Shown here piece after piece: positions 1-64,000 of a stretch of DNA of 64,000 nt (positions are counted from its first letter, which is position 1; each line of letters opens with the position of its first letter). The notes under the pieces were generated by a model. It saw only the letters and a program-made list of their open reading frames with translations. It did no database searches and was not told where the DNA came from. Source of the DNA: an uncultured Spirochaetota bacterium (GTDB lineage Bacteria > Spirochaetota > Spirochaetia > SZUA-6 > Fen-1364); the NCBI GenBank assembly GCA_963820525.1, contig CAWGAA010000002.1, positions 1-64,000 on the forward strand. Direction: 5' to 3'. The translations under genes and the position numbers were made by a program.

Positions 1-45
1 GAAACGCGCGGCCAGCGTTCCGGAAACAAGCAGAGAGGTGGCGCC

Positions 46-1033
46 ATGAGGCAGGGAACCACCTTTTTACGGACTGTTTTCCATCCCCGGTTCAGCCTGA
101 TCTGGCTTCTGCTGGCCTTGGTTGCGGCTTTTTCCCTGGCCACGAAAGCGTTCCGCAGTCCCGAGAACCTTCTCGAAATACTGCAATCAACGGGGATCAC
201 CGCCATCCTCGTGCTCGGCCTGACTTGGATCGTGGCCATCGGCGAAATGGATATATCCTTCGCGGATGTCGCCGCTTTGGTGACCATGATCACGGCGTAC
301 GTGGCGGTGAATCTCCACTTCCCGATCGGGCTCGCCCTGCTCGTCGCCTTCCTAGCCGGCTCTCTGGTCGGGCTGCTCAACGGCTTCATGACCGCATACC
401 TGAAGATCCCCTCGCTGATCGGGACCATCGCCACCGGTTATGCGGCTAAGGCGATCGCGAAAATCCTGGGAGGCGGGAAGCCAATGCCCATCCAGAACGG
501 TGGCTCGCAGATCGTCTATGGGTTCGTCTACGGCGAAGTTTTCGATATTCCGGTGATCTTCCTGACCACTTTGGCAATCTACATCGTGTGCCGGTTCCTG
601 CAGGACCAGACCCGCATGGGGCAGCACCTGTATGCCCTGGGGGAAAACCGGCAGGCCGCCCGCGAGGCCGGCATCAAGGAACCAAAGATCATCCTCAGCT
701 ACTTCATCCTGAGCGCCGTCCTGGCCTCCATCGCCGGCATCCTCTCAACCGCGCAGCTAGGTCTCCGGGGTTTCGGAAATCGGCGGCGGGACTCTGACGA
801 TCCAGGGCTTCACGGCGGTTTTCCTGGGCGTGATGGTGGTGAAGGCCGGCAAGCCCAACGTGATCGGTACGTTGATCGGGGTCATCATGCTGACCGTGCT
901 GCTCAACTGGATCACCCTTCTGGGACTGCAGACCTTCATCGTGTGGCTTGCCCGCGGGGCGCTCCTGCTGGTCGGGATCACGATCGTCACGCTGTCGAGC
1001 TACCAGAGGAAAGTGCACGGGCTTAAAATATGA
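46..1033 (+). pseudogene. Sugar ABC transporter permease (RbsC-like), frameshifted near 760-780
   Basis: Hydrophobic ORF with G-E-M-D-I-S and 'T-R-M-G-Q-H-L-Y-A-L-G-E-N-R-Q-A-A-R-E-A-G-I' (EAA-type) motifs. The C-terminal helices continue in another frame (830..1033). Confidence 0.85.
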
Positions 1034-1078
1034 CGCGTTATTCATACGATCGCCATACCCACGTGAAGGAGGATTTTT

Positions 1079-1669
1079 GTGATGAGCAAAAAGCTAAACG
1101 GCAAGACCATCGTCATTATCGTGGCGAACGAGTTTGAGGACATCGAGCTCCTGTATCCCATCCTGCGGCTCAACGAAGAGGGGGCTTCCATCGTCGTCGT
1201 TCCGATGCGGCTCGACTATCACACGCACACCCGCCCCTACCTACGGGACAAACCGGTCACCGGCCGGTTCGGGCACACCGTGCCGATTGGCGTTATGGCC
1301 GAAGGAAAGCGATACACCATCCAGGAGTTCGAGGAGATCTCCGCCGACCGGCTCGACTGCCTTCTTTTCCCCGGCGGCTACTCACCCGACGGGCTGCGAA
1401 TCCATCAGGGCCTGCTCACCCTTATTCGTGAGTGCCACAAGAAGGGCAAGATCCTGGCCGCGATCTGCCACGGTCCATGGATTTTGATCTCGGCTGGGCT
1501 CGTGAAAGGCAGGAAGGTCGTGAGTTACGCTCCGGTCAAAGACGACCTTGTCAACGCCGGCGCCGAGTTTGTGGACGTGCCGGCCGTGCGGGACGGGAAC
1601 ATCATTACGGGCAGAGTGCCGGATGACCTGCCGGAGTTCTGTCAGGAGATCATCGGCGCGCTGTCGTGA
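1079..1669 (+). CDS. DJ-1/PfpI family protein (type 1 glutamine amidotransferase-like)
   Basis: Motifs FEDIEL, PGG, AAICHGPW, DGNIITGRVPDDLP; RBS gaaggagg upstream. Confidence 0.9.
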   Translation: MMSKKLNGKTIVIIVANEFEDIELLYPILRLNEEGASIVVVPMRLDYHTHTRPYLRDKPVTGRFGHTVPIGVMAEGKRYTIQEFEEISADRLDCLLFPGGYSPDGLRIHQGLLTLIRECHKKGKILAAICHGPWILISAGLVKGRKVVSYAPVKDDLVNAGAEFVDVPAVRDGNIITGRVPDDLPEFCQEIIGALS

Positions 1670-1755
1670 AGGCGTGCCTGAAGTGACGGGCGTGACAGGG
1701 GGAAGCGGCTCGAAGAGAGCCGCTTCGGTACGCAGGCAAAATGAATTGAGGGAGT

Positions 1756-2526
1756 ATGAGAGCCCAGGCAATCAGGGACTTTAGAACGAAGCTGGAGAAG
1801 GGGGTCGTCTTCGGCCCCTTTTCCAAGACCTCCGATCCGGCCTTTATCGAGATCATGGGGTACGGGAATTTCGACTTTGTCATCCTTGATCTCGAGCATG
1901 GCCCGACCAGCATCCAGCACCTTCAGCATCTGGTCAGGGCGGCAGAGATCTCGGGTCTTTTCCCTATCGTGCGGGTCAAGGAAAACAACCTTTCCGTGAT
2001 TGGAGAGGTGCTGGACATCGGCGCGGGAGGTATCCAGGTCCCCCAAGTCACGGACCTCGAGGCGGCCCGGCGGATCGTCCAGGCGGCAAAGTTCTTCCCC
2101 AGCGGCGCGAGGGGCATGTGCCGGTTCGTGAGAGCGGCGAAATACTCCGCGCAAGACAAGTTCTCCTATTTTCAGGAAGCGAACGAAACCGTGATCATCC
2201 TGCAGCTGGAAGGTCGGGAGGCGATCGATAATCTGGAACAGATCTTGACGGTCAAGGACCTGGACATCATTTTTATCGGGCCCTACGACCTATCGCAGTC
2301 CTTTGGGGTGCCCGGGCAAGTGGATCACCCCGTGGTGATCGGGAAGATGCAGGAGATCGTGGCCCAGTGCGTGCGCCGCGGGATTACCGTCGGGACCTTT
2401 GTGGACACGATCGAAAATGCCCGGAAATGGAAAAAGCTGGGGGTAAAATACCTCTGCTACTCGGTGGACGTGGGCATCTTCTACGAGAAATGCAGATCCG
2501 ACGTGGAACTGATGCGGGTGGTCTAA
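1756..2526 (+). CDS. HpcH/HpaI family aldolase
   Basis: Motifs FDFVILDLEHG, LDIGAGGIQVP, IFIGPYDLSQSFG. Confidence 0.9.
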   Translation: MRAQAIRDFRTKLEKGVVFGPFSKTSDPAFIEIMGYGNFDFVILDLEHGPTSIQHLQHLVRAAEISGLFPIVRVKENNLSVIGEVLDIGAGGIQVPQVTDLEAARRIVQAAKFFPSGARGMCRFVRAAKYSAQDKFSYFQEANETVIILQLEGREAIDNLEQILTVKDLDIIFIGPYDLSQSFGVPGQVDHPVVIGKMQEIVAQCVRRGITVGTFVDTIENARKWKKLGVKYLCYSVDVGIFYEKCRSDVELMRVV

Positions 2527-2585
2527 TAGCGGGGGGTGTGGCCAGTCTTGCATTTCAAAGTAGTCCAACAGCCAGGGAGGCGTAG

Positions 2586-3555
2586 ATGCATGAGGTTTTG
2601 AAGAGGCTCGGGGAGATCGGTGTCGTCCCGGTCGTGAAGATCGAGAAGGCGTCCGACGCGGTCGCCTCTGGGCAGGGCGCTCCTCGCGGGCGACCTGCCG
2701 GTCGCGGAGATCACCTTCCGCACCGCGGCGGCCGAGGACGCCATCCGGGCGCTAACCCGCGAGCTGCCCGACCTGCTCGTCGGCGCGGGCACGGTGCTCA
2801 CCGCGAGCAGGTGGAGCAGCGCGGTCGGCGCGGGGGCGACAGTTCATCGTGGCGCCCGGTTTCAACCCGAAGGTGGTCGACTACTGCATCGGCAAGGGCG
2901 TGCCCGTGGCGCCGGGGATCAGCTCGCCGACGGAGATCGAGATAGGCACTCGAGCGCGGGCTGGAGGTGCTGAAGTTTTTCCCGGCCGGCGCTTCCGGCG
3001 GGCTCGACTTCCTCAAGGCGATTGCGGCCCCTTTCAGCGGCGTGCAGTTCATGCCCACGGGCGGCGTGGACACCGGCGAACATCGAAGGACTACCTTTCC
3101 TTCAACCGCGTGCTTGCCGTCGGCGGCACGTGGATCGCGAAGGAGGCGACGATCTCCGCCGGGAGGTTCGACGAGATCACGAAGCTCGCGCGTGAGGCGG
3201 TCACGCTCGTCACTGGGCTTCGAGCTGGCCCACCTCGGGGATCAACGAGGCGAGCGCGGAGACGGCCATGGGCGGCGCCGAGACCATGGCGCGCCTGTTC
3301 TCCTTCGCGGTGAAGGACGGAAACAGCTCGACCTTCGCGGGTGCCGGCTTCGAGTTCATGAAGAGGCCGTACCTCGGCAGGCACGGCCACATCGCCATCG
3401 CCACCCTCAGCATCCCCCGCGCGATCGCGTGGCTTTCGCGCAAGGGCGATCAGGCATGAAGCCCGAGACGGCGAAGGAAAAGGACGGAAAGATCGCGGCC
3501 GTGTACCTCGACCTCGAGGTGGGTGGGTTCGCCGTTCACCTTTTGCAGAGAGTAG
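2586..3555 (+). pseudogene. eda: KDPG/KHG aldolase with C-terminal extension, several frameshifts
   Basis: Pieces across frames: GVVPVVKI, EITFRT, VGAGTVL, LKFFPA, FMPTGGV, AVGGTW, ending GGFAVHLLQ. Confidence 0.85.
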
Positions 3556-3568
3556 GAGGTAGATCGAC

Positions 3569-4604
3569 ATGGCGGACGGATCGTCACTTTCGGCGAAGAT
3601 CATGCTGCGCCTGAAGCCGCCCGGAGCGGAGCGCTTCTTCCAGAGCCCGACCTTCGAGGCGACCTTCGGCGGAGGGGAGGCGAACGTCGCGACCGCGCCT
3701 GGCGCGCTTCGGCTGCGACACGGCCTACGTGTCGGTGATTCCCGCCAACGCCATCGGCGATGCATGCGTCGGCGAGCTGCGCCGCCACGGCATCGACACC
3801 TCGCTGGTCGTGCGCAAGGGTGCGCGGCTCGGCATCTATTTCCTCGAGGCGGGCGCCAACCAGCGGCCCTCGGTGGTCATCTACGACCGCGCCGGCGCCG
3901 CCATCGCGGAGGCGCGCAAGGGCGACATCGACTGGGACGAAGTCCTTTGCCGGCGCCGCCTGGTTCCACATCACGGGCATCACCCCCGCGATCTCGCTCA
4001 CGCCGCCGAGCTCTCCCTGGAAGCGGTGCGGAAGGCGAAGGAGAAGGGCCTCACCGTCTCCTGCGACCTGAACTACCGCAAGAACCTCTGGAAATACGGG
4101 AAGACCGCGCCCGAGGTCATGGGCGAGCTCGTGCAAGTCCGTGGACGTGGCGATCGCAAACGAGGAGGACTGCCAGAAGGCGCTCGGCGTGAGCGTGCCG
4201 GTGGACGTGGAATCGGGAAAGCTCGAACCGGCCGCAGTACCGCGGGCTCGCGGAGAAGGTCCTCTCCGCGCTACCCGAACCTGAAGACGATCGCCATCAC
4301 GCTGCGCGAGAGCAGGTCGGCCGACGAGAACGGCTGGTCGGGGTGCCTGCACACGGGGAAGGAGTTCCTCGTCTCCCGCCGGTACGAAATCCGCGACATC
4401 GTGGACCGGGTGGGATCGGGTGACACGTTCGCCGCGGGCCTCATCTACGGCCTGCACGACCTCGGCTCGCCGCAGGAAGCGCTGGAGTTCGCCGTGGCGG
4501 CCTCGTGCCTGAAGCACTCGATCCCCGGCGACCTTCCCCTCCTGTCCGTCGCCGAGGTGAAGGCGCTCATGGGAGGATCGGGTAGCGGCCGAGTTCAGCG
4601 CTAG
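3569..4604 (+). pseudogene. kdgK: 2-keto-3-deoxygluconate kinase (PfkB family), several frameshifts
   Basis: [63 protein letters not shown]. Confidence 0.88.
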
Positions 4605-4670
4605 GGGCTCGGACTTTTTACAATCTGCCGGGTGAGGCTTTTAGAACACCCTAAAAGGAAGAGAAGCAAC

Positions 4671-5705
4671 ATGGGGCAATTGGATTCACGCATGGCTGAT
4701 GGAATGGTTATGTGTACGGAAGATGCCTTGAAAAAGATGGCCGTCAAGCGGCTGGCCGAAGCGGGCATGCCCGAAACGGATGCGGCCTGCATGGCCGACG
4801 TGCTGGTCTACGCGGATCTGCGCGGAGTGCATTCCCATGGCGTTTTGCGCGTCCAGCATTACACGCAGCGCATCCGCGCCGGCGGGATGAATCTGAGGGC
4901 GAAGCTGTGCCTCGCGCGCATCAAACCGTCCATCGGCCTGCTGGACGCCCAAGGCGCCGCCGGCCACGTTGCCACGACCTTCGCCACCCGCGAGGCTATC
5001 GGCATCGCTCGCGAGCAAGGCCTTGCCATGGTGGGCATTAAGAACAACAGCCATTGCGGAGCCCTGGCGTATTACGTACAGATGGCGCTGGACGCGAACA
5101 TGGCGGCTTTCATGTGCGCCAACACCGATAAACAGACCGTACCCTTTGGCGGCCGGGAAGCGTTTTTCGGTACGAATCCCTTTGCCTTCGGCTTCCCCGG
5201 AGAGAAGGAGTCCATCCTGCTGGACATGGCAACCAGTGGAGTCGCCTGGGGCAAAGTCCTGATCGCCCGGGAAAAGAATCAGACCATCCCCGAGCAATGG
5301 GCCGTCGACGCCGCGGGTAACACGTGCACCGATCCACACAAGGCCGTGGCGCTCCTTCCATTCGGCGGCCCCAAGGGCTACGGCATCATGATCATGGTGG
5401 AGGCGCTGACCGGCTTGATGATCGGCGGAGTGTTCGGGCCGCACCTGAAGAAGATGTACGGCGATCTGGAGTCCTATCGGGACATCTCCACCTTCATCCT
5501 TACGATCGATCCGGCGGTCTTCGGCTCCGCCGACGGATACGTGAAGCACACCCAGCGCATGATCGACGAGCTGCACGCTCTGCCGCCCGCGCCGGGCTTT
5601 GAGCGGGTCATGCTGCCCGGGGAGATCGAACGGCTCACAATGGAACGCAACAGACGCGAGGGCATCCCCATCCCCAAGCCAGTCTACGATTTCCTCTCGC
5701 AATGA
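4671..5705 (+). CDS. Ldh_2 family oxidoreductase (ureidoglycolate/malate/L-lactate dehydrogenase-like)
   Basis: ADLRGVHSHG, NSHCGALAYY, GTNPFAFGFP, LLDMATS, LPFGGPKGYG, VMLPGE. Confidence 0.9.
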   Translation: MGQLDSRMADGMVMCTEDALKKMAVKRLAEAGMPETDAACMADVLVYADLRGVHSHGVLRVQHYTQRIRAGGMNLRAKLCLARIKPSIGLLDAQGAAGHVATTFATREAIGIAREQGLAMVGIKNNSHCGALAYYVQMALDANMAAFMCANTDKQTVPFGGREAFFGTNPFAFGFPGEKESILLDMATSGVAWGKVLIAREKNQTIPEQWAVDAAGNTCTDPHKAVALLPFGGPKGYGIMIMVEALTGLMIGGVFGPHLKKMYGDLESYRDISTFILTIDPAVFGSADGYVKHTQRMIDELHALPPAPGFERVMLPGEIERLTMERNRREGIPIPKPVYDFLSQ

Positions 5706-5744
5706 CGGCCGGAGGGTGCTATTCCTTTCTCCCCGTCAGCTTGA

Positions 5745-7071
5745 TGTTCGTAGAAACGCACGCTGCTGTTCGCCGAGTACATGAACGAGCGGCTCATGCT
5801 TCGGTTGCCCCACAGACAATTCGTCTTCACCCTGCCCAAGGTCCTGCGCATGTTCTTCCGACATGACCGGCAGCTCCACGGTGAGACCAGCCGACTCATC
5901 CATCGCCTCCTGCAAGACTTCTTCACGGCGGCCGCAGGCATGAGGATCCGCACCGGCGGTGTCATTGCATTTCAGACCTCAGGGGAGTTCGTGAGATGGA
6001 ACCCGCACTGGCACGGGTTGTTCCTTGAAGGAGGCTTCGACCGCAACGGCCGATTCGTTCACATCCCCACGATGAACCTTGCGAAGATGAGCGCCTGCTT
6101 CCGCCACAGAGTTGTGGAGTTCTTCCGCCAGCGACAGCTGTTGAACGAGCGCTTGGCAAAGAACATGCTGGAGTGGACCCACTCGGGATTTAGTGTCGAC
6201 GGCTCCGTCGGCATCCCCGCAGGCTCCCCGAAAGCGCGCGAAGCCCTCTCGCAGTACATCGCGCGGCCGCCTGTCTCGCTTAAGAAGCTTCTCGTGGAGG
6301 AGGGCGGCACAGACAGCGTCCTGTACTACACTGCCTACAACAACTATTTCCGAACAAACGCCAAGCTGTTCTCCGCCTCTGACTTCTTGGCCGAACTCCT
6401 CCAGCACCTCCCAGAGCCCCGCACGAGGTTGATCCGTGCCTACGGATTGTACTCCTCACGCGCTCGGGGTACGTGGCTGCGGATGCCCTACCTTGTACGT
6501 CTCGCCCCTGAGGGGTGGAAGCAGGATCATTCGCCTCCGCCTTCAGCTTGCGTCGGTGCCCCCGGCGAGCCCCAACCGGACTGTTCGGTCTCCGCGATGG
6601 AGTGCCGCTCCGCGTGGGCTCGCCTTATTGCGAAGGTCTACGAGGTCGATCCCTTGGTCTGTCTCAGCTGCGGCGCAGCGATGCGCGTCTTGGCCGTCAT
6701 CACCGAGCCGCAGCAGGTCCTCAAGATCCTGCGCCACCTCGTGAAGATCGGTACGCCGCCACCCGGCTTAGACCCTGCTTCCCTCAACTGACCCTTGTCT
6801 TCTTAGCAAGCCTGGGGCACCTATGAACAGTGTCGAGAGCCCATTTCTCGTCGTTCCCTTTTGCGGGACTAGTCTGGCTTTTCTTTATGCCCGAAGGCCG
6901 CGTAGCCCCATCTGTTGGCCCATATTGTTTCCCATTCCTCATTCTCGGCCCGATATGTTCTTGCTGAAGATCACTCAACTTGCCTGTGATGGGTTGCAAC
7001 CGCACTCCGGGCGAGCTCGTCCCGCCAGTCGCTTGCTATGCCCAGACAACACCCTTATAGTAGTTCCTATC
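5745..7071 (+). mobile_element. IS91/ISCR-like rolling-circle element, family A, left-truncated copy (transposase 5781..6791 lacks the N-terminus)
   Basis: Near-identical to the 3' part of the full copy 57103..58784. HUH motif NPHWH and YIARPP. Begins at an internal GTTC; ends tagtagttcctatc followed by GTTT. Confidence 0.92.
7033..7061 (+). promoter_or_regulatory. Outward-facing sigma70-type promoter in the family A ori end (also in the other family A copies of 135 bp or longer)
   Basis: TTGCTA (7033-7038), 17 bp spacer, TATAGT (7056-7061); the element ends 10 bp downstream. Confidence 0.7.
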
Positions 7072-7261
7072 GTTTGGTGCCCCGTTGCCGGTATGTGCCG
7101 GGGGGCGTCGCATCCAAGGACAGCGCCAGCTGGTCTGAAAGGCGTTGCTGGGATCCGTGGATGCGTGACACCTAGGTGGTCTGGGGATGCAGGGCGGTTG
7201 ACGGCCCAATATAGGCATGATAGTGTGATCGGAATTAGACTGAAGTTAGAGGAAGAATTCC

Positions 7262-7939
7262 GTGAATAAAACATTTGTTTCAGTGCTTTCTGCTTGTACT
7301 GCAGTGTTTCTTGCCTTCGGAAGTTCTTCACTTTTCTCCGAAAGCCGAATAGATTCGCGAATTGTTGGGATATGGCGGCACGCATGCCTCGACAGCGCCG
7401 GAAGCGAACGGTTCCCCGGCGGAGATATCGGAACTGTGCACCCTGCACCTAAGTTGTCAATTCTTCCAGCCATATTCACCTTTGGATCCGATGGCAGCTT
7501 TGTCGCAGATTCCTACTTCGAAAGCTACAAGACGCCCAAACCAGGCGGATTTGGGAAGCTGGAGATCACCAGAAAGTTCGATATCAAAGATTCAATCCGC
7601 GGGACCTACCGTCTTTTCGATTCGATCCTTGACGCTTCCTTGTATTGCAATATGCCCCAGGATTCAATTCACAGCACCGGCTCATTTGATCGTATCCTGC
7701 TGATCATATTGGAGAGGAATAGGGGTCGAGAATTGTTCGCGATTTCTTTCAGCGGCCAAGGCAAAATGAAAACAGAAGCACTACGGGGCGCGCCCCGCGC
7801 AGTAGGATTCTTGCTTCCCTTGGAGGGCTCGTTGTCAGGCAGTGCTTACATGCGGCGACTGGTTGCTCCCGCCCCTTGGTGGCAATTGGAGGGCGAACCG
7901 CCGGAAGAGGAGAGCTCATCCAAGGTGCAACGACACTAG
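7262..7939 (+). CDS. Hypothetical secreted protein
   Basis: 225 aa ORF with N-terminal signal-peptide-like stretch; no recognisable domain. Confidence 0.55.
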   Translation: MNKTFVSVLSACTAVFLAFGSSSLFSESRIDSRIVGIWRHACLDSAGSERFPGGDIGTVHPAPKLSILPAIFTFGSDGSFVADSYFESYKTPKPGGFGKLEITRKFDIKDSIRGTYRLFDSILDASLYCNMPQDSIHSTGSFDRILLIILERNRGRELFAISFSGQGKMKTEALRGAPRAVGFLLPLEGSLSGSAYMRRLVAPAPWWQLEGEPPEEESSSKVQRH

Positions 7940-7979
7940 TGTTCCGCAAGAAACGCATGTGTGATGAAAGGACCGTCGA

Positions 7980-8894
7980 ATGAAAAAAACATCATTTTTC
8001 GTCCTGGTAGTGCTCTGTGCTACCGCGTCCATCTCTTTTGCGCAATCGGCAAATTATAGGGCTCAAGGCAAGTACTACTCGGCCAAGGAATGCTATCAAG
8101 GAAAGAACTATAGCGGTGCGATTCAATACCTCGAGGAATGCATCGGATTACTGTCGGGCAAGTCCAATGAGTTCATAGAGTACCTTCGGATACTGTCATA
8201 TTACAATTTGGGATACTATTCGAACGCTCACACCGCAATGACAAGATTCTTTGACATTATCGAAGGTCGAGAAAAGCCAGTACCCTTCACCCAGTGGGTA
8301 GAAAGGCTTACTGACACCGAAATCAAGGACGTAACAAAACTTATGGACAAAATAGTCGAGGCTGTCGAGCGAGAAAAGGCAGAAGCGCCGCGGAAAAGGC
8401 TTCTTGAAGAAATGTCGAGCCTTAACAGTAAGCTGAAGAGTGAATTCAGCTCTGATTGCATTGTCGAGGTGGATAGTGAGGGATTTGTTTATCAGGAAAG
8501 CAGACCTGGAATAGATGGAAAAGACAATCCTATTGACTCCTCTGAAACGGTGGATGGAGGGATCCGGTTCGAAAAAGTCAAATGGTCAAACATCGCGCAA
8601 GTCAAGTTCTACTCTCCCAAATCTCACAGCTTTTACGCCGACGCGAGCTCGCTTGACTCCAGCTATGAGCTTCGCCTCAGCCTGAACCTTCGAAGCGAAA
8701 TCGGCTATTACCGAACAGTCTATGAGGCAGTAGAGACGCGCCATTCCGGGCAGTGGGCAAAATTCCATTGGGAAAAATCGCCAGAAAAGAGGGAAAAAAC
8801 GAATCTGTTTTCGCTTCGTGTAAATGATGCGCAGCGGGCATATTCGATCCTTCAAGCCGTTTTGGCGGCGAGCGAGAAACTAAGAGGGCATTGA
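7980..8894 (+). CDS. Secreted protein with N-terminal TPR-like helices
   Basis: Signal peptide MKKTSFFVLVVLCATASISFAQ, helical YYSAKECY..YSGAIQYLE pattern, RBS aaagga. Confidence 0.7.
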   Translation: MKKTSFFVLVVLCATASISFAQSANYRAQGKYYSAKECYQGKNYSGAIQYLEECIGLLSGKSNEFIEYLRILSYYNLGYYSNAHTAMTRFFDIIEGREKPVPFTQWVERLTDTEIKDVTKLMDKIVEAVEREKAEAPRKRLLEEMSSLNSKLKSEFSSDCIVEVDSEGFVYQESRPGIDGKDNPIDSSETVDGGIRFEKVKWSNIAQVKFYSPKSHSFYADASSLDSSYELRLSLNLRSEIGYYRTVYEAVETRHSGQWAKFHWEKSPEKREKTNLFSLRVNDAQRAYSILQAVLAASEKLRGH

Positions 8895-9189
8895 CTCACG
8901 GCCCGAAAGCGCCCACCCTCGCTGCAACGTAGGGTGTCAGTCCAGAGCCAGGGGATTGTTGTTGCCCACGCGTCACGAACATGACACCCTCTGAAGCAAG
9001 CAATATTAATGCCGTGCGAAAGGTACTTGTTTGAAATCCCCCCGGTATTCGCGCACGGCGTTCACCATCGCCAGCTATCCTGCGGCGGGCACATAATCCG
9101 GAATCGAATTGCCTGAGCCGACCGCCAACCCTGCTTGGGCCGCGCTCCTGGCAATAACGCTCAACGTACAGCGCTTGATCTCCGCCTCA

Positions 9190-9503
9190 GAACCTGATCC
9201 CTTATATCAAGGCCGCGATGAGATACAGGCCCGATCTGAGACTGTTCGCGTCCGCGTGGACGCCTCCGACCTGGATGAAAGTGAACGGCGCGTTCGACGG
9301 CGGTTCAATGAAGGACGACCCGAAAATCTATGACGCCTATGCATTGTACCTGGCGCGTTTTCTCGAATCCTATCAGAAAGAGGGGCTCAATGTATTCGCC
9401 GTCTGCATTCAGAATGAGCCCACGATTGATACCCGCTATCCCAGCTGCCTGTGGACATCGAGACAGTTTTTGACCTTTACGAGGGATCATATCGGGCCCC
9501 TGT
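9190..9503 (+). pseudogene. Internal fragment of a GH30 glycoside hydrolase
   Basis: LFASAWTPPTWMK, YDAYALYLARFLESY, IQNEP, YPSCLW. No N-terminus; cut at the right by the family A copy. Confidence 0.8.
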
Positions 9504-10275
9504 TTGTTCGCAGAAACGCACGCTGCTGTTCGCCGAGTACATGAACGAGCGGCTCATGCTTCGGTTGCCCCACAGGCAATTCGTCTTCACCCTGCCCAAG
9601 GTCCTGCGGGTGTTCTTCCGACATGACCGGCAGCTCCACGGTGAGATCAGCCGACTCATCCATCGCCTCCTGCAAGACTTCTTCACGGCGGCCGCAGGCA
9701 TGAGGATCCGCACCGGCGGTGTCATTGCATTTCAGACCTCAGGGGAGTTCGTGAGATGGAACCCGCACTGGCACGGGTTGTTCCTTGAAGGAGGCTTCGA
9801 CCGCAACGGCCGATTCGTTCACATCCCCACGATGAACCTTGCGAAGATGAGCGCCTGCTTCCGCCACAGAGTTGTGGAGTTCTTCCGCCAGCGACAGCTG
9901 TTGAACGAGCGCTTGGCAAAGAACATGCTGGAGTGGACCCACTCGGGATTTAGTGTCGACGGCTCCGTCGGCATCCCCGCAGGCTCCCCGAAAGCGCGCG
10001 AAGCCCTCTCGCAGTACATCGCGCGGCCGCCTGTCTCGCTTAAGAAGCTTCTCGTGGAGGAGGGCGGCACAGACAGCGTCCTGTACTACACTGCCTACAA
10101 CGACTATTTCCGAACAAACGCCAAGCGGTTCTCCGCCTCTGACTTCTTGGCCGAACTCCTGTAGATGCCCGCACTCTGGATTGAGAAATTCTGAGAAACT
10201 GCCGAATTATTGTATCTAGGAATCCCGAAAGAAGGGAAAGGAAATCGGGCACAGGTTTCTGTATGACGCAGCGCC

Positions 10276-10929
10276 GTGCCCGACTCCACAACAGATACAG
10301 TAATACTAATCGACATTCCGGCCCGTGACTATAGCTTTATCAAGCTCTCTGGAGAATGGCACGCTCGCCTGAGCTCCGTCTGCTGCCCGGCCTGTGAAAC
10401 CCGCGGGCAGTTCAAAAGACATGGCTGCTATCACAAGTATCACTACCAAAACAGGATCATGATTCTCCGATTGCGCTGCCGCCAGTGCGGGTGCACCCAC
10501 GCTCTGATTCCCAGTTTTTCGCTTCCCGGCACCTCAATCGGAAGCGAGGAGGCGGAGCGGTACCTGATCGCGCGTGCAGAGGACATAGGACGGGGGCGGG
10601 CGGGAAGGGAGCTGCGTGCACAGAGGATGAGCGGTAGCTACCCCAAAAGCTTGGACCGGATGTTCGCTACGGCGGTGAGGAGGGCCAAGGCGCTGTTTCC
10701 CCGGGCGGCCGATGAGAGCTTGTCCGCTCTTGCGTGGGTGTTTGCCGTCGTGGGCTACACGGAGCGGCCCCTGGTGGAGTTGAATCGCTTTTGCCTGGCC
10801 AGTGGAGTAAACGCTGTCTGTTTCTGCCGCGCTTCCATCCTTGTTTTCAAGCCTCGCCGAGCGCGAAGCAGCTTTTCACATAATCTGGGCTCTGCCGGTC
10901 CTCCCACCTGCCGCCTACACTCCGGGTGA
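10276..10929 (+). CDS. Transposon-associated Zn-ribbon protein (DUF6431-like)
   Basis: CPAC..HGCY..LRCRQCGCTHALIPSFSLP. Confidence 0.75.
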   Translation: MPDSTTDTVILIDIPARDYSFIKLSGEWHARLSSVCCPACETRGQFKRHGCYHKYHYQNRIMILRLRCRQCGCTHALIPSFSLPGTSIGSEEAERYLIARAEDIGRGRAGRELRAQRMSGSYPKSLDRMFATAVRRAKALFPRAADESLSALAWVFAVVGYTERPLVELNRFCLASGVNAVCFCRASILVFKPRRARSSFSHNLGSAGPPTCRLHSG

Positions 10930-10954
10930 GATCACACAACAACCGGAGGAATCG

Positions 10955-12341
10955 ATGAACACGGAAGAACGAGAGAAAAAAGCAAAACAGATAGCCGAGT
11001 TCCGCTACGGCCTGATCGCGGAGCTGGCCAACCCCTACCTCAAGCCCCAGGAGCTGCGGCTCCTGCTCAAGGAGAAAGCCTCCCGGGAGCACGATGTGCC
11101 CAATACGGGCCGCCGCAAACTCTCCCGTTCCTGCCTGCTGAAATGGCTTTCATCCTACCGAAAACGAGGAAAAGACGGCTTGATGCCCCGAAGAAGGCGG
11201 GACGCCGGATTCAGCCGCGCTCTGGCGCCCGCCGAAGCGGCGATCCTTCTGGGCTATCTGGAAAACCATCCCTATCTCACCGCCATGACGGCGTTGAAAA
11301 CCCTTCAGACCGAGGGCAAGATAACCGGGACCCTGTCCAGATCCTCCCTGTCGCGGCTGGTCCGTGCGGCTGGGCTTGAAAAAAACCTGCGAATCACTGC
11401 CGAACAGCGCGAGAAGAATCTGAAGTTTCAGTTTTTCTCCCCTCTTGAATGTGTCCAGGCCGACTGCATGTACAGCATGCGGGTCTCCGATGCCAAGGGT
11501 AAAAGCCGCCTCGCCGTCCTTCTCGCCTTCATCGACGACGCCACGCGACGCATCCTGTATGCGGCATTCGGCTTCAGTGAAAGCTCCACCGCCTTCGAGG
11601 CCGGCATCAAGCACATCCTTTCGGCCCACGGTCGAATCGGTCGGTTGTACGTGGACAACGGCAGCGGCTTCATCTGCGCTCAAACCCAGCGGATCCTCGA
11701 CACCCTGGGCATCGTTCTTATCCACTCCCGCCCCTACAAACCGGCAGGGCGCGGGAAGATCGAACGGTTCTGGCGGACTGCCCGCGAACAATTCTTCCGC
11801 CCTCTGGAGCCCAACTCAGTGAAAAGCATTGCCGATCTGGATACACGGTTTCACGCATGGCTGGAAGGCGAGTATCACAGAAGCCCCCACCGCGGCATAA
11901 ACGGCAAGACCCCCCTGGAGGCGTGGCTGGAGAAGGCCCATACCATCCTGCCGTCTGGACCCGACAGTGGACTTAGCCCAGGTGTTCCTCCACGAGGCCG
12001 GCCGTAAGGTCCACAAGGATTCCACCATCACCCTGGACGGCGTGCTCTACGAGGTGCCATCCACCCTCACCGGTGAGCGCATCCTGGTGCGCTACGACCC
12101 CAGTATCTGCCCCCACAGCGACGACGGCTGATGGTGTTCCACGGGGGCAAGCCCTGCGCGGAGGCCCGTATGGTCGATGCCTACGCCAATCCCACGTCAG
12201 ACGGGGTTCTCTGTGCAAGGATCTCGTTGTCGACTCCCCTGAGCAGCTCCCCACAACCAGAAGCCTACCGCCACTCCCCTGAAAGCTTCCCTGTCCGCCT
12301 CTCGGGTTCAGCTCGAAGCGAACAAGGAGGCGACGGAATGA
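10955..12341 (+). pseudogene. DDE integrase-type transposase, frameshifted in the C-terminal part
   Basis: AEFRYGLIA, VQAD, FIDDATR, LYVDNGS, GRGKIERFW; tail ITLDGVLYEVP lies in another frame. Confidence 0.88.
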
Positions 12342-13141
12342 ACTCCAAAGAGATGCTCAGCTATTTCGGCCTTGCCGCTTTGCCCTTCACCAAGGAGATC
12401 CCCACAGAACAGCTCTCGCTGCTTCCTTCGGTGGAGAAACACCTCGCCGCGGCACAGCTGCTTATCGATACCCGGGGCACGGGGGTCCTCGTCGGAAAGT
12501 CCGGCACCGGTAAAAGCTGCCTGCTTCGGTTGTCTGGCTTCACGGCTGCCTCCGGGTCTGTACAAACCGCTGTACCTCTGCCACACCTCCGTGGGAATCG
12601 TGGAGTTCTACACCCACCTCTCCAGCCTTTTCGGCCTTTCCCCCTGTTATCGCAGAGCCTCTATGTTCCGCGATCTCAAGGAGCATATCCAGTCCATGAA
12701 CAACTCCCGCCATGTGCACCCCGTGCTCATCATTGACGAGGCTCACCTGCTTAACAACGAAATCCTGGCGGAGATCAGACTTCTGACCAACTTCAACATC
12801 GATTCACTGAACGCCTTGACCGTCCTCCTCTGTGGGGCCGAAAGCCTTGCCCTTCGCTTTGGGCTTTCAGTCCTTGAAGCCCTGGCCAACTCGATCACTA
12901 TCACAATCTCCATCGACGGCCTCTCCCAACAGGAGAGTATCGCTACATCGAGGGACGCCTGTCCGCCTGCGGCGCCCGCATTCCCCTGTTCACCAAGAAC
13001 GCTCTGACCCTTGTTCACCAGGCATCGGGGGGAATCCTTCGCACCATCGGCACGGTCGCCAACGCCGCCCTTCTCAAAGCTTTCATGGCCAAGAGTCCTC
13101 AAGTGGAGGCGGAACATGTACAGGCGGTCATTCAACGCTGA
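12338..13141 (+). pseudogene. ExeA-like AAA+ ATPase (transposition helper), frameshifted
   Basis: YFGLAALPFTK, Walker A GKSGTGKS, Walker B LIIDEAHLL. Confidence 0.88.
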
Positions 13142-13162
13142 TTGCAGCGGCCTGGAAAATGC

Positions 13163-13196
13163 GGGAGTGTGGGGCGTACCTTGCACTCCCTTTTTT
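13163..13196 (+). terminator. Rho-independent terminator after the ATPase gene
   Basis: gggagtg...cactccc stem followed by T6. Confidence 0.7.
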
Positions 13197-13986
13197 ATTG
13201 TCCCTTAAAAACGGATGAGACAATAATGCGGGAATTGAGAAAATATCGCGGTCATTTTTAAAACCGGATCGCGGGATTCCCGCGGACAGAAAAGCGGGTG
13301 ACTACAACTCCTCCAGCACCTCCCAGAGCCCCGCACGAGATTGATCCGTGCCTACGGATTGTACTCCTCACGCGCTCGGGGTACGTGGCTGCGGATGCCC
13401 TACCTTGTACGTCTCGCCCCTGAGGGGTGGAAGCAGGATCATTCGCCTCCGCCTTCAGCTTGCGTCGGTGCCCCCGGCGAGCCCCAACCGGACTGTTCGG
13501 TTTCCGCGATGGAGTGCCGCTCCGCGTGGGCTCGCCTTATTGCGAAGGTCTACGAGGTCGATCCCTTGGTCTGTCTCAGCTGCGGCGCAGCGATGCGCGT
13601 CTTGGCCGTCATCACCGAGCCGCAGCAGGTCCTCAAGATCCTGCGCCACCTCGTGAAGATCGGTACGCCGCCACCCGGCTTAGACCCTGCTTCCCTCAAC
13701 TGACCCTTGTCTTCTTAGCAAGCCTGGGGCACCTATGAACAGTGTCGAGAGCCCATTTCTCGTCGTTCCCTTTTGCGGGACTAGTCTGGCTTTTCTTTAT
13801 GCCCGAAGGCCGCGTAGCCCCATCTGTTGGCCCATATTGTTTCCCATTCCTCATTCTCGGCCCGATATGTTCTTGCTGAAGATCACTCAACTTGCCTGTG
13901 ATGGGTTGCAACCGCACTCCGGGCGAGCTCGTCCCGCCAGTCGCTTGCTATGCCCAGACAACACCCTTATAGTAGTTCCTATCGTT

Positions 13987-14816
13987 AACTCCTCCAGCAC
14001 CTCCCAGAGCCCCGCACGAGGTTGATCCGTGCCTACGGATTGTACTCCTCACGCGCTCGGGGTACGTGGCTGCGGATGCCCTACCTTGTACGTCTCGCCC
14101 CTGAGGGGTGGAAGCAGGATCATTCGCCTCCGCCTTCAGCTTGCGTCGGTGCTCCCGGCGAGCCCCAATCGGACTGTTCGGTCTCCGCGATGGAGTGCCG
14201 CTCCACGTGGGCTCGCCTTATTGCGAAGGTCTACGAGGTCGATCCCTTGGTCTGTCTCAGCTGCGGCGCAGCGATGCGCGTCTTGGCCGTCATCACCGAG
14301 CCGCAGCAGGTCCTCAAGATCCTGCGCCACCTCGTGAAGATCGGTACGCCGCCACCCGGCTTAGACCCTGCTTCCCTCAACTGACCCTTGTCTTCTTAGC
14401 AAGCCTGGGGCACCTATGAACAGTGTCGAGAGCCCATTTCTCGTCGTTCCCTTTTGCGGGACTAGTCTGGCTTTTCTTTATGCCCGAAGGCCGCGTAGCC
14501 CCATCTGTTGGCCCATATTGTTTCCCATTCCTCATTCTCGGCCCGATATGTTCTTGCTGAAGATCACTCAACTTGCCTGTGATGGGTTGCAACCGCACTC
14601 CGGGCGAGCTCGTCCCGCCAGTCGCTTGCTATGCCCAGACAACACCCTTATAGTAGTTCCTATCGTTCATTCTCGGCCCGATATGTTCTTGCTGAAGATC
14701 ACTCAACTTGCCTGTGATGGGTTGCAACCGCACTCCGGGCGAGCTCGTCCCGCCAGTCGCTTGCTATGCCCAGACAACACCCTTATAGTAGTTCCTATCG
14801 TTTAGTTCCTATCGTT
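13987..14816 (+). repeat. Three nested tandem duplications of the family A right end (681, 135 and 14 bp)
   Basis: 13987..14667, 14668..14802 and 14803..14816 each end in gttcctatcGTT. Confidence 0.95.
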
Positions 14817-14874
14817 AGGTTAGACAAAGCGACTCACATATCCTAAAGTAAGTCAGAGTCGAAAGGAGCAGATA

Positions 14875-15132
14875 ATGGCAAGGGGATACTTTGGATATTG
14901 CAAATACAATTCTACAAGCCCGTCTCAGGCAGACCTAAGATCCAAAACGAAAGTTCTGAATGTCTATCTCAGTTTTGAAGATGCCCTGAAGCTGAATTTC
15001 GCAATGCAGAAGTGCCTTCTGCAACTCGCCTCATCCAACCATCGCGGGGGGAAAGGCAAGAGCAAGGGGCTTTCTCTCGCAGTCTGCCTTGGGAGGCCAG
15101 CAATAATGGTCACAGAATTTCCCAGGGACTAA
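14875..15132 (+). CDS. Small hypothetical protein
   Basis: 85 aa ORF with RBS aaggag, directly downstream of the ori stack. Confidence 0.6.
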   Translation: MARGYFGYCKYNSTSPSQADLRSKTKVLNVYLSFEDALKLNFAMQKCLLQLASSNHRGGKGKSKGLSLAVCLGRPAIMVTEFPRD

Positions 15133-15460
15133 CGAGGCTGTTACGAAACCCCCTCAATCCAACATCCAGACTACGGCGCAAGTCCAAGGGGCCAACGCCC
15201 ATACGGATTGCGCCACTGCCTCCCCGGTACCCCCAAGCGCAGACTGCCACTGCCTACTACCGGTGCTGCACCGTTGGCAAACCCAACTTACTCCGTCCAG
15301 GATTGCCCCAGGACGCCAGTGGCGGGCCGTGGTGCGATTTTCCGTTGGATTGACGTATCACTTTTGCCCTAGGCGCGCGCAACTTAGTGTTACGGCTCAG
15401 TCGGATGAAAACAAGACGGGTACCTCGGATCTGGTAGATGGCTAGGAGGTCGGAACGGAC

Positions 15461-15949
15461 GTGGACACCTCCGCGAAGGTACTGCGTATCCACGCCAGCT
15501 ATGTCGATGTGGACGGCGAGCGCGATCAGGCCAAGCACGGAAGCAACCGCGACGTTCCCCTACCGTCTGCGGTGAGTGAAGCGCTGGAGGACTGGCGCAG
15601 TGAGCCACCAGCTACGCGGCCTGAGAATTGGGTTAGCTGCGATACCGAGCAGCCCAACCAGCCCATGCGTGCGGACCTCATTCGTGAGGCTTACTACGCG
15701 GCCTTGATTGACATTGGCATCAAGAATCGAGAGGCCCGACGGATTGTGTTTCACTCCCTGAGGTACTGGTACAACACCCAACTCCGCGGCTCGATCCCTG
15801 AAGCTGTTCTCCGTCGGTTCACCGGGCACCACAGTGAGGAGATGACGGACCTGTACGACGCGGGGAAAGAGATTGATTTTCAGAAGGCACGAGCTCGACT
15901 GGAGGAACTGGCTAAGTCGCCGGAAAAGAAGAAGGCAGCAAAGAACTAG
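15461..15949 (+). pseudogene. C-terminal catalytic fragment of a tyrosine recombinase/integrase
   Basis: IVFHSLRYWYNT and FTGHHSEEMTDLY (H-x-x-R, H, Y residues); N-terminus missing. Confidence 0.8.
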
Positions 15950-16017
15950 CCGACTTGACGGGCGGCCCAGAGGCGACATCAAAAACGGATCACAACCCCA
16001 GACTGGAGGTGAACAAA

Positions 16018-16725
16018 ATGCCCGACGACCGGAAGGTGCTGCCTCTCAAAGAGGCATACAGTTATGCGGCTTCTCATGGGTTTGATAAGGAAGTATCAGA
16101 GATACGGGATATGGAAATTTAGTGGGATCTTTCGTACTCATCGTCCCTAAGACGTGGCTACATTATTGACCTTCTATCAAATAATAACCTGTTCGATGAC
16201 TTCAAACAGCAATTCTGGCCTTCTGGCAACTCGAGCTGGGGAGAGAGCCGGTCGAGATTTTGGCGCTCTCTCAAGCCGCGCTACATCAGTTTCCTGGAAG
16301 GAAAGAGTCCTGAGACGGCAGAAGAAGAAGAGGACAGCGACAAGGAATTTGCAGCTGAGGCTGATCTACGTGATTTTCTTGCAAACAATCTTGACTGTGT
16401 CGAGCCCGGCCTCCGTTTATATTCTTGTGATGACAAGTACGGGATTGAATACCCAATAGATGACGGTCGAATCGACATTCTTGCCACCGACAAGGATGAC
16501 AGATATGTTGTTTTTGAGCTGAAGCTGACTAGGGGAAGAAACAAGACGCTCGGTCAACTTCTATACTACATGGGATGGATTGACAAGAACCTAGGGAAAG
16601 CTCCATGCCGCGGTATCATCATCGCAAAGGATATCTCTGATGATCTAGTCCTCGCAGTCCAGAGAGTAAACGACGTGTCATTATATCGATATAAACTCAG
16701 CGTGTCCGTCGAGCTCGTCAGATGA
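16018..16725 (+). pseudogene. NucS/EndoMS-like PD-(D/E)xK endonuclease domain protein with one in-frame TAG (16120-16122)
   Basis: Hand translation: RBS ggaggt, ATG 16018, EADLRDFLANNL..IEYPIDDGRIDILATD..VVFELK..KTLGQLLYYMGW, TGA 16723-16725. Not in the ORF track. Confidence 0.85.
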
Positions 16726-17047
16726 TATTGACTTCTACCGTGTGAAGGTAACGAAAGCCATTACTTCGTCGTCGCCCTAAGTAGTCCGTTGTTGATAACT
16801 ATATTACGGGACAACAAATAGATCAAGCACAGTGTTGACTGATGTTGCCGCGAACTCCCTAATGTTGCGGTGTTTGTACCCTCTCAGGGTGACACTCGGG
16901 GTGACACTTGAAGCACATAATAGCATCACCCTTTCCTGTCCAGAATTCGACATCTGCTCAGTCCAGAAACGGTGTCACATTGAGAACCGTGAGGAACCGC
17001 CAGAAGCCAGGTCGTTTTTCGAGTCCTTGAAACGAAAGGGCCATTCA

Positions 17048-17098
17048 GTCTAGAAGAGGACTTGAACTTCCATGCCCTTGCGAACACTAGACCCTGAA
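17048..17098 (-). other. 3' half of a tRNA-Leu(CAG)-like gene, probable integrase att core
   Basis: Minus strand reads ttCAGggtctag-tgttcgcaagggca-tggaagTTCAAGTcctct: anticodon loop, long variable arm, T loop. No D arm or 5' half. Confidence 0.75.
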
Positions 17099-17412
17099 AG
17101 TGGCCGAGGCGATGTCAGGGCGGCAGTTCCTCTGTCGTGCATTGTAGCTCTATGTCGCTAATTGCAATTTCGGAAAAAACATAGATCAAGTGCCTCGTGT
17201 TAGGATGTTTCTTCATGTAGCTCTCAATCCTTCAAGTGGACTCCTCTCAGGGTCAGACTCAAGGTCAGAGTAGGAGATGAACTTGCGGTAGCCAGTATGC
17301 TGTCGCCCAGTGTTTCCGGTCTGGCTGTGTTCCTAAAAAGAACGAAGCTATAATTTGTTCTTTTGATCAAACAGCTTTATGCCCGGAAATATTTTTTGTA
17401 ACATCATGAGAT

Positions 17413-17467
17413 AACCCCAGCCTGGACTCCTGCGAAGCACCCGGCAGGCCCGATAATTGTTACTACC
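17413..17467 (+). mobile_element. Isolated ori end (about 55 bp) of IS91-like family B
   Basis: Matches 24939..24993 (ccagcctggactcctgcgaagcacccg.caggccc.ataattgttactacc), both followed by ATT. Confidence 0.85.
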
Positions 17468-17486
17468 ATTCAAAACCCTTGCCCCA

Positions 17487-17777
17487 CTACTTGATCCGCT
17501 CAGCTTCCGAGAACGCGGCGAAAATACCCTCATTCGGGAAACGGCGCGCCACATCCACTATGACTGACCTTGCCGCCTCAATGCCCGCGTCGTCCAGGTA
17601 GCTTATCAGCATGAAGTTCAGCTCTGGCCAGACCTGCGTCCCGTCCTTGTGGGTTCTCGTGCCCCTGCCCTCAATCCGGGGTAAAAGGGTGAACTCGATG
17701 CCTTTAATGGCCGCAGCGAGACCGTCCACGAGCTCGGACTGAACGGCCTCGCATGCGATCAATTCCAGTCGCTTCAT
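17487..17777 (-). CDS. P-II-like transporter-associated small protein
   Basis: 96 aa, TLLPRIEGRG..HKDGTQVWPELN; last gene of the RND operon. Confidence 0.7.
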   Translation of the reverse strand: MKRLELIACEAVQSELVDGLAAAIKGIEFTLLPRIEGRGTRTHKDGTQVWPELNFMLISYLDDAGIEAARSVIVDVARRFPNEGIFAAFSEAERIK

Positions 17778-20700
17778 AGCGTGCCCTTCCTTTTTGCGTC
17801 CCTCATGTTCACGATGTAGTAGACGACGGGAACAATGACCAGCGTGATGATGGTCGCCGTGACCAGGCCGCCGAGCACGGCCAACCCGATCGGCTGGGTG
17901 ATGTTGGAGTTGTCCGAGGGGAAAAAGGCCATCGGGATTTCGCCGATGATCATCGCTCCGGCGGTGATCAGAACGGGGCGGAAACGGGTTGCCCCGCCCT
18001 CAATGCAGGCGTCCATCAACCCGGCGCCGCGGGCGCGCAGGAGGTTCGTGCAGTCGACAAGGAGGATGCCGTTGTTGACCACGATGCCGATCAACATGAC
18101 GACGCCCAGCATGGTGAACATGTTCAGGGTTTGTCCCACGATGAAATAGATCCCGAGGACCCCGATGATCATTATGGGAACTGTGGCCAGGTTGATGATC
18201 GGGTCCTTCAGGGATTCGTACTGGGCCGCCATGACGCCCCAGACGAGGATTATGCAGAGGACAATGATCGCGAGGATGGTCTGGGCCTGGGAGGCCATCT
18301 CGCTCCAGGATCCGGTATAGCTGATCGAGACGTCGTCCGGTACGATAATTCGGGACTTGATGAGGGATTGTATTTTCGCCTCGACCTTGTTCGCCTGTTT
18401 TCCCGGCGCAAGGCTTCCCGAAAGATCGACCGTACGGGTCTGGTCCGTCCGGTGGACCTGAACGAGCCCTGCCGTCTTTTTCAGCGCGACGAGGCTCGAC
18501 AACGGGACGCGGGAGCTCGAGTTGCTGAGCACGAAAACTTTGTTCAGGTCCACGGTCTTTGTCCTGTCGGAGGGCTGGAGCCGCACCCAGACGTCGTACT
18601 CTTCGCCCCCCCTGCGGAACACCGTGGATTGGTATCCCTTCATGGCGTCGCGGATCTCGGCCGCGATCGTGGAGACCGAGATGCCGAAGGAGGCCGCCCG
18701 CCGCCTGTCGATCTGGACCTCGATCTGGGGGAGCCCGCTATTCGTGTCGGTCTCGGGCTCCAAGACCTCGGGGACGTCGGACTTTATCAGGACGAGGATC
18801 TCGTTCGCGGTTTTCACCAGCGCATCATAGTTGTTCGAGGTGAGGGTGACGTCGATGTCTTTGCGTTCGGACAGGGGGTGACCCATTTGAAAACTGAAAG
18901 ATGCATTCGGGTAATCCTTGAAATGGGCGCGAAGTTTCTTCTGTATCGTCATGAAGTCGTCGATACGCTGCGAGCCACTAGGAATAGTGACAACGAGGCT
19001 GCCTTTGTAGCTAGAGCTTGTGGAGAAAAAACCGCCGGTCGCGCCGCTTGTGGCGATGATGTTCTTCACCCCCTTCAACTCCTCCTTCGCGATTTCCGCG
19101 AACTTCAGGACGACCGCTTCAGTCTGTGTAAAAGGCGTTCCCAGGGGCATGGTGACGTTGAGGGTGACGGAATTCTCATGCATGGTGGGAGTGAAAATGA
19201 TCGTGATGCGGGGGAGAAAAAGAGGATCGAGCCGACGATCAGAGCGAGGATGACGAATACCGTAGTTGCGCGATGCTTCAGGCATGAAATCAGGAGACGC
19301 CGGTAGCCGCGGTTCACCGCATTGATCCCTCTGTCTATCAACGTGTCGAAGAAGACGAGGACCGGATTCTTCAAAGGCTTTTCACCCCGCGTGGTGAGCG
19401 GAAGGTAACGGCTTGCGAGAACCGGCACGAGGGTGACGGCAACCACAAGGCTCACGAGGTTGGAGATGATAATCGTGAACACCATGTCCTTGAACATGAT
19501 TCCCATCATCCCGAGCTTGTTGATGAACATGACGATCGGGAGGAAAGCGACGACGGTTGTAAGCACGCCGGCGGTGACGGCCACCAGCACCTCCTGGCTG
19601 CCGATGTTGGCCGCCACGAGCGCTTTTGTGCCGCGTTTGCGATAGATAGAGATGCTGTCTATGATGACGATGGAGGCGTCAACGATGCTCCCGATGCTCA
19701 CGAGGAGCCCCGCCATGGTCATCATGTTGAGCGTGAAGCCCGCGAAATACATGGAAAGGAGGGTGACGAGAATGGCGATCGGAAGGGTGATGCCGATGAT
19801 GATCGTACTCTTGATGTTCCTGAGGAAGAAAAAGACGAAGAAAATCGTGAGGGCAGCGCCCTCGACGATGGCTTGCATCAGGTCGTTGATGGCGGACCTG
19901 ATCTGGATCGAGGTGTCATTGATAATCTCAAGCTTCACGTCCGAGGGGAGCACCTGCTTGAGTTGCACGATGGACTTGTAGACGTTGTTCGCCACGCTCA
20001 CCGTGTTCTGGCCGCTTTGCTTGCTGACGGAGACATAGACCCCGGGGGTGCCGTTGATATAGACCGAGGTCTCGACGTCCTTGTAGCCGTCGAAGACGGT
20101 CGCCACGTCCTTCAGCCTGATCGGCACGCCGTTCTTCATTGCGATCTGCGCGTTGGCGATGTCCTCGTCAATGGTGGAGAATGCGCCCGTTGTCCTGATC
20201 GCGTACTCGGTCTTGCCTTCGATGATCTTTCCGGCGCCGAGCTCCACGTTCTGATCGGCAAGGGCGGAGGATATGTCGCTGATCGTGATTCCATAGGCCT
20301 CCAGACGGTTCCGCGATATGTCTACCCGGACCGCCTCCTCCCTGCCTCCGACCACCGACACCTGTGAAACCCCGGAGGTCCCCGCGAATTTCGTCTCCAC
20401 GATATCCTCGGCGATCTTTTTCAGTTCCTCGGTGCTGCGGTTTCCCCGGACAGCGACCTTGACGATCGGCATCGTATTGGGATCTATCTTGATAATGGTG
20501 GGTCTGTCCGCTTCGCTGGGGAGGCTGTCCACGACGGTATCGACCTTGTCGCGAATGTCGTTGGCCGCCTTATCGAGGTCCTTCCCGTAGTCGAACTCTA
20601 TCGTGATAAAGCTCATTCCGTCCGACGAGGTCGAGGTCATGCTCTTCATACCCTGGACGTTGGACAGACCCTTTTCCAGGATTTTCGTCACATTCTTCTC

Positions 20701-20877
20701 CACGGTTTCGGGCCCCGCGCCTGTGTAGGTGGTGGTTACCATGACAAAAGGCGGCGAGGAGGTGGGCAAAAGATCGAGCGGGATCGATGAGATCGAATAG
20801 AGTGCGAGAACGACCACAATGGTAAAAGCGACCGTTATGAAGATCGGCCGTTTGACGACGCGCTGTGCAAGGGTCAT
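17774..20877 (-). pseudogene. RND efflux inner-membrane subunit (AcrB family), one frameshift near 19215
   Basis: VKRPIF, LNMMTMAGL..IVDASIVII, IGIVVNNGILLVD, TRFRPVLIT; split between ORFs 19105..20877 and 17774..19285. Confidence 0.9.
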
Positions 20878-21842
20878 TTTCCCTCCCCCTTCACGACCGT
20901 GACCGTCGTTCCGTCGGAGAGACGGTCCTGGCCCTCGTAAACCACCTGCTCGCCCGCGGAAAGCCCATCGAGAATGGCCATATCCTCGTCCACGGTGCTG
21001 CCGGTCTTGACGACGCGCTTTTCCGCAATGGAGTTTCCCGCATTGTCCGCGACGACGAAGACGAAGGTTTCGATATTCCGTGTGATCACGGCCGAAGCGG
21101 GAATTACGACATGGCCGGCGATCGGGGAGGTAAAGAGGCGGACCTCCGCGTACATGCCGGCGCTGATCCGATCGTCTTTCTTGGTAAAAACGAGGTTGAT
21201 TTCCCTGGTCCGGCTCGTCGCGTCGAGGACGGGACTGACGCGGGAAACGACGGCTGCAAAGGTTTCATCCGGAAGCGCCTCCAAGGAAATCGTCGCTTTG
21301 ATGCCCGTTTTCGCCTTCGCCGAATCCCGCTCGGGGAGCTGTACGACGATCTTGAGATCATCGATGATGCCGACCGTGGCGATCGAGCTTGAGGTGGTGA
21401 CGGTTTGGCCCCGTTCTGCCAGTATGCTCGTGATCGTTCCCGTAATTGGTGCAACGACCTCGCTGATCGCGTAATTGGAGCCCGGTTTGGAGGGATCGAC
21501 CCTGGCGATAGTCTGGCCCTTGGAGACCGAGTCTCCGAGGGCGACCGGGTAGTCGACGAGCCTGCCGCCGATATCCGGGTAGACGGCCACATTGACGTTG
21601 GCCTCCACATCGCCGCTCTCGTCGATGTACGGCCTCAGCGTCTTGACCGCGGCGATCATGGTCTTGACGACCCGCGCCTCTCCGGACTGGGCGTCCCCCG
21701 GAGCCTCCATTCCCATGGGGGGCGATTTTAGGGCTGCGGATGACGCGCCACTGGCGTTCCCCTTCTTTGTCGCGAAATATGCGATGCCGCCGGCTATGAC
21801 GACGATGACGATGAATATGGTGATGAAGTGTCTGGTTTTCAT
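20874..21842 (-). CDS. RND efflux periplasmic adaptor (membrane fusion protein)
   Basis: N-terminal TM helix, VVAPITGTI, SPVLDATSRT, GLSAGEQVVYEGQ. Confidence 0.9.
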   Translation of the reverse strand: MKTRHFITIFIVIVVIAGGIAYFATKKGNASGASSAALKSPPMGMEAPGDAQSGEARVVKTMIAAVKTLRPYIDESGDVEANVNVAVYPDIGGRLVDYPVALGDSVSKGQTIARVDPSKPGSNYAISEVVAPITGTITSILAERGQTVTTSSSIATVGIIDDLKIVVQLPERDSAKAKTGIKATISLEALPDETFAAVVSRVSPVLDATSRTREINLVFTKKDDRISAGMYAEVRLFTSPIAGHVVIPASAVITRNIETFVFVVADNAGNSIAEKRVVKTGSTVDEDMAILDGLSAGEQVVYEGQDRLSDGTTVTVVKGEGK

Positions 21843-21848
21843 GGCGTC

Positions 21849-23144
21849 TTACCTCGCGAGTGTTCCGAATGGAATGTCCAATGCGTCTTCCAAATCAAGT
21901 ATCGCGGACATGAGCGTGTAGGCCTCGCTCAATACATTGTTCTTTGCCTCGTCCAGCGTGGACGCCGCGCTGGTAACGTCGCTTAACGCTTTGTAGCCCT
22001 TCTGATATGCCTCATAGGTGAGATCGTAGGTTTTCTGCGCGAGGGCCGCGTTGCCATCCAATGCCGCAAGCGATGAGATTGCCGTCTGGATGCTGCGCAG
22101 ACCGGACCGCGCGGCGATGCCGGCCGAAATTTTGGTTTCGCTGTGCTGGTTCTTCAGCTTTCTGATCAAATCATCATATTCAGCGATCGCGGTCTTCGCG
22201 GAAGATCCGGGGATGAACGTATCCAACGGAAGACTGAAGCCCACGGTCAACGCGCCGATATCCGTGTATGACCCGCCCGAGAACCACCGGAAATACTCCG
22301 GCGTGGTATAGAGATCCACCGTAAGTAATGGAAGAAAGCTGTCCTTCTCCTTCGCCTTTTTCGAGGACTCGACGATTTGGATAGATTTCTCCAGGGAAAG
22401 GACCATGAGGGTTTCTCTTCCCTCGGCTTCCTTCACCGCGGTTTTTGCGGGATCCGGTTTGACCGATTTCGCGGTTTCCCCAAGGTCGCCGGAAAGCGCA
22501 ACGGACTCGCTGATATCGATGCCCAGAAGGAGCTTGAACGAGTCCATGATGTTCGCCCGCGAAGTTTGTGCGCTTTCCAGCTTCGGGGTGAGCTTTTCGC
22601 GCGACACCCGTGCGGAGAACAGATCGATATCCGGCACGAGGCCCGCCTTGTATTTCTGTTCCGTCTGCTCGAGGTTTTTCTGCTCTCTCTGGATGTTCTG
22701 CTCGGCAAGACGCACCGAATCGTCCGCGAGCAGCAGGCCGTAGTACGCCTTGCGCACCGAAAGCTCCAAAGCCCGCTCGGCCTGCGTGTACGTGATGATG
22801 CCGCTTTCGTAGTTCAGCCTGATCTTGTTCACGTTTTCCATGGCGGAGAGTGAAAAGGAAAGGCTCAATCCGAGAGAACCGTAGGCCGTCAGGGAGTTCG
22901 CGAAGCTCTCCATGGAGCTGTTGGCGCGAAGGGCCCCTGCTGAAACCGTGACGCTCGGCAGGCACGTGTTCCATGAATTATTGAAGGCCCTTTTAGATGT
23001 CTCGAGCGTCATCCGATCCCTTTGAAGGCTCAGATTCTGCTTGAGAGCCATGTCAACCGCCTGGTCGATAGTGAGCGCGGTTTGTGCCGAAGCGGTGGAT
23101 GCCGCTACGAGCGTTGCAAATAAAATCCACCAGAATTGTTTCAT
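21849..23144 (-). CDS. TolC family outer-membrane efflux protein
   Basis: Signal peptide from MKQFWW, LTIDQAVDMALKQN, VRKAYYGLL. Start moved to 23144 because the promoter lies inside the longer ORF. Confidence 0.88.
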   Translation of the reverse strand: MKQFWWILFATLVAASTASAQTALTIDQAVDMALKQNLSLQRDRMTLETSKRAFNNSWNTCLPSVTVSAGALRANSSMESFANSLTAYGSLGLSLSFSLSAMENVNKIRLNYESGIITYTQAERALELSVRKAYYGLLLADDSVRLAEQNIQREQKNLEQTEQKYKAGLVPDIDLFSARVSREKLTPKLESAQTSRANIMDSFKLLLGIDISESVALSGDLGETAKSVKPDPAKTAVKEAEGRETLMVLSLEKSIQIVESSKKAKEKDSFLPLLTVDLYTTPEYFRWFSGGSYTDIGALTVGFSLPLDTFIPGSSAKTAIAEYDDLIRKLKNQHSETKISAGIAARSGLRSIQTAISSLAALDGNAALAQKTYDLTYEAYQKGYKALSDVTSAASTLDEAKNNVLSEAYTLMSAILDLEDALDIPFGTLAR

Positions 23145-23201
23145 CTCAAGATATCTCCGCGACATCAAATTGTAGATAGCCTGAAACAGGCAATATGAAG
23201 T

Positions 23202-23217
23202 TGCAAATATTATGCCA
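23202..23217 (-). promoter_or_regulatory. sigma54 (-24/-12) promoter of the RND operon
   Basis: Minus strand TGGCAT-AATAT-TTGCA matches TGGCAY-N5-TTGC. Confidence 0.8.
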
Positions 23218-23287
23218 TGTTTGGAATTGAAGAATTCTGGGAAAATCCTGGTTTTTTTACAGTTATAATTCATCTCCGAATAGGAGA

Positions 23288-23332
23288 TGCGCATGAAATG
23301 CGCACTTTCCTTTCTCACTGCGCAAATCATTC
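23288..23332. promoter_or_regulatory. Putative enhancer-binding-protein site (UAS)
   Basis: TGCGCA-N5-TGCGCA followed by cactgcgcaaatcattc; the same arrangement occurs at 34843. Confidence 0.7.
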
Positions 23333-23504
23333 ACGCCCGTTTTTCATTCAAAAAGCAGTTAGTGAACAGGAATTATCCGGAGGCAAAGAGCGATGAAGGT
23401 CTTGCCCAAGCCGCCAAAACAGTGCCTGGCTTGAACTTAGTGTGCCGGATCCTATATTCGTATTTCCTTAAATCACCGGGTGCCTTTATATTTCTACTAT
23501 GAAG

Positions 23505-23632
23505 ATTGGCTTTTAGGACAAGGGCGCCCTGATCATCCTGACGCATGGCTTTATGAAAAGAGCCAAAAGACGCCCGATCAAGAGATCCGAAAGGCTCTAG
23601 AATACAGAGCCGATTGGGAGGGGAGATCGTAA
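23505..23632 (+). pseudogene. C-terminal remnant of a RelE/HigB (Gp49-like) toxin
   Basis: LIILTHGFMK then SQKTPDQEIRKA across a frameshift, abutting the antitoxin start. Confidence 0.65.
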
Positions 23633-23908
23633 ATGAGCGATGTCGATCGCATGATTGAGAAGCACGCGAAGCGCTCGCCGGGATTTGAAGCGAAAGTCAA
23701 TGCCGAGCTCGCCGAATTGCGCATAGGCCTTATCGTGAAGGAGCTCAGGCGGAAGAAGAAGCTGACACAGGAAGAGCTGGCAAGGCGTATCAAGACGACG
23801 AAGTCGGCAATCTCTCGGCTCGAGAACAGCTCGGGGGGAGCACGACTCGACACTCTTGGCAAGGTGGCACAGGCTCTTGGGAAGGAGTTAGTGATAAAGT
23901 TTCGGTGA
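23633..23908 (+). CDS. XRE-family HTH antitoxin (HigA-like)
   Basis: LRRKKKLTQEELARRIKTTKSAISRLEN..LDTLGKVAQALG. Confidence 0.88.
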   Translation: MSDVDRMIEKHAKRSPGFEAKVNAELAELRIGLIVKELRRKKKLTQEELARRIKTTKSAISRLENSSGGARLDTLGKVAQALGKELVIKFR

Positions 23909-24124
23909 CACCCGCGCTTCACCTGGCCCGGCCCGTCGATGCGCGCCGATCCCAGCAGGCCTTCCGGGAATCGGTACCCCTTCAACCAAGTGCTTGTGCC
24001 TGATAGCATGAGCTGATCCAACCCGGGCATACTTCCCTCCCGCTGTCTCGATTCTGCAACTCAAGACTACAGGATTTTACTGCCCGGGGTGGGTCAATTC
24101 CTGAGCGGCGTAAATACCTTCCAA

Positions 24125-24993
24125 GCGCCTCGGGCGGTTCCGGCTCGAGCGGATCAGCTCGGCCGTAGAGCGGTTCCTGGAATGCGGGGACTACACGAAG
24201 GGCATTGCGAGGATCCAGTGCACCAATCCCGAATGCAAAGCAGACTACTTCCGCCCCTTCAGCTGCAAAGTGTTCTACCTCTGCCCCTCCTCACAAAAGC
24301 GCACCCTGCTGTTCGGGGAGTACATGAACGAGCACCTCTCAAAGCTGTTCCCCGCGACAGAGTTCCTTGTCGAGGTCCTGCAGCACCTTCCTGACGCCGG
24401 CACCCGCCTGATTCGTCGCTATGGGCTGTATTCCTCGCGCTCCCGTGGCACATGGTCCCGCAAGCCCCACCTTGCCCGCCTGGCTCCCGAGGGGTGGCAG
24501 AAGGACCACCAGGGGCAGCCTGCTCTGCGCCTCGGCACAGCCTCCCAGGACACCATGGATCAGTCCGTGTCGGCCAAGGAAGCCCGCTCCGCCTGGGCAC
24601 GGCTGCTCGCAAAGGTCTACGAGGTCGATCCCTTGCGCTGTACCCGCTGCGGTTCCCAGATGCGGGTCCTCGCCGTCATTACCGATCCCCAGCAGGTCCT
24701 CAGGATCCTCCGCCACCTTATCAAGACCGGCGCGGCCCCCCCGGGACTCGACGCCGCTTCCCTGAGGTTGACTCTCCTCCCCCCGTTCCCACACGCGCCG
24801 AGATTCTTGCCCTCGCACGAGCCGTGCAACCCTCGTGTGGACTGCGATCGCTTTCTCCACCCCTCTGCGCCAGCACGAGGCATCTCCTCAGCCCTTCCCG
24901 CACAGTCAGTTGCGCTCTCCCAGCTGCTCTCCGGGCCGAACTCCAGCCTGGACTCCTGCGAAGCACCCGTCAGGCCCTATAATTGTTACTACC
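24125..24993 (+). mobile_element. IS91-like family B, left-truncated and internally deleted
   Basis: Homologous to family A (FLECGDYTKGIARIQC..QKRTLLFGEYMNE fused directly to KLFPATEFL..AWARLLAKVYEVDPL). The HUH and Tyr region is deleted. Ends tataattgttactacc|ATT. Confidence 0.85.
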
Positions 24994-26463
24994 ATTTGTT
25001 ATTGCCGTCGTGCTGGGCCTGCCGCTGGGAATCGCGGCGAGCCGCGGATTGGCCGGCGTGGTGGCCTAGCTCCTGAACTTCACGATTTACAGCCAGGCCC
25101 CCCCGCCTGGGTGTACATCGTGCTCGCGCTGATGGGGATTGCGGTTCCGCTCCTTGTCGCGCTGGGACCGATCCAACACACGACGCGGGCGACGGTTCGT
25201 GAGATCCTGAGCGATTACGGCACAAGCCGCGAGACGTTCGGCTCACGCGGCCTTGGCAGCAGGCTCGGCAGGATCAGGGGAGTCGATGCAACCCTGATCC
25301 TCGCGCTCCGCAACACGTTCCGGCGCCGAGGCCGTCTGATCCTGACGCTCGGGCTTCTGGCCGCGGCGGGCGGAATGTTCATGACGGGCATCAACGTCAA
25401 AGCCGGCTGGGAACGCTTTCTCGCGGACGGCGTAGCGAGCCGCCACTACGATCTCGAAATCCGCCTGAACAACCCGCGATCGACGGAGGAGCTCGTTTCA
25501 ACGGTTGCCGCTATACCCGGAGTCACGCACGTCGAACCCTGGAACCTGACGCCCATAGCAGTGTATCGCCCCGATGGGCTTGATATCGTCCGCACGTATC
25601 CAGATGGGGGTCACGGCAGCTTCATGCTCCGTTCGGCTCCTCCGGAGAGCACGATTCTCGAGTCTCCGATTCTAAGCGGGCGCTGGCTCCAGGCCGGCGA
25701 TACGGATGGCATTGCACTGAACCAGCTTGCGGCCGTCTTTTACCCCAATGTCAAAGTGGGGGATGTCATCCGCCTGATGGTCAATGGGCGTACCGCCTCT
25801 TTCCGCGTAGTCGGGCTGGTGCGGCAGATCATGACACCTGCGATGGCCTACGTCACTCCCGCCACGTTTGCATCTGCGGCAGGAATCCCCCTTTAGGCCG
25901 TCAATGCCGTGCTCATCGTCATGAAGGAGCATGACGCGGAATCCATCAACACATTGACGGGAGAAATCGGCCGCGCGCTGGAAGCGAAGAACATACGCGT
26001 GAAGGTCTTCATTCCGAAAACCATCCTGGAAGGCGCAAGCGATGCGCACGTGTATATCTTCATCTACTCGCTTATCGTCATGGCGATAGTGATGGCGGCG
26101 GTCGGCGCGCTGGGACTCATGTCCAGCATGGGAACGAGCGTGATAGAGCGAACGCGCGAATTCGGCGTCATGCGCGCCATCTGGGCCAGGTCGCACACCG
26201 TCTTGAGAAATGTCATCAGCGAAGGGCTGTTCATCGGCCTGATGAGCTGGTTCATTGCCGTGGCTTTTTCAATCCCGCCCTCCCTGGTGGTTGACAATCT
26301 CATCGGGGGCATGTTTTCCCGGGTTCCATTGACCTTGATTGTATCTCCCACGGCCCTTGTGATCTGGCTCCTGGTGATCGTGTTCGGCTCGATCGTGGCC
26401 AGCGCCTATCCGGCCTGGCAGGCATCCCATTTGACCGTTCGGGAAACGCTCTCATACGTCTAG
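24994..26463 (+). pseudogene. FtsX/MacB-like ABC permease, 5'-truncated, in-frame TAG at 25894-25896
   Basis: LALRNTFRRRGRLILTL and SVIERTREFGVMRAI; ORFs 24835..25896 and 25909..26463 share a frame. Confidence 0.85.
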
Positions 26464-27439
26464 CAAGGAGATCCTTATGAAGACCAAAAGGAAAGCGATT
26501 GTGCATGTCACGATCATCGTTGTCGTCGTCGGCCTGATCGCGATCGCCATCCTGCTTGCAAACCGGAGCTTTGACTTTGTAGGCTTCCTGAAAAAACTTC
26601 ATGGAGGTTGAGCGAAATGCAGAAGGAGCGGAAAATGGTACGAAAAGCCATAGGAATCATCCTTATGATTGCGGCGGGCGTATTAGCCATCATGCTGCTT
26701 ACCTACGGCGGACCAATCATGCCGCATATTCTGGGTCCAATTGCCCTGGCGATAGCAGGAGTCCTCTTTTTGGCAATTAGAAAAAAGCTGACCGTCCCGC
26801 CAAATCGGGCCCGTTGCGGTTTTTCTTTCCCTCGTCGGTCAAATTATCTACCTCCGACGAGAAAACCGATCATGAGATCAACACAGGCCGATCACACACG
26901 GAACTCATCGGGCAATTCTTCTCAGGGAATTTTCATGCCACAGTAATTCGTCACGAACCAGATGGAGTCGAACTCTTACCGCGGTTTTCGGTCGAGGATC
27001 CGGTACGGGACGAGGCGGACCTCCGCACAGGCATCGCCGCGGAAGTGGCGACGCCGCCGGCGGGTGCCTACTGACCGGAACTTGCCGACTCGAGCTGGAC
27101 CGTTCCGCTCAGGTAGTTAAGTCGACCCACGAGCCTCGGCGGATCGGCCAACGCGTGAGATCCGATGACCAGGCCGGCCAAAAGAACGAATGAAGAAACC
27201 CATTTCATGTACATGCACCCCGGCGAAGCCCATGGGACGCGTAGAGAAAAACCTTGAAAACCGCGACTTTATGGGATGATAGTGATAAAAACTCCGTGCG
27301 AGCGGTTTTAAGCCTTGCTCAATTATGATATACCGCCGTCTCTTCCATATGTAATACCATATCGGCATAAGGGGAGAGAAAAAGAGAAACACGTATCCGG
27401 AACCCAGGGGCAGGTTATTTGCACTGATGCTTCGCGGGT

Positions 27440-28810
27440 TCAGCTCAATCCGTAGCGCTTGATCTTGTTGAGGATGGTCCTCCGGCTGATCCCAAGCTCT
27501 TCGGCGGCTTTTGTCCGGTTGCCGTTCCACTTGGCCAGCGCCTGCGCGATGGCCTCGCGCTCCAGCTCCGGGATTGATTTCGGCGGACCGGGTTCAGCGG
27601 ACTTGACGGTGCCGGGCACGCCGGACCGCACGGCCTCTCCGCGGGCGATTCGGGGCCGCGCGCGGTCGAGGTCGAGATCGGCCGCCAGGATCGTCTCTTC
27701 CTCGCAGGCGATCATCGCGCGCTCGAGAATATTTTCCAGCTCCCGGATATTGCCGGGGAAAGGATAGCTCATGAGCGCTTCCAGCGCCTCGGGGGAGAGC
27801 CGCTTTGCCCGCTTTCCCATTCGCCGGCGCAGCTTCTCGAGAAGGTGTCCGGCAAGAAGGGGAATGTCCTCCCTGCGCTCCCTCAGGGGAGGGACCGCGA
27901 TGCGGACAACGTTCAGCCTGTAGTAGAGATCCTCGCGGAACCGGCCTTCCCGCACGAGCTCCTCGATATTGCGGTTCGTGGCCGAGAGAATACGGGCTTC
28001 TATGGGGATGTCGCGGGTGCCCCCGAGCCTTCGCGTCTTGCGCTCCTGGAGAACCCTGAGGAGCTTTACCTGCAGAGACGGCGGCATCTCCCCGATCTCG
28101 TCAAGGAACAGGGATCCCGCGCCCGCAAGCTCGAACAGTCCGGTGGTGCGGCTGTCCGCGCCCGTAAAGGCTCCCTTCTCGTGGCCGAAGAGCTCGCTCT
28201 CCACGAGGTTCTCATGGATGCCTCCGATGTTCACGGCCACGAACGGCTCGCTTGAGTGCGGAGACAGAGCGTGGATCTCGCGGGCCACCACCTCCTTGCC
28301 CGTCCCGCTCTCCCCGGTGATAAGGACGGTAGCGTCTCCCGAGGCGACCTTCTCGATCAGCAGCCGCAACGATCGTATGGCCGCGCTCTCCCCGACAAGC
28401 CGGGCGCCGCTCTCCGCGGTGCGGGAGCCCGCCTCGATCAGGTCCTGCCTCTTACGGCCGGCCACGAGCGCGCGCAGCTTGAGGATGAGCTCGGCGGGAT
28501 CGAAGGGCTTGATGAGGTAGTCGTCGGCCCCGGATTTGAGAGCCTTCACCGCGTCGTTGATATCGCCGAGGGCGGAGATCATGATGACCGGCATGCGCAG
28601 GCCCTCGGAGCGGATCTGCTCCAAAAGCTGCTGCCCGTCCATGATGGGCATCTTCAGATCGAGAACCACGGCGTCGAACGCCTCTTCGGCCAGGCGCGCC
28701 GCCGCCTCCCGTCCGTCGGCGGCCATGGCCGATTCGATGCCCTCCAGCTCCAAAAGCCGGCAGATCGATTCGCGGATGTTCCTCTCGTCGTCGACGGCGA
28801 GCACTCTCAT
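27440..28810 (-). CDS. sigma54-dependent response regulator (NtrC/AtoC/ZraR family)
   Basis: Receiver (VDDE, LDLKMP), GESGTGKE, GAFTGA, FREDLYYRL, C-terminal Fis HTH. Confidence 0.95.
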   Translation of the reverse strand: MRVLAVDDERNIRESICRLLELEGIESAMAADGREAAARLAEEAFDAVVLDLKMPIMDGQQLLEQIRSEGLRMPVIMISALGDINDAVKALKSGADDYLIKPFDPAELILKLRALVAGRKRQDLIEAGSRTAESGARLVGESAAIRSLRLLIEKVASGDATVLITGESGTGKEVVAREIHALSPHSSEPFVAVNIGGIHENLVESELFGHEKGAFTGADSRTTGLFELAGAGSLFLDEIGEMPPSLQVKLLRVLQERKTRRLGGTRDIPIEARILSATNRNIEELVREGRFREDLYYRLNVVRIAVPPLRERREDIPLLAGHLLEKLRRRMGKRAKRLSPEALEALMSYPFPGNIRELENILERAMIACEEETILAADLDLDRARPRIARGEAVRSGVPGTVKSAEPGPPKSIPELEREAIAQALAKWNGNRTKAAEELGISRRTILNKIKRYGLS

Positions 28811-30087
28811 GCGGCGGCCTCGGGAAGTACGACGCGCGCCCTGATGCCCCCGTTCCGGCGGTCCTCGAGCGTAATGGCGCCCCGCGCGGCCAGGACAAAA
28901 CGGCGGCAGATGGCCAGGCCGATGCCCGATCCCCTGCTCTTAGTGGTGAAGAAGGGATCGAATACCCGTTCCCTTTCACCGGGTTGAAGCCCTTTGCCGC
29001 GGTCCAGCACGTCGATGCGCACAGCGCCGTCGGCTTTCGCGATCTCGATGGTAACGTCCTCCTCCCGCCCACCGCTCTCCAACGCGTTGCGGAGGAGGTT
29101 CTCGAGGATCGAGCGCAGGCGCTCGGGATCGATGTTCACCGCGAAGTCGTTCCCCGAAAGGCTTTTTACGATGGAGCGCCCGCACAAGCGTTCGCCGACC
29201 GCGCAGGCGACCTCGACGGGATCGATCCGCGAAGGGATTCCCGCGGGATCGCGCAGGAAATCGTTCACGCGATGGCTGAGTATGGAGAGCCTCTCCACCT
29301 CCGAGTCGATGATCTGGAGCTCTCGACGCGCCTCGCCGGGCAAGGTCTTGGCGAGGATGCTTGTCTGCAGCCGGATGGCGAGGAGGGGGTTCTTTATCTC
29401 GTGGGCAAGCGTGCTCGCGGCCGTTCCCAGCGTGACGAGATTTTTCTGCTGTTCTATCCGCTCCCTGTATTCGCCGTTCTTGATCACGAGGAGCCTGATA
29501 AAAACCACAAGGGCGGCGAGGATGATCTCCACCGCCGGGAAGAGGAACGCCTGGAGACGAATCTGACGCCAGAACTGCGGTTGACGGATCTCCAGGTAGA
29601 TCACGTCGGCCTTGCGCATTGTGTCGAACAGGAAGGACTGATCGCGGCGTGTAGCGCTGCCCTTCTTTTCGGGGGGCGGTGGAGGCGGCCCGTCCCTCGA
29701 CGGCCGCAGGAGGAGCACGAGGGAATTGTTCTTCGCGCTTTCCAAATACATTCTGGCCATGTCGTACTTGACGTCCGCTTCGACAAAAGCGGGCGGCACA
29801 TACGAGTCCGGAACCGCGCCCCAGCGGTACAGCAATCCGCCCCCCTCGCCATACAGTCCGACGCCGAGGATCTGCCGTTTCAGGCTCTGCGTCGCTTCGA
29901 TGGCAGAGCCGAAGTCGTCGTAGAGACGGAGGCTCGCGAACAGGATGTTGAAGATCCGCTCGCAGTCATTGCGGCTTTCCAGGCGATTGCGCTCGGTTAT
30001 GCCGCGAAAGATGACGACGTTCACCGCAGACAAGGCCGCGAAGCACACCAGCGTAATGCCGATCGACAGGAAGCGTGTTCTCTTCAT
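28807..30087 (-). CDS. Sensor histidine kinase
   Basis: Two TM helices, LAHEIKNPL, NLLRNALE, DRGKG, FDPFFTTK, GIGLAI. Confidence 0.95.
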   Translation of the reverse strand: MKRTRFLSIGITLVCFAALSAVNVVIFRGITERNRLESRNDCERIFNILFASLRLYDDFGSAIEATQSLKRQILGVGLYGEGGGLLYRWGAVPDSYVPPAFVEADVKYDMARMYLESAKNNSLVLLLRPSRDGPPPPPPEKKGSATRRDQSFLFDTMRKADVIYLEIRQPQFWRQIRLQAFLFPAVEIILAALVVFIRLLVIKNGEYRERIEQQKNLVTLGTAASTLAHEIKNPLLAIRLQTSILAKTLPGEARRELQIIDSEVERLSILSHRVNDFLRDPAGIPSRIDPVEVACAVGERLCGRSIVKSLSGNDFAVNIDPERLRSILENLLRNALESGGREEDVTIEIAKADGAVRIDVLDRGKGLQPGERERVFDPFFTTKSRGSGIGLAICRRFVLAARGAITLEDRRNGGIRARVVLPEAAA

Positions 30088-30111
30088 GGCGAACCATTGC
30101 CGTCCATCATA

Positions 30112-31434
30112 TCACGGGACGAGCGATGTGAGCAGGTTCTCGCTTTCGAGGCCGGCGAGCGTCCGCAGGCTCGAGAGATTCGAGAGGAACGAGTAGCGCG
30201 CCGAGATGAGCGCCGTGCGGTTCGTGCTCACCAGGGCCTCGGCGTCCGAGAGATCCGAGGAGGAAGCCGAAGAGAGCCTGTAGCGCTCGAGAACGCCCTG
30301 GTAGTAGCTTTCCGCGTACTCCAGGGCTTTTTTCGATGAGAACGACGACCGCGCCGAGGATATGCAGTCGTAGACGGCGCCCTGGATCTCGAGCGCAAGG
30401 GTCCGCTGCGATTCGTCGCCGTCGAGTTCGGCCTGTCTCGCGGCGATTTCCTTGGCTTCGACGCCCGCCTTCGTGGCCCAGAAATCCAGAGGAATCGACA
30501 CACTGACGGACAGGGAACCGTTTCCCGCGTCCAGCCCCTGAGCGGAGCCGACGCTCAGAGCGTGGGAAAAACTGGCGCTGAGGCTCGGGAAATAGTCCGC
30601 CGCGGCCAGATTCACGGCCTTCTTCGCTTTCTGGCCGGCGAGCGCCGCCTGGGACAGGGTGGGATTGTTCGCCGTCGCGGCCTTCAGCGCCCCCGCGATG
30701 AATGTCTGGGTGTTTTCGCCGCTCAAGCCCGCAAGCCTCTGCATGAGCTGTTCGCGGCTGGCAAAATCCACGCTCGCGACTGCCAGCGGCGTCGGGAGGA
30801 CCGTGAGCGAGGCCAGCGTCGCCTCGGCAACCGAGAGCTTTCCCTGCGCCTGGATGAGCGCCGTCTCCTTCGCCGCCGCGGATGATTCCGTCTCCAAGTA
30901 CGCGAACCGCGTGATCATGTTCGCCTCGAGCTTCGCCTCCGCGAGGCGAAGGTGGGTCCGGGCGGCCTCCACGTCGCTCGTGGCGGCTTCGACCGAGGAC
31001 TGCGCCTCCAGCAATCCGTAGAATGCGCTGTCGACCTTTTCCAGAACGCCGAAGTACTCCGTGCGCGCTTCCTCCCGCGCGATCGAGGTCATCATTGCGT
31101 CGATGGCGGAGAGAAGGGATGACTTGCCTCCGTCGTAGAGGGTCTGTGTCACGCTGACGCCGGCCGTCCCCTGCAGGGCATCGACGAGAGACGAACCGGG
31201 GTAGGAGAGGCCGACTCCCACGTTCGCCGATATGGAGGGAAGAAAGTCGTACCACTGGGTCTTTTCCGTGAGCAGGGCCGAATCAACGGAGAGCAGCGCC
31301 TTGCGGAGGGTCTTGGAGTGCGCGAGTGCATTCGCCCGCGCCTGCTCGAGGGTGAGCGGCTCTTGTGCACATAACGACGTCGCGGAGAGGAGGGCTGTCA
31401 GGATGATCGTCGGAAGAAGGATTTTCAGTTTCAT
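30112..31434 (-). CDS. TolC family protein
   Basis: Signal peptide MKLKILL.., LTLEQARANALAHS, QTLYDGGK. Confidence 0.88.
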   Translation of the reverse strand: MKLKILLPTIILTALLSATSLCAQEPLTLEQARANALAHSKTLRKALLSVDSALLTEKTQWYDFLPSISANVGVGLSYPGSSLVDALQGTAGVSVTQTLYDGGKSSLLSAIDAMMTSIAREEARTEYFGVLEKVDSAFYGLLEAQSSVEAATSDVEAARTHLRLAEAKLEANMITRFAYLETESSAAAKETALIQAQGKLSVAEATLASLTVLPTPLAVASVDFASREQLMQRLAGLSGENTQTFIAGALKAATANNPTLSQAALAGQKAKKAVNLAAADYFPSLSASFSHALSVGSAQGLDAGNGSLSVSVSIPLDFWATKAGVEAKEIAARQAELDGDESQRTLALEIQGAVYDCISSARSSFSSKKALEYAESYYQGVLERYRLSSASSSDLSDAEALVSTNRTALISARYSFLSNLSSLRTLAGLESENLLTSLVP

Positions 31435-31444
31435 CGTGTCCTCG

Positions 31445-32638
31445 TCATTCGTATCGAAGGGCATCGATCGGATACAGGTTGGCCGCCTTCTGCGCGGGGT
31501 AGTAGCCGAAGAAGACGCCCACTGCGGCGGCGAATCCGGCGGATTCGAAAATGATGCCGGGCTTGACGATCGCGGGCACGTTCGCGACGGACTGGAGAAG
31601 CGCTGCCACGGAAATCGCGAGGGCGATACCGATGAGACCGCCCAGCAGGCTCAGGATGACCGATTCGGAGAGGAACTGCAGGAGGATGTCCTTCTTGCGC
31701 GCGCCCACCGACATGCGGATGCCGATCTCCCGGGTCCTCTCGGTCACGGAGACCAGCATGATGTTCATGATCCCGATGCCCCCGACCAGGAGCGAAACGC
31801 CTGCAATCGCGGCGAGGAGCGTGGTGAGGGTCTTCGATGTCTGGGAGGCGGTCTTGATGATCTCCGATTGGTTCATGACGTCGAAATCCGCGGTGTCGCT
31901 CTCCGACAGGCGGTGGGAGTCGCGCAGGATCTGCTCGACCTCTTTCTGCGCGACAGTCATGAGGTCCTGCCGACGGGCGCTCATCTCGATTGCCCCGAGG
32001 AACCGGTCCTTCTGCAGCCGGGTGACCGCCGTATCGAGAGGGACCATCACGACATCGTCCTGGTCCTCGCCCATCCCCGTGCTGCCCTTGTCCGCCAGGA
32101 CGCCGATGATCGTGAACGGAGTTGTCTGGATGCGGATGCGCTCCCCGATCGGACTCGCGTCGCCGAACAGCTTCTTGGCAACCGTGAGGCCGACCACCGC
32201 CACCTTGCTCCGCGCGGTGAGGTCCTTCCCGGTGAAGAACTCCCCGCTCTTCACGCCCCATTGCTTGATCGTGAGGTAATCCGGTTCGACGCCCATCACG
32301 GTAGTGGACCAGTATCCCGATCCGCCGACCACCTTGAAGCTCTGGCGGACCTCTCCGGAAATCGCGGCGATGTAGCTGGTCTCCGCGCGGAGCTTCGCCA
32401 CGTCGGCGCGGGTGATCCTGTTTGCCCCACGCGGGCCGCGGGGCGGCATGACCATGATGAGGTTCGTCCCCATTGAGGCGATCTGTCGGGCGATCTGCAC
32501 CTGCGACCCTTCGCCCACGGCGATCATCACGATGACCGAGCCCACCCCGATAATGATCCCCAGCGAGGTGAGGAGGCTGCGGATTCGGTTCCTGAAGATG
32601 CTGCGCACCGAGTAAATGAGAAGCCTTTCAACTGTCAT
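31445..32638 (-). CDS. MacB-like ABC permease
   Basis: RSLLTSLGIIIGV, SLLVGGIGIMNIMLVSVTERTREIGIR, PIDALRYE. Confidence 0.95.
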   Translation of the reverse strand: MTVERLLIYSVRSIFRNRIRSLLTSLGIIIGVGSVIVMIAVGEGSQVQIARQIASMGTNLIMVMPPRGPRGANRITRADVAKLRAETSYIAAISGEVRQSFKVVGGSGYWSTTVMGVEPDYLTIKQWGVKSGEFFTGKDLTARSKVAVVGLTVAKKLFGDASPIGERIRIQTTPFTIIGVLADKGSTGMGEDQDDVVMVPLDTAVTRLQKDRFLGAIEMSARRQDLMTVAQKEVEQILRDSHRLSESDTADFDVMNQSEIIKTASQTSKTLTTLLAAIAGVSLLVGGIGIMNIMLVSVTERTREIGIRMSVGARKKDILLQFLSESVILSLLGGLIGIALAISVAALLQSVANVPAIVKPGIIFESAGFAAAVGVFFGYYPAQKAANLYPIDALRYE

Positions 32639-33402
32639 GGGAGTGCTCCATTCGCGGCGGACAGGAGAACGTGCTTCTCCTTCCATACCGCAAGATCGTC
32701 CACGGCCCGCCTGTGCGCACGAACCGGTTCGTCCGACACCACCTCCCCGTCCCGCATGATGATGATCCGGTGCGTGTAGGCGGCCAAGTCCGGCTCGTGG
32801 GTGACCATGACTACGGTCTTTCCCCTCTGGTTCAGCTCCTGGAAGATGCTCATGATCTCCAGGGTCATCTCGGTATCGATGTTTCCGGTCGGCTCGTCCG
32901 CCAGGATGAAGGCGGGATCGTTGACGATCGCCCGGGCGATGGCAACCCGTTGCTGCTGTCCGCCGGAGAGCTGAGAAGGCATGTGGAACAGGCGGTCGTC
33001 AAGCCCCACCTCCTCCAGCGCCCTTCGGGCCTTTCGCGAGAGCTCCCTCCTGTTCGCGGAGCGGCCGTAGAAGAGAGGCATCTCGACGTTCTCCAGCGCC
33101 GTGGTCCGGGGGAGCAGGTTGAAGCCCTGGAATACGAAGCCGATCTTCTCGTTTCTGATGCGCGCGAACTCGTCGCTGCCCGCCTTGGAGGTCTCTCTGC
33201 CGTCCAGGAAATAGCTCCCCGCTGTCGGCTTGTCCAGGCAGCCGAGGATGTTCATCAGCGTCGACTTCCCCGAGCCCGAGGGCCCCATCACGGACACGAA
33301 CTCCCCGGTCTCCACGCTCAGGTCCAGCCCACGGATCGCCTTCACGGTTACCTCTCCGACGATGTAGTGGCGCTGTATCCCCCGCAATTCGATGATCGCC
33401 AT
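32635..33402 (-). CDS. ABC transporter ATP-binding protein (MacB/LolD type)
   Basis: GPSGSGKST, LSGGQQQRVAIARA, ILADEPTGN. Confidence 0.95.
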   Translation of the reverse strand: MAIIELRGIQRHYIVGEVTVKAIRGLDLSVETGEFVSVMGPSGSGKSTLMNILGCLDKPTAGSYFLDGRETSKAGSDEFARIRNEKIGFVFQGFNLLPRTTALENVEMPLFYGRSANRRELSRKARRALEEVGLDDRLFHMPSQLSGGQQQRVAIARAIVNDPAFILADEPTGNIDTEMTLEIMSIFQELNQRGKTVVMVTHEPDLAAYTHRIIIMRDGEVVSDEPVRAHRRAVDDLAVWKEKHVLLSAANGALP

Positions 33403-33404
33403 GC

Positions 33405-34730
33405 CTACTCCACTTTCGTCTTGACGATGATGGTTTTACCTTCAAGATCGTCGGCGCCGATGATTTCCGTGCTCGTCCCATTGCTCGTGCCGGTTTTCAC
33501 CATGCGCACGGCAAGCTTGCCGCTGCCGTCGAGATACCAAAGTGCCTTCTTGTCCTGGGCGACCGGCAATCCGGATGCCGCGGTGGCGTTCGCGTTGTTC
33601 CTGCTCCCCGGCGGCGGTCCCATGGGCATCATCATGCCGGCGAGTCCCCGCGCTTGGGTCTTCGTACCGTCCCCGCCCGCTACCGCGCCGGCTGCTTTCG
33701 CGGCTTCCATCATCTTCTGGGCAGCCTCGCGTTGGTCGGGCGGCAGATCCGCGAGCCCGGCGGTGAAGATCATGGCCTGGATCTCCTGGTCCGAGAGTCC
33801 GGAGGGTTGGAATCGAAGCGCGGCATTGGGCACGGTCAGAACGTTCCGCCTGTTCTCCTTTATGAACTCGACCTGGGCCGTCATGCCGGGCAGGAGCTTC
33901 CCCTTGTTGTTGTCCGCGTCGATCATCACGTAGTAGTTGACCACGTTGTCGGTCGTCTCCGGCACGAGACGGATCTGGTGGACCTTTCCGTTGAACGTGA
34001 CGCTCGGATACGCCTCCGCCGTGAAGCGCACCTCCTGGCCGGGCTTGATGGAGGCGATATCGAGCTCATCCACTTCCGCCTTAATCTCCATCCTCGCAAG
34101 GTCCTCGGCGATGGTGAAAATGCTCGATGCGTTGGCACTCGATCCTTCGACGACGCTCTGCCCGACATCCACGTTTCGATCGAGGACGATGCCGTCGATG
34201 GGCGAGGTGATGAGCGCGTATTGATCGAGCCTGGTCTGAATGCTCTCGAGCGCCGATTGGGCCGAGGCGAGCTCGGCGGCGCACACCTCCAGGGTCGTCG
34301 TGCTCGACTTGAGGTCGTAATCCGATATCAATGCTTTCGAGGCGAGCTGCGTCTTGTTCTGCACGTCGAGCTGCTGAAGATCGTAATTCGCCAGCGCCTT
34401 GCGCACCGCGGCCTCGGCTTCCTTCTCCTCCAGCCTGAGCATGTCCGTGTTCAACTCCACGAGCACCTCACCCTTCTTCACGCGGTCGTTGTAGTCCGCG
34501 TGCACCTTCTCGACGCGTCCGCTCATCTGGGAGAGGATGCTCACCGTGGAGACGGCGGAGAGCGTGCCGCTGCTGGAAACGATGCTCTCGATGGATCCGC
34601 GGGCGACCGTTGCCAGCTCGTACGATTCCTTCGCCTTGTCGGTGCTTGCCTTCGGCCGCGCCAGGAGCCATATGCCGCCGGCAGCCGCGATCAGGGCAAT
34701 GGCGATGATAATCCAGGTCCATTTCTTCAT
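33405..34730 (-). CDS. MacA-like efflux periplasmic adaptor
   Basis: SQMSGRV..ADYNDRVKKG, ITSPIDGIV, VDELDI, LLPGMTA, VPNAALRF. Confidence 0.92.
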   Translation of the reverse strand: MKKWTWIIIAIALIAAAGGIWLLARPKASTDKAKESYELATVARGSIESIVSSSGTLSAVSTVSILSQMSGRVEKVHADYNDRVKKGEVLVELNTDMLRLEEKEAEAAVRKALANYDLQQLDVQNKTQLASKALISDYDLKSSTTTLEVCAAELASAQSALESIQTRLDQYALITSPIDGIVLDRNVDVGQSVVEGSSANASSIFTIAEDLARMEIKAEVDELDIASIKPGQEVRFTAEAYPSVTFNGKVHQIRLVPETTDNVVNYYVMIDADNNKGKLLPGMTAQVEFIKENRRNVLTVPNAALRFQPSGLSDQEIQAMIFTAGLADLPPDQREAAQKMMEAAKAAGAVAGGDGTKTQARGLAGMMMPMGPPPGSRNNANATAASGLPVAQDKKALWYLDGSGKLAVRMVKTGTSNGTSTEIIGADDLEGKTIIVKTKVE

Positions 34731-34766
34731 GTGCGTATGCCTTCCTCCTCGTATCGCTTATAAGAG

Positions 34767-34781
34767 ACAAGATCCGTGCCA
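34767..34781 (-). promoter_or_regulatory. sigma54 promoter of the macAB-tolC-HK-RR operon
   Basis: Minus strand TGGCAC-GGATC-TTGT (one mismatch at -12). Confidence 0.7.
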
Positions 34782-34842
34782 GGTCGGAAATGCCTGTTTT
34801 CAGGGGAATTCCGCGAATTTGCACCCGCTTCCGGGAAGCGGG

Positions 34843-34886
34843 TGCGCAGAAAGTGCGCACATCAGGTTTCACTGCGCAAAACATTC
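34843..34886. promoter_or_regulatory. Putative enhancer-binding-protein site (UAS)
   Basis: TGCGCA-N5-TGCGCA then cactgcgcaaaacattc, matching 23288. Confidence 0.7.
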
Positions 34887-34929
34887 GCTATGACTTGGCG
34901 CACGAATTGAGATCGACGTCAAAGGCGTG

Positions 34930-35867
34930 GAAGTCTTCGCTTTCAATCTTGACAGGAGGCTCTACGGGGAGATCAGCAAGCTGGTCTACCGCATGATCCA
35001 GCGCTTCTACAACGCGGCGGCAGGGCGGAGGGTCCAAAGCGCCGCCGTCATCGCCTACTCCTCCGCAGGTGAGTTCGCGCGGTGGAATCCTCACCTCCAT
35101 GCTATCTTCTTGGAAGGCGGATTCGATAGGGAGGGGAGGTTTGTCCATGTGCAATGCCTCAATCTGTCCAAGCTCAGTCAGTACTTCCGCGCCAGCATGG
35201 TCGCCTTCTTCCTCAAGCGCACCCTCCTCAACGAACGTCTGGCCAGGAACACCATCACTATGCTGAGTGACCAGTCCTCTGATTCTCAAGCAAGGCTTGC
35301 ATTCGCGGGCTGTACTCATCGCGCACACGATCCACCTGGAAGCGCTGCCCCCACCTCCTGCGCCTTTCTCCGCTGTCCAAGGCACCGCCTGAGAGCAAGC
35401 ATCCGCCAGGCCGCAGAGTCAATCGAGTATGGACGCGCCTCCTCCACATGGGCCCGCCTCATCGCAAAGCTCTACGGCGCCGATCCCTTGATCTGTCCTC
35501 GCTGTGGAAACAGCATGCGGGTTCTCGCCATCATCACAGACCCCTCCCAGGTCGACAGAATCCTCCGCCATCTCATCAAGATCGGCCGTGCTCCACCGGG
35601 GCTTATACTCGCTCCACGCCACTGAGATCCACCCCAGCTCTCGCCCCGGCTTTCCTCACTCCAGCCGCGTCGCAGAGGTCTGTTCTCGGCGAGCGCTGCC
35701 CTGCCCGGGGTCCACTCCTTCCCTTGCCTGGAACTCCACGGCCTTGCAATTCCGGTCCTTTCACCCGCCCCGAGCACCGAGGAGTCCTCCATGCCGCCGC
35801 CCTTTGGGCCCCTTTTCTACCGTGCCCCCATCCTCACGCAACCCGTCTTGCATATAAAAATTCAGTC
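34930..35867 (+). mobile_element. IS91-like family C, left-truncated and degenerate
   Basis: GEFARWNPHLHAIFLEGGFD and TWARLIAKLYGADPLICPRCG. Probable end tataaaaattcagtc|ATT, inferred by analogy with families A, B and D. Confidence 0.8.
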
Positions 35868-35931
35868 ATTCTGGCCGAGTGTGCCAGGACCCATCGAGTA
35901 GCGTGCAACAAGAACGCCGAAGGAGGGGAGA

Positions 35932-38900
35932 ATGTTTCACTCTGGCGTGGAAGAGGTCCATGAGGCACTGGCTGCTGATTTCGCTCGGGCGGGAAGAGTG
36001 GTCATCCTCTGCGGCGCCGGAATCTCACGAGACTCCCCAACATGCCTACCGCTGGCATGGGAAATACGCAAGTTGTTCCACGACGCAATACGCGATGCGG
36101 CACTCGACATATGCGGCGAGACGGTTGTGGATTGGGCTTTCGTGAATCAGATGATGCCAGAGAGCATCCTCAGCTCGCTCTTCAGTGTTTTCGCCTACGA
36201 CGTCTTTCGGTTCATGGACCCCTTCTTTGAGCGGCGGCCGAACGCCGACCACGAAAACCTCGTCCGCCTCGCCCTGAGTGGGGCCATTTCTGACATTATT
36301 ATACATAGCGTCCTAAGTAATTGCGCATAGACGACGTAATGTTTCATTTGGAGCCTCCCACTGAGCGAAGCGGTCTTCAACCGCGGACGTGACATCGCCC
36401 ATAGTAGGGAAGTATCTGTTATGCAGACAGAGCCGTCTGGTGAGCTTCCACATCCTTTCGATTGGGTTCAGATCGGGACTATACGGCGGCAGATAATCGA
36501 GTATGAAAGATGCACTGTGCTCCTCGCGCCACTGCTTGTGGAGCTTTGCATGGTGGTATCTAGCATTATCAGTGATCACGACGATGTGCCTTTGACTCTT
36601 TGAAGTTCTGAAGCGCAATTGCTTCATGAACACGAAGAATGTATTCGCGTCGAAACTATCCTCTTCGCGTTTGAAGAAGAATTTGCCGTCGCGCAGACGA
36701 ACGGCACCGAAGTATCCCACGCTCTTTCGCCCGGGATAATGTAACAGTACCGGATCTTTGACTTCGGGTGGAACCCACATTCGGCATCGTGAGCCGTACT
36801 GCTGAAAGTGTACCTCATCCGTCGCCCACAAATCTATCTCTTCATCCAGCATCAACGCCTTGAGTTTTTTTTATAATCGGTCTGGCGAGCCGGATCGGCT
36901 CGCGCAATTATTGGGCGAGGCTTGCGTAGTCGGAAGTTGAGTTGTCGAAAGACGCGTTGACATTGACGTACACCCAATCTGACTTTATAGCGCTGTACAA
37001 TGAAGGCGGAGAGTGTCTTTCCATCCCATAGGTTACCAGACAATCCAGCAGCAGTTGGTGATTGTCGAAGAGCGCGGCTTACTTCTTGTATTTGCTCAGG
37101 TTTGAGGCGTGTGGGTCGTCCAGTTCGGTCGCCTTCAACAATGCCCGCGAGTCCCTCCGCCTCGAAGCGGCGAATCCAATACTGCACGGTTCGGGGTGCA
37201 TCGCCAAGAAAATGCGCAACCTCAATACAGCTCATTCCCTGGGCTACTAGCAGAATGCCATGAAGTCGATGATCATAGCGGGATTCCTGTGAACGACGGA
37301 TTTCGTCTTGCAGTCCAAGGATGATAGTGGGGGCATCCGCGATAATCAGTTGTTTCATTCCTATATAAAATCACATTATGCAATTATGCGCAATTACTTA
37401 AGACGCTCTGTATACTCTGAACTTTGACTTCGCACTGGAAAAGGCATGGCGGGAACTGACGCACAGGGACATCGATCCAATCACGAGCTCTAGCGGCATC
37501 GTCGGAAAGCACCCGCAACGTGAGTTTCGCTTGCACAAGCCACACGGAAGCATTTACGAACGCAACCGGCGTTCGGGCCCGAGGGAGAGGTATTTGGACC
37601 TGCACTTCACGATTGAGAGAATTGGAACCGCGCCAGACGATGAACTCTCCGCTTGGTTTCAGGAGGTTCTGGCGGGTAAGACTCTCTTTGTAACGGGGTA
37701 CTCGGCCCAGGATCTGGATATTTTCCCAGCCCTACGCTCGGTGCAGGGGATGGAGCGAGTCTACTGGAACTTCTTCCAGAGAAGCGACTGGGAAGAACGG
37801 GACGATGACCCCCCACCGAAGAAGGCGCTTCTCAAGTGGCTGGATGGGGCGTACTTGCTGTTCGGGCCAGTTGCGGAGCACCTGCCCACCGTGCTGGAAA
37901 AGGTTGGCATGGAACCGTCGGTTCTCGGAGGGGCGGACAAGAACAAGCCGCATGGATGCTCGCCCGGAGCCATCATGGACAACAAGCCCGGACTCCTGCT
38001 CGGGGGCGCGCTTGTACTGCATTCGGTCAACCGCCCTGGTCAGGAGGAGGCGGTACGTACAATTCTAAAGAGGTTGCGGAAGTGGACGAATATGCACCAC
38101 ACCGACGATAGGTATCCCGACGACGTCCAACGACGGTTCCGCATCATGGCCAATCAGCTTGATGCTGATCTCCTCCAGGAGGCTTCGTCTCCGAAGGCGT
38201 ATCGCGCCTACCGCAAAACGGTGCGCCTCCTTGACGCCTATGTTGGCGACGAGATTGCTGCCGAAGTCACTCCGCGGCAGACACGCTGCAAGATGCTCTG
38301 GAGCGCCATGCGACGGACACCGGGCATCGAAGGTGTTTTGTTTCGGCCGGCTTGGTCCTTTTTTCGCCTCTGGCTGATGGGTCGGGGATGGGAGACTCGC
38401 GACGCGGGAACGCGGAGGCTCGCGCAACACTTCGTCGGCGGGGTATTCTTCAGGCTCGCCCTATACGTGGACGTGATCCTCGATCTCCCCTCGACCGCGC
38501 GATTGTTCTACGCGATAGCGCACGGCCATTACTCCCGTGCGACGCGCAGGCTCGGACCATGGAGAGCGCGGGACACGTTCCACTACTCTCGGGCGGACGA
38601 GAGTTGGCTCCTGTCGCGCAGAAGGACTGGCCAGCGTGAAGGTCTTCTCGTGTTCCCGGGCGGGCTGGAGAAACGCCTTGCCCACTATGAGTACGTGCAA
38701 GGCGTTCTTGAAGGCGACGTCGGCCTGGCTCAGGTCCTGTTATTCAGGGCGCTCGCCGCGAGGCTGACACCACCACGAGATGCTGATTCGAGGGCCGGTA
38801 TTCGCGACCTTCTTCGAAAAGCCTCTACGGTCTACGCGACGCGCAACTACCGCGCCGGCATCGAGCGGGCACAGGTTTACCGTTGGATTCTGGAGCCGGG

Positions 38901-39018
38901 AGTGAGGATGGCAGGGAGTCTGACTCGTGCCATCGGGCGTGTAGCGACACTGCGGGCCATACAACGAGATCCTGAAGGAGAGGCAGACCGGCTGCTGCGC
39001 GAACTCTCACCGGTATGA
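35932..39018 (+). pseudogene. SIR2-like (SIR2_2) NADase-domain protein split by an IS630 element
   Basis: CGAGISRDSP; junction restores DIITLNFD; KPHGS; GYSAQDLDI. About 657 aa in frame after IS removal. Confidence 0.85.
36302..37412 (-). mobile_element. IS630-family element (orfA 36852..37358, orfB 36313..36855)
   Basis: Terminal IRs of about 28 bp (taca.agcgtc.taagtaattgcgcata), TA duplication, DEVHF, DNARYH, LPPYSPDLNPIE, A-run at the orfA/orfB junction. Confidence 0.93.
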
Positions 39019-39079
39019 AGAGACGCGAACAAGCTCATGCACAACGCCATAGGGAATCGAGCGCTTCACGCGGCGACTA

Positions 39080-40290
39080 GTACCTCGTCCATCTAATTCA
39101 GAACAGCATCGTAGTGTCTTTGAAGCTTGTCGCGGGCTTGGTCCGTTGTGAACCGCCAGCCGATCTTTGCCCGCTCCTTGTCGTGCCGCATTTGCCACGC
39201 CCATAGCTGAGTTCGTAGTTCCCTGATGCTCCCTATCCGTCGAGCGAAGCATTGCTTGGACATCACGGAAAACTCAATCTCCGCCATGTTCAGCCAACTG
39301 GCTTTCTTGGGGGTGAAATGTATCTCAAAGCGCTTGGACAGCGCTCTGGCCTCATTCGCTGCATAGAACTCATAGAAGCAGCCGGGACCATGGGTGTTCA
39401 GGTTGTCCTGGATCAGCACGATCCGCTTGGCCTCGGGGTACTTCGCCGACAGCCTTCGCATGAAGCTGGCGTACTCTCGCTTGCCCCGATGACGGTGTAC
39501 TTCCACCTGCCGTCTGCCAGCTCGAGGTTCTACGGCCGCCAACACGCAGCAGGTCCCTCGCCTCCTATATTGGTAATCCACCTTCGCAGCGCAGCCGGGC
39601 TTCATCGGAAGCTCTTGCGCTAAGCCCTGAAGAAGCTGATACGGCCGCTCATCGAAGCAGAGCACGGGAAACTGCGGATTGTAGGCCCGTTCGTAGACTT
39701 CCAAAATGTCCTCCATGCGCGCCAAGTACTCCCCCGTTATCTGCCCAAGGCACCACTGCTTCTTTTGCCACGGCTTGAGGTCGTTTTTTTTAGCACCCGC
39801 CGAACCGTCTCATGCGAAATCGAGTCTACTTCCTTGACCTCCACCAATTTGTCCGCCAAGAGCCGCAGCGTCCAGCGACTGCGCCCCTGCGGTGCATCCG
39901 TGCAGGCAATCGTGGTCAGCATCGCTTCGCCCTTCCCGCTAAGTTTCGGCGGATGTCCTGAGCGAGGCTTCTCCCCCAGCGCTACTGGCGCAGCCCCAAT
40001 CGCCAATACTTCTCTCGCGTCGCCGCCACCATCCGCAGGCTGATCCCCAGCGCCTTGCAGATCTCCCTGTCGCTCTTACGCCCCTCTTTCACCCTCTCAT
40101 CGGCCATGAGCAGAATGCGCGCCCGATTGATCACTCTCGCTTTCTGTACTCCCTTATGAACCAGCGCCTGCAGGTGCTTTCGTTCCTTTACTCGCAACAC
40201 GACTCGGTATCTCTTCCCTCCCATACTGTTCCCCTCCGAGAACCAGTATGGCACAAGTCCATGGTGTTGTATACTTCAATGACATAGCAC
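39080..40290 (-). mobile_element. Second IS630-family element (different subgroup), frameshifted
   Basis: RARILLMADE, GRSRWTLRLLA, FDERP, QDNLNTH, TPKKASWLNMAEIE; flanked by CTAG on both sides. Confidence 0.85.
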
Positions 40291-40292
40291 TA

Positions 40293-40460
40293 GACGGATT
40301 CGATACCCGAAACTGTTCTGCGCCTGTTCACCGGGCAATCATAGTGAGGAGATGACTGACCTCTACGACGCCGGGAAAGAGATTGATTTCCAGAAGGCAA
40401 GGGCTCGGCTGGAAGAACTGGCCAGACCGCCGGAAGCTCAGAAGGAAGCGAAGGCATAGC
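40293..40460 (+). pseudogene. Second remnant of the same tyrosine integrase C-terminus as 15461..15949
   Basis: agtgaggagatgac.gacct.tacgacgc.ggg.aaagagattgattt.cagaaggca matches about 15830-15910. Confidence 0.8.
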
Positions 40461-40995
40461 AGAAGGACTGGTTTCGTCGATGCTGGGCGCTGTCTCGCCT
40501 GCCTTGCAGAATACCCCCAAGACGCCAGTAGAAGGCGTGGCGCTTTATAAACAGGTGAAGGAGGAAATAGGATTGCAGCACTTGAACGTGACGACCCCGC
40601 TTGGTGGCGATATGCGAGAGAGTTTACGCGCAGAGGATTGTGGCCTGTTGGAACGATTGAAACCCACGGCCCGCATCCCCCACCGGCTGACTGCATTTGG
40701 GGTGAGGCTGAAGCTGTCTATGAGGACAACACCTCAGTGGAGGTTCGATTCATAACAGCTCACGGCAAGACTCACTATCAAGACCTTCGCGGACTACGAT
40801 TCAGAAATGCGGACGGCACCACGTATCCCGTCCACCCGAAGGCATCCCAGGGAAAGAAGGTGCGAGACTGGCTGCACCGATGCGACCAGAAACTACGAGG
40901 AGTGGAATAGGGGACTTACCGGTCAAGCACGAAACCAAACGCGTGTAGAAGAGCTACGATCTCATTGTAGCCAAAGCCCGAAAGGCGCCCCATTT

Positions 40996-41256
40996 CTACA
41001 GGGCGAAAGCCGTGTCCACCTCGACGTGCTCGGTAGCAGGCCGGAGAGTGGATGGGAGCGGTTCCCCGTGCTCACGGTACGATTCAAGTAGCTTTCGCGC
41101 AACGTCCCGAGCGTAATCTATCGTTTGGTCGAGCGTGTCTCCCTGCGCCAAAAGATCGGGCAGATCATCAGACGTGGCGAGATACTTCCCTTCGGGAAGC
41201 TTCTCAACATGAAGTCGAAGCAGGTATTCACCCTCGGCGTAGACGTGTTTACTCAT
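40996..41256 (-). CDS. HicB-family antitoxin (no adjacent hicA seen)
   Basis: EGKYLATSDDLPDLLAQGDTLDQTI..LESYREHGEPLP. Confidence 0.8.
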   Translation of the reverse strand: MSKHVYAEGEYLLRLHVEKLPEGKYLATSDDLPDLLAQGDTLDQTIDYARDVARKLLESYREHGEPLPSTLRPATEHVEVDTAFAL

Positions 41257-41318
41257 CAAAAAAGAGCATAACATTCCGATTATCCGCTGACAAGTCTAAG
41301 GTGTCATCCGGTTTGGAC

Positions 41319-41976
41319 TCATTTCAGCAGCCCATACTGCTTGCGAAACCACGCCCTACCCAATTTGCTCCGAAGAGCGTTTATCTTCAGATTGTGGCAT
41401 CGACCAACACGCCTTCCGCTACCACAGGGGCATAGTTGTTTGTTAGCCAGCCTCCTCTTCATGCTGGTGAACCGGATCATTTCCAGAGTTGCGTCGCTAC
41501 CTTCTATGCCAAATAGCTCGGAGAAGTCAGACTAGGAGCCCCTTCTTGCCATGGCCGAGCTCCCCGAAAGGCAAAAAGCCTTTCCGCTCATAAAATGAAA
41601 AACCATAGAGATATGGAATCAACAATTGCTCGATAAACGTCACCAGGGTCGGGGAAAGAAGTAGAACCAATCGTAGACGTGTGGCCGATCCCAAGCAGAG
41701 GCTTCCATCTGAGTTCATATGAAAGCGCCGAGGTATCCTGCCAGCAGTCTCTCTGACTACAGGTGGATTGTCAGGGAAACTCGAGGGAACAGAAATGTCG
41801 ACCTTATACTCGTCATTGATCCTTTCACATCCCCTTGCAGTTGCGCTGAAGGACAGGCACCCACTTATCCTGAGCCGATGATCCACCAAGGGTCGCACAC
41901 TAAGGCCATGGTGGATATTCAGCAGGCCAGGGAGGTCCCAGCGCGTAAATAACGCCGAGGTTAGTTCATTCTCCAC
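41319..41976 (-). pseudogene. Prokaryotic E2/UBC-like domain plus SEC-C motif protein, one frameshift near 41530
   Basis: VPSSFPDNPPVVRETAGRIPRRFHMNSDGSLCLG, then in the shifted frame LCPCGSGRRVGRCH. Confidence 0.75.
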
Positions 41977-42053
41977 GGCGCCAAGGCTTTGGAGCTGAGA
42001 CGATTGGAATCACCGAAGAGGGAAAGGTGCAAGTGGTCGCTTCACTATAGATA

Positions 42054-44200
42054 CAGTTTGTCGGGTAATTCAGGCGCCCGTTGGCTCGGTGTTCGACGGG
42101 CCGCGGACCTATGTCGCGCCTTCCGGTGCGCTGTGTGTCTTGTGTGCGTACCCCGCTGGTGCACTGTCAGTCTCGTGACCAGGCGTCCCGTATTCCGTTA
42201 GCCGTTCAGCGTCATCCCCTTTCGCCCGGCAAGTTCGCGGATCAGCTTGTTGGTGTTGAATCCCAACACAGCGCGCTGCCCACACGCTCCCATCATGGCC
42301 TCCGAACGAGCAGCTGGACGATTGAACCCGTATCTCGGGCTCTTGATGGTGCCGATTCCCGCCTCCACCATTGCCCTCTCTCTGACCAGCCGGTCGCGCA
42401 CCGGCCCGCTTACCGACCACTGCGTACGTCCACGGGGGGCCAGTCCCACATCCTTGACCCCCAACTTCTTCAAGGTGGAGACATTCTCCGCGCTGTATCC
42501 ACCACGGTCGTAGGCATAAGCCAGCGGCGCCTTGCCAAAGAGCGCGATGTGGTCTTTGACCGCTCGCACCGCGAACTTCGTGTCCTGTAACTCGCGGCGA
42601 TTCGGGGCCAGCGTGGCCAGCAGGTACCCCCCCGCCAGTCGCCTGATGCCCCAGCTCAGCCCAAACTCCACCGATTTGCCCACTTTGCCGCGTACGATGC
42701 TGTAGAGCTGCGGGATATGCAGGCTGATGATCTTGCCGCTGGCCACGCAGCCCGTGCGAATCCAGTAGCGGATCTGCGGGATCAGTTTGCTCATCGTTTC
42801 CTGCAACTGAACCAGCTTGCTTTTGGCCACAATTGCATGCTTGCGTAGCTTTTCCCACTGTGCGGCAGGGGCGCCCAGCGCCTTGCTCAGATGCTCGTTG
42901 AGCTTCTTGACGATGGCGATCATCTGCCCCATCACCCGATCCTTGCTCTCCTTGGTCTTGGCGAACAGGCGGTACTCTCGCCCCTTCTTCTTGGCCGCCT
43001 CGAATTGACTCACCGTCTCCTGCACGAATCCCTTCAGCGCTCGGCCAACTTTTCGGGTTGCGGCAGCCACCGAGGTCAGAAAGCCGGCCATGAGCCCCAT
43101 CTCGTTGGGATAGGGGATCGCCGCTTCCTGCGCTGTGGTGTCGGCCACCAGTGTCTTGGGATCTGCCAACTTTTGTTTCACCGCCATTTGCACCACGCAT
43201 TGATTGATGAGCTTGATCCCCTGCTCGCCCATCAGTTCGGTGAAGTCCTGGATGGTGGTGAAGTCCGGGGTCCACTCCGTTTCGGTCAGCCCGCACAAGT
43301 AGCGCGCTGGGGCGTAGTAGCAGATCAAGTCCTCGGCCTCCCGGTATGTCAGCTTTCGGGTGGCCATCAGCAGCATAGCTCCCAGCAAGGCGCGCAGGTG
43401 CGGCGGCCGCCCAGCGGCGTTCTTGAGCTTGGCGGATCGTATCTGCTGGGCTTGCTCCTCCATTTCTGTCCAGTCCAGGGTGTCGGTCATTTGGACCAGC
43501 CTGTGGTCCTCCGCGATGGAGATGGTCGGGCGCATAGACCTGGGAATCAGAGCGGGTTGGCGCTTGGCACTGGCAGAAGTGGTTTGCATGGACGAGGACC
43601 TCCTGGGGAACGATTGCTCTATCGGCGGCTGCCATGGAGGGGGCGCTGGAGAAGATCAAGATGCCCAGGCCGAGAAAGACGCACACGCACATCGAAGCGA
43701 GGATCCGGGAGAAAAACCAACGCCGGGGAAGCTTGACGGGCAACATATCTAACAGTATTATAACTGTAGACAGTTTTCTGTCAAGATATATTTCTATGAA
43801 AACCGATCTTCCGCAAAACTACCAGCAGCTCCAGCGCGCCCTCAGCCGAGTCGGCTATTTCCGCCGTGGCACCTTGCTGAAACGCTTCATGGCCTGCGGC
43901 AAGCCCGGCTGCGCCTGCCAAGCTTCTCCGCCCCGCCTTCACGGTCCCTACTACCAGTGGACCCGCAAGGTGGATGGAAAAACCGTCACAGTCCGCCTGA
44001 CGCGCGAACAGGCCGACCTTCTCGCCGTCTGGGTTGCCACCGGCCGCGAACTGGACAGAATCATCGCTCAAATGGAGAGGATGTCGTTGCGCGTCACCGA
44101 TCGCCTTCTTAAAAAGCTACCGTCCCCCGCGAGAAAGACGCCAACCCCGCGTATCCACGGTAAGCGGGCTCCGGAGAGCTAACAATTACCCGACAAGCTG
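42054..44200 (-). mobile_element. IS5/IS4-like DDE element (transposase 42198..43589) carrying a divergent accessory gene
   Basis: 17-bp IRs cagtttgtcgggtaatt and aattacccgacaagctg. 6-bp duplication TAGATA at 42048-42053 and 44201-44206. Motifs VADTT, AYDRGG, RAMVEAGIGTIK. Confidence 0.9.
43796..44182 (+). CDS. DUF6788-like Zn-binding IS accessory protein
   Basis: RGTL..CGKPGCAC..HGPYYQWTRKVDGKTVTVRL. Confidence 0.75.
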   Translation: MKTDLPQNYQQLQRALSRVGYFRRGTLLKRFMACGKPGCACQASPPRLHGPYYQWTRKVDGKTVTVRLTREQADLLAVWVATGRELDRIIAQMERMSLRVTDRLLKKLPSPARKTPTPRIHGKRAPES

Positions 44201-44263
44201 TAGATAGCGGTGATCCGCTTTTCGACTTCTCCGGCGACTCTAATCGCTAATTCGCGTTCGATC

Positions 44264-44671
44264 TGCGGGTTCCAGAAATTATGGCCACATTAATTCCAGA
44301 AATTTTGGCGTGTTTGAAGGAGAGCCAGAATGGAGCAGAGAGGGGAATACGATATTGGGTGCTCGGGCCGGGAGGGCCGGCAGCGGCTGGCTGCGGGTGA
44401 GGACCGGTCCCCTGATTTAGCACCGTCAGTCGTGGATCATGGGATCTCCGCCATGGAGGTCCCGATGATTGCCCAGCTCAAGCGCTTTGAGATCCAAATC
44501 CTACTGAAGGCCGGCCACTCCCAGGCGGAGACGAGCCGCATCGCGGAGGTCTCGCTGCGGACAGTGCAGCGCGTGGCAGAGGAGCCCGAGGTCGAGCATC
44601 CCGACGACGGCAAGGAGCGAACTCGGCGCATGATCGGGCGGCCCAGCACCGCCGAACCATTCAGGTCCTAA
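44264..44671 (+). mobile_element. Left end and N-terminal HTH of an IS21-like element, truncated
   Basis: Starts with TG, tandem ttccagaaatt.tggc repeats, RFEIQILLKAGHSQAETSRIAEVSLRTVQRV. Confidence 0.65.
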
Positions 44672-44770
44672 TCCTTGTCGAACATGTCTTTGAACTTACA
44701 GGGACTTGCAATGGCTTGTAGGGAGTGCGAAAAAAATAATGTCACAGATAATGTAACAGCTAAGGTGAGG

Positions 44771-46392
44771 TGATGACGCCCACAAGGCAAGCTCGGCGTT
44801 TCTGGGGCCGTTGGCTCCCTGTGTGGCAGATCAGCTGGCCTTTGCTCTGGAGACGGCGTCACCCTGCACCTATCGGCAGCGGTGCGCCAGTACGCTGCAA
44901 AGTTTATTTCAGAGACACTTCGCCGAATTTTGCGCGCGCTACGAAGCGGACTACGCCCGCCGCCTGGGACGGATCCGCTTGGAGAGGATCCGCAGGGTAG
45001 TCCAGCGTTTCCTGGACTGCGGGAACTACACCAGGGGCGTGGCAAGGATCCAGTGCACGAATCCTAACTGCAAGTCGGAGTACTTCCGGCCCTTCTCCTG
45101 CAAGACGTTCTATATCTGCCCGTCTTGTTCGCAGAAACGCACGCTGCTGTTCGCCGAGTACATGAACGAGCGGCTCATGCTTCGGTTGCCCCACAGGCAA
45201 TTCGTCTTCACCCTGCCCAAGGTCCTGCGGGTGTTCTTCCGACATGACCGGCAGCTCCACGGTGAGATCAGCCGACTCATCCATCGCCTCCTGCAAGACT
45301 TCTTCACGGCGGCCGCAGGCATGAGGATCCGCACCGGCGGTGTCATTGCATTTCAGACCTCAGGGGAGTTCGTGAGATGGAACCCGCACTGGCACGGGTT
45401 GTTCCTTGAAGGAGGCTTCGACCGCAACGGCCGATTCGTTCACATCCCCACGATGAACCTTGCGAAGATGAGCGCCTGCTTCCGCCACAGAGTTGTGGAG
45501 TTCTTCCGCCAGCGACAGCTGTTGAACGAGCGCTTGGCAGAGAACATGCTGGAGTGGACCCACTCGGGATTTAGTGTCGACGGCTCCGTCGGCATCCCCG
45601 CAGGCTCCCCGAAAGCGCGCGAAGCCCTCTCGCAGTACATCGCGCGGCCGCCTGTCTCGCTTAAGAAGCTTCTCGTGGAGGAGGGCGGCACAGACAGCGT
45701 CCTGTACTACACTGAACTCCTCCAGCACCTCCCAGAGCCCCGTACGAGGTTGATCCGTGCCTACGGATTGTACTCCTCACGCGCTCGGGGTACGTGGCTG
45801 CGGATGCCCTACCTTGTACGTCTCGCCCCTGAGGGGTGGAAGCAGGATCATTCGCCTCCGCCTTCAGCTTGCGTCGGTGCCCCCGGCGAGCCCCAATCGG
45901 ACTGTTCGGTCTCCGCGATGGAGTGCCGCTCCGCGTGGGCTCGCCTTATTGCGAAGGTCTACGAGGTCGATCCCTTGGTCTGTCTCAGCTGCGGCGCAGC
46001 GATGCGCGTCTTGGCCGTCATCACCGAGCCGCAGCAGGTCCTCAAGATCCTGCGCCACCTCGTGAAGATCGGTACGCCGCCACCCGGCTTAGACCCTGCT
46101 TCCCTCAACTGACCCTTGTCTTCTTAGCAAGCCTGGGGCACCTATGAACAGTGTCGAGAGCCCATTTCTCGTCGTTCCCTTTTGCGGGACTAGTCTGGCT
46201 TTTCTTTATGCCCGAAGGCCGCGTAGCCCCATCTGTTGGCCCATATTGTTTCCCATTCCTCATTCTCGGCCCGATATGTTCTTGTTGAAGATCACTCAAC
46301 TTGCCTGTGATGGGTTGCAACCGTACTCCGGGCGAGCTCGTCCCGCCAGTCGCTTGCTATGCCCAGACAACACCCTTATAGTAGTTCCTATC
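44771..46392 (+). mobile_element. IS91/ISCR-like family A, near-full copy with a 60-bp in-frame deletion (transposase 44811..46112)
   Basis: Same left start (tgatgacgcccacaagg) as 57103; 433 versus 453 aa; deletion junction 45714/45715; followed by CTTA. Confidence 0.93.
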
Positions 46393-46598
46393 CTTAACTC
46401 CTTGGCGGTAGGATACGTGTCGGTCTTGAGCCTTGCTGGAAGGGCTGACAGTTGAAATACCACGACTTTGACAGGCCTGCGGAGGTACAGCATCCCGTTA
46501 TTGGACTTGACGGGGAGGAAGGAGGCGATAGAATGACAATAACGAGAGTTTGGATGTCGGATTTGCTTAGGATTCAGAGTCCAAATGGGAAATCTCCG

Positions 46599-48533
46599 AT
46601 GAATAGTAAGTTGCTTCATTTGCTATCCACTAGCGCGCTGATCGCGCTTGTTACAATAGCGGCAGGGTGTAATCATCTGCCTGTCACAGCTACTCCGACC
46701 TCCTCATCCACGCTATTCTCAACCAACACACCTAACCTTGTCCCTGCTCAAAAGGCGGCTGCCCTGTATGAACAGAATTTCGAGGAGAGCCCGCTGCAAG
46801 GCCTATCCGAACACGGATCCTGGTCCGTGTCGCTTGACGAGGCCGGAAATCATGTGTTTTGCAACCAGGTCTCTAATAACTGGCAGACTTTTATGTTCGG
46901 TTATGAGAACTGGACGGATTATGCCGTCGAGATGCGAGTTAAACTGCTGAAGCAGAATACCGACCTAAGCGCAGAGATCTATGCACGGATAAACAATTCC
47001 ACCTATGGATATCGAGGCCAATTGTTCTATATGCGGGCAGGCCTAGCATATATTTTACCGTTGGAAAATCTGGGGATAGTCTCCATCACCACCGAGGCGA
47101 ACCACTGGTACATTCTTCGGATGGATGTCGCTGGCAACCAGATCAAGTTTTACCTGGACAACCAGATGATCGCCAGTGCTTCGGACAGCAACCGATCGAA
47201 CGGGATGGCGGGATTTGGGGTTGCCCCAGGCGCAATAGCATGTGTGGATGATATCCGTGCCTGGCCGCTTACGCCGGATGGCCAGATTGCACAGGCAGCA
47301 CCTGCAGATCAAATTGTCAGGAAGGATTCCCTAGCGAAGTATGAAGGCGACTGCACTTTCTGCTTTGTCGATGGCAGCGATCCCTCCATGCCCGTGTGGG
47401 ATAGTGCCGCGGGAGGTTATAAACAACAGCCGGGCGATACAAGGAAACAAACCGTCCTGGACGAGAATTTTGTCGTTCCCGCCAAGCAGGTGACCACGTT
47501 TGAGAACCAAATTGTCTTTATCCGGCCTCATCAAAGGCACGACATTAAAGTTTATGGAACCCTGATCATTAAAGATAGCCTCCTCCTGTGGCAGCAGACT
47601 GAGTATCAACAAACTTATCTAATCATTGAGAAAGGCGGTAAACTGGTCATCGAGAATTCCTATGCGTTTTCAAGCAATCAATTTTGGATTGGCTGGACAT
47701 TTGAAGATGGATCAACCGTCTCGTTCGATCACTTTGTGGGGACGCCATGGTGTAGTATCTGGGGGTCGGTCAACTATACCGCAGCCAATTTCTCCACCGT
47801 AGATCTCACGATCTTTGGGAACGTTCACAATGCCCGCCTGGAAATTTCGAACGCCCATCATGTGGAGTTCGAGTTCTTTCCCCCGCCCGGTACTTATGAA
47901 TTCAGCCTGCCGAAAAAGGAACAGTGGGTCGATTGGAAGATTGACAATATTTGGCCGAATACAACCATCGATATGACGCATTCCTACTTTTATGCGAGGA
48001 GCATCAGCCTCGACTCGAATGTTCATGTCACCATCACAAACACTGTCGATGGTATCAGTGTGGGCTGGGCTATCCATAAGGATACTCCAGGTTTTGTGGA
48101 TTGCGAGATAAAAGGTCTGGGCGAACCCGGGAATGACCAGGGAGTGCTGTACCAAAATACCACCTGGGACCTGCCCTGTATCAATTCATCCCTGACGATA
48201 AAGAATTCCGTGCTGCAGACAGCTTGGCCCTGTTCATATGGATATGTCCACCTGAAAGTTTATGATTCCAATTTATTCGACCCGAGAAATTGGGGCCCAC
48301 CAAGCACATACGAAATCTATCGGTCCAGTATTCATTTCGTGGCCGCTTACAACGGCGGACTGATCTACTTAGAGAACTCCAAAGTTCAAAGTGGTATCGA
48401 GATCAATGGAGCAGGCTCCATTGTGTATGGTTATGGGGTTTCTGCAGTGGATCCGGGAAGCAACTATTCCATCATGCAAGAAAGCGGCGGGAAGTATATG
48501 GAATTGCAATCTGCCGGACCACCGTGGAAGTAA
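46599..48533 (+). CDS. Lipoprotein with concanavalin/DUF1080-like domain and an unassigned C-terminal domain of about 380 aa
   Basis: Lipobox IAAGC, WTDYAVEMRVK, WYILRMDVAGNQIKFYLD, GMAGFG..VDDIR; C-terminal part aligns with 62818..64000. Confidence 0.8.
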   Translation: MNSKLLHLLSTSALIALVTIAAGCNHLPVTATPTSSSTLFSTNTPNLVPAQKAAALYEQNFEESPLQGLSEHGSWSVSLDEAGNHVFCNQVSNNWQTFMFGYENWTDYAVEMRVKLLKQNTDLSAEIYARINNSTYGYRGQLFYMRAGLAYILPLENLGIVSITTEANHWYILRMDVAGNQIKFYLDNQMIASASDSNRSNGMAGFGVAPGAIACVDDIRAWPLTPDGQIAQAAPADQIVRKDSLAKYEGDCTFCFVDGSDPSMPVWDSAAGGYKQQPGDTRKQTVLDENFVVPAKQVTTFENQIVFIRPHQRHDIKVYGTLIIKDSLLLWQQTEYQQTYLIIEKGGKLVIENSYAFSSNQFWIGWTFEDGSTVSFDHFVGTPWCSIWGSVNYTAANFSTVDLTIFGNVHNARLEISNAHHVEFEFFPPPGTYEFSLPKKEQWVDWKIDNIWPNTTIDMTHSYFYARSISLDSNVHVTITNTVDGISVGWAIHKDTPGFVDCEIKGLGEPGNDQGVLYQNTTWDLPCINSSLTIKNSVLQTAWPCSYGYVHLKVYDSNLFDPRNWGPPSTYEIYRSSIHFVAAYNGGLIYLENSKVQSGIEINGAGSIVYGYGVSAVDPGSNYSIMQESGGKYMELQSAGPPWK

Positions 48534-48874
48534 TTCCATCGAATTTCAAAGGAGCCTCCAGGAACCGCAGATTCTCACGCCGTGATTTTCTAAGAGCGAT
48601 GCCTGCTGCGGTCGACGCAGGATGTTGCGCGACTTGGGTGATCTATCATAGAACCGCTCCCAGTTAGCTGGCGAAGATGCACCGATCTGGTGGTTTGATG
48701 GCAGGATGGATATATAATGAGGATAGAGGTGGAAACGTGACAAAGGTAATTCCCGTACTTCTCGGAATCGCTCTCCTGGCAGGGTGCGCAACCGAATCGT
48801 CGATCTACGACGGAGCGAGGCCGAACCATGTCGTCGCGAACAGCGACGGCTCAACGACGTTTGAGTTTCTGTTT

Positions 48875-49036
48875 GATTTTTTTTGTTACCGAACCTAAGA
48901 GCTTGGGTTTAGCTCCTGTTCCATAAGCGCCATAGACAATGTACCCGGAAGCGGAGCCACTTTTTGGTATCAGTTGTTCCCTCCATGTCTCGCCTCTTTT
49001 AAATAACACCATATTTCCAGGTAATAATGATGCATT
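48875..49036 (-). pseudogene. Short fragment of a right-handed beta-helix secreted protein
   Basis: LLPGNMVLFKRGETWREQL..SG..YIVYGAYGTGAKPKLLGS. Confidence 0.6.
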
Positions 49037-50758
49037 CAGGCTGTCGAAAAAACCAGTTTTCCCAAGAAAATCATTGTTCGGCGCGACGGCAGGATGTAAA
49101 ATAAGGAGTCGAATTCGCCATTCGTGAAGCACGGGAGGGACTTCATGCCGGCATTCCTCATCCCGAATAGATCCCAGATGCTGCTGCTCACACAGGTTGA
49201 CCTTTCGACTGTCGCTCCCGAGGGGAGCGCGGTGTACCTCATCAACGACCTGGTGGATTCTTTGGACACCCGTGCAATTGAAGAATCGTATGAAGTGGGC
49301 TCCGACAATGGACGACCACCCTTCCATCCGAAGACCCTTTTGAAAGTCGCTCTGTTGGCACTTCACAGCTGCCGCTTCTCGTTGCGGAAGATGGAAGAAG
49401 ACACGATGAACAACCTGGGGTACAAGTGGTTGACCGGTGATATGACGATCGATCACTCAACGATGGGACTGTTTCTGGCGCGGTTTGCCGGGGAAATCGT
49501 GGAGTTGTTCAGCCAAGTGGTTGCGAGCTGCGCGGAGCAGAATCTGATCGAGTTCGACCTTCTGGCCATAGACAGCGTCAAGTTGCGGGCGAATGCCAAC
49601 TACAAGCAGAGCAAGACCCTTGAGGGGATCAAGAAGGAAGAAAACCAAATTGCAGCACGCCTGAAAGAGGTCCTGGAGACTGCCTCGGACGCGAAGAGCG
49701 CTGAGGTGGAGGAAGTTCTGGCGTTGAAACGGCGTGCGGAAAGGGTGCGGGAAGCCAGGAAAGTTCTGCTGGAACGATTGGCAGAGAAAAGCCGCGAGGC
49801 AAGCGAGAAGAAGAAGAAGCAAGAGCTTGTTGAAAAGGAAAAGGTCAACATCACTGACCCCGACGCGCATATCATGCAACAGGCGAATGGGGAGAAGAAT
49901 CCAGCGTTTTCGATCACCACAACGACGGATGTGAGCCACGATATTGTGACACATTTCCAGGTGAATGCTGAGGATAATGATGCAGCGGCGTTGCCTGAGG
50001 CGATCGAGGGCAGCCGTCGCAGTACAGGGGAAAAGCACCAGGAAGTAGAAGCGGACTCCGGATTTGCCAGCATGGAGAATTATGAGAAGCTGGAATTGGA
50101 TGGGCAGGAGGCACTGATCCCCGATCGGCGCGTGGATGTGGAGGAAAACGGGACGACGGCGAAAGGGGAGTATGATCGTTCGAAGTTCAACTTTCGAGCG
50201 AATAGCGACAGCTATCGTTGTCCGTGCGGATGGATATTGAGGAATACAGGTTCTGTTGAACTTAACGGCCGGATTTATGACCGCTACGAGAATCCCAGCG
50301 CCTGTGCCAGGTGTACCTATCGCAGTAGATGCACAAAAGGGACGCACCGGCGGGTGTTTCGGAATCGCAATGAAGAGGTTCGCCAACGGATGCGGACGAA
50401 GCTTGATAAGAAAAGATCACAGGGGAGGTACAACAAGCGCGCGCACACTGCAGAGTCGCCGTTCGGCAACCTTAAATGGAACCTGAAGTTCCGCGCAGTA
50501 ATGCGCAGGGGCATAAGGAAGGTGCGCATGGAGGCAGCGCTGCTGTTCATGCTGCATAACTTCATGAAAATGGCGACGGCGCCGGCTTGATTTCGTGAGG
50601 GATCGCGGAGAATTGCCGACAGGGGCGGACAAAGAGCCGGAAAGCAGTGCATCGGTGAGAATCACGGGCAGACCGCTCACCGCTATCGGACATTTGTTAC
50701 ATGCTGCGATAACGATGCACCCCCGGCCCGTGCGCGCTTCGGTTTTTTCGACAGCCTG
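49037..50758 (+). mobile_element. IS1182-family element (transposase about 49145..50590)
   Basis: Perfect 18-bp IRs caggctgtcgaaaaaacc, ATT on both flanks, GRPPFHPKTLLK, AIDSVKLRANA, ADSGF, ESPFGNLK. Confidence 0.92.
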
Positions 50759-50874
50759 ATTGGATTATTGCGACGATAATAGTTGGCATAGCACCTAATG
50801 CAGCCCCAACTATAAGTAATTGTATATCGTGAGATGTAATAGTCACTTATTTTTCTCGCAGTCACTCGTAATTG

Positions 50875-51868
50875 ACCGCTTCTTTTTCATTCCCATCGGC
50901 GCGGGGGAGGCTTTATGCGAGGCCTGGAGGCGCTCGGTGGTTGCCTTCTTTCTGGACAAAGGGTTGCTGAACAGGGAGTTCGCCCGCACGCTATTGACCT
51001 GGAGGCACTCGGGGTTCTCCATCGAGAGCGGCACGCGCATCTATGACGCGCAGACTCGGCAGGGCCTCTGTCAGTATATCATTCGCGCCCCGCTTTCCCT
51101 GCAGAAGCTGGAGTGGGACGAAGAACAGGATACCATTACATGGACTTCCTCTCCTACGGGATACTTTCGGGGACAACAGCGCCATTTCTCCTGCCTGGAC
51201 TTCATCGCCCAGTTGACCCTGCACATTCCCCCGCAGGGCAAGCATCTTCTGCGCCGCTACGGGTTGTACGCCTCCAGAGCACGGGGGACCTGGAAGAAGC
51301 GTCCCGCCTTGAGCAGCCGTGCCCCCGAGGGCTGGTATGGTCGCACAGAGGGTAGTGACTGCGTGCCGGCGTGCGCCTCCCAGGACTGGGAGGTCGGCCG
51401 CGCTGAGTGCAAAAGCGCCTGGGCCCGGCTGCTGGCCAAGGTATATGAAGTGGACGCGTGGGCCTGTCCGGCCTGCGGCGGGCGCATGTCGGTGATCGCC
51501 GTTATTCGCGACCCTGCCGAGATTCGAAAGATCATAACGTGTATGAGCAAGCAGGGGCGGGGGCCGCCGTATGAGTGCTGAGCGTTCTGCCCCGTTTGAT
51601 TCGACGCAAACGCGGATACCCTACTCCCGATGCGCCCTCAACCGCAGTATGCCCCAGGATCATCGGGAGGTAGCCCGCTGGGCGGGCTTTCGTGGTATAG
51701 AGACGCCCGCCGTACCGTCGATTCGGTTCTTGACGGGGTGAAACCGGCAAGATAGGCTCGCTCTGAGGCCGAAAGTGTGTAATGTGTGGCACTCTCGATT
51801 GCGGGAACAGGAAGACGTAGCGGGGCGAACCGGTGAATCAGTCGACAAATGCTATAAAATGGCTTATC
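50875..51868 (+). mobile_element. IS91-like family D, left-truncated
   Basis: TWRHSGFSI, QYIIRAPLSL, RRYGLYASRARG, AWARLLAKVYEVD; ends tataaaatggcttatc|AATT. Confidence 0.85.
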
Positions 51869-51906
51869 AATTCAGTCGACAAATGCTATAAAATGGCTTA
51901 TCAATT
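51839..51906 (+). repeat. Perfect 34-bp tandem duplication of the family D ori end plus 4 flanking bases
   Basis: cagtcgacaaatgctataaaatggcttatcaatt at 51839..51872 and 51873..51906. Confidence 0.95.
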
Positions 51907-51922
51907 TTATAAGGAGAACCAT

Positions 51923-53084
51923 ATGAAACATAAATTGATATTATCGATAATTTTAGAGTCTCCTACGGGGAGAAACCCCCTCGTCTTTAGACGAAGACTT
52001 TAGTAGGCTTGCGGTACGATGAAGCAGTATCGAAAAGCGTCGCACTGCGTCTATGATTTGAAGTATCATATAGTGTGGATCACCAAGTACCGCAAGCCAG
52101 TGTTGGGGAAAGAGATAGGAACCCGCGTAAGAGATCTGATACGAATGATTTGCGCGAGCCTGGACGTAGAGATCGTGAAAGGGAACATCAGCCGCGATCA
52201 CGTGCATCTGCTGCTGAGCGTGCCGCCGACTCTATCGGTATCCAGGCTCGTGCAGCGCATGAAGGGGCTGACATCACGGAAGCTGCTCATGGAAAACAAA
52301 GGGTTGAACAAAACATTCTGGGGCAGGCATCTTTGGGCCCGCGGGTATTTCGTGGCGAGCACAGGGAACGTGACCGAAGAGATGATCGCCCGCTACATCG
52401 AGAATCAGCAGGACACAGAGCGGGACCAAGATGCCGACTTCAAAGTAGAACCGTGATGTCGGCCCCAGTCGGCTTTAGCCGACAAGCGCAAACCCCCCGA
52501 CTTAAGTCGGGGGTGGTTTAGCACTTGTTTTGGTGAGCTTCAGTGGATGCTCGATTAACACAAATGAGCCGCCTACTGTTACTCTTTCTGCCGATAAAAT
52601 AAATCCGATGTTCGGAACTGAAGTCATCATCACAGCCGATGCTTATGACGAAGATGACGATACCCTGACTTATACTTGGTATATAAATAACAATATACAA
52701 AGTCAACTTGATTCGGATGTTTATTCGGTTTCCTATACTCTGAATCCAACAGTGGAAACCGCTGTTATCATTAGTTGTACGGTATCGGATGGCGAGGATG
52801 AAGCATCCGCCAATATTACCATCACATTCACAGCACCGGTAACTTTATTTCTTAACAATTCTACAGGCTATGTAATCGATGGTGTCTATATAAAACCCTT
52901 ACCATCAGGTACATGGGGTAATGATTTATTCTCCGGTACAGTTGGTGCATATGGTACGGGTTATGTTTATAATGTCCCCGAGGGAACGTATGATATCGAA
53001 GTCGATTCAGGTACGGTACGCTATTGGTCTTTTACAAATATTACCCTTGAAGGTGGCACGACTTTTACTTTAAATCTATTATAA
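51923..53084 (+). pseudogene. Lipoprotein with Ig/PKD-like domain, signal peptide split by an IS200/IS605 element
   Basis: Joining 51923..51956 to 52522 gives MKHKLILSIILALVLVSFSGC in frame; RBS aaggag; NEPPTV..DEDDDTLTYTW..VSDG. Confidence 0.85.
51957..52521 (+). mobile_element. tnpA: IS200/IS605-family element with Y1 transposase only (52019..52456)
   Basis: YHIVWITKYRK, DHVHLL, HLWARGYF, RYIENQ; subterminal hairpin cccccgact-ta-agtcggggg; inserted 3' of TTAG. Confidence 0.93.
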
Positions 53085-53114
53085 TGTATTTTTAGTTAAT
53101 TTTTGAGTATAGAG

Positions 53115-53142
53115 GTCAGGCTGCCCGCAGCCTGACTTTTTT
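53115..53142 (+). terminator. Rho-independent terminator between convergent genes
   Basis: gtcaggctgc-cc-gcagcctgac followed by T6. Confidence 0.75.
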
Positions 53143-53685
53143 ACTCTTTTTCCAAAAAAACCTGGTGCAGTATAATCAGTGCCTTTTCCCTGTTTTTTCT
53201 TTCCAATACAAAACTTATATTGCGTTCGGATGAACCCTGGGCAATGGCGAATACATTGATATTATGCTGACCCAGGGTGCTGAATAACCGGCCTGAAATC
53301 CCCGGGGTGCCGCGCATATTTTCACCAATGACCGCCATAACAGCCAGGTTATCCCGTACCGAGATTTCCTGGATACGCTTGTTCGTTTTATCATCTGCCA
53401 GGGTATTATTCAGGGCAGCAAGGGCAGCCTTGCTTTCCTCTTCTTTGAATACCAAACAGACACTATGCTCTGATGAAGCCTGCGAAATCATGATCACATT
53501 GATGCCCCTTTCGGCTAAAGCTGCAAAAATCTTTGCCGGTATGGAAGGATTTTTCATAATGCCGCCGCCTTCGATATTTATAATTGAAACCTTATCGATA
53601 CAGGCAATACCGGTAATAAAAGCAGCATGCCGTTTTATATCCTTTGCAATCAAAGTCCCCCTGGTACCTGGATTTAAGGTATTTT
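53141..53685 (-). pseudogene. C-terminal ACT domains of an aspartate kinase, 5'-truncated
   Basis: KNTLNP..GTLI, INVIMISQASSEHS, VIGENMRGTPGISGRLF, AIAQGSSERNIS; cut at the ori fragment. Confidence 0.88.
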
Positions 53686-53822
53686 TTCCTCATTCTCGGC
53701 CCGATATGTTCTTGTTGAAGATCACTCAACTTGCCTGTGATGGGTTGCAACCGCACTCCGGGCGAGCTCGTCCCGCCAGTCGCTTGCTATGCCCAGACAA
53801 CACCCTTATAGTAGTTCCTATC
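53686..53822 (+). mobile_element. 137-bp ori-end fragment of family A
   Basis: Matches the last 137 bp of family A; followed by CTTA. Confidence 0.93.
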
Positions 53823-53980
53823 CTTAGCATAGCGGGCCGACTGAACGCGTGTGGTAGCATCTACTGATTACTAGGTGCAAGCCACAAAGGCCCGCGTTCT
53901 TTGATATCTCTTATCCAAGTCTTCTTATGCCAAATCCTTTTTCCAATTAAAGAGATATCTTGATAAGCAAATATGCTTAC

Positions 53981-54093
53981 GTATAACATAGAGTTCAGTT
54001 GCCCCGAAGCCTCAAGGCGGCAGTTCAATTTCCGCCCGTATGCCTTGCTTTCCTAACGTAGTCTTAGGGGTCAACTGCAACGACATGTTATAG
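53981..54093 (-). other. Integron attC recombination site (113 bp)
   Basis: Minus strand CTATAAC-atgtcg-TTgCAGTTGaCCCC ... GGGGCAACTGAA-ctctat-GTTATAC: complementary R and L boxes, unpaired spacer, two extrahelical bases. Confidence 0.8.
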
Positions 54094-55612
54094 CGCGTCC
54101 TTTTAGCTTGGGGTTCTCGCATATTGGGTTGGCCCCCTTCCCAAGGTTGTAGTCCACGCATGCGGTTCTGAGGTTCTGTAGTTCCGTATTTCAGCCAAAT
54201 GTCCAAGGCTTGAAGTGATCCACATGCAATCTGACCTCAGGCGGCTTCCTTCCGCAATAAGTGCACGCAAAGCCGTCTCTCTTATACAGCGCGTCATAAG
54301 TAATTGCGCATTATTGCATAATGTGATTTTATATAGGAATGAAACAACTGACTATCGCGGATGCCCCCACTATCATCCTTGGACTGCAAGACGAAATCCG
54401 TCGTTCACAAGAATCCCGCTATGATCATCGACTTCATGGCATTCTGCTCGTAGCACAGGGAATGAGCTGTATTGAGGTTGCGCATTTTCTCGGCGATGCA
54501 CCACGAACCGTGCAGTATTGGATTCGCCGCTTCGAGGCGGAAGGACTCGCGGGCATTGTTGAAGGCGATCGAACTGGACGACCCACACGCCTCAAACCTG
54601 AACAAATACAAGAAGTGAGCCGCGCTCTTCGACAACCACCAGCTGCCGCTGGGTTGTCTGGTAACCTATGGGATGGAAAGACACTCTCCGCCTTCATTGT
54701 ACAGCGCTATAAAGTCAGGTTGGGTGTACGTCAATGTCAACGCGTCTTTCGACAACTCAACTTCCGACTGCGCAAGCCTCGTCCAGTAATTGCGCGAGCC
54801 GATCCGACTCGCCAGACCGAGTATAAAAAAAACTCAAGGCGTTGATGCTGGATGAACAGATAGATTTGTGGGCGACGGATGAGGTACACTTTCAGCAGTA
54901 CGGCTCACGATGCCGAATGTGGGTTCACCCGAAGTCAAAGATCCGGTACTGCTACATTATCCCGGGCGAAAGAGCGTGGGATACTTCGGTGCCGTTCGTC
55001 TGCGCGACGGCAAATTCTTCTTCAAACGCGAAGAGGATAGTTTCGACGCGAATACATTCTTCGTGTTCATGAAGCAATTGCGCTTCAGAGCTTCAAAGAG
55101 TCAAAGGCGCATCGTCGTGATCACTGATAATGCCAGATACCACCATGCAAAGCTCCACAAGCAGTGGCGCGAGGAGCACAGCGCATCTTTCATACTGGAT
55201 TATCTGCCGCCGTATAGTCCCGATCTGAACCCAATCGAAAGAATGTGGAAGCTCACTAGACGGCTCTGTCTGCATAACAGATACTTCCCTACTATGGGCG
55301 ATGTCACGTACGCGGTTGAAGACCGCTTCGCTCAGTGGGAGGCGCCAAATGAAACATTACGTCGTTTATGCGCAATTACTTAGGACGCTATGTATAAAAC
55401 CAAGAACCGCATTGAGGCGGAAATAGTTCTGGATGCCTTCGATTCGTGCTTGACAGACTTTGCTGACGCTTGGCCACTGACAGCCGCAGTTCTAAGCCAT
55501 AAGCTGTAAAAACCGGCACTCGACCTTTCAGATAGCAAGAAAAGTCGGCACGGGTTCGGACACAAAACGCGCTCAGGCCAACAATACCGGGATAGCCATG
55601 ATTACCTTGCAT
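54094..55612 (-). pseudogene. HNH endonuclease gene split by IS630 (ends approximate)
   Basis: SRTISASMRFLVL | KRDGFACTYCGRKPPEVRLHVDHFKPWTFG*NTELQNLRTACVDYNLGK. Confidence 0.8.
54285..55394 (+). mobile_element. IS630-family element, second copy of 36302..37412, extra frameshift in orfB
   Basis: Same IRs, TA duplication, near-identical proteins. Confidence 0.93.
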
Positions 55613-55678
55613 TGTTTCCGTGGCTATTGCGCGGTTGCCTCAGGGAAATGTCCACTCCATCAGTCTTTCTTCCCCTGC

Positions 55679-56752
55679 CTAGTGCACCTTGCGGATACGC
55701 TGGTTCTGCGCGTCTACAAAATAAACGTCGCCCGCGGAGTCAACCGCAACACCACCTAGCGTGGAAAGCTTGGCAGAAAGCGCAGGTATGTTGTCTCCAT
55801 TGTAGCCATAGTCGCCGTTGCCCGCTACGGTCGTAATGGTGCCGGCAGTGCTCACTTTGCGGATGCGCCCATTATTCGCATCTGCGAAGTAGACGTTCCC
55901 TCCGGAATCCACCGCAAGACCAACAGGATCCGAAATCTCAGCGGAGGTAGCAGGTCCCCCTTCGGCCAGTCCGTTTGATCCGCCACCAGCCACGGTCGTA
56001 ATGACGCCTGCGGTGTCGACCTTGCGGATGCGGTCGTTGCTTTCATCGTCGATGTAGATATTGCCCTCAGAATCCACCGCAACGCAGCTAGGAGAGCCAA
56101 GCTCTGCGGAAGTAGCGGGCCCTCCGTCCCCGCTAAAGCCTTTGGTTCCGTTGCCTGCCACAGTGCTAATGATGCCCGACGTGCTCACCTTGCGGATGCG
56201 ATTGTTCTCAGCGTCAGCTATATAGATATTGCCTGCGGAGTCCAGCGCAACACCACGCGTGAAACCAAGCTCGGCGGAGGTAGCAGGCCCTCCGTCCCCG
56301 CTAAAGCCTTTGGTTCCGTTGCCTGCCACAGTGCTAATGATGCCCGAGGTGCTCACCTTGCGGACACGATAGTTTCTTCCGTCTGCAATATAGAGGTTTC
56401 CCGAGGGATCAAGGGCAACGCCCCATGGGTAGAGCTCAGCCGAGGTAGCAGCACCCCCGTCACCGCTAAAGCCTTCGGTTCCTTTGCCTGCGACCGTCGT
56501 AATGATGCCCGATATACTCACCTTGCGAATTCTCCAGTTGTTAGTGTCAGCAATGTAGAGGTTCCCCGATGGATCAACTGCAAGGCCATGAGAGTCGAAA
56601 ATCTGAGCAGAGGTTGCAGGCCCTCCGTCACCACTGAAGCCTCTTTTTCCGTTGCCTGCTACGGTCGTTATAGTGGGACTGTCTGGAAAAGCTGCAAGAA
56701 GGACAATGGAAAGCAAGAACCCGGAAACAAGCAGAGTCTTTGCGGTCTTCAT
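55679..56752 (-). CDS. Secreted NHL-repeat beta-propeller protein
   Basis: Signal peptide plus six repeats of ITTVAGNG..GFSGDGGPATSA....GVAVD..GN.YIAD..N.RIRKV. Confidence 0.92.
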   Translation of the reverse strand: MKTAKTLLVSGFLLSIVLLAAFPDSPTITTVAGNGKRGFSGDGGPATSAQIFDSHGLAVDPSGNLYIADTNNWRIRKVSISGIITTVAGKGTEGFSGDGGAATSAELYPWGVALDPSGNLYIADGRNYRVRKVSTSGIISTVAGNGTKGFSGDGGPATSAELGFTRGVALDSAGNIYIADAENNRIRKVSTSGIISTVAGNGTKGFSGDGGPATSAELGSPSCVAVDSEGNIYIDDESNDRIRKVDTAGVITTVAGGGSNGLAEGGPATSAEISDPVGLAVDSGGNVYFADANNGRIRKVSTAGTITTVAGNGDYGYNGDNIPALSAKLSTLGGVAVDSAGDVYFVDAQNQRIRKVH

Positions 56753-57102
56753 GAACTTCCTCCTTCGGACCTCTCTCTATTGGCGCCGATAGAAGAACAG
56801 GCTGCCTGGCAGGCCATTGGAAAATAGCCAAAGCTTCCCACTTATTTTAGCACCAAAGGCAATGAAGTCAAGAGCGAAGTGCTCCCCACTGCTGCTGAAT
56901 GGCAGGAGTGAAGATCACCGTGCCTCCACTGGCTGAGCGCCGTCTCACGATCACGAGATGATACACGTCCAAGGTTGCCAACCCCTTGATGCTTCACAAG
57001 AACTGCTCAAACCTTTTCCAGTCATTCTCTTATTTGAGGGCGCATTTACATCGCGCCATCTGATCTGACAGCCTGAAACGGTGGCGCATGTGGAGCCTCA
57101 TT

Positions 57103-58784
57103 TGATGACGCCCACAAGGCAAGCGCGGCGTTTCTGGGGCCGTTGGCTCCCTGTGTGGCAGATCAGCTGGCCTTTGCTCTGGAGACGGCGTCACCCTGCA
57201 CCTATCGGCAGCGGGGCGCCAGTACGCTCCAAAGTTTATTTCAGAGGCACTTCGCCGAATTTTGCGCGCGCTACGAAGCGGACTACGCCCGCCGCCTGGG
57301 ACGGATCCGCCTGGAGAGGATCCGCAGGGTAGTCCGGCGTTTCCTGGACTGCGGGAACTACACCAGGGGCATGGCAAGGATCCAGTGCACGAATCCTAAC
57401 TGTAAGTCGGAGTACTTCCGGCCCTTCTCCTGCAAGACGTTCTATATCTGCCCGTCTTGTTCGCAGAAACGCACGCTGCTGTTCGCCGAGTACATGAACG
57501 AGCGGCTCATGCTTCGGTTGCCCCACAGGCAATTCGTCTTCACCCTGCCCAAGGTCCTGCGGGTGTTCTTCCGACATGACCGGCAGCTCCACGGTGAGAT
57601 CAGCCGACTCATTCATCGCCTCCTGCAAGACTTCTTCACGGTGGCCGCAGGCATGAGGATCCGTACCGGCGGTGTCATTGCATTTCAGACCTCAGGGGAG
57701 TTCGTGAGATGGAACCCGCACTGGCACGGGTTGTTCCTTGAAGGAGGCTTCGACCGCAACGGTCGATTCGTTCACATCCCCACGATGAACCTTGCGAAGA
57801 TGAGCGCCTGCTTCCGCCACAGAGTTGTGGAGTTCTTCCGCCAGCGACAGCTGTTGAACGAGCGCTTGGCAAAGAACATGCTGGAGTGGACCCACTCGGG
57901 ATTTAGTGTCGACGGCTCCGTCGGCATCCCCGCAGGCTCCCCGAAAGCGCGCGAAGCCCTCTCGCAGTACATCGCGCGGCCGCCTGTCTCGCTTAAGAAG
58001 CTTCTCGTGGAGGAGGGCGGCACAGACAGCGTCCTGTACTACACTGCTTACAACGACTATTTCCGAACAAACGCCAAGCTGTTCTCCGCCTCTGACTTCT
58101 TGGCCGAACTCCTCCAGCACCTCCCAGAGCCCCGCACGAGGTTGATCCGTGCCTACGGATTGTACTCCTCACGCGCTCGGGGTACGTGGCTGCGGATGCC
58201 CTACCTTGTACGTCTCGCCCCTGAGGGGTGGAAGCAGGATCATTCGCCTCCGCCTTCAGCTTGTGTCGGTGCCCCCGGCGAGCCCCAATCGGACTGTTCG
58301 GTCTCCGCGATGGAGTGCCGCTCCGCGTGGGCTCGCCTTATTGCGAAGGTCTACGAGGTCGATCCCTTGGTCTGTCTCAGCTGCGGCGCAGCGATGCGCG
58401 TCTTGGCCGTCATCACCGAGCCGCAGCAGGTCCTCAAGATCCTGCGCCACCTCGTGAAGATCGGTACGCCGCCACCCGGCTTAGACCCTGCTTCCCTCAA
58501 CTGACCCTTGTCTTCTTAGCAAGCCTGGGGCACCTATGAACAGTGTCGAGAGCCCATTTCTCGTCGTTCCCTTTTGCGGGACTAGTCTGGCTTTTCTTTA
58601 TGCCCGAAGGCCGCGTAGCCCCATCTGTTGGCCCATATTGTTTCCCATTCCTCATTCTCGGCCCGATATGTTCTTGCTGAAGATCACTCAACTTGCCTGT
58701 GATGGGTTGCAACCGCACTCCGGGCGAGCTCGTCCCGCCAGTCGCTTGCTATGCCCAGACAACACCCTTATAGTAGTTCCCATC
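57103..58784 (+). mobile_element. IS91/ISCR-like family A, longest copy (1682 bp) with intact 453-aa HUH transposase (57143..58504)
   Basis: Zn-binding CGNY..CTNPNC..SCKTFYICPSC, HRQFVFTLP, NPHWH, YIARPP; hairpin-prone left end; right end gttcccatc|GTTT; no target duplication. Confidence 0.94.
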
Positions 58785-59479
58785 GTTTGCGGACTGATGG
58801 TACCGTCGACCTCCACCACCATCAGCTCACACTCCTGCTGCGCTTTCTGGGCCGAGATCATCTGGTAGGGATTGTCCGTGATGCGCTCTCCGACCGCCTC
58901 GGTGTTGCGTTGCACCGCCGTGGCACTGACCCCGAAGCCCAACGCCTCGCTGAGCATTTCTGCCCCTCGCGCATAGGCTTCGCTCCCGCCGAAGCATGTC
59001 AGCAGATAGCTCATAAGCGGCGAATAGCCAAGGCAACGATCCAGCCCCAGCTTCTCCTCCAGAGGACTCCATCCGCCCTCCCCGTCGCGGAACTTGTAGC
59101 ATCGACGCGGCAGCACCATCGTGGCTCCAAAGCGAGTACGAAACCGCAGATTGCGCATACCCGAATACACAGCCGTGCGCTCGCCGACCCGAACGCCATT
59201 CTCTTGTGTGGGCTCTTTCAAACCTGAAAGTGACCTCCCGTTCCAGGATTTGACCCAGTTCGTAGACGAAGCTCAGAATCCGCTGTTCAACCTGTTCAAG
59301 ATTGCACCTTCCCAGATTGAGCCCTTCGGACAGTTGCTTGACCAGCATCTGGCTGTGCGGTAGAACGTCAGTGATTTCCATGGCCTGTCTCCCCTCCCTA
59401 ACAAGGATTAAGCAAGGTGGAGATAGGCCATTTTCTTTAAAAACTCAATGCCAAAAAACCCGTTCTTGAAATCGCACCC
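58785..59479 (-). mobile_element. ISLre2-like transposase 5' part, frameshifted, truncated at the family A ori
   Basis: FRTRFG..RRCY..WSPLEEKLGL..YSP, LMVVEVDG; terminus GGGTGCGATT at 59479. Confidence 0.7.
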
Positions 59480-59617
59480 TTTCCAGATCCATCCTTGTGA
59501 GAGGCGAGGTAGCGGTGTATGATCAACCAGAGTCTAAGTAAGTTCCTCCGTTCCAACTCACTGCGTTGGCCTGGATCGAAGATGCGTGATCTATCCTTTA
59601 TGAAAGTGGAAAGAGCC

Positions 59618-62311
59618 ATGTTGAAGAGACTGTCCGTGATGCTTGTCGCCTCGCTCGTGGTCGGATTCCTCCTTAGCTGCAAGTCGGTCCCCGATCGAGT
59701 CAAAGAGTTGGCCGACAACTCTTATTTCCAAGAAGCCTCGACCGTCATCCAAAAGGAGCAGGAGGAACTCTCCAAGAATCCAGACTTGGGGAGAATACGA
59801 GAACTTGAACGTGCACAGAGCCTTCTCGAAGAGCGAGTCGCCGAACACTACGGCAAACAAGTCGAGGAATTGACCGCAGCGGGTAAGGTCAGAGAAGCAC
59901 TCAAAAGAGCTCAGGAGGCGTTTCAACTGTGTCCGTGGTCAGACAGGATCAAATCGACTCGACTCCGCTGCGAGGCGATTGTCAACAAGCTGGATGATCT
60001 CGAAAGAAAATGGATCGGACAAATCTCTTCAGGACAAGTAAGTCCCGACGAGTCGCATGAAGTCCTGAGCGATCTTGCGGCTGTTGTCCCCTCCCTGTCG
60101 GACTCTCCGAAATTGCATCAGCTTCGGGGAATCGCCACTCAGGCAGCGGTTGAGTTCTGGGGCGAGAAGTTGGCGGAAGAAAGGCTGCACCTCTCTCAGT
60201 CGGATGAGTCCCAGATGGAAACGGATCTCTGCGCGCTCCTTGGCAACCCCAGAAAGGCCACGGAGATTGCGAATGCTGTCCGAACCGTCGGGGATCTTGG
60301 CTCACGGGACTTCCCCAATCCTGACGTTCTTTCTGGCCTCGTTGATGTGCTCTATCTGGACAACACAGATCAGGTCTTTGACGGGAAGACTCAAGCAATC
60401 AAGAGGGTTCTCCAGGCGTCGTTCGAAGATTGGACGGCCAACGGCTTTGTGCAAAGCCTCGTGTCCGCAAGCGTGTCCTTCGATACCGTGAAGGAGGCGG
60501 AGTTCCTTCTCGAATCAGTACCTGGTCTGAAGGATGCAAGTTCTTACAAGCACGCGCTTGCTCTTGGGCACTTGAACCGCGCGAAGCAACTATTAAAGGG
60601 GGGAGTCTCAACCACGGTGGCGTTGCTGCACCTTCAGCGCTCGAAGTTCGTTGATTCCGATTCGAAAGATGCGGGCGATCTGGGGGCAACGGAGAGAAGC
60701 GCGCGGACTTACCTTTCGACTGTCAATTACCCTGACATCACGCTTTCCATGGACATCAACCCAGCTATTTCGTTGGACATCCAGGGCGTGATGTATGCAG
60801 CCTTTTCCAGCGCATTCTTGGGGCGCTCACAAGAGGACAGACCTTGGCACTTGGTGGACTCTGGGACGGGCGCTCAAGACGTATCCATCGTGATCGACAG
60901 CGCCGAGTTGGCTGTCCCAGAGCTGAGCAAGCTACCCCGTGTGAATTCGCAGTTTCTCTCCCATTACGAGACAGTTCCCAACCCCGCAAAAGAGTCGCTT
61001 CGGTTTCAACTCTCGTGGGAAAAGAGCCAAGTTGAAATGGCGGAGAGCGACTATGAGCGGGCGGTCTCATCGTACAACTGGGATCCAAGCGATTGGAACC
61101 TCAACAGGGTGAACTCTGCCTACACCCGCTACAAGTGGGCAATTTCGAGCTACAACTCCCTCGTGGATCAGTTCAACATGACGCCGTCCACTATCGAACA
61201 GCCCGTCTTTTTGCCTTACAGCTACTCGCAAGGGGATGTAAGATTCGGATGTCGGATATCCATCACGTGCAAGGTTGGTACGAAGGAATACCATTTCACG
61301 GGCGAGTCCATGGACAGGTCGTTCGTAAGGATAGGAACCAAGCCGACCGACACAAACCAATCCGCGCGGAGGGACGTTGGTCTGACGTTCTCCCCCACTT
61401 TCGAGAGATTTCTCGACCATATCAACGCGGCGTTGAGAAGCGTTTGCGACCAGATCGACCCTCTGCTACTGTCCTTGAATTACCCAAGTTATGCGACGCT
61501 GTCTCCTGACGAAACCGTCCTTCTCCAATGCTTGATGCATCCATGGGGCTTCAGCAAGTCATCGGTGCAACGCCCTGATCTGCCAGCGTGGGAGAAGGAC
61601 GCGCTTGCTCTTGTTTCGGTCGCTCAACTCCAGCTCAATTTACCGAAGATTGAGCTTGTCGCTGGTAGAGCGAAGCTCAAGGGGCCCCTATCCCCTGAGG
61701 CTGCGGCGAAAGCCCTTGGGCCGTTCGTTTGCCTCATCAAGTCAATCAAGGACCGTCAAGTGGTATCGACTGGTTCGGGCACCGTCATCGGGCCAAACGG
61801 CCTCGTCCTGACTTGCGCTCACATTCTGAACGCCCCTGATATCGAAATCGACCTCTCAGAAGGGAGGTACCAGGGCAGCTATCAGAGCGACATCGTCTTC
61901 GTCAACGAGAAGAGCGATGTTGCAGTCCTGCGTGCCAAACGACTCGCCAACAACGAATGGGCCTCTGTTCGATTGAAGGGTGGGACTGTGAAAGGAGAGC
62001 GGATCATCGCGATAGGCAACCCAGCCATTGGTCAGGAAGCCCTGAATGTTGGCGGCGTCTCAACTGGAGTCGTCTCGAATCCAAAGGTCGCAGCGTTTGG
62101 GCGGGACCAACTGGTGGGAGATATCACGGTTGCGTCTGGATCAAGCGGCGGCCCTTTGTTCAGCCTTGACAGCGGCGAGCTTGTTGGAATCGTCCAAGCG
62201 GTCACGCGGCCAGGTCTGGATGTGGAGGGGGTATCTTCATCTGGCTCATACTGCTTGGCAGCACCTGCGGACATGTTACCAAAGTGGCTGGGACTGCAAT
62301 ACAAGCATTAG
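59618..62311 (+). CDS. Large lipoprotein with C-terminal trypsin-like serine protease domain
   Basis: Lipobox LLSC; triad motifs LTCAHIL, SDVAVL, GSSGGPL. Confidence 0.88.
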   Translation: MLKRLSVMLVASLVVGFLLSCKSVPDRVKELADNSYFQEASTVIQKEQEELSKNPDLGRIRELERAQSLLEERVAEHYGKQVEELTAAGKVREALKRAQEAFQLCPWSDRIKSTRLRCEAIVNKLDDLERKWIGQISSGQVSPDESHEVLSDLAAVVPSLSDSPKLHQLRGIATQAAVEFWGEKLAEERLHLSQSDESQMETDLCALLGNPRKATEIANAVRTVGDLGSRDFPNPDVLSGLVDVLYLDNTDQVFDGKTQAIKRVLQASFEDWTANGFVQSLVSASVSFDTVKEAEFLLESVPGLKDASSYKHALALGHLNRAKQLLKGGVSTTVALLHLQRSKFVDSDSKDAGDLGATERSARTYLSTVNYPDITLSMDINPAISLDIQGVMYAAFSSAFLGRSQEDRPWHLVDSGTGAQDVSIVIDSAELAVPELSKLPRVNSQFLSHYETVPNPAKESLRFQLSWEKSQVEMAESDYERAVSSYNWDPSDWNLNRVNSAYTRYKWAISSYNSLVDQFNMTPSTIEQPVFLPYSYSQGDVRFGCRISITCKVGTKEYHFTGESMDRSFVRIGTKPTDTNQSARRDVGLTFSPTFERFLDHINAALRSVCDQIDPLLLSLNYPSYATLSPDETVLLQCLMHPWGFSKSSVQRPDLPAWEKDALALVSVAQLQLNLPKIELVAGRAKLKGPLSPEAAAKALGPFVCLIKSIKDRQVVSTGSGTVIGPNGLVLTCAHILNAPDIEIDLSEGRYQGSYQSDIVFVNEKSDVAVLRAKRLANNEWASVRLKGGTVKGERIIAIGNPAIGQEALNVGGVSTGVVSNPKVAAFGRDQLVGDITVASGSSGGPLFSLDSGELVGIVQAVTRPGLDVEGVSSSGSYCLAAPADMLPKWLGLQYKH

Positions 62312-62317
62312 GTCTGT

Positions 62318-62346
62318 CAGACAACACCCTTATAGTAGTTCCTATC
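62318..62346 (+). mobile_element. 29-bp ori-end fragment of family A
   Basis: cagacaacacccttatagtagttcctatc, 6 bp after the protease stop; followed by CTTT. Confidence 0.9.
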
Positions 62347-62700
62347 CTTTGCAGCTGCTGACACTATCGAAAAGCTCGATCTATCAGAGAAGGTAGTCTG
62401 GAGGGCGCAAGCTTCTGGAAGTGCTCCCCACTGCCGCTACCGTTCCCTGGCGGTCGATGAGTCAGGCAACGTCTTTCTGGTGGGATATGCAAACGGTCCC
62501 GGACCCTATGAGTTCGGGAACGAGGTTTCCCTCATTGGCACGCCGTACGGGGGAAAGCCTGTTCTGGTGAAGTATGACTCTTCGGGCAGAGCGCAATGGG
62601 CACGGGGCTTTGATTGCCAGACCGAAGCGTATCGATTCGTCGGGGTGGATGGCCAAGGGGGAGTTTACGTCGCAGGCGGGATTCGAGAGTATTGGACAGC
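62347..62700 (+). pseudogene. Fragment of a beta-propeller (SBBP-like) repeat protein
   Basis: SLAVDESGNVFLVG, LVKYDSSGRAQWAR, VGVDGQGGVYVAG; no start codon. Confidence 0.65.
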
Positions 62701-62817
62701 CAGACCCTGCTGCCAAGTTTTATTTTCGTTCGGCCGCAGGCGTTCGGTGGGGCGCCCCCTTGCTCTGCCCTGGATGCCGCCTTGTTGTGCGAGATTTATT
62801 AAGCATCCTTTCCGTTT

Positions 62818-64000
62818 CTACCACGGCCGCCCCTGGGTTGCGAGCTCCCGGTAGTCTCCGCCATCGACCTCAATAACCTGGAACGGCAAAACGGCATCAC
62901 GGCTTGTGATACCGTAGCCGTAGACGATGGTCCCAGGGTCTTTCACCTCGATGTCGTAGCGGATTTTGCATTTCTCGAGGTATGACTGAGCACCGCCGTA
63001 GGCCGCGAAGTGATCAATGGTGGAGTCATATATTTCGTAGGTGGCCTGACCGTCAACCCGTGGGTCAGCAAGGTTTGAGTTACGCACTACCAGGTGCACT
63101 CTGCCATAGGTCACCGGCCAGGAGCGCTGCAGTTTCGACTTGATGATTCGAAGACTCGATCCGTTGGCAGGGATGCTCCAGCTCCTGTCTGCGTAGTAGA
63201 CGCCATCGTCCTTCTCTGGATCGCCAAGGCCGTTGATCTCTGCGTCAATGTAGCCTGCGCCAAAGTAGCTGACGGCCCAACCCATTGAAAAGCCGCTAGG
63301 CGTGTCACGCACTATGGCGTTGCATCCGTTTGGCAGACTGATGTCGCGCTCAAAGATGTAGGAGTCTGCAATCGATACGGTCGTATTTGGCCAGATGCCG
63401 CTCAACTCCCAGTTATACCACCGACGCTTCTCCGGAAAGGTAATGTCAATGCTGCTGTTCTCCGGCGGGTAGATCTCAAGCCAGACATGATGAGCATCTG
63501 TTATCTGGACGTTCGAGTCGTAGACACCGCTCTGGAATGTAAACTTGATTGTGGAGAAGTTGACTGCTGAGAGATCGATCCGACCCTCCGCAGAGGTCCA
63601 AGGGTTGCCCACAAAATGGTCATAGATGACAGTGGCGCCGTCCTTGAATTCCCAGATCACCCAATACTGGTTTCCCGAGAAAGCGTAGCTGTCTTTTATG
63701 TCCAGGATGCCCCCGCTCTCTACCTCAAACCGACACTGTTGATGTTCGGTCTGGTCCCACAGCAGGAGAGAGTTTCTAATATGCAGGGTGCCGGCGATCT
63801 GGATGTTTGCTCGTGCAGTGGGCCGCACCCACACGATCTTGTTCTCGACCGTGACAACCTGGCCGGGCGCTACGGCAAACGTCTGGTCCCACACGATTTG
63901 CTCTCGCGTGTCTGACGCCTGTGGAGCCCATCCTCCCCTACTGTCGTCCCAGACCGGCATATCGGGCTCGCTGCCGTCAACCCAGCTGAAGACATCATCA
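62818..64000 (-). CDS. Uncharacterised protein homologous to the C-terminal domain of 46599..48533; 5' end outside the window
   Basis: Shared VDGS.P.MPVWD, SLLLW.QTE.QQ, SYAFS.NQ.W, DHFVG.PW, IWPNTT, SNL.DPR, IVYGYG, G.PW. Confidence 0.85.
   Translation of the reverse strand, partial: DDVFSWVDGSEPDMPVWDDSRGGWAPQASDTREQIVWDQTFAVAPGQVVTVENKIVWVRPTARANIQIAGTLHIRNSLLLWDQTEHQQCRFEVESGGILDIKDSYAFSGNQYWVIWEFKDGATVIYDHFVGNPWTSAEGRIDLSAVNFSTIKFTFQSGVYDSNVQITDAHHVWLEIYPPENSSIDITFPEKRRWYNWELSGIWPNTTVSIADSYIFERDISLPNGCNAIVRDTPSGFSMGWAVSYFGAGYIDAEINGLGDPEKDDGVYYADRSWSIPANGSSLRIIKSKLQRSWPVTYGRVHLVVRNSNLADPRVDGQATYEIYDSTIDHFAAYGGAQSYLEKCKIRYDIEVKDPGTIVYGYGITSRDAVLPFQVIEVDGGDYRELATQGRPW

Follow-up and report, generated by a model that had tools for sequence, protein, structure and literature searches.

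A dense array of co-oriented IS91-family ori ends in the genome of an uncultured spirochaete

The DNA analysed here (64,000 nt in all, hereafter the window) forms positions 1–64000 of contig C2 in a 5.05-Mb spirochaete genome assembled in four contigs. It contains elements of four subfamilies (A to D) of one IS91-family group with IS801-like ends. Self-comparison of the window and direct reading of the sequence confirmed all 14 ori-type ends listed in the initial annotation, every one of them on the + strand. Nine belong to family A (IS-A), and each of these was recovered (7071, 13983, 14664, 14799, 14813, 46392, 53822, 58784, and 62346). The individual features are listed below; a slash within a motif marks the cut.

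5745–7074, + strand: IS-A copy cut at an internal CTT/GTTC; tnpA lacks its N-terminus; ori ...CCTATC followed by GTT
9498–10160, + strand: second IS-A copy, left part; cut at the same internal GTTC site; adjoins the GH30 fragment 9194–9499
10161–13305, + strand: IS481/IS21-like two-gene element (rve transposase and AAA ATPase) inside the IS-A copy
13306–13986, + strand: right-hand remainder of the interrupted IS-A copy, up to its ori plus GTT
13987–14667, + strand: 681-nt ori-end unit directly behind the preceding ori plus GTT; 5 SNPs relative to 13306–13986
14668–14802, + strand: 135-nt ori-end unit, the next step of the staircase
14803–14816, + strand: 14-nt ori-end unit (TAGTTCCTATCGTT), the final step of the staircase
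17413–17470, + strand: subfamily B ori-end fragment of 58 nt (...TTACTACC plus ATT)
24126–24996, + strand: piece of subfamily B that has lost internal parts and keeps an ori end; followed on the right by an N-terminally cut ABC permease gene
34921–35870, + strand: subfamily C fragments with a probable, weaker ori end
44670–46395, + strand: near-full IS-A; left end at 44691 (TGAACTTACAGG...); 60-bp in-frame gap in tnpA; ori plus CTT
46396–46402, + strand: AACTCCT, the 7 nt that also start the 681-nt unit at 13987, behind ori plus CTT and followed by unrelated DNA
50820–51905, + strand: subfamily D fragment whose 34-nt ori end is tandemly doubled (51838–51871 and 51872–51905)
53686–53825, + strand: 137-nt IS-A ori-end fragment plus CTT; cut aspartate kinase gene on one side, integron-cassette-like unit on the other
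57103–58787, + strand: IS-A copy without its first 80 nt; intact 453-aa tnpA at 57143–58504
62318–62349, + strand: 29-nt IS-A ori-end fragment plus CTT, 6 nt past the stop codon of a 930-aa protease gene

The nine family A ends share the terminal sequence ...CAGACAACACCCTTATAGTAGTTCCTATC, which is followed by GTT or CTT (STT); in two copies the CTT variant is linked to an internal SNP. The annotated ends are real, but the conserved end (...CTATC plus STT) reaches 3 nt further than the positions given for them. Scanning C2:1–80000 with TAGTTCCTATC and allowing at most two mismatches returned 16 matches, ten of which are true IS-A ends (the nine above and one at 67008, outside the window). The remaining six (11722, 55225, 67772, 71554, 71944, and 76729) were rejected as unrelated chance matches. 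STT follows all ten true ends; the fourth base varies, and no consensus is seen beyond it. The family A ends are unlike each other, the left beginning with TGAAC... and the right being a small hairpin, ...TATAGTAGTTCCTATC, followed by STT. Alignment and folding revealed ATAGT/ACTAT or ATAG/CTAT stems at the tip of the A, B, and D ends as well as in copies on other contigs. The two family B ends (17413–17470 and 24939–24996) are 94.8% identical over 58 nt. The single family C end (35867) is weaker, retaining the layout ...TATA...C plus ATT but not a clear terminal hairpin.

The true left end of IS-A lies at 44691 and at C2:65321 (TGAACTTRCAGGG...), because the similarity of C2:65168–65320 to a paralogue ends at ...ACATGTCTT. 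Family A copies are mutually 98.5–99.7% identical, and the family is young and recently active. Its partial copies range from 14 to 1685 nt and include units that retain the ori side only (681, 135–137, 29, and 14 nt). Right ends are kept while left ends are cut to variable lengths, as had been noted, with truncations falling at differing positions of the full element; target duplications, likewise as annotated, are absent from the flanks of all copies. The same internal CTT/GTTC site forms the start of two copies (5745 and 9498). The stretches 9498–10160 and 13306–13986 are one copy split by the 3,145-bp IS481/IS21-like element (10161–13305), a single-copy element in this genome that is bordered by a 7-bp target duplication, AACTCCT.

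A Pfam scan of 72 ORFs detected Y2_Tnp (PF04986) and Zn_Tnp_IS91 (PF14319) domains in front of the ends, and the NCBIfam IS91 model NF033538 was matched with 135.7 bits (cut-off 125), in agreement with the IS91-family identity proposed initially. The 453-aa ORF at 57143–58504 is full length when compared with homologues of about 445–450 aa, 664 of which were found at E ≤ 1e-20 among 8000 scored candidates. Ten aligned sequences all retain H193-x-H195, Y338/Y341, and the zinc cysteines. The annotation had named one intact transposase; the gene is indeed intact, but there are two such tnpA genes (57143–58504 and C2:65441–66799). The tnpA at 44811–46112 lacks 20 residues. The elements also have unlike ends, an ori with a subterminal hairpin downstream of tnpA, and no terminal inverted repeats, all of which are IS91-family traits. 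Two further traits, read-through of ter with upstream DNA and partial copies of the ori end, were recognized by sequence comparison.

Other classifications were considered and rejected. For ISCR elements, model NF052416 (ISCR clade Ia) gave 128.6 bits against a cut-off of 925, and three copies have a defined left end. With regard to integrons, one attC-type motif is present in the window, in which no integron recombinase, attI, or promoter was found; the sole integrase-like ORF (15461–15949) is a fragment with no NCBIfam match. The transposase consists of zinc and Y2 domains only, with no helicase, which does not agree with Helitrons. The earlier description of the locus as a Helitron-like or integron-like platform is therefore not supported, recombinase, attI, promoter, and helicase all being missing.

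In three instances family A has read through its left end and taken flanking DNA along (21, 153, and 534 bp). All three copies that bear the left end have the identical 21 nt of a gene, here called gene Y, in front of it. In the window these are positions 44670–44690, immediately before the left end at 44691, and the copy beginning at 44670 is a 21-nt read-through. Just outside the window, C2:65168–65320 matches, with 96% identity, a paralogous gene at C2:90833–90985 that is uninterrupted, and the longer stretch C2:64787–65320 comprises the final ~53 lon codons, then intergenic DNA and 153 bp of gene Y. This stretch matches C3:3685–3248 with 94–98% identity (94% between C2:64790–65166 and C3:3682–3312, the end of lon), and C3 contains an intact 892-aa lon behind clpX. 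The N-terminal half of gene Y was not found behind the ori end at 67011. Taken together, these lon and gene Y matches and the missing half of gene Y show C2:64787–67011 to be one cargo unit, the clearest at this locus, which consists of 534 bp of cargo, IS-A, and ori copied from a lon-type locus. The lon part has diverged more (94%) than the IS part (97.8%). At the level of sequence, carriage of left-flanking DNA by read-through of ter is demonstrated for this lineage. Such carriage by family A is the signature of one-ended transposition as described in the accessible text on IS91/IS1294 (PMC13181058) and IS801 (PMC3189936).

Behind the ori end of the interrupted copy, units of 681, 135, and 14 nt follow head to tail (13987–14816), each ending in CCTATCGTT. 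Short ori-end tandems also occur elsewhere in the genome, in subfamily D (a perfect tandem of a 34-nt unit at 51838–51905) and at C1:1261630 (10 nt). Using tblastn and TRF, we identified two other spirochaete genomes with clear tandem ori ends among 54 regions downstream of related transposase genes; one locus (L029) has a 40-nt unit twice, ending in CCTATCATT, and the other (L055) has tandem ori-end units of 85, 85, 54, and 37 nt. Two additional loci (L039 and L095) are candidates for tandem ends. The strict ori motif was found at the ends of only 7 of 80 related loci, implying that ends differ among relatives. The window staircase, subfamily D, and these other genomes all bear out the idea that resident ori ends act as docking points for ori-bearing pieces.

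The boundary of the repeat units lies 3 nt beyond ...CTATC. These three bases are constant within each subfamily (ATT in 5/5 ends of B and its C1 relatives, AAT in 3/3 C3 ends) and align with element-internal bases of the IS801 ori. Considering the tandem units, the constancy within subfamilies, and the one SNP linkage, STT is read here as part of the element. The transposase may nick after STT, which fits the tandems and is the model we prefer. A nick before STT, with STT representing target bases as in IS91, would fit the true left end and the GTTC starts, but it could not yield the STT that lies between tandem units, and this model is less favoured. In IS91, according to the accessible text of PMC13181058, the tetranucleotide beside ori derives from the target. 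Half of the eight junctions that do not adjoin an ori end have left flanks ending in TT, compared with a background TT frequency of 4.5–5.4% (p ~3e-4, a rough value with boundaries chosen by eye). Most truncation points show no recognizable cleavage motif, the exceptions being the internal CTT/GTTC (twice) and the true left end.

Within C2:5.7–67 kb, all 15 IS91-family pieces lie on one strand. They occupy about 11 separate positions (p about 0.001 if independent), and other IS types within the window occur in both orientations. Among 80 related loci in other genomes, nine hold two or more IS91-like pieces; co-orientation is seen for 8 of their 11 secondary pieces (p = 0.11), and 8 of 11 consist of the ori-proximal part only. 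Docking explains the tandems, but it does not fully explain the co-orientation of four subfamilies with different ends. Candidate explanations for co-orientation at kilobase spacing are stacking of cargo, strand-biased insertion, and selection against inversions.

In a genome search (30 HSPs), family A matches of at least 94% identity were confined to C2:5745–67011 (+ strand), apart from a left-end fragment at C3:2869–3167 (− strand). Further clusters of IS91-like subfamilies are present at C1:1.26–1.30 Mb (four loci, all − strand), C3:2.8–71 kb (all − strand), and C3:329–336 kb (two loci, + strand), and fragments retaining the ori (88, 473, 660, and about 1000 nt) occur in the C1 and C3 clusters as well. 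A single dnaA lies at the GC-skew minimum of C1 (C1:2616550), and the one parB is also on C1, close to that minimum; C2 is accordingly likely to be chromosomal and not a plasmid, and C2 to C4 are probably parts of one chromosome. The direction of replication indicated by GC skew is weak and contradictory. Clustering is evident, with family A confined to one region. Fork direction fits the large clusters under one contig orientation, but not three of the four isolated loci or the local skew. Among the 40 nearest genomes (~70% DNA identity), there is no relative close enough for comparing gain and loss of segments. Homologues of the Ldh_2 gene that adjoins the first family A copy are only 33–39% identical.

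The segments between the ends form a patchwork of base composition, as annotated, ranging from 41.6 to 62.6% GC. Three of the eight segments of at least 2.4 kb rank at the 92nd percentile of tetranucleotide distance or higher, and two large operon segments look native in composition. Five genes had been reported as cut at the junctions, and this was confirmed for three of them. The GH30 fragment (9194–9499) covers profile positions 80–188 of 348 and is the only one in the genome; the aspartate kinase piece consists of ACT domains only, with none of the genome's seven AA_kinase domains located in the window; and the ABC permease lacks its N-terminal third, about 320–380 residues, which were found nowhere in the genome. 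No cut was confirmed for ISLre2 and the beta-propeller: the 2.16-kb multi-copy IS at 42045–44209 and the IS1182 transposase are full length, and the NHL ORF starts 350 nt from the nearest junction. A search of the same genome revealed no donor copies of the 2–10 kb segments between ori ends; its matches were other IS types, a 77% paralogue of 2576–4604, and one integron-cassette family. The window also holds a single stray attC-type cassette, which is outside the mechanism discussed here. Because no inter-ori segment has a donor in the genome, the view of the kilobase segments as captured cargo is unproven, and that part of the initial annotation was not upheld. Capture of such segments is possible. 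The cut genes are accounted for just as well by recombination between co-oriented copies, an event that would unite sequence left of one copy with sequence right of another.

The most reasonable interpretation, to which we assign a probability of roughly 0.6, is that the window is an IS91-family hotspot in a spirochaete chromosome, representing ordinary biology at unusual density and not a dedicated capture platform. Here, the transposase would nick after STT and may favour targets ending in TT; if both hold, a resident ori end would be a good landing site, and successive landings there would build a head-to-tail stack with a single orientation. Left-truncated copies may be rolling-circle products that were aborted or ended too early, a process demonstrated experimentally for IS801. 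Several sources together might account for the cut genes and mismatched flanks: truncated insertions, a share of one-ended transposition, the other IS types, and recombination between co-oriented copies. Several observations were counted against this explanation: most truncation points lack a cleavage motif, four of the eight left flanks lack a terminal TT, the bases beside ori are target-derived in IS91, docking explains the co-orientation of the four subfamilies incompletely, three junctions fall at the same internal base, and the staircases shorten from left to right. The capture-platform reading advanced originally was right about IS91 identity, persistence of ori, an intact transposase, read-through, and docking, but the cargo of the array is unproven, carriage amounting to 21–534 bp.

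It is unlikely that the inter-ori segments themselves are cargo of ter-less one-ended transposition, stacked at ori ends and served by a transposase acting in trans. Read-through cargo of family A and docking behind ori ends have both been demonstrated, the latter for units without cargo; the flanks of GH30, aspartate kinase, and ABC permease fail to rejoin, the permease gene being cut exactly behind the ori-B end; several segments are foreign in composition; and the accessible text of PMC13181058 and PMC6354349 indicates that IS91-type elements can move up to 40 kb. However, the genome contains neither a second copy nor a donor for any inter-ori segment, the two largest segments are native in composition, no gene is cut at 17470, and recombination between co-oriented copies yields an identical picture. 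In addition, the single proven cargo unit (C2:64787–67011) landed away from an ori end, and proven cargo does not exceed 534 bp. Equally doubtful is a broader proposal, in which the final bases of the tail ...CTATC plus STT would match those that the transposase cuts in targets, and ori ends would dock both abortive pieces and cargo-bearing products in one orientation, with the 62-kb array as the product of a platform that accumulates foreign segments and needs no integrase.

Independent insertions, pointing the same way through an orientation fixed by fork movement or through counter-selection of chromosomal inversions between opposed copies, are less probable still. The single dnaA at the GC-skew minimum and the one parB, which make C2 to C4 probably one chromosome, speak for them; with C2 forward and C3 reversed, the three large clusters and a copy on C4 would be co-directional with replication, and IS200 copies beside two clusters have the same orientation as the clusters. 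This rule is nevertheless broken by three of the four isolated IS91-like loci, the local skew over C2:1–170 kb is opposite in sign, and neither the exact docking behind ori ends nor the strong regional clustering is accounted for. That the array is wholly or partly an assembly artefact of near-identical repeats is very improbable, even though the genome is metagenome-assembled in four contigs and its copies are 99% alike. Five SNPs separate the tandem units, other genomes show the same architecture, and two junctions recur in contigs of public runs, in any of which at most 31% of sampled words of 12800–16800 were present. The contigs of one run (X1) contain unique parts of the locus without differences together with the junction ori-CTT-AACTCCT-TGGCGG (46392–46408), and those of another (X5) contain the 62346 end with its flank. 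In other samples this ori end is again followed by GTT or CTT, with differing flanks.

The hotspot has its nearest counterpart in IS801 of Pseudomonas syringae, an IS91-family Y2 element. According to the accessible text on IS801 (Bardaji et al. 2011, PMC3189936; 2019, PMC6354349), variable-length ori-end fragments are common, upstream DNA is occasionally carried, and many ori ends per replicon can be served in trans, all as seen or proposed here. The ends are also alike, with a left (T)GAAC start (compare (T)GAACAGGG) and a right TTCCTAT core. In the portions of PMC3189936 available, 26% of IS801 events are ori-end fragments and 0.7% carry 290–1431 nt of upstream DNA, and the authors attribute most genomic fragments to reorganization or recombination. 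In contrast to the present locus with its single strand, IS801 copies and ori fragments on p1448A-A (NC_007274) lie on both strands. Moreover, IS801 has a GAAC/CAAG tetranucleotide beside ori in the text available, whereas the bases here are STT, ATT, or AAT, constant per subfamily and copied with tandem units. Tandem ori-end staircases were not found described in the accessible parts of the two papers (PMC3189936 and PMC6354349).

Similarly, IS91 and IS1294 share with these elements distinct ori and ter ends, the absence of target duplication, mobilization of ter-side DNA when termination fails, and a trans-acting transposase (accessible text of PMC13181058). Unlike those elements, the present ones have no orf121 and no clear CTTG/GTTC target, and their host is a free-living spirochaete chromosome instead of an enterobacterial plasmid. 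ISCR elements move by rolling circle and lack ter; their copies are co-oriented, frequently truncated, and interspersed with unrelated genes. In contrast to them, IS-A has a real left end and no link to class 1 integrons or resistance genes. The locus resembles an integron platform in that unrelated pieces are stacked in order and in one direction at a docking sequence that recurs, but it has no integrase, attI, or promoter, and docking would use the nick site of the transposase itself. Truncated ori-end copies and flank mobilization have already been published for IS801, and behaviour of this kind is known from IS801, IS91, and ISCR. What appears to be new is the strict co-orientation, the ori-end staircases, and an apparent three-base shift of the nick.

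A role in assembling clusters of resistance and virulence genes is ascribed to IS91-family and ISCR elements. To our knowledge, the formation of co-oriented IS91/ISCR arrays is poorly documented. The locus described here offers a natural series of nested flank captures away from clinical plasmids, with the donor lon locus still present, as well as evidence that ori ends attract ori-bearing pieces and a hint of a nick three bases beyond the conserved end. For now it mainly shows known behaviour at high density; if docking at ori ends is true of cargo-bearing units too, the growth of arrays in one orientation would be explained.

One internal position of IS-A (family A of the IS91-family elements, with a conserved right, or ori, end followed by GTT or CTT) was found to be a junction three times in the window. 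This position, which begins AACTCC, is the first base of a 7-bp duplication from an IS481/IS21-like insertion (10154-10160, 13306), the start of the 681-nt tandem unit docked behind an ori end (13987), and the first base past a 60-bp gap in the near-full IS-A copy that begins at 44670 (45715). In addition, 7 nt of the same internal IS-A sequence lie behind the ori end at 46392 (46396-46402). Tandem, stepwise shorter ori-end duplications were also detected in related IS91-family elements of two other spirochaete MAGs:

L055, 11504-11770: ori-end tandem of 85/85/54/37 nt
L029, about 11490-11575: ori-end tandem of 40 nt, twice

Other mobile elements in the window have copies on other contigs of the same genome (C1 and C3):

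36299-37414, 39077-40293 and 54282-55397: three IS630-like elements, not all in the same orientation
42045-44209: multi-copy element of 2.16 kb
51950-52525: IS200-type element, 100% identical to C1:1285936-1286507

Near-identical copies of the IS630-like elements were found at C1:743-772 kb, and the IS200-type match on C1 lies within a cluster of other IS91-like subfamilies, in the same orientation as that cluster. The 2.16-kb element has four more full copies and one split copy on C1 and C3, with >99.7% identity. Its 545-aa ORF, which is overlapped on the opposite strand by a DUF6788 ORF, had no match in Pfam and NCBIfam searches, and its language-model features are like those of DDE_Tnp_1 transposases.

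Two genomic regions contain apparently broken genes. The AcrB-type RND pump gene (17774-20877) is divided between an ORF at 19105-20877 and a second, overlapping one at 17774-19285, probably by a frameshift. At 2586-4604, the genes for KDPG aldolase and PfkB kinase look broken when compared with a paralogous stretch (C3:441092-443106, 77% match).

Recombinase gene fragments and an integron-cassette-like unit also lie in the window:

15461-15949 and 40300-40435: two related tyrosine-recombinase gene fragments
53826-54110: integron-cassette-like unit that carries attC-type core sites but no gene

The recombinase fragments share 84% identity over 136 nt; neither matched any NCBIfam family, and therefore nothing in them points to an integron integrase. 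The cassette-like unit is 92% identical to C1:716938-717118, which is located within a large array of attC sites with 62 motif matches on the minus strand of C1. Its start adjoins an IS-A ori fragment and CTT, at most ~10 nt from the attC GTT core position in the C1 copy.

Outside the window, IS-A is found together with cargo:

C2:64787-67011: 534 bp (lon 3' end, intergenic stretch and a piece of gene Y, the gene carried in part at the IS-A left end) plus a full IS-A

In the C3 copy (C3:2869-3685, also outside the window), the gene-Y piece is missing 88 bp, and an IS256-type (Mutator family) element cuts the right side of the copy. The donor context of this cargo is clpX-lon, which is intact on C3.
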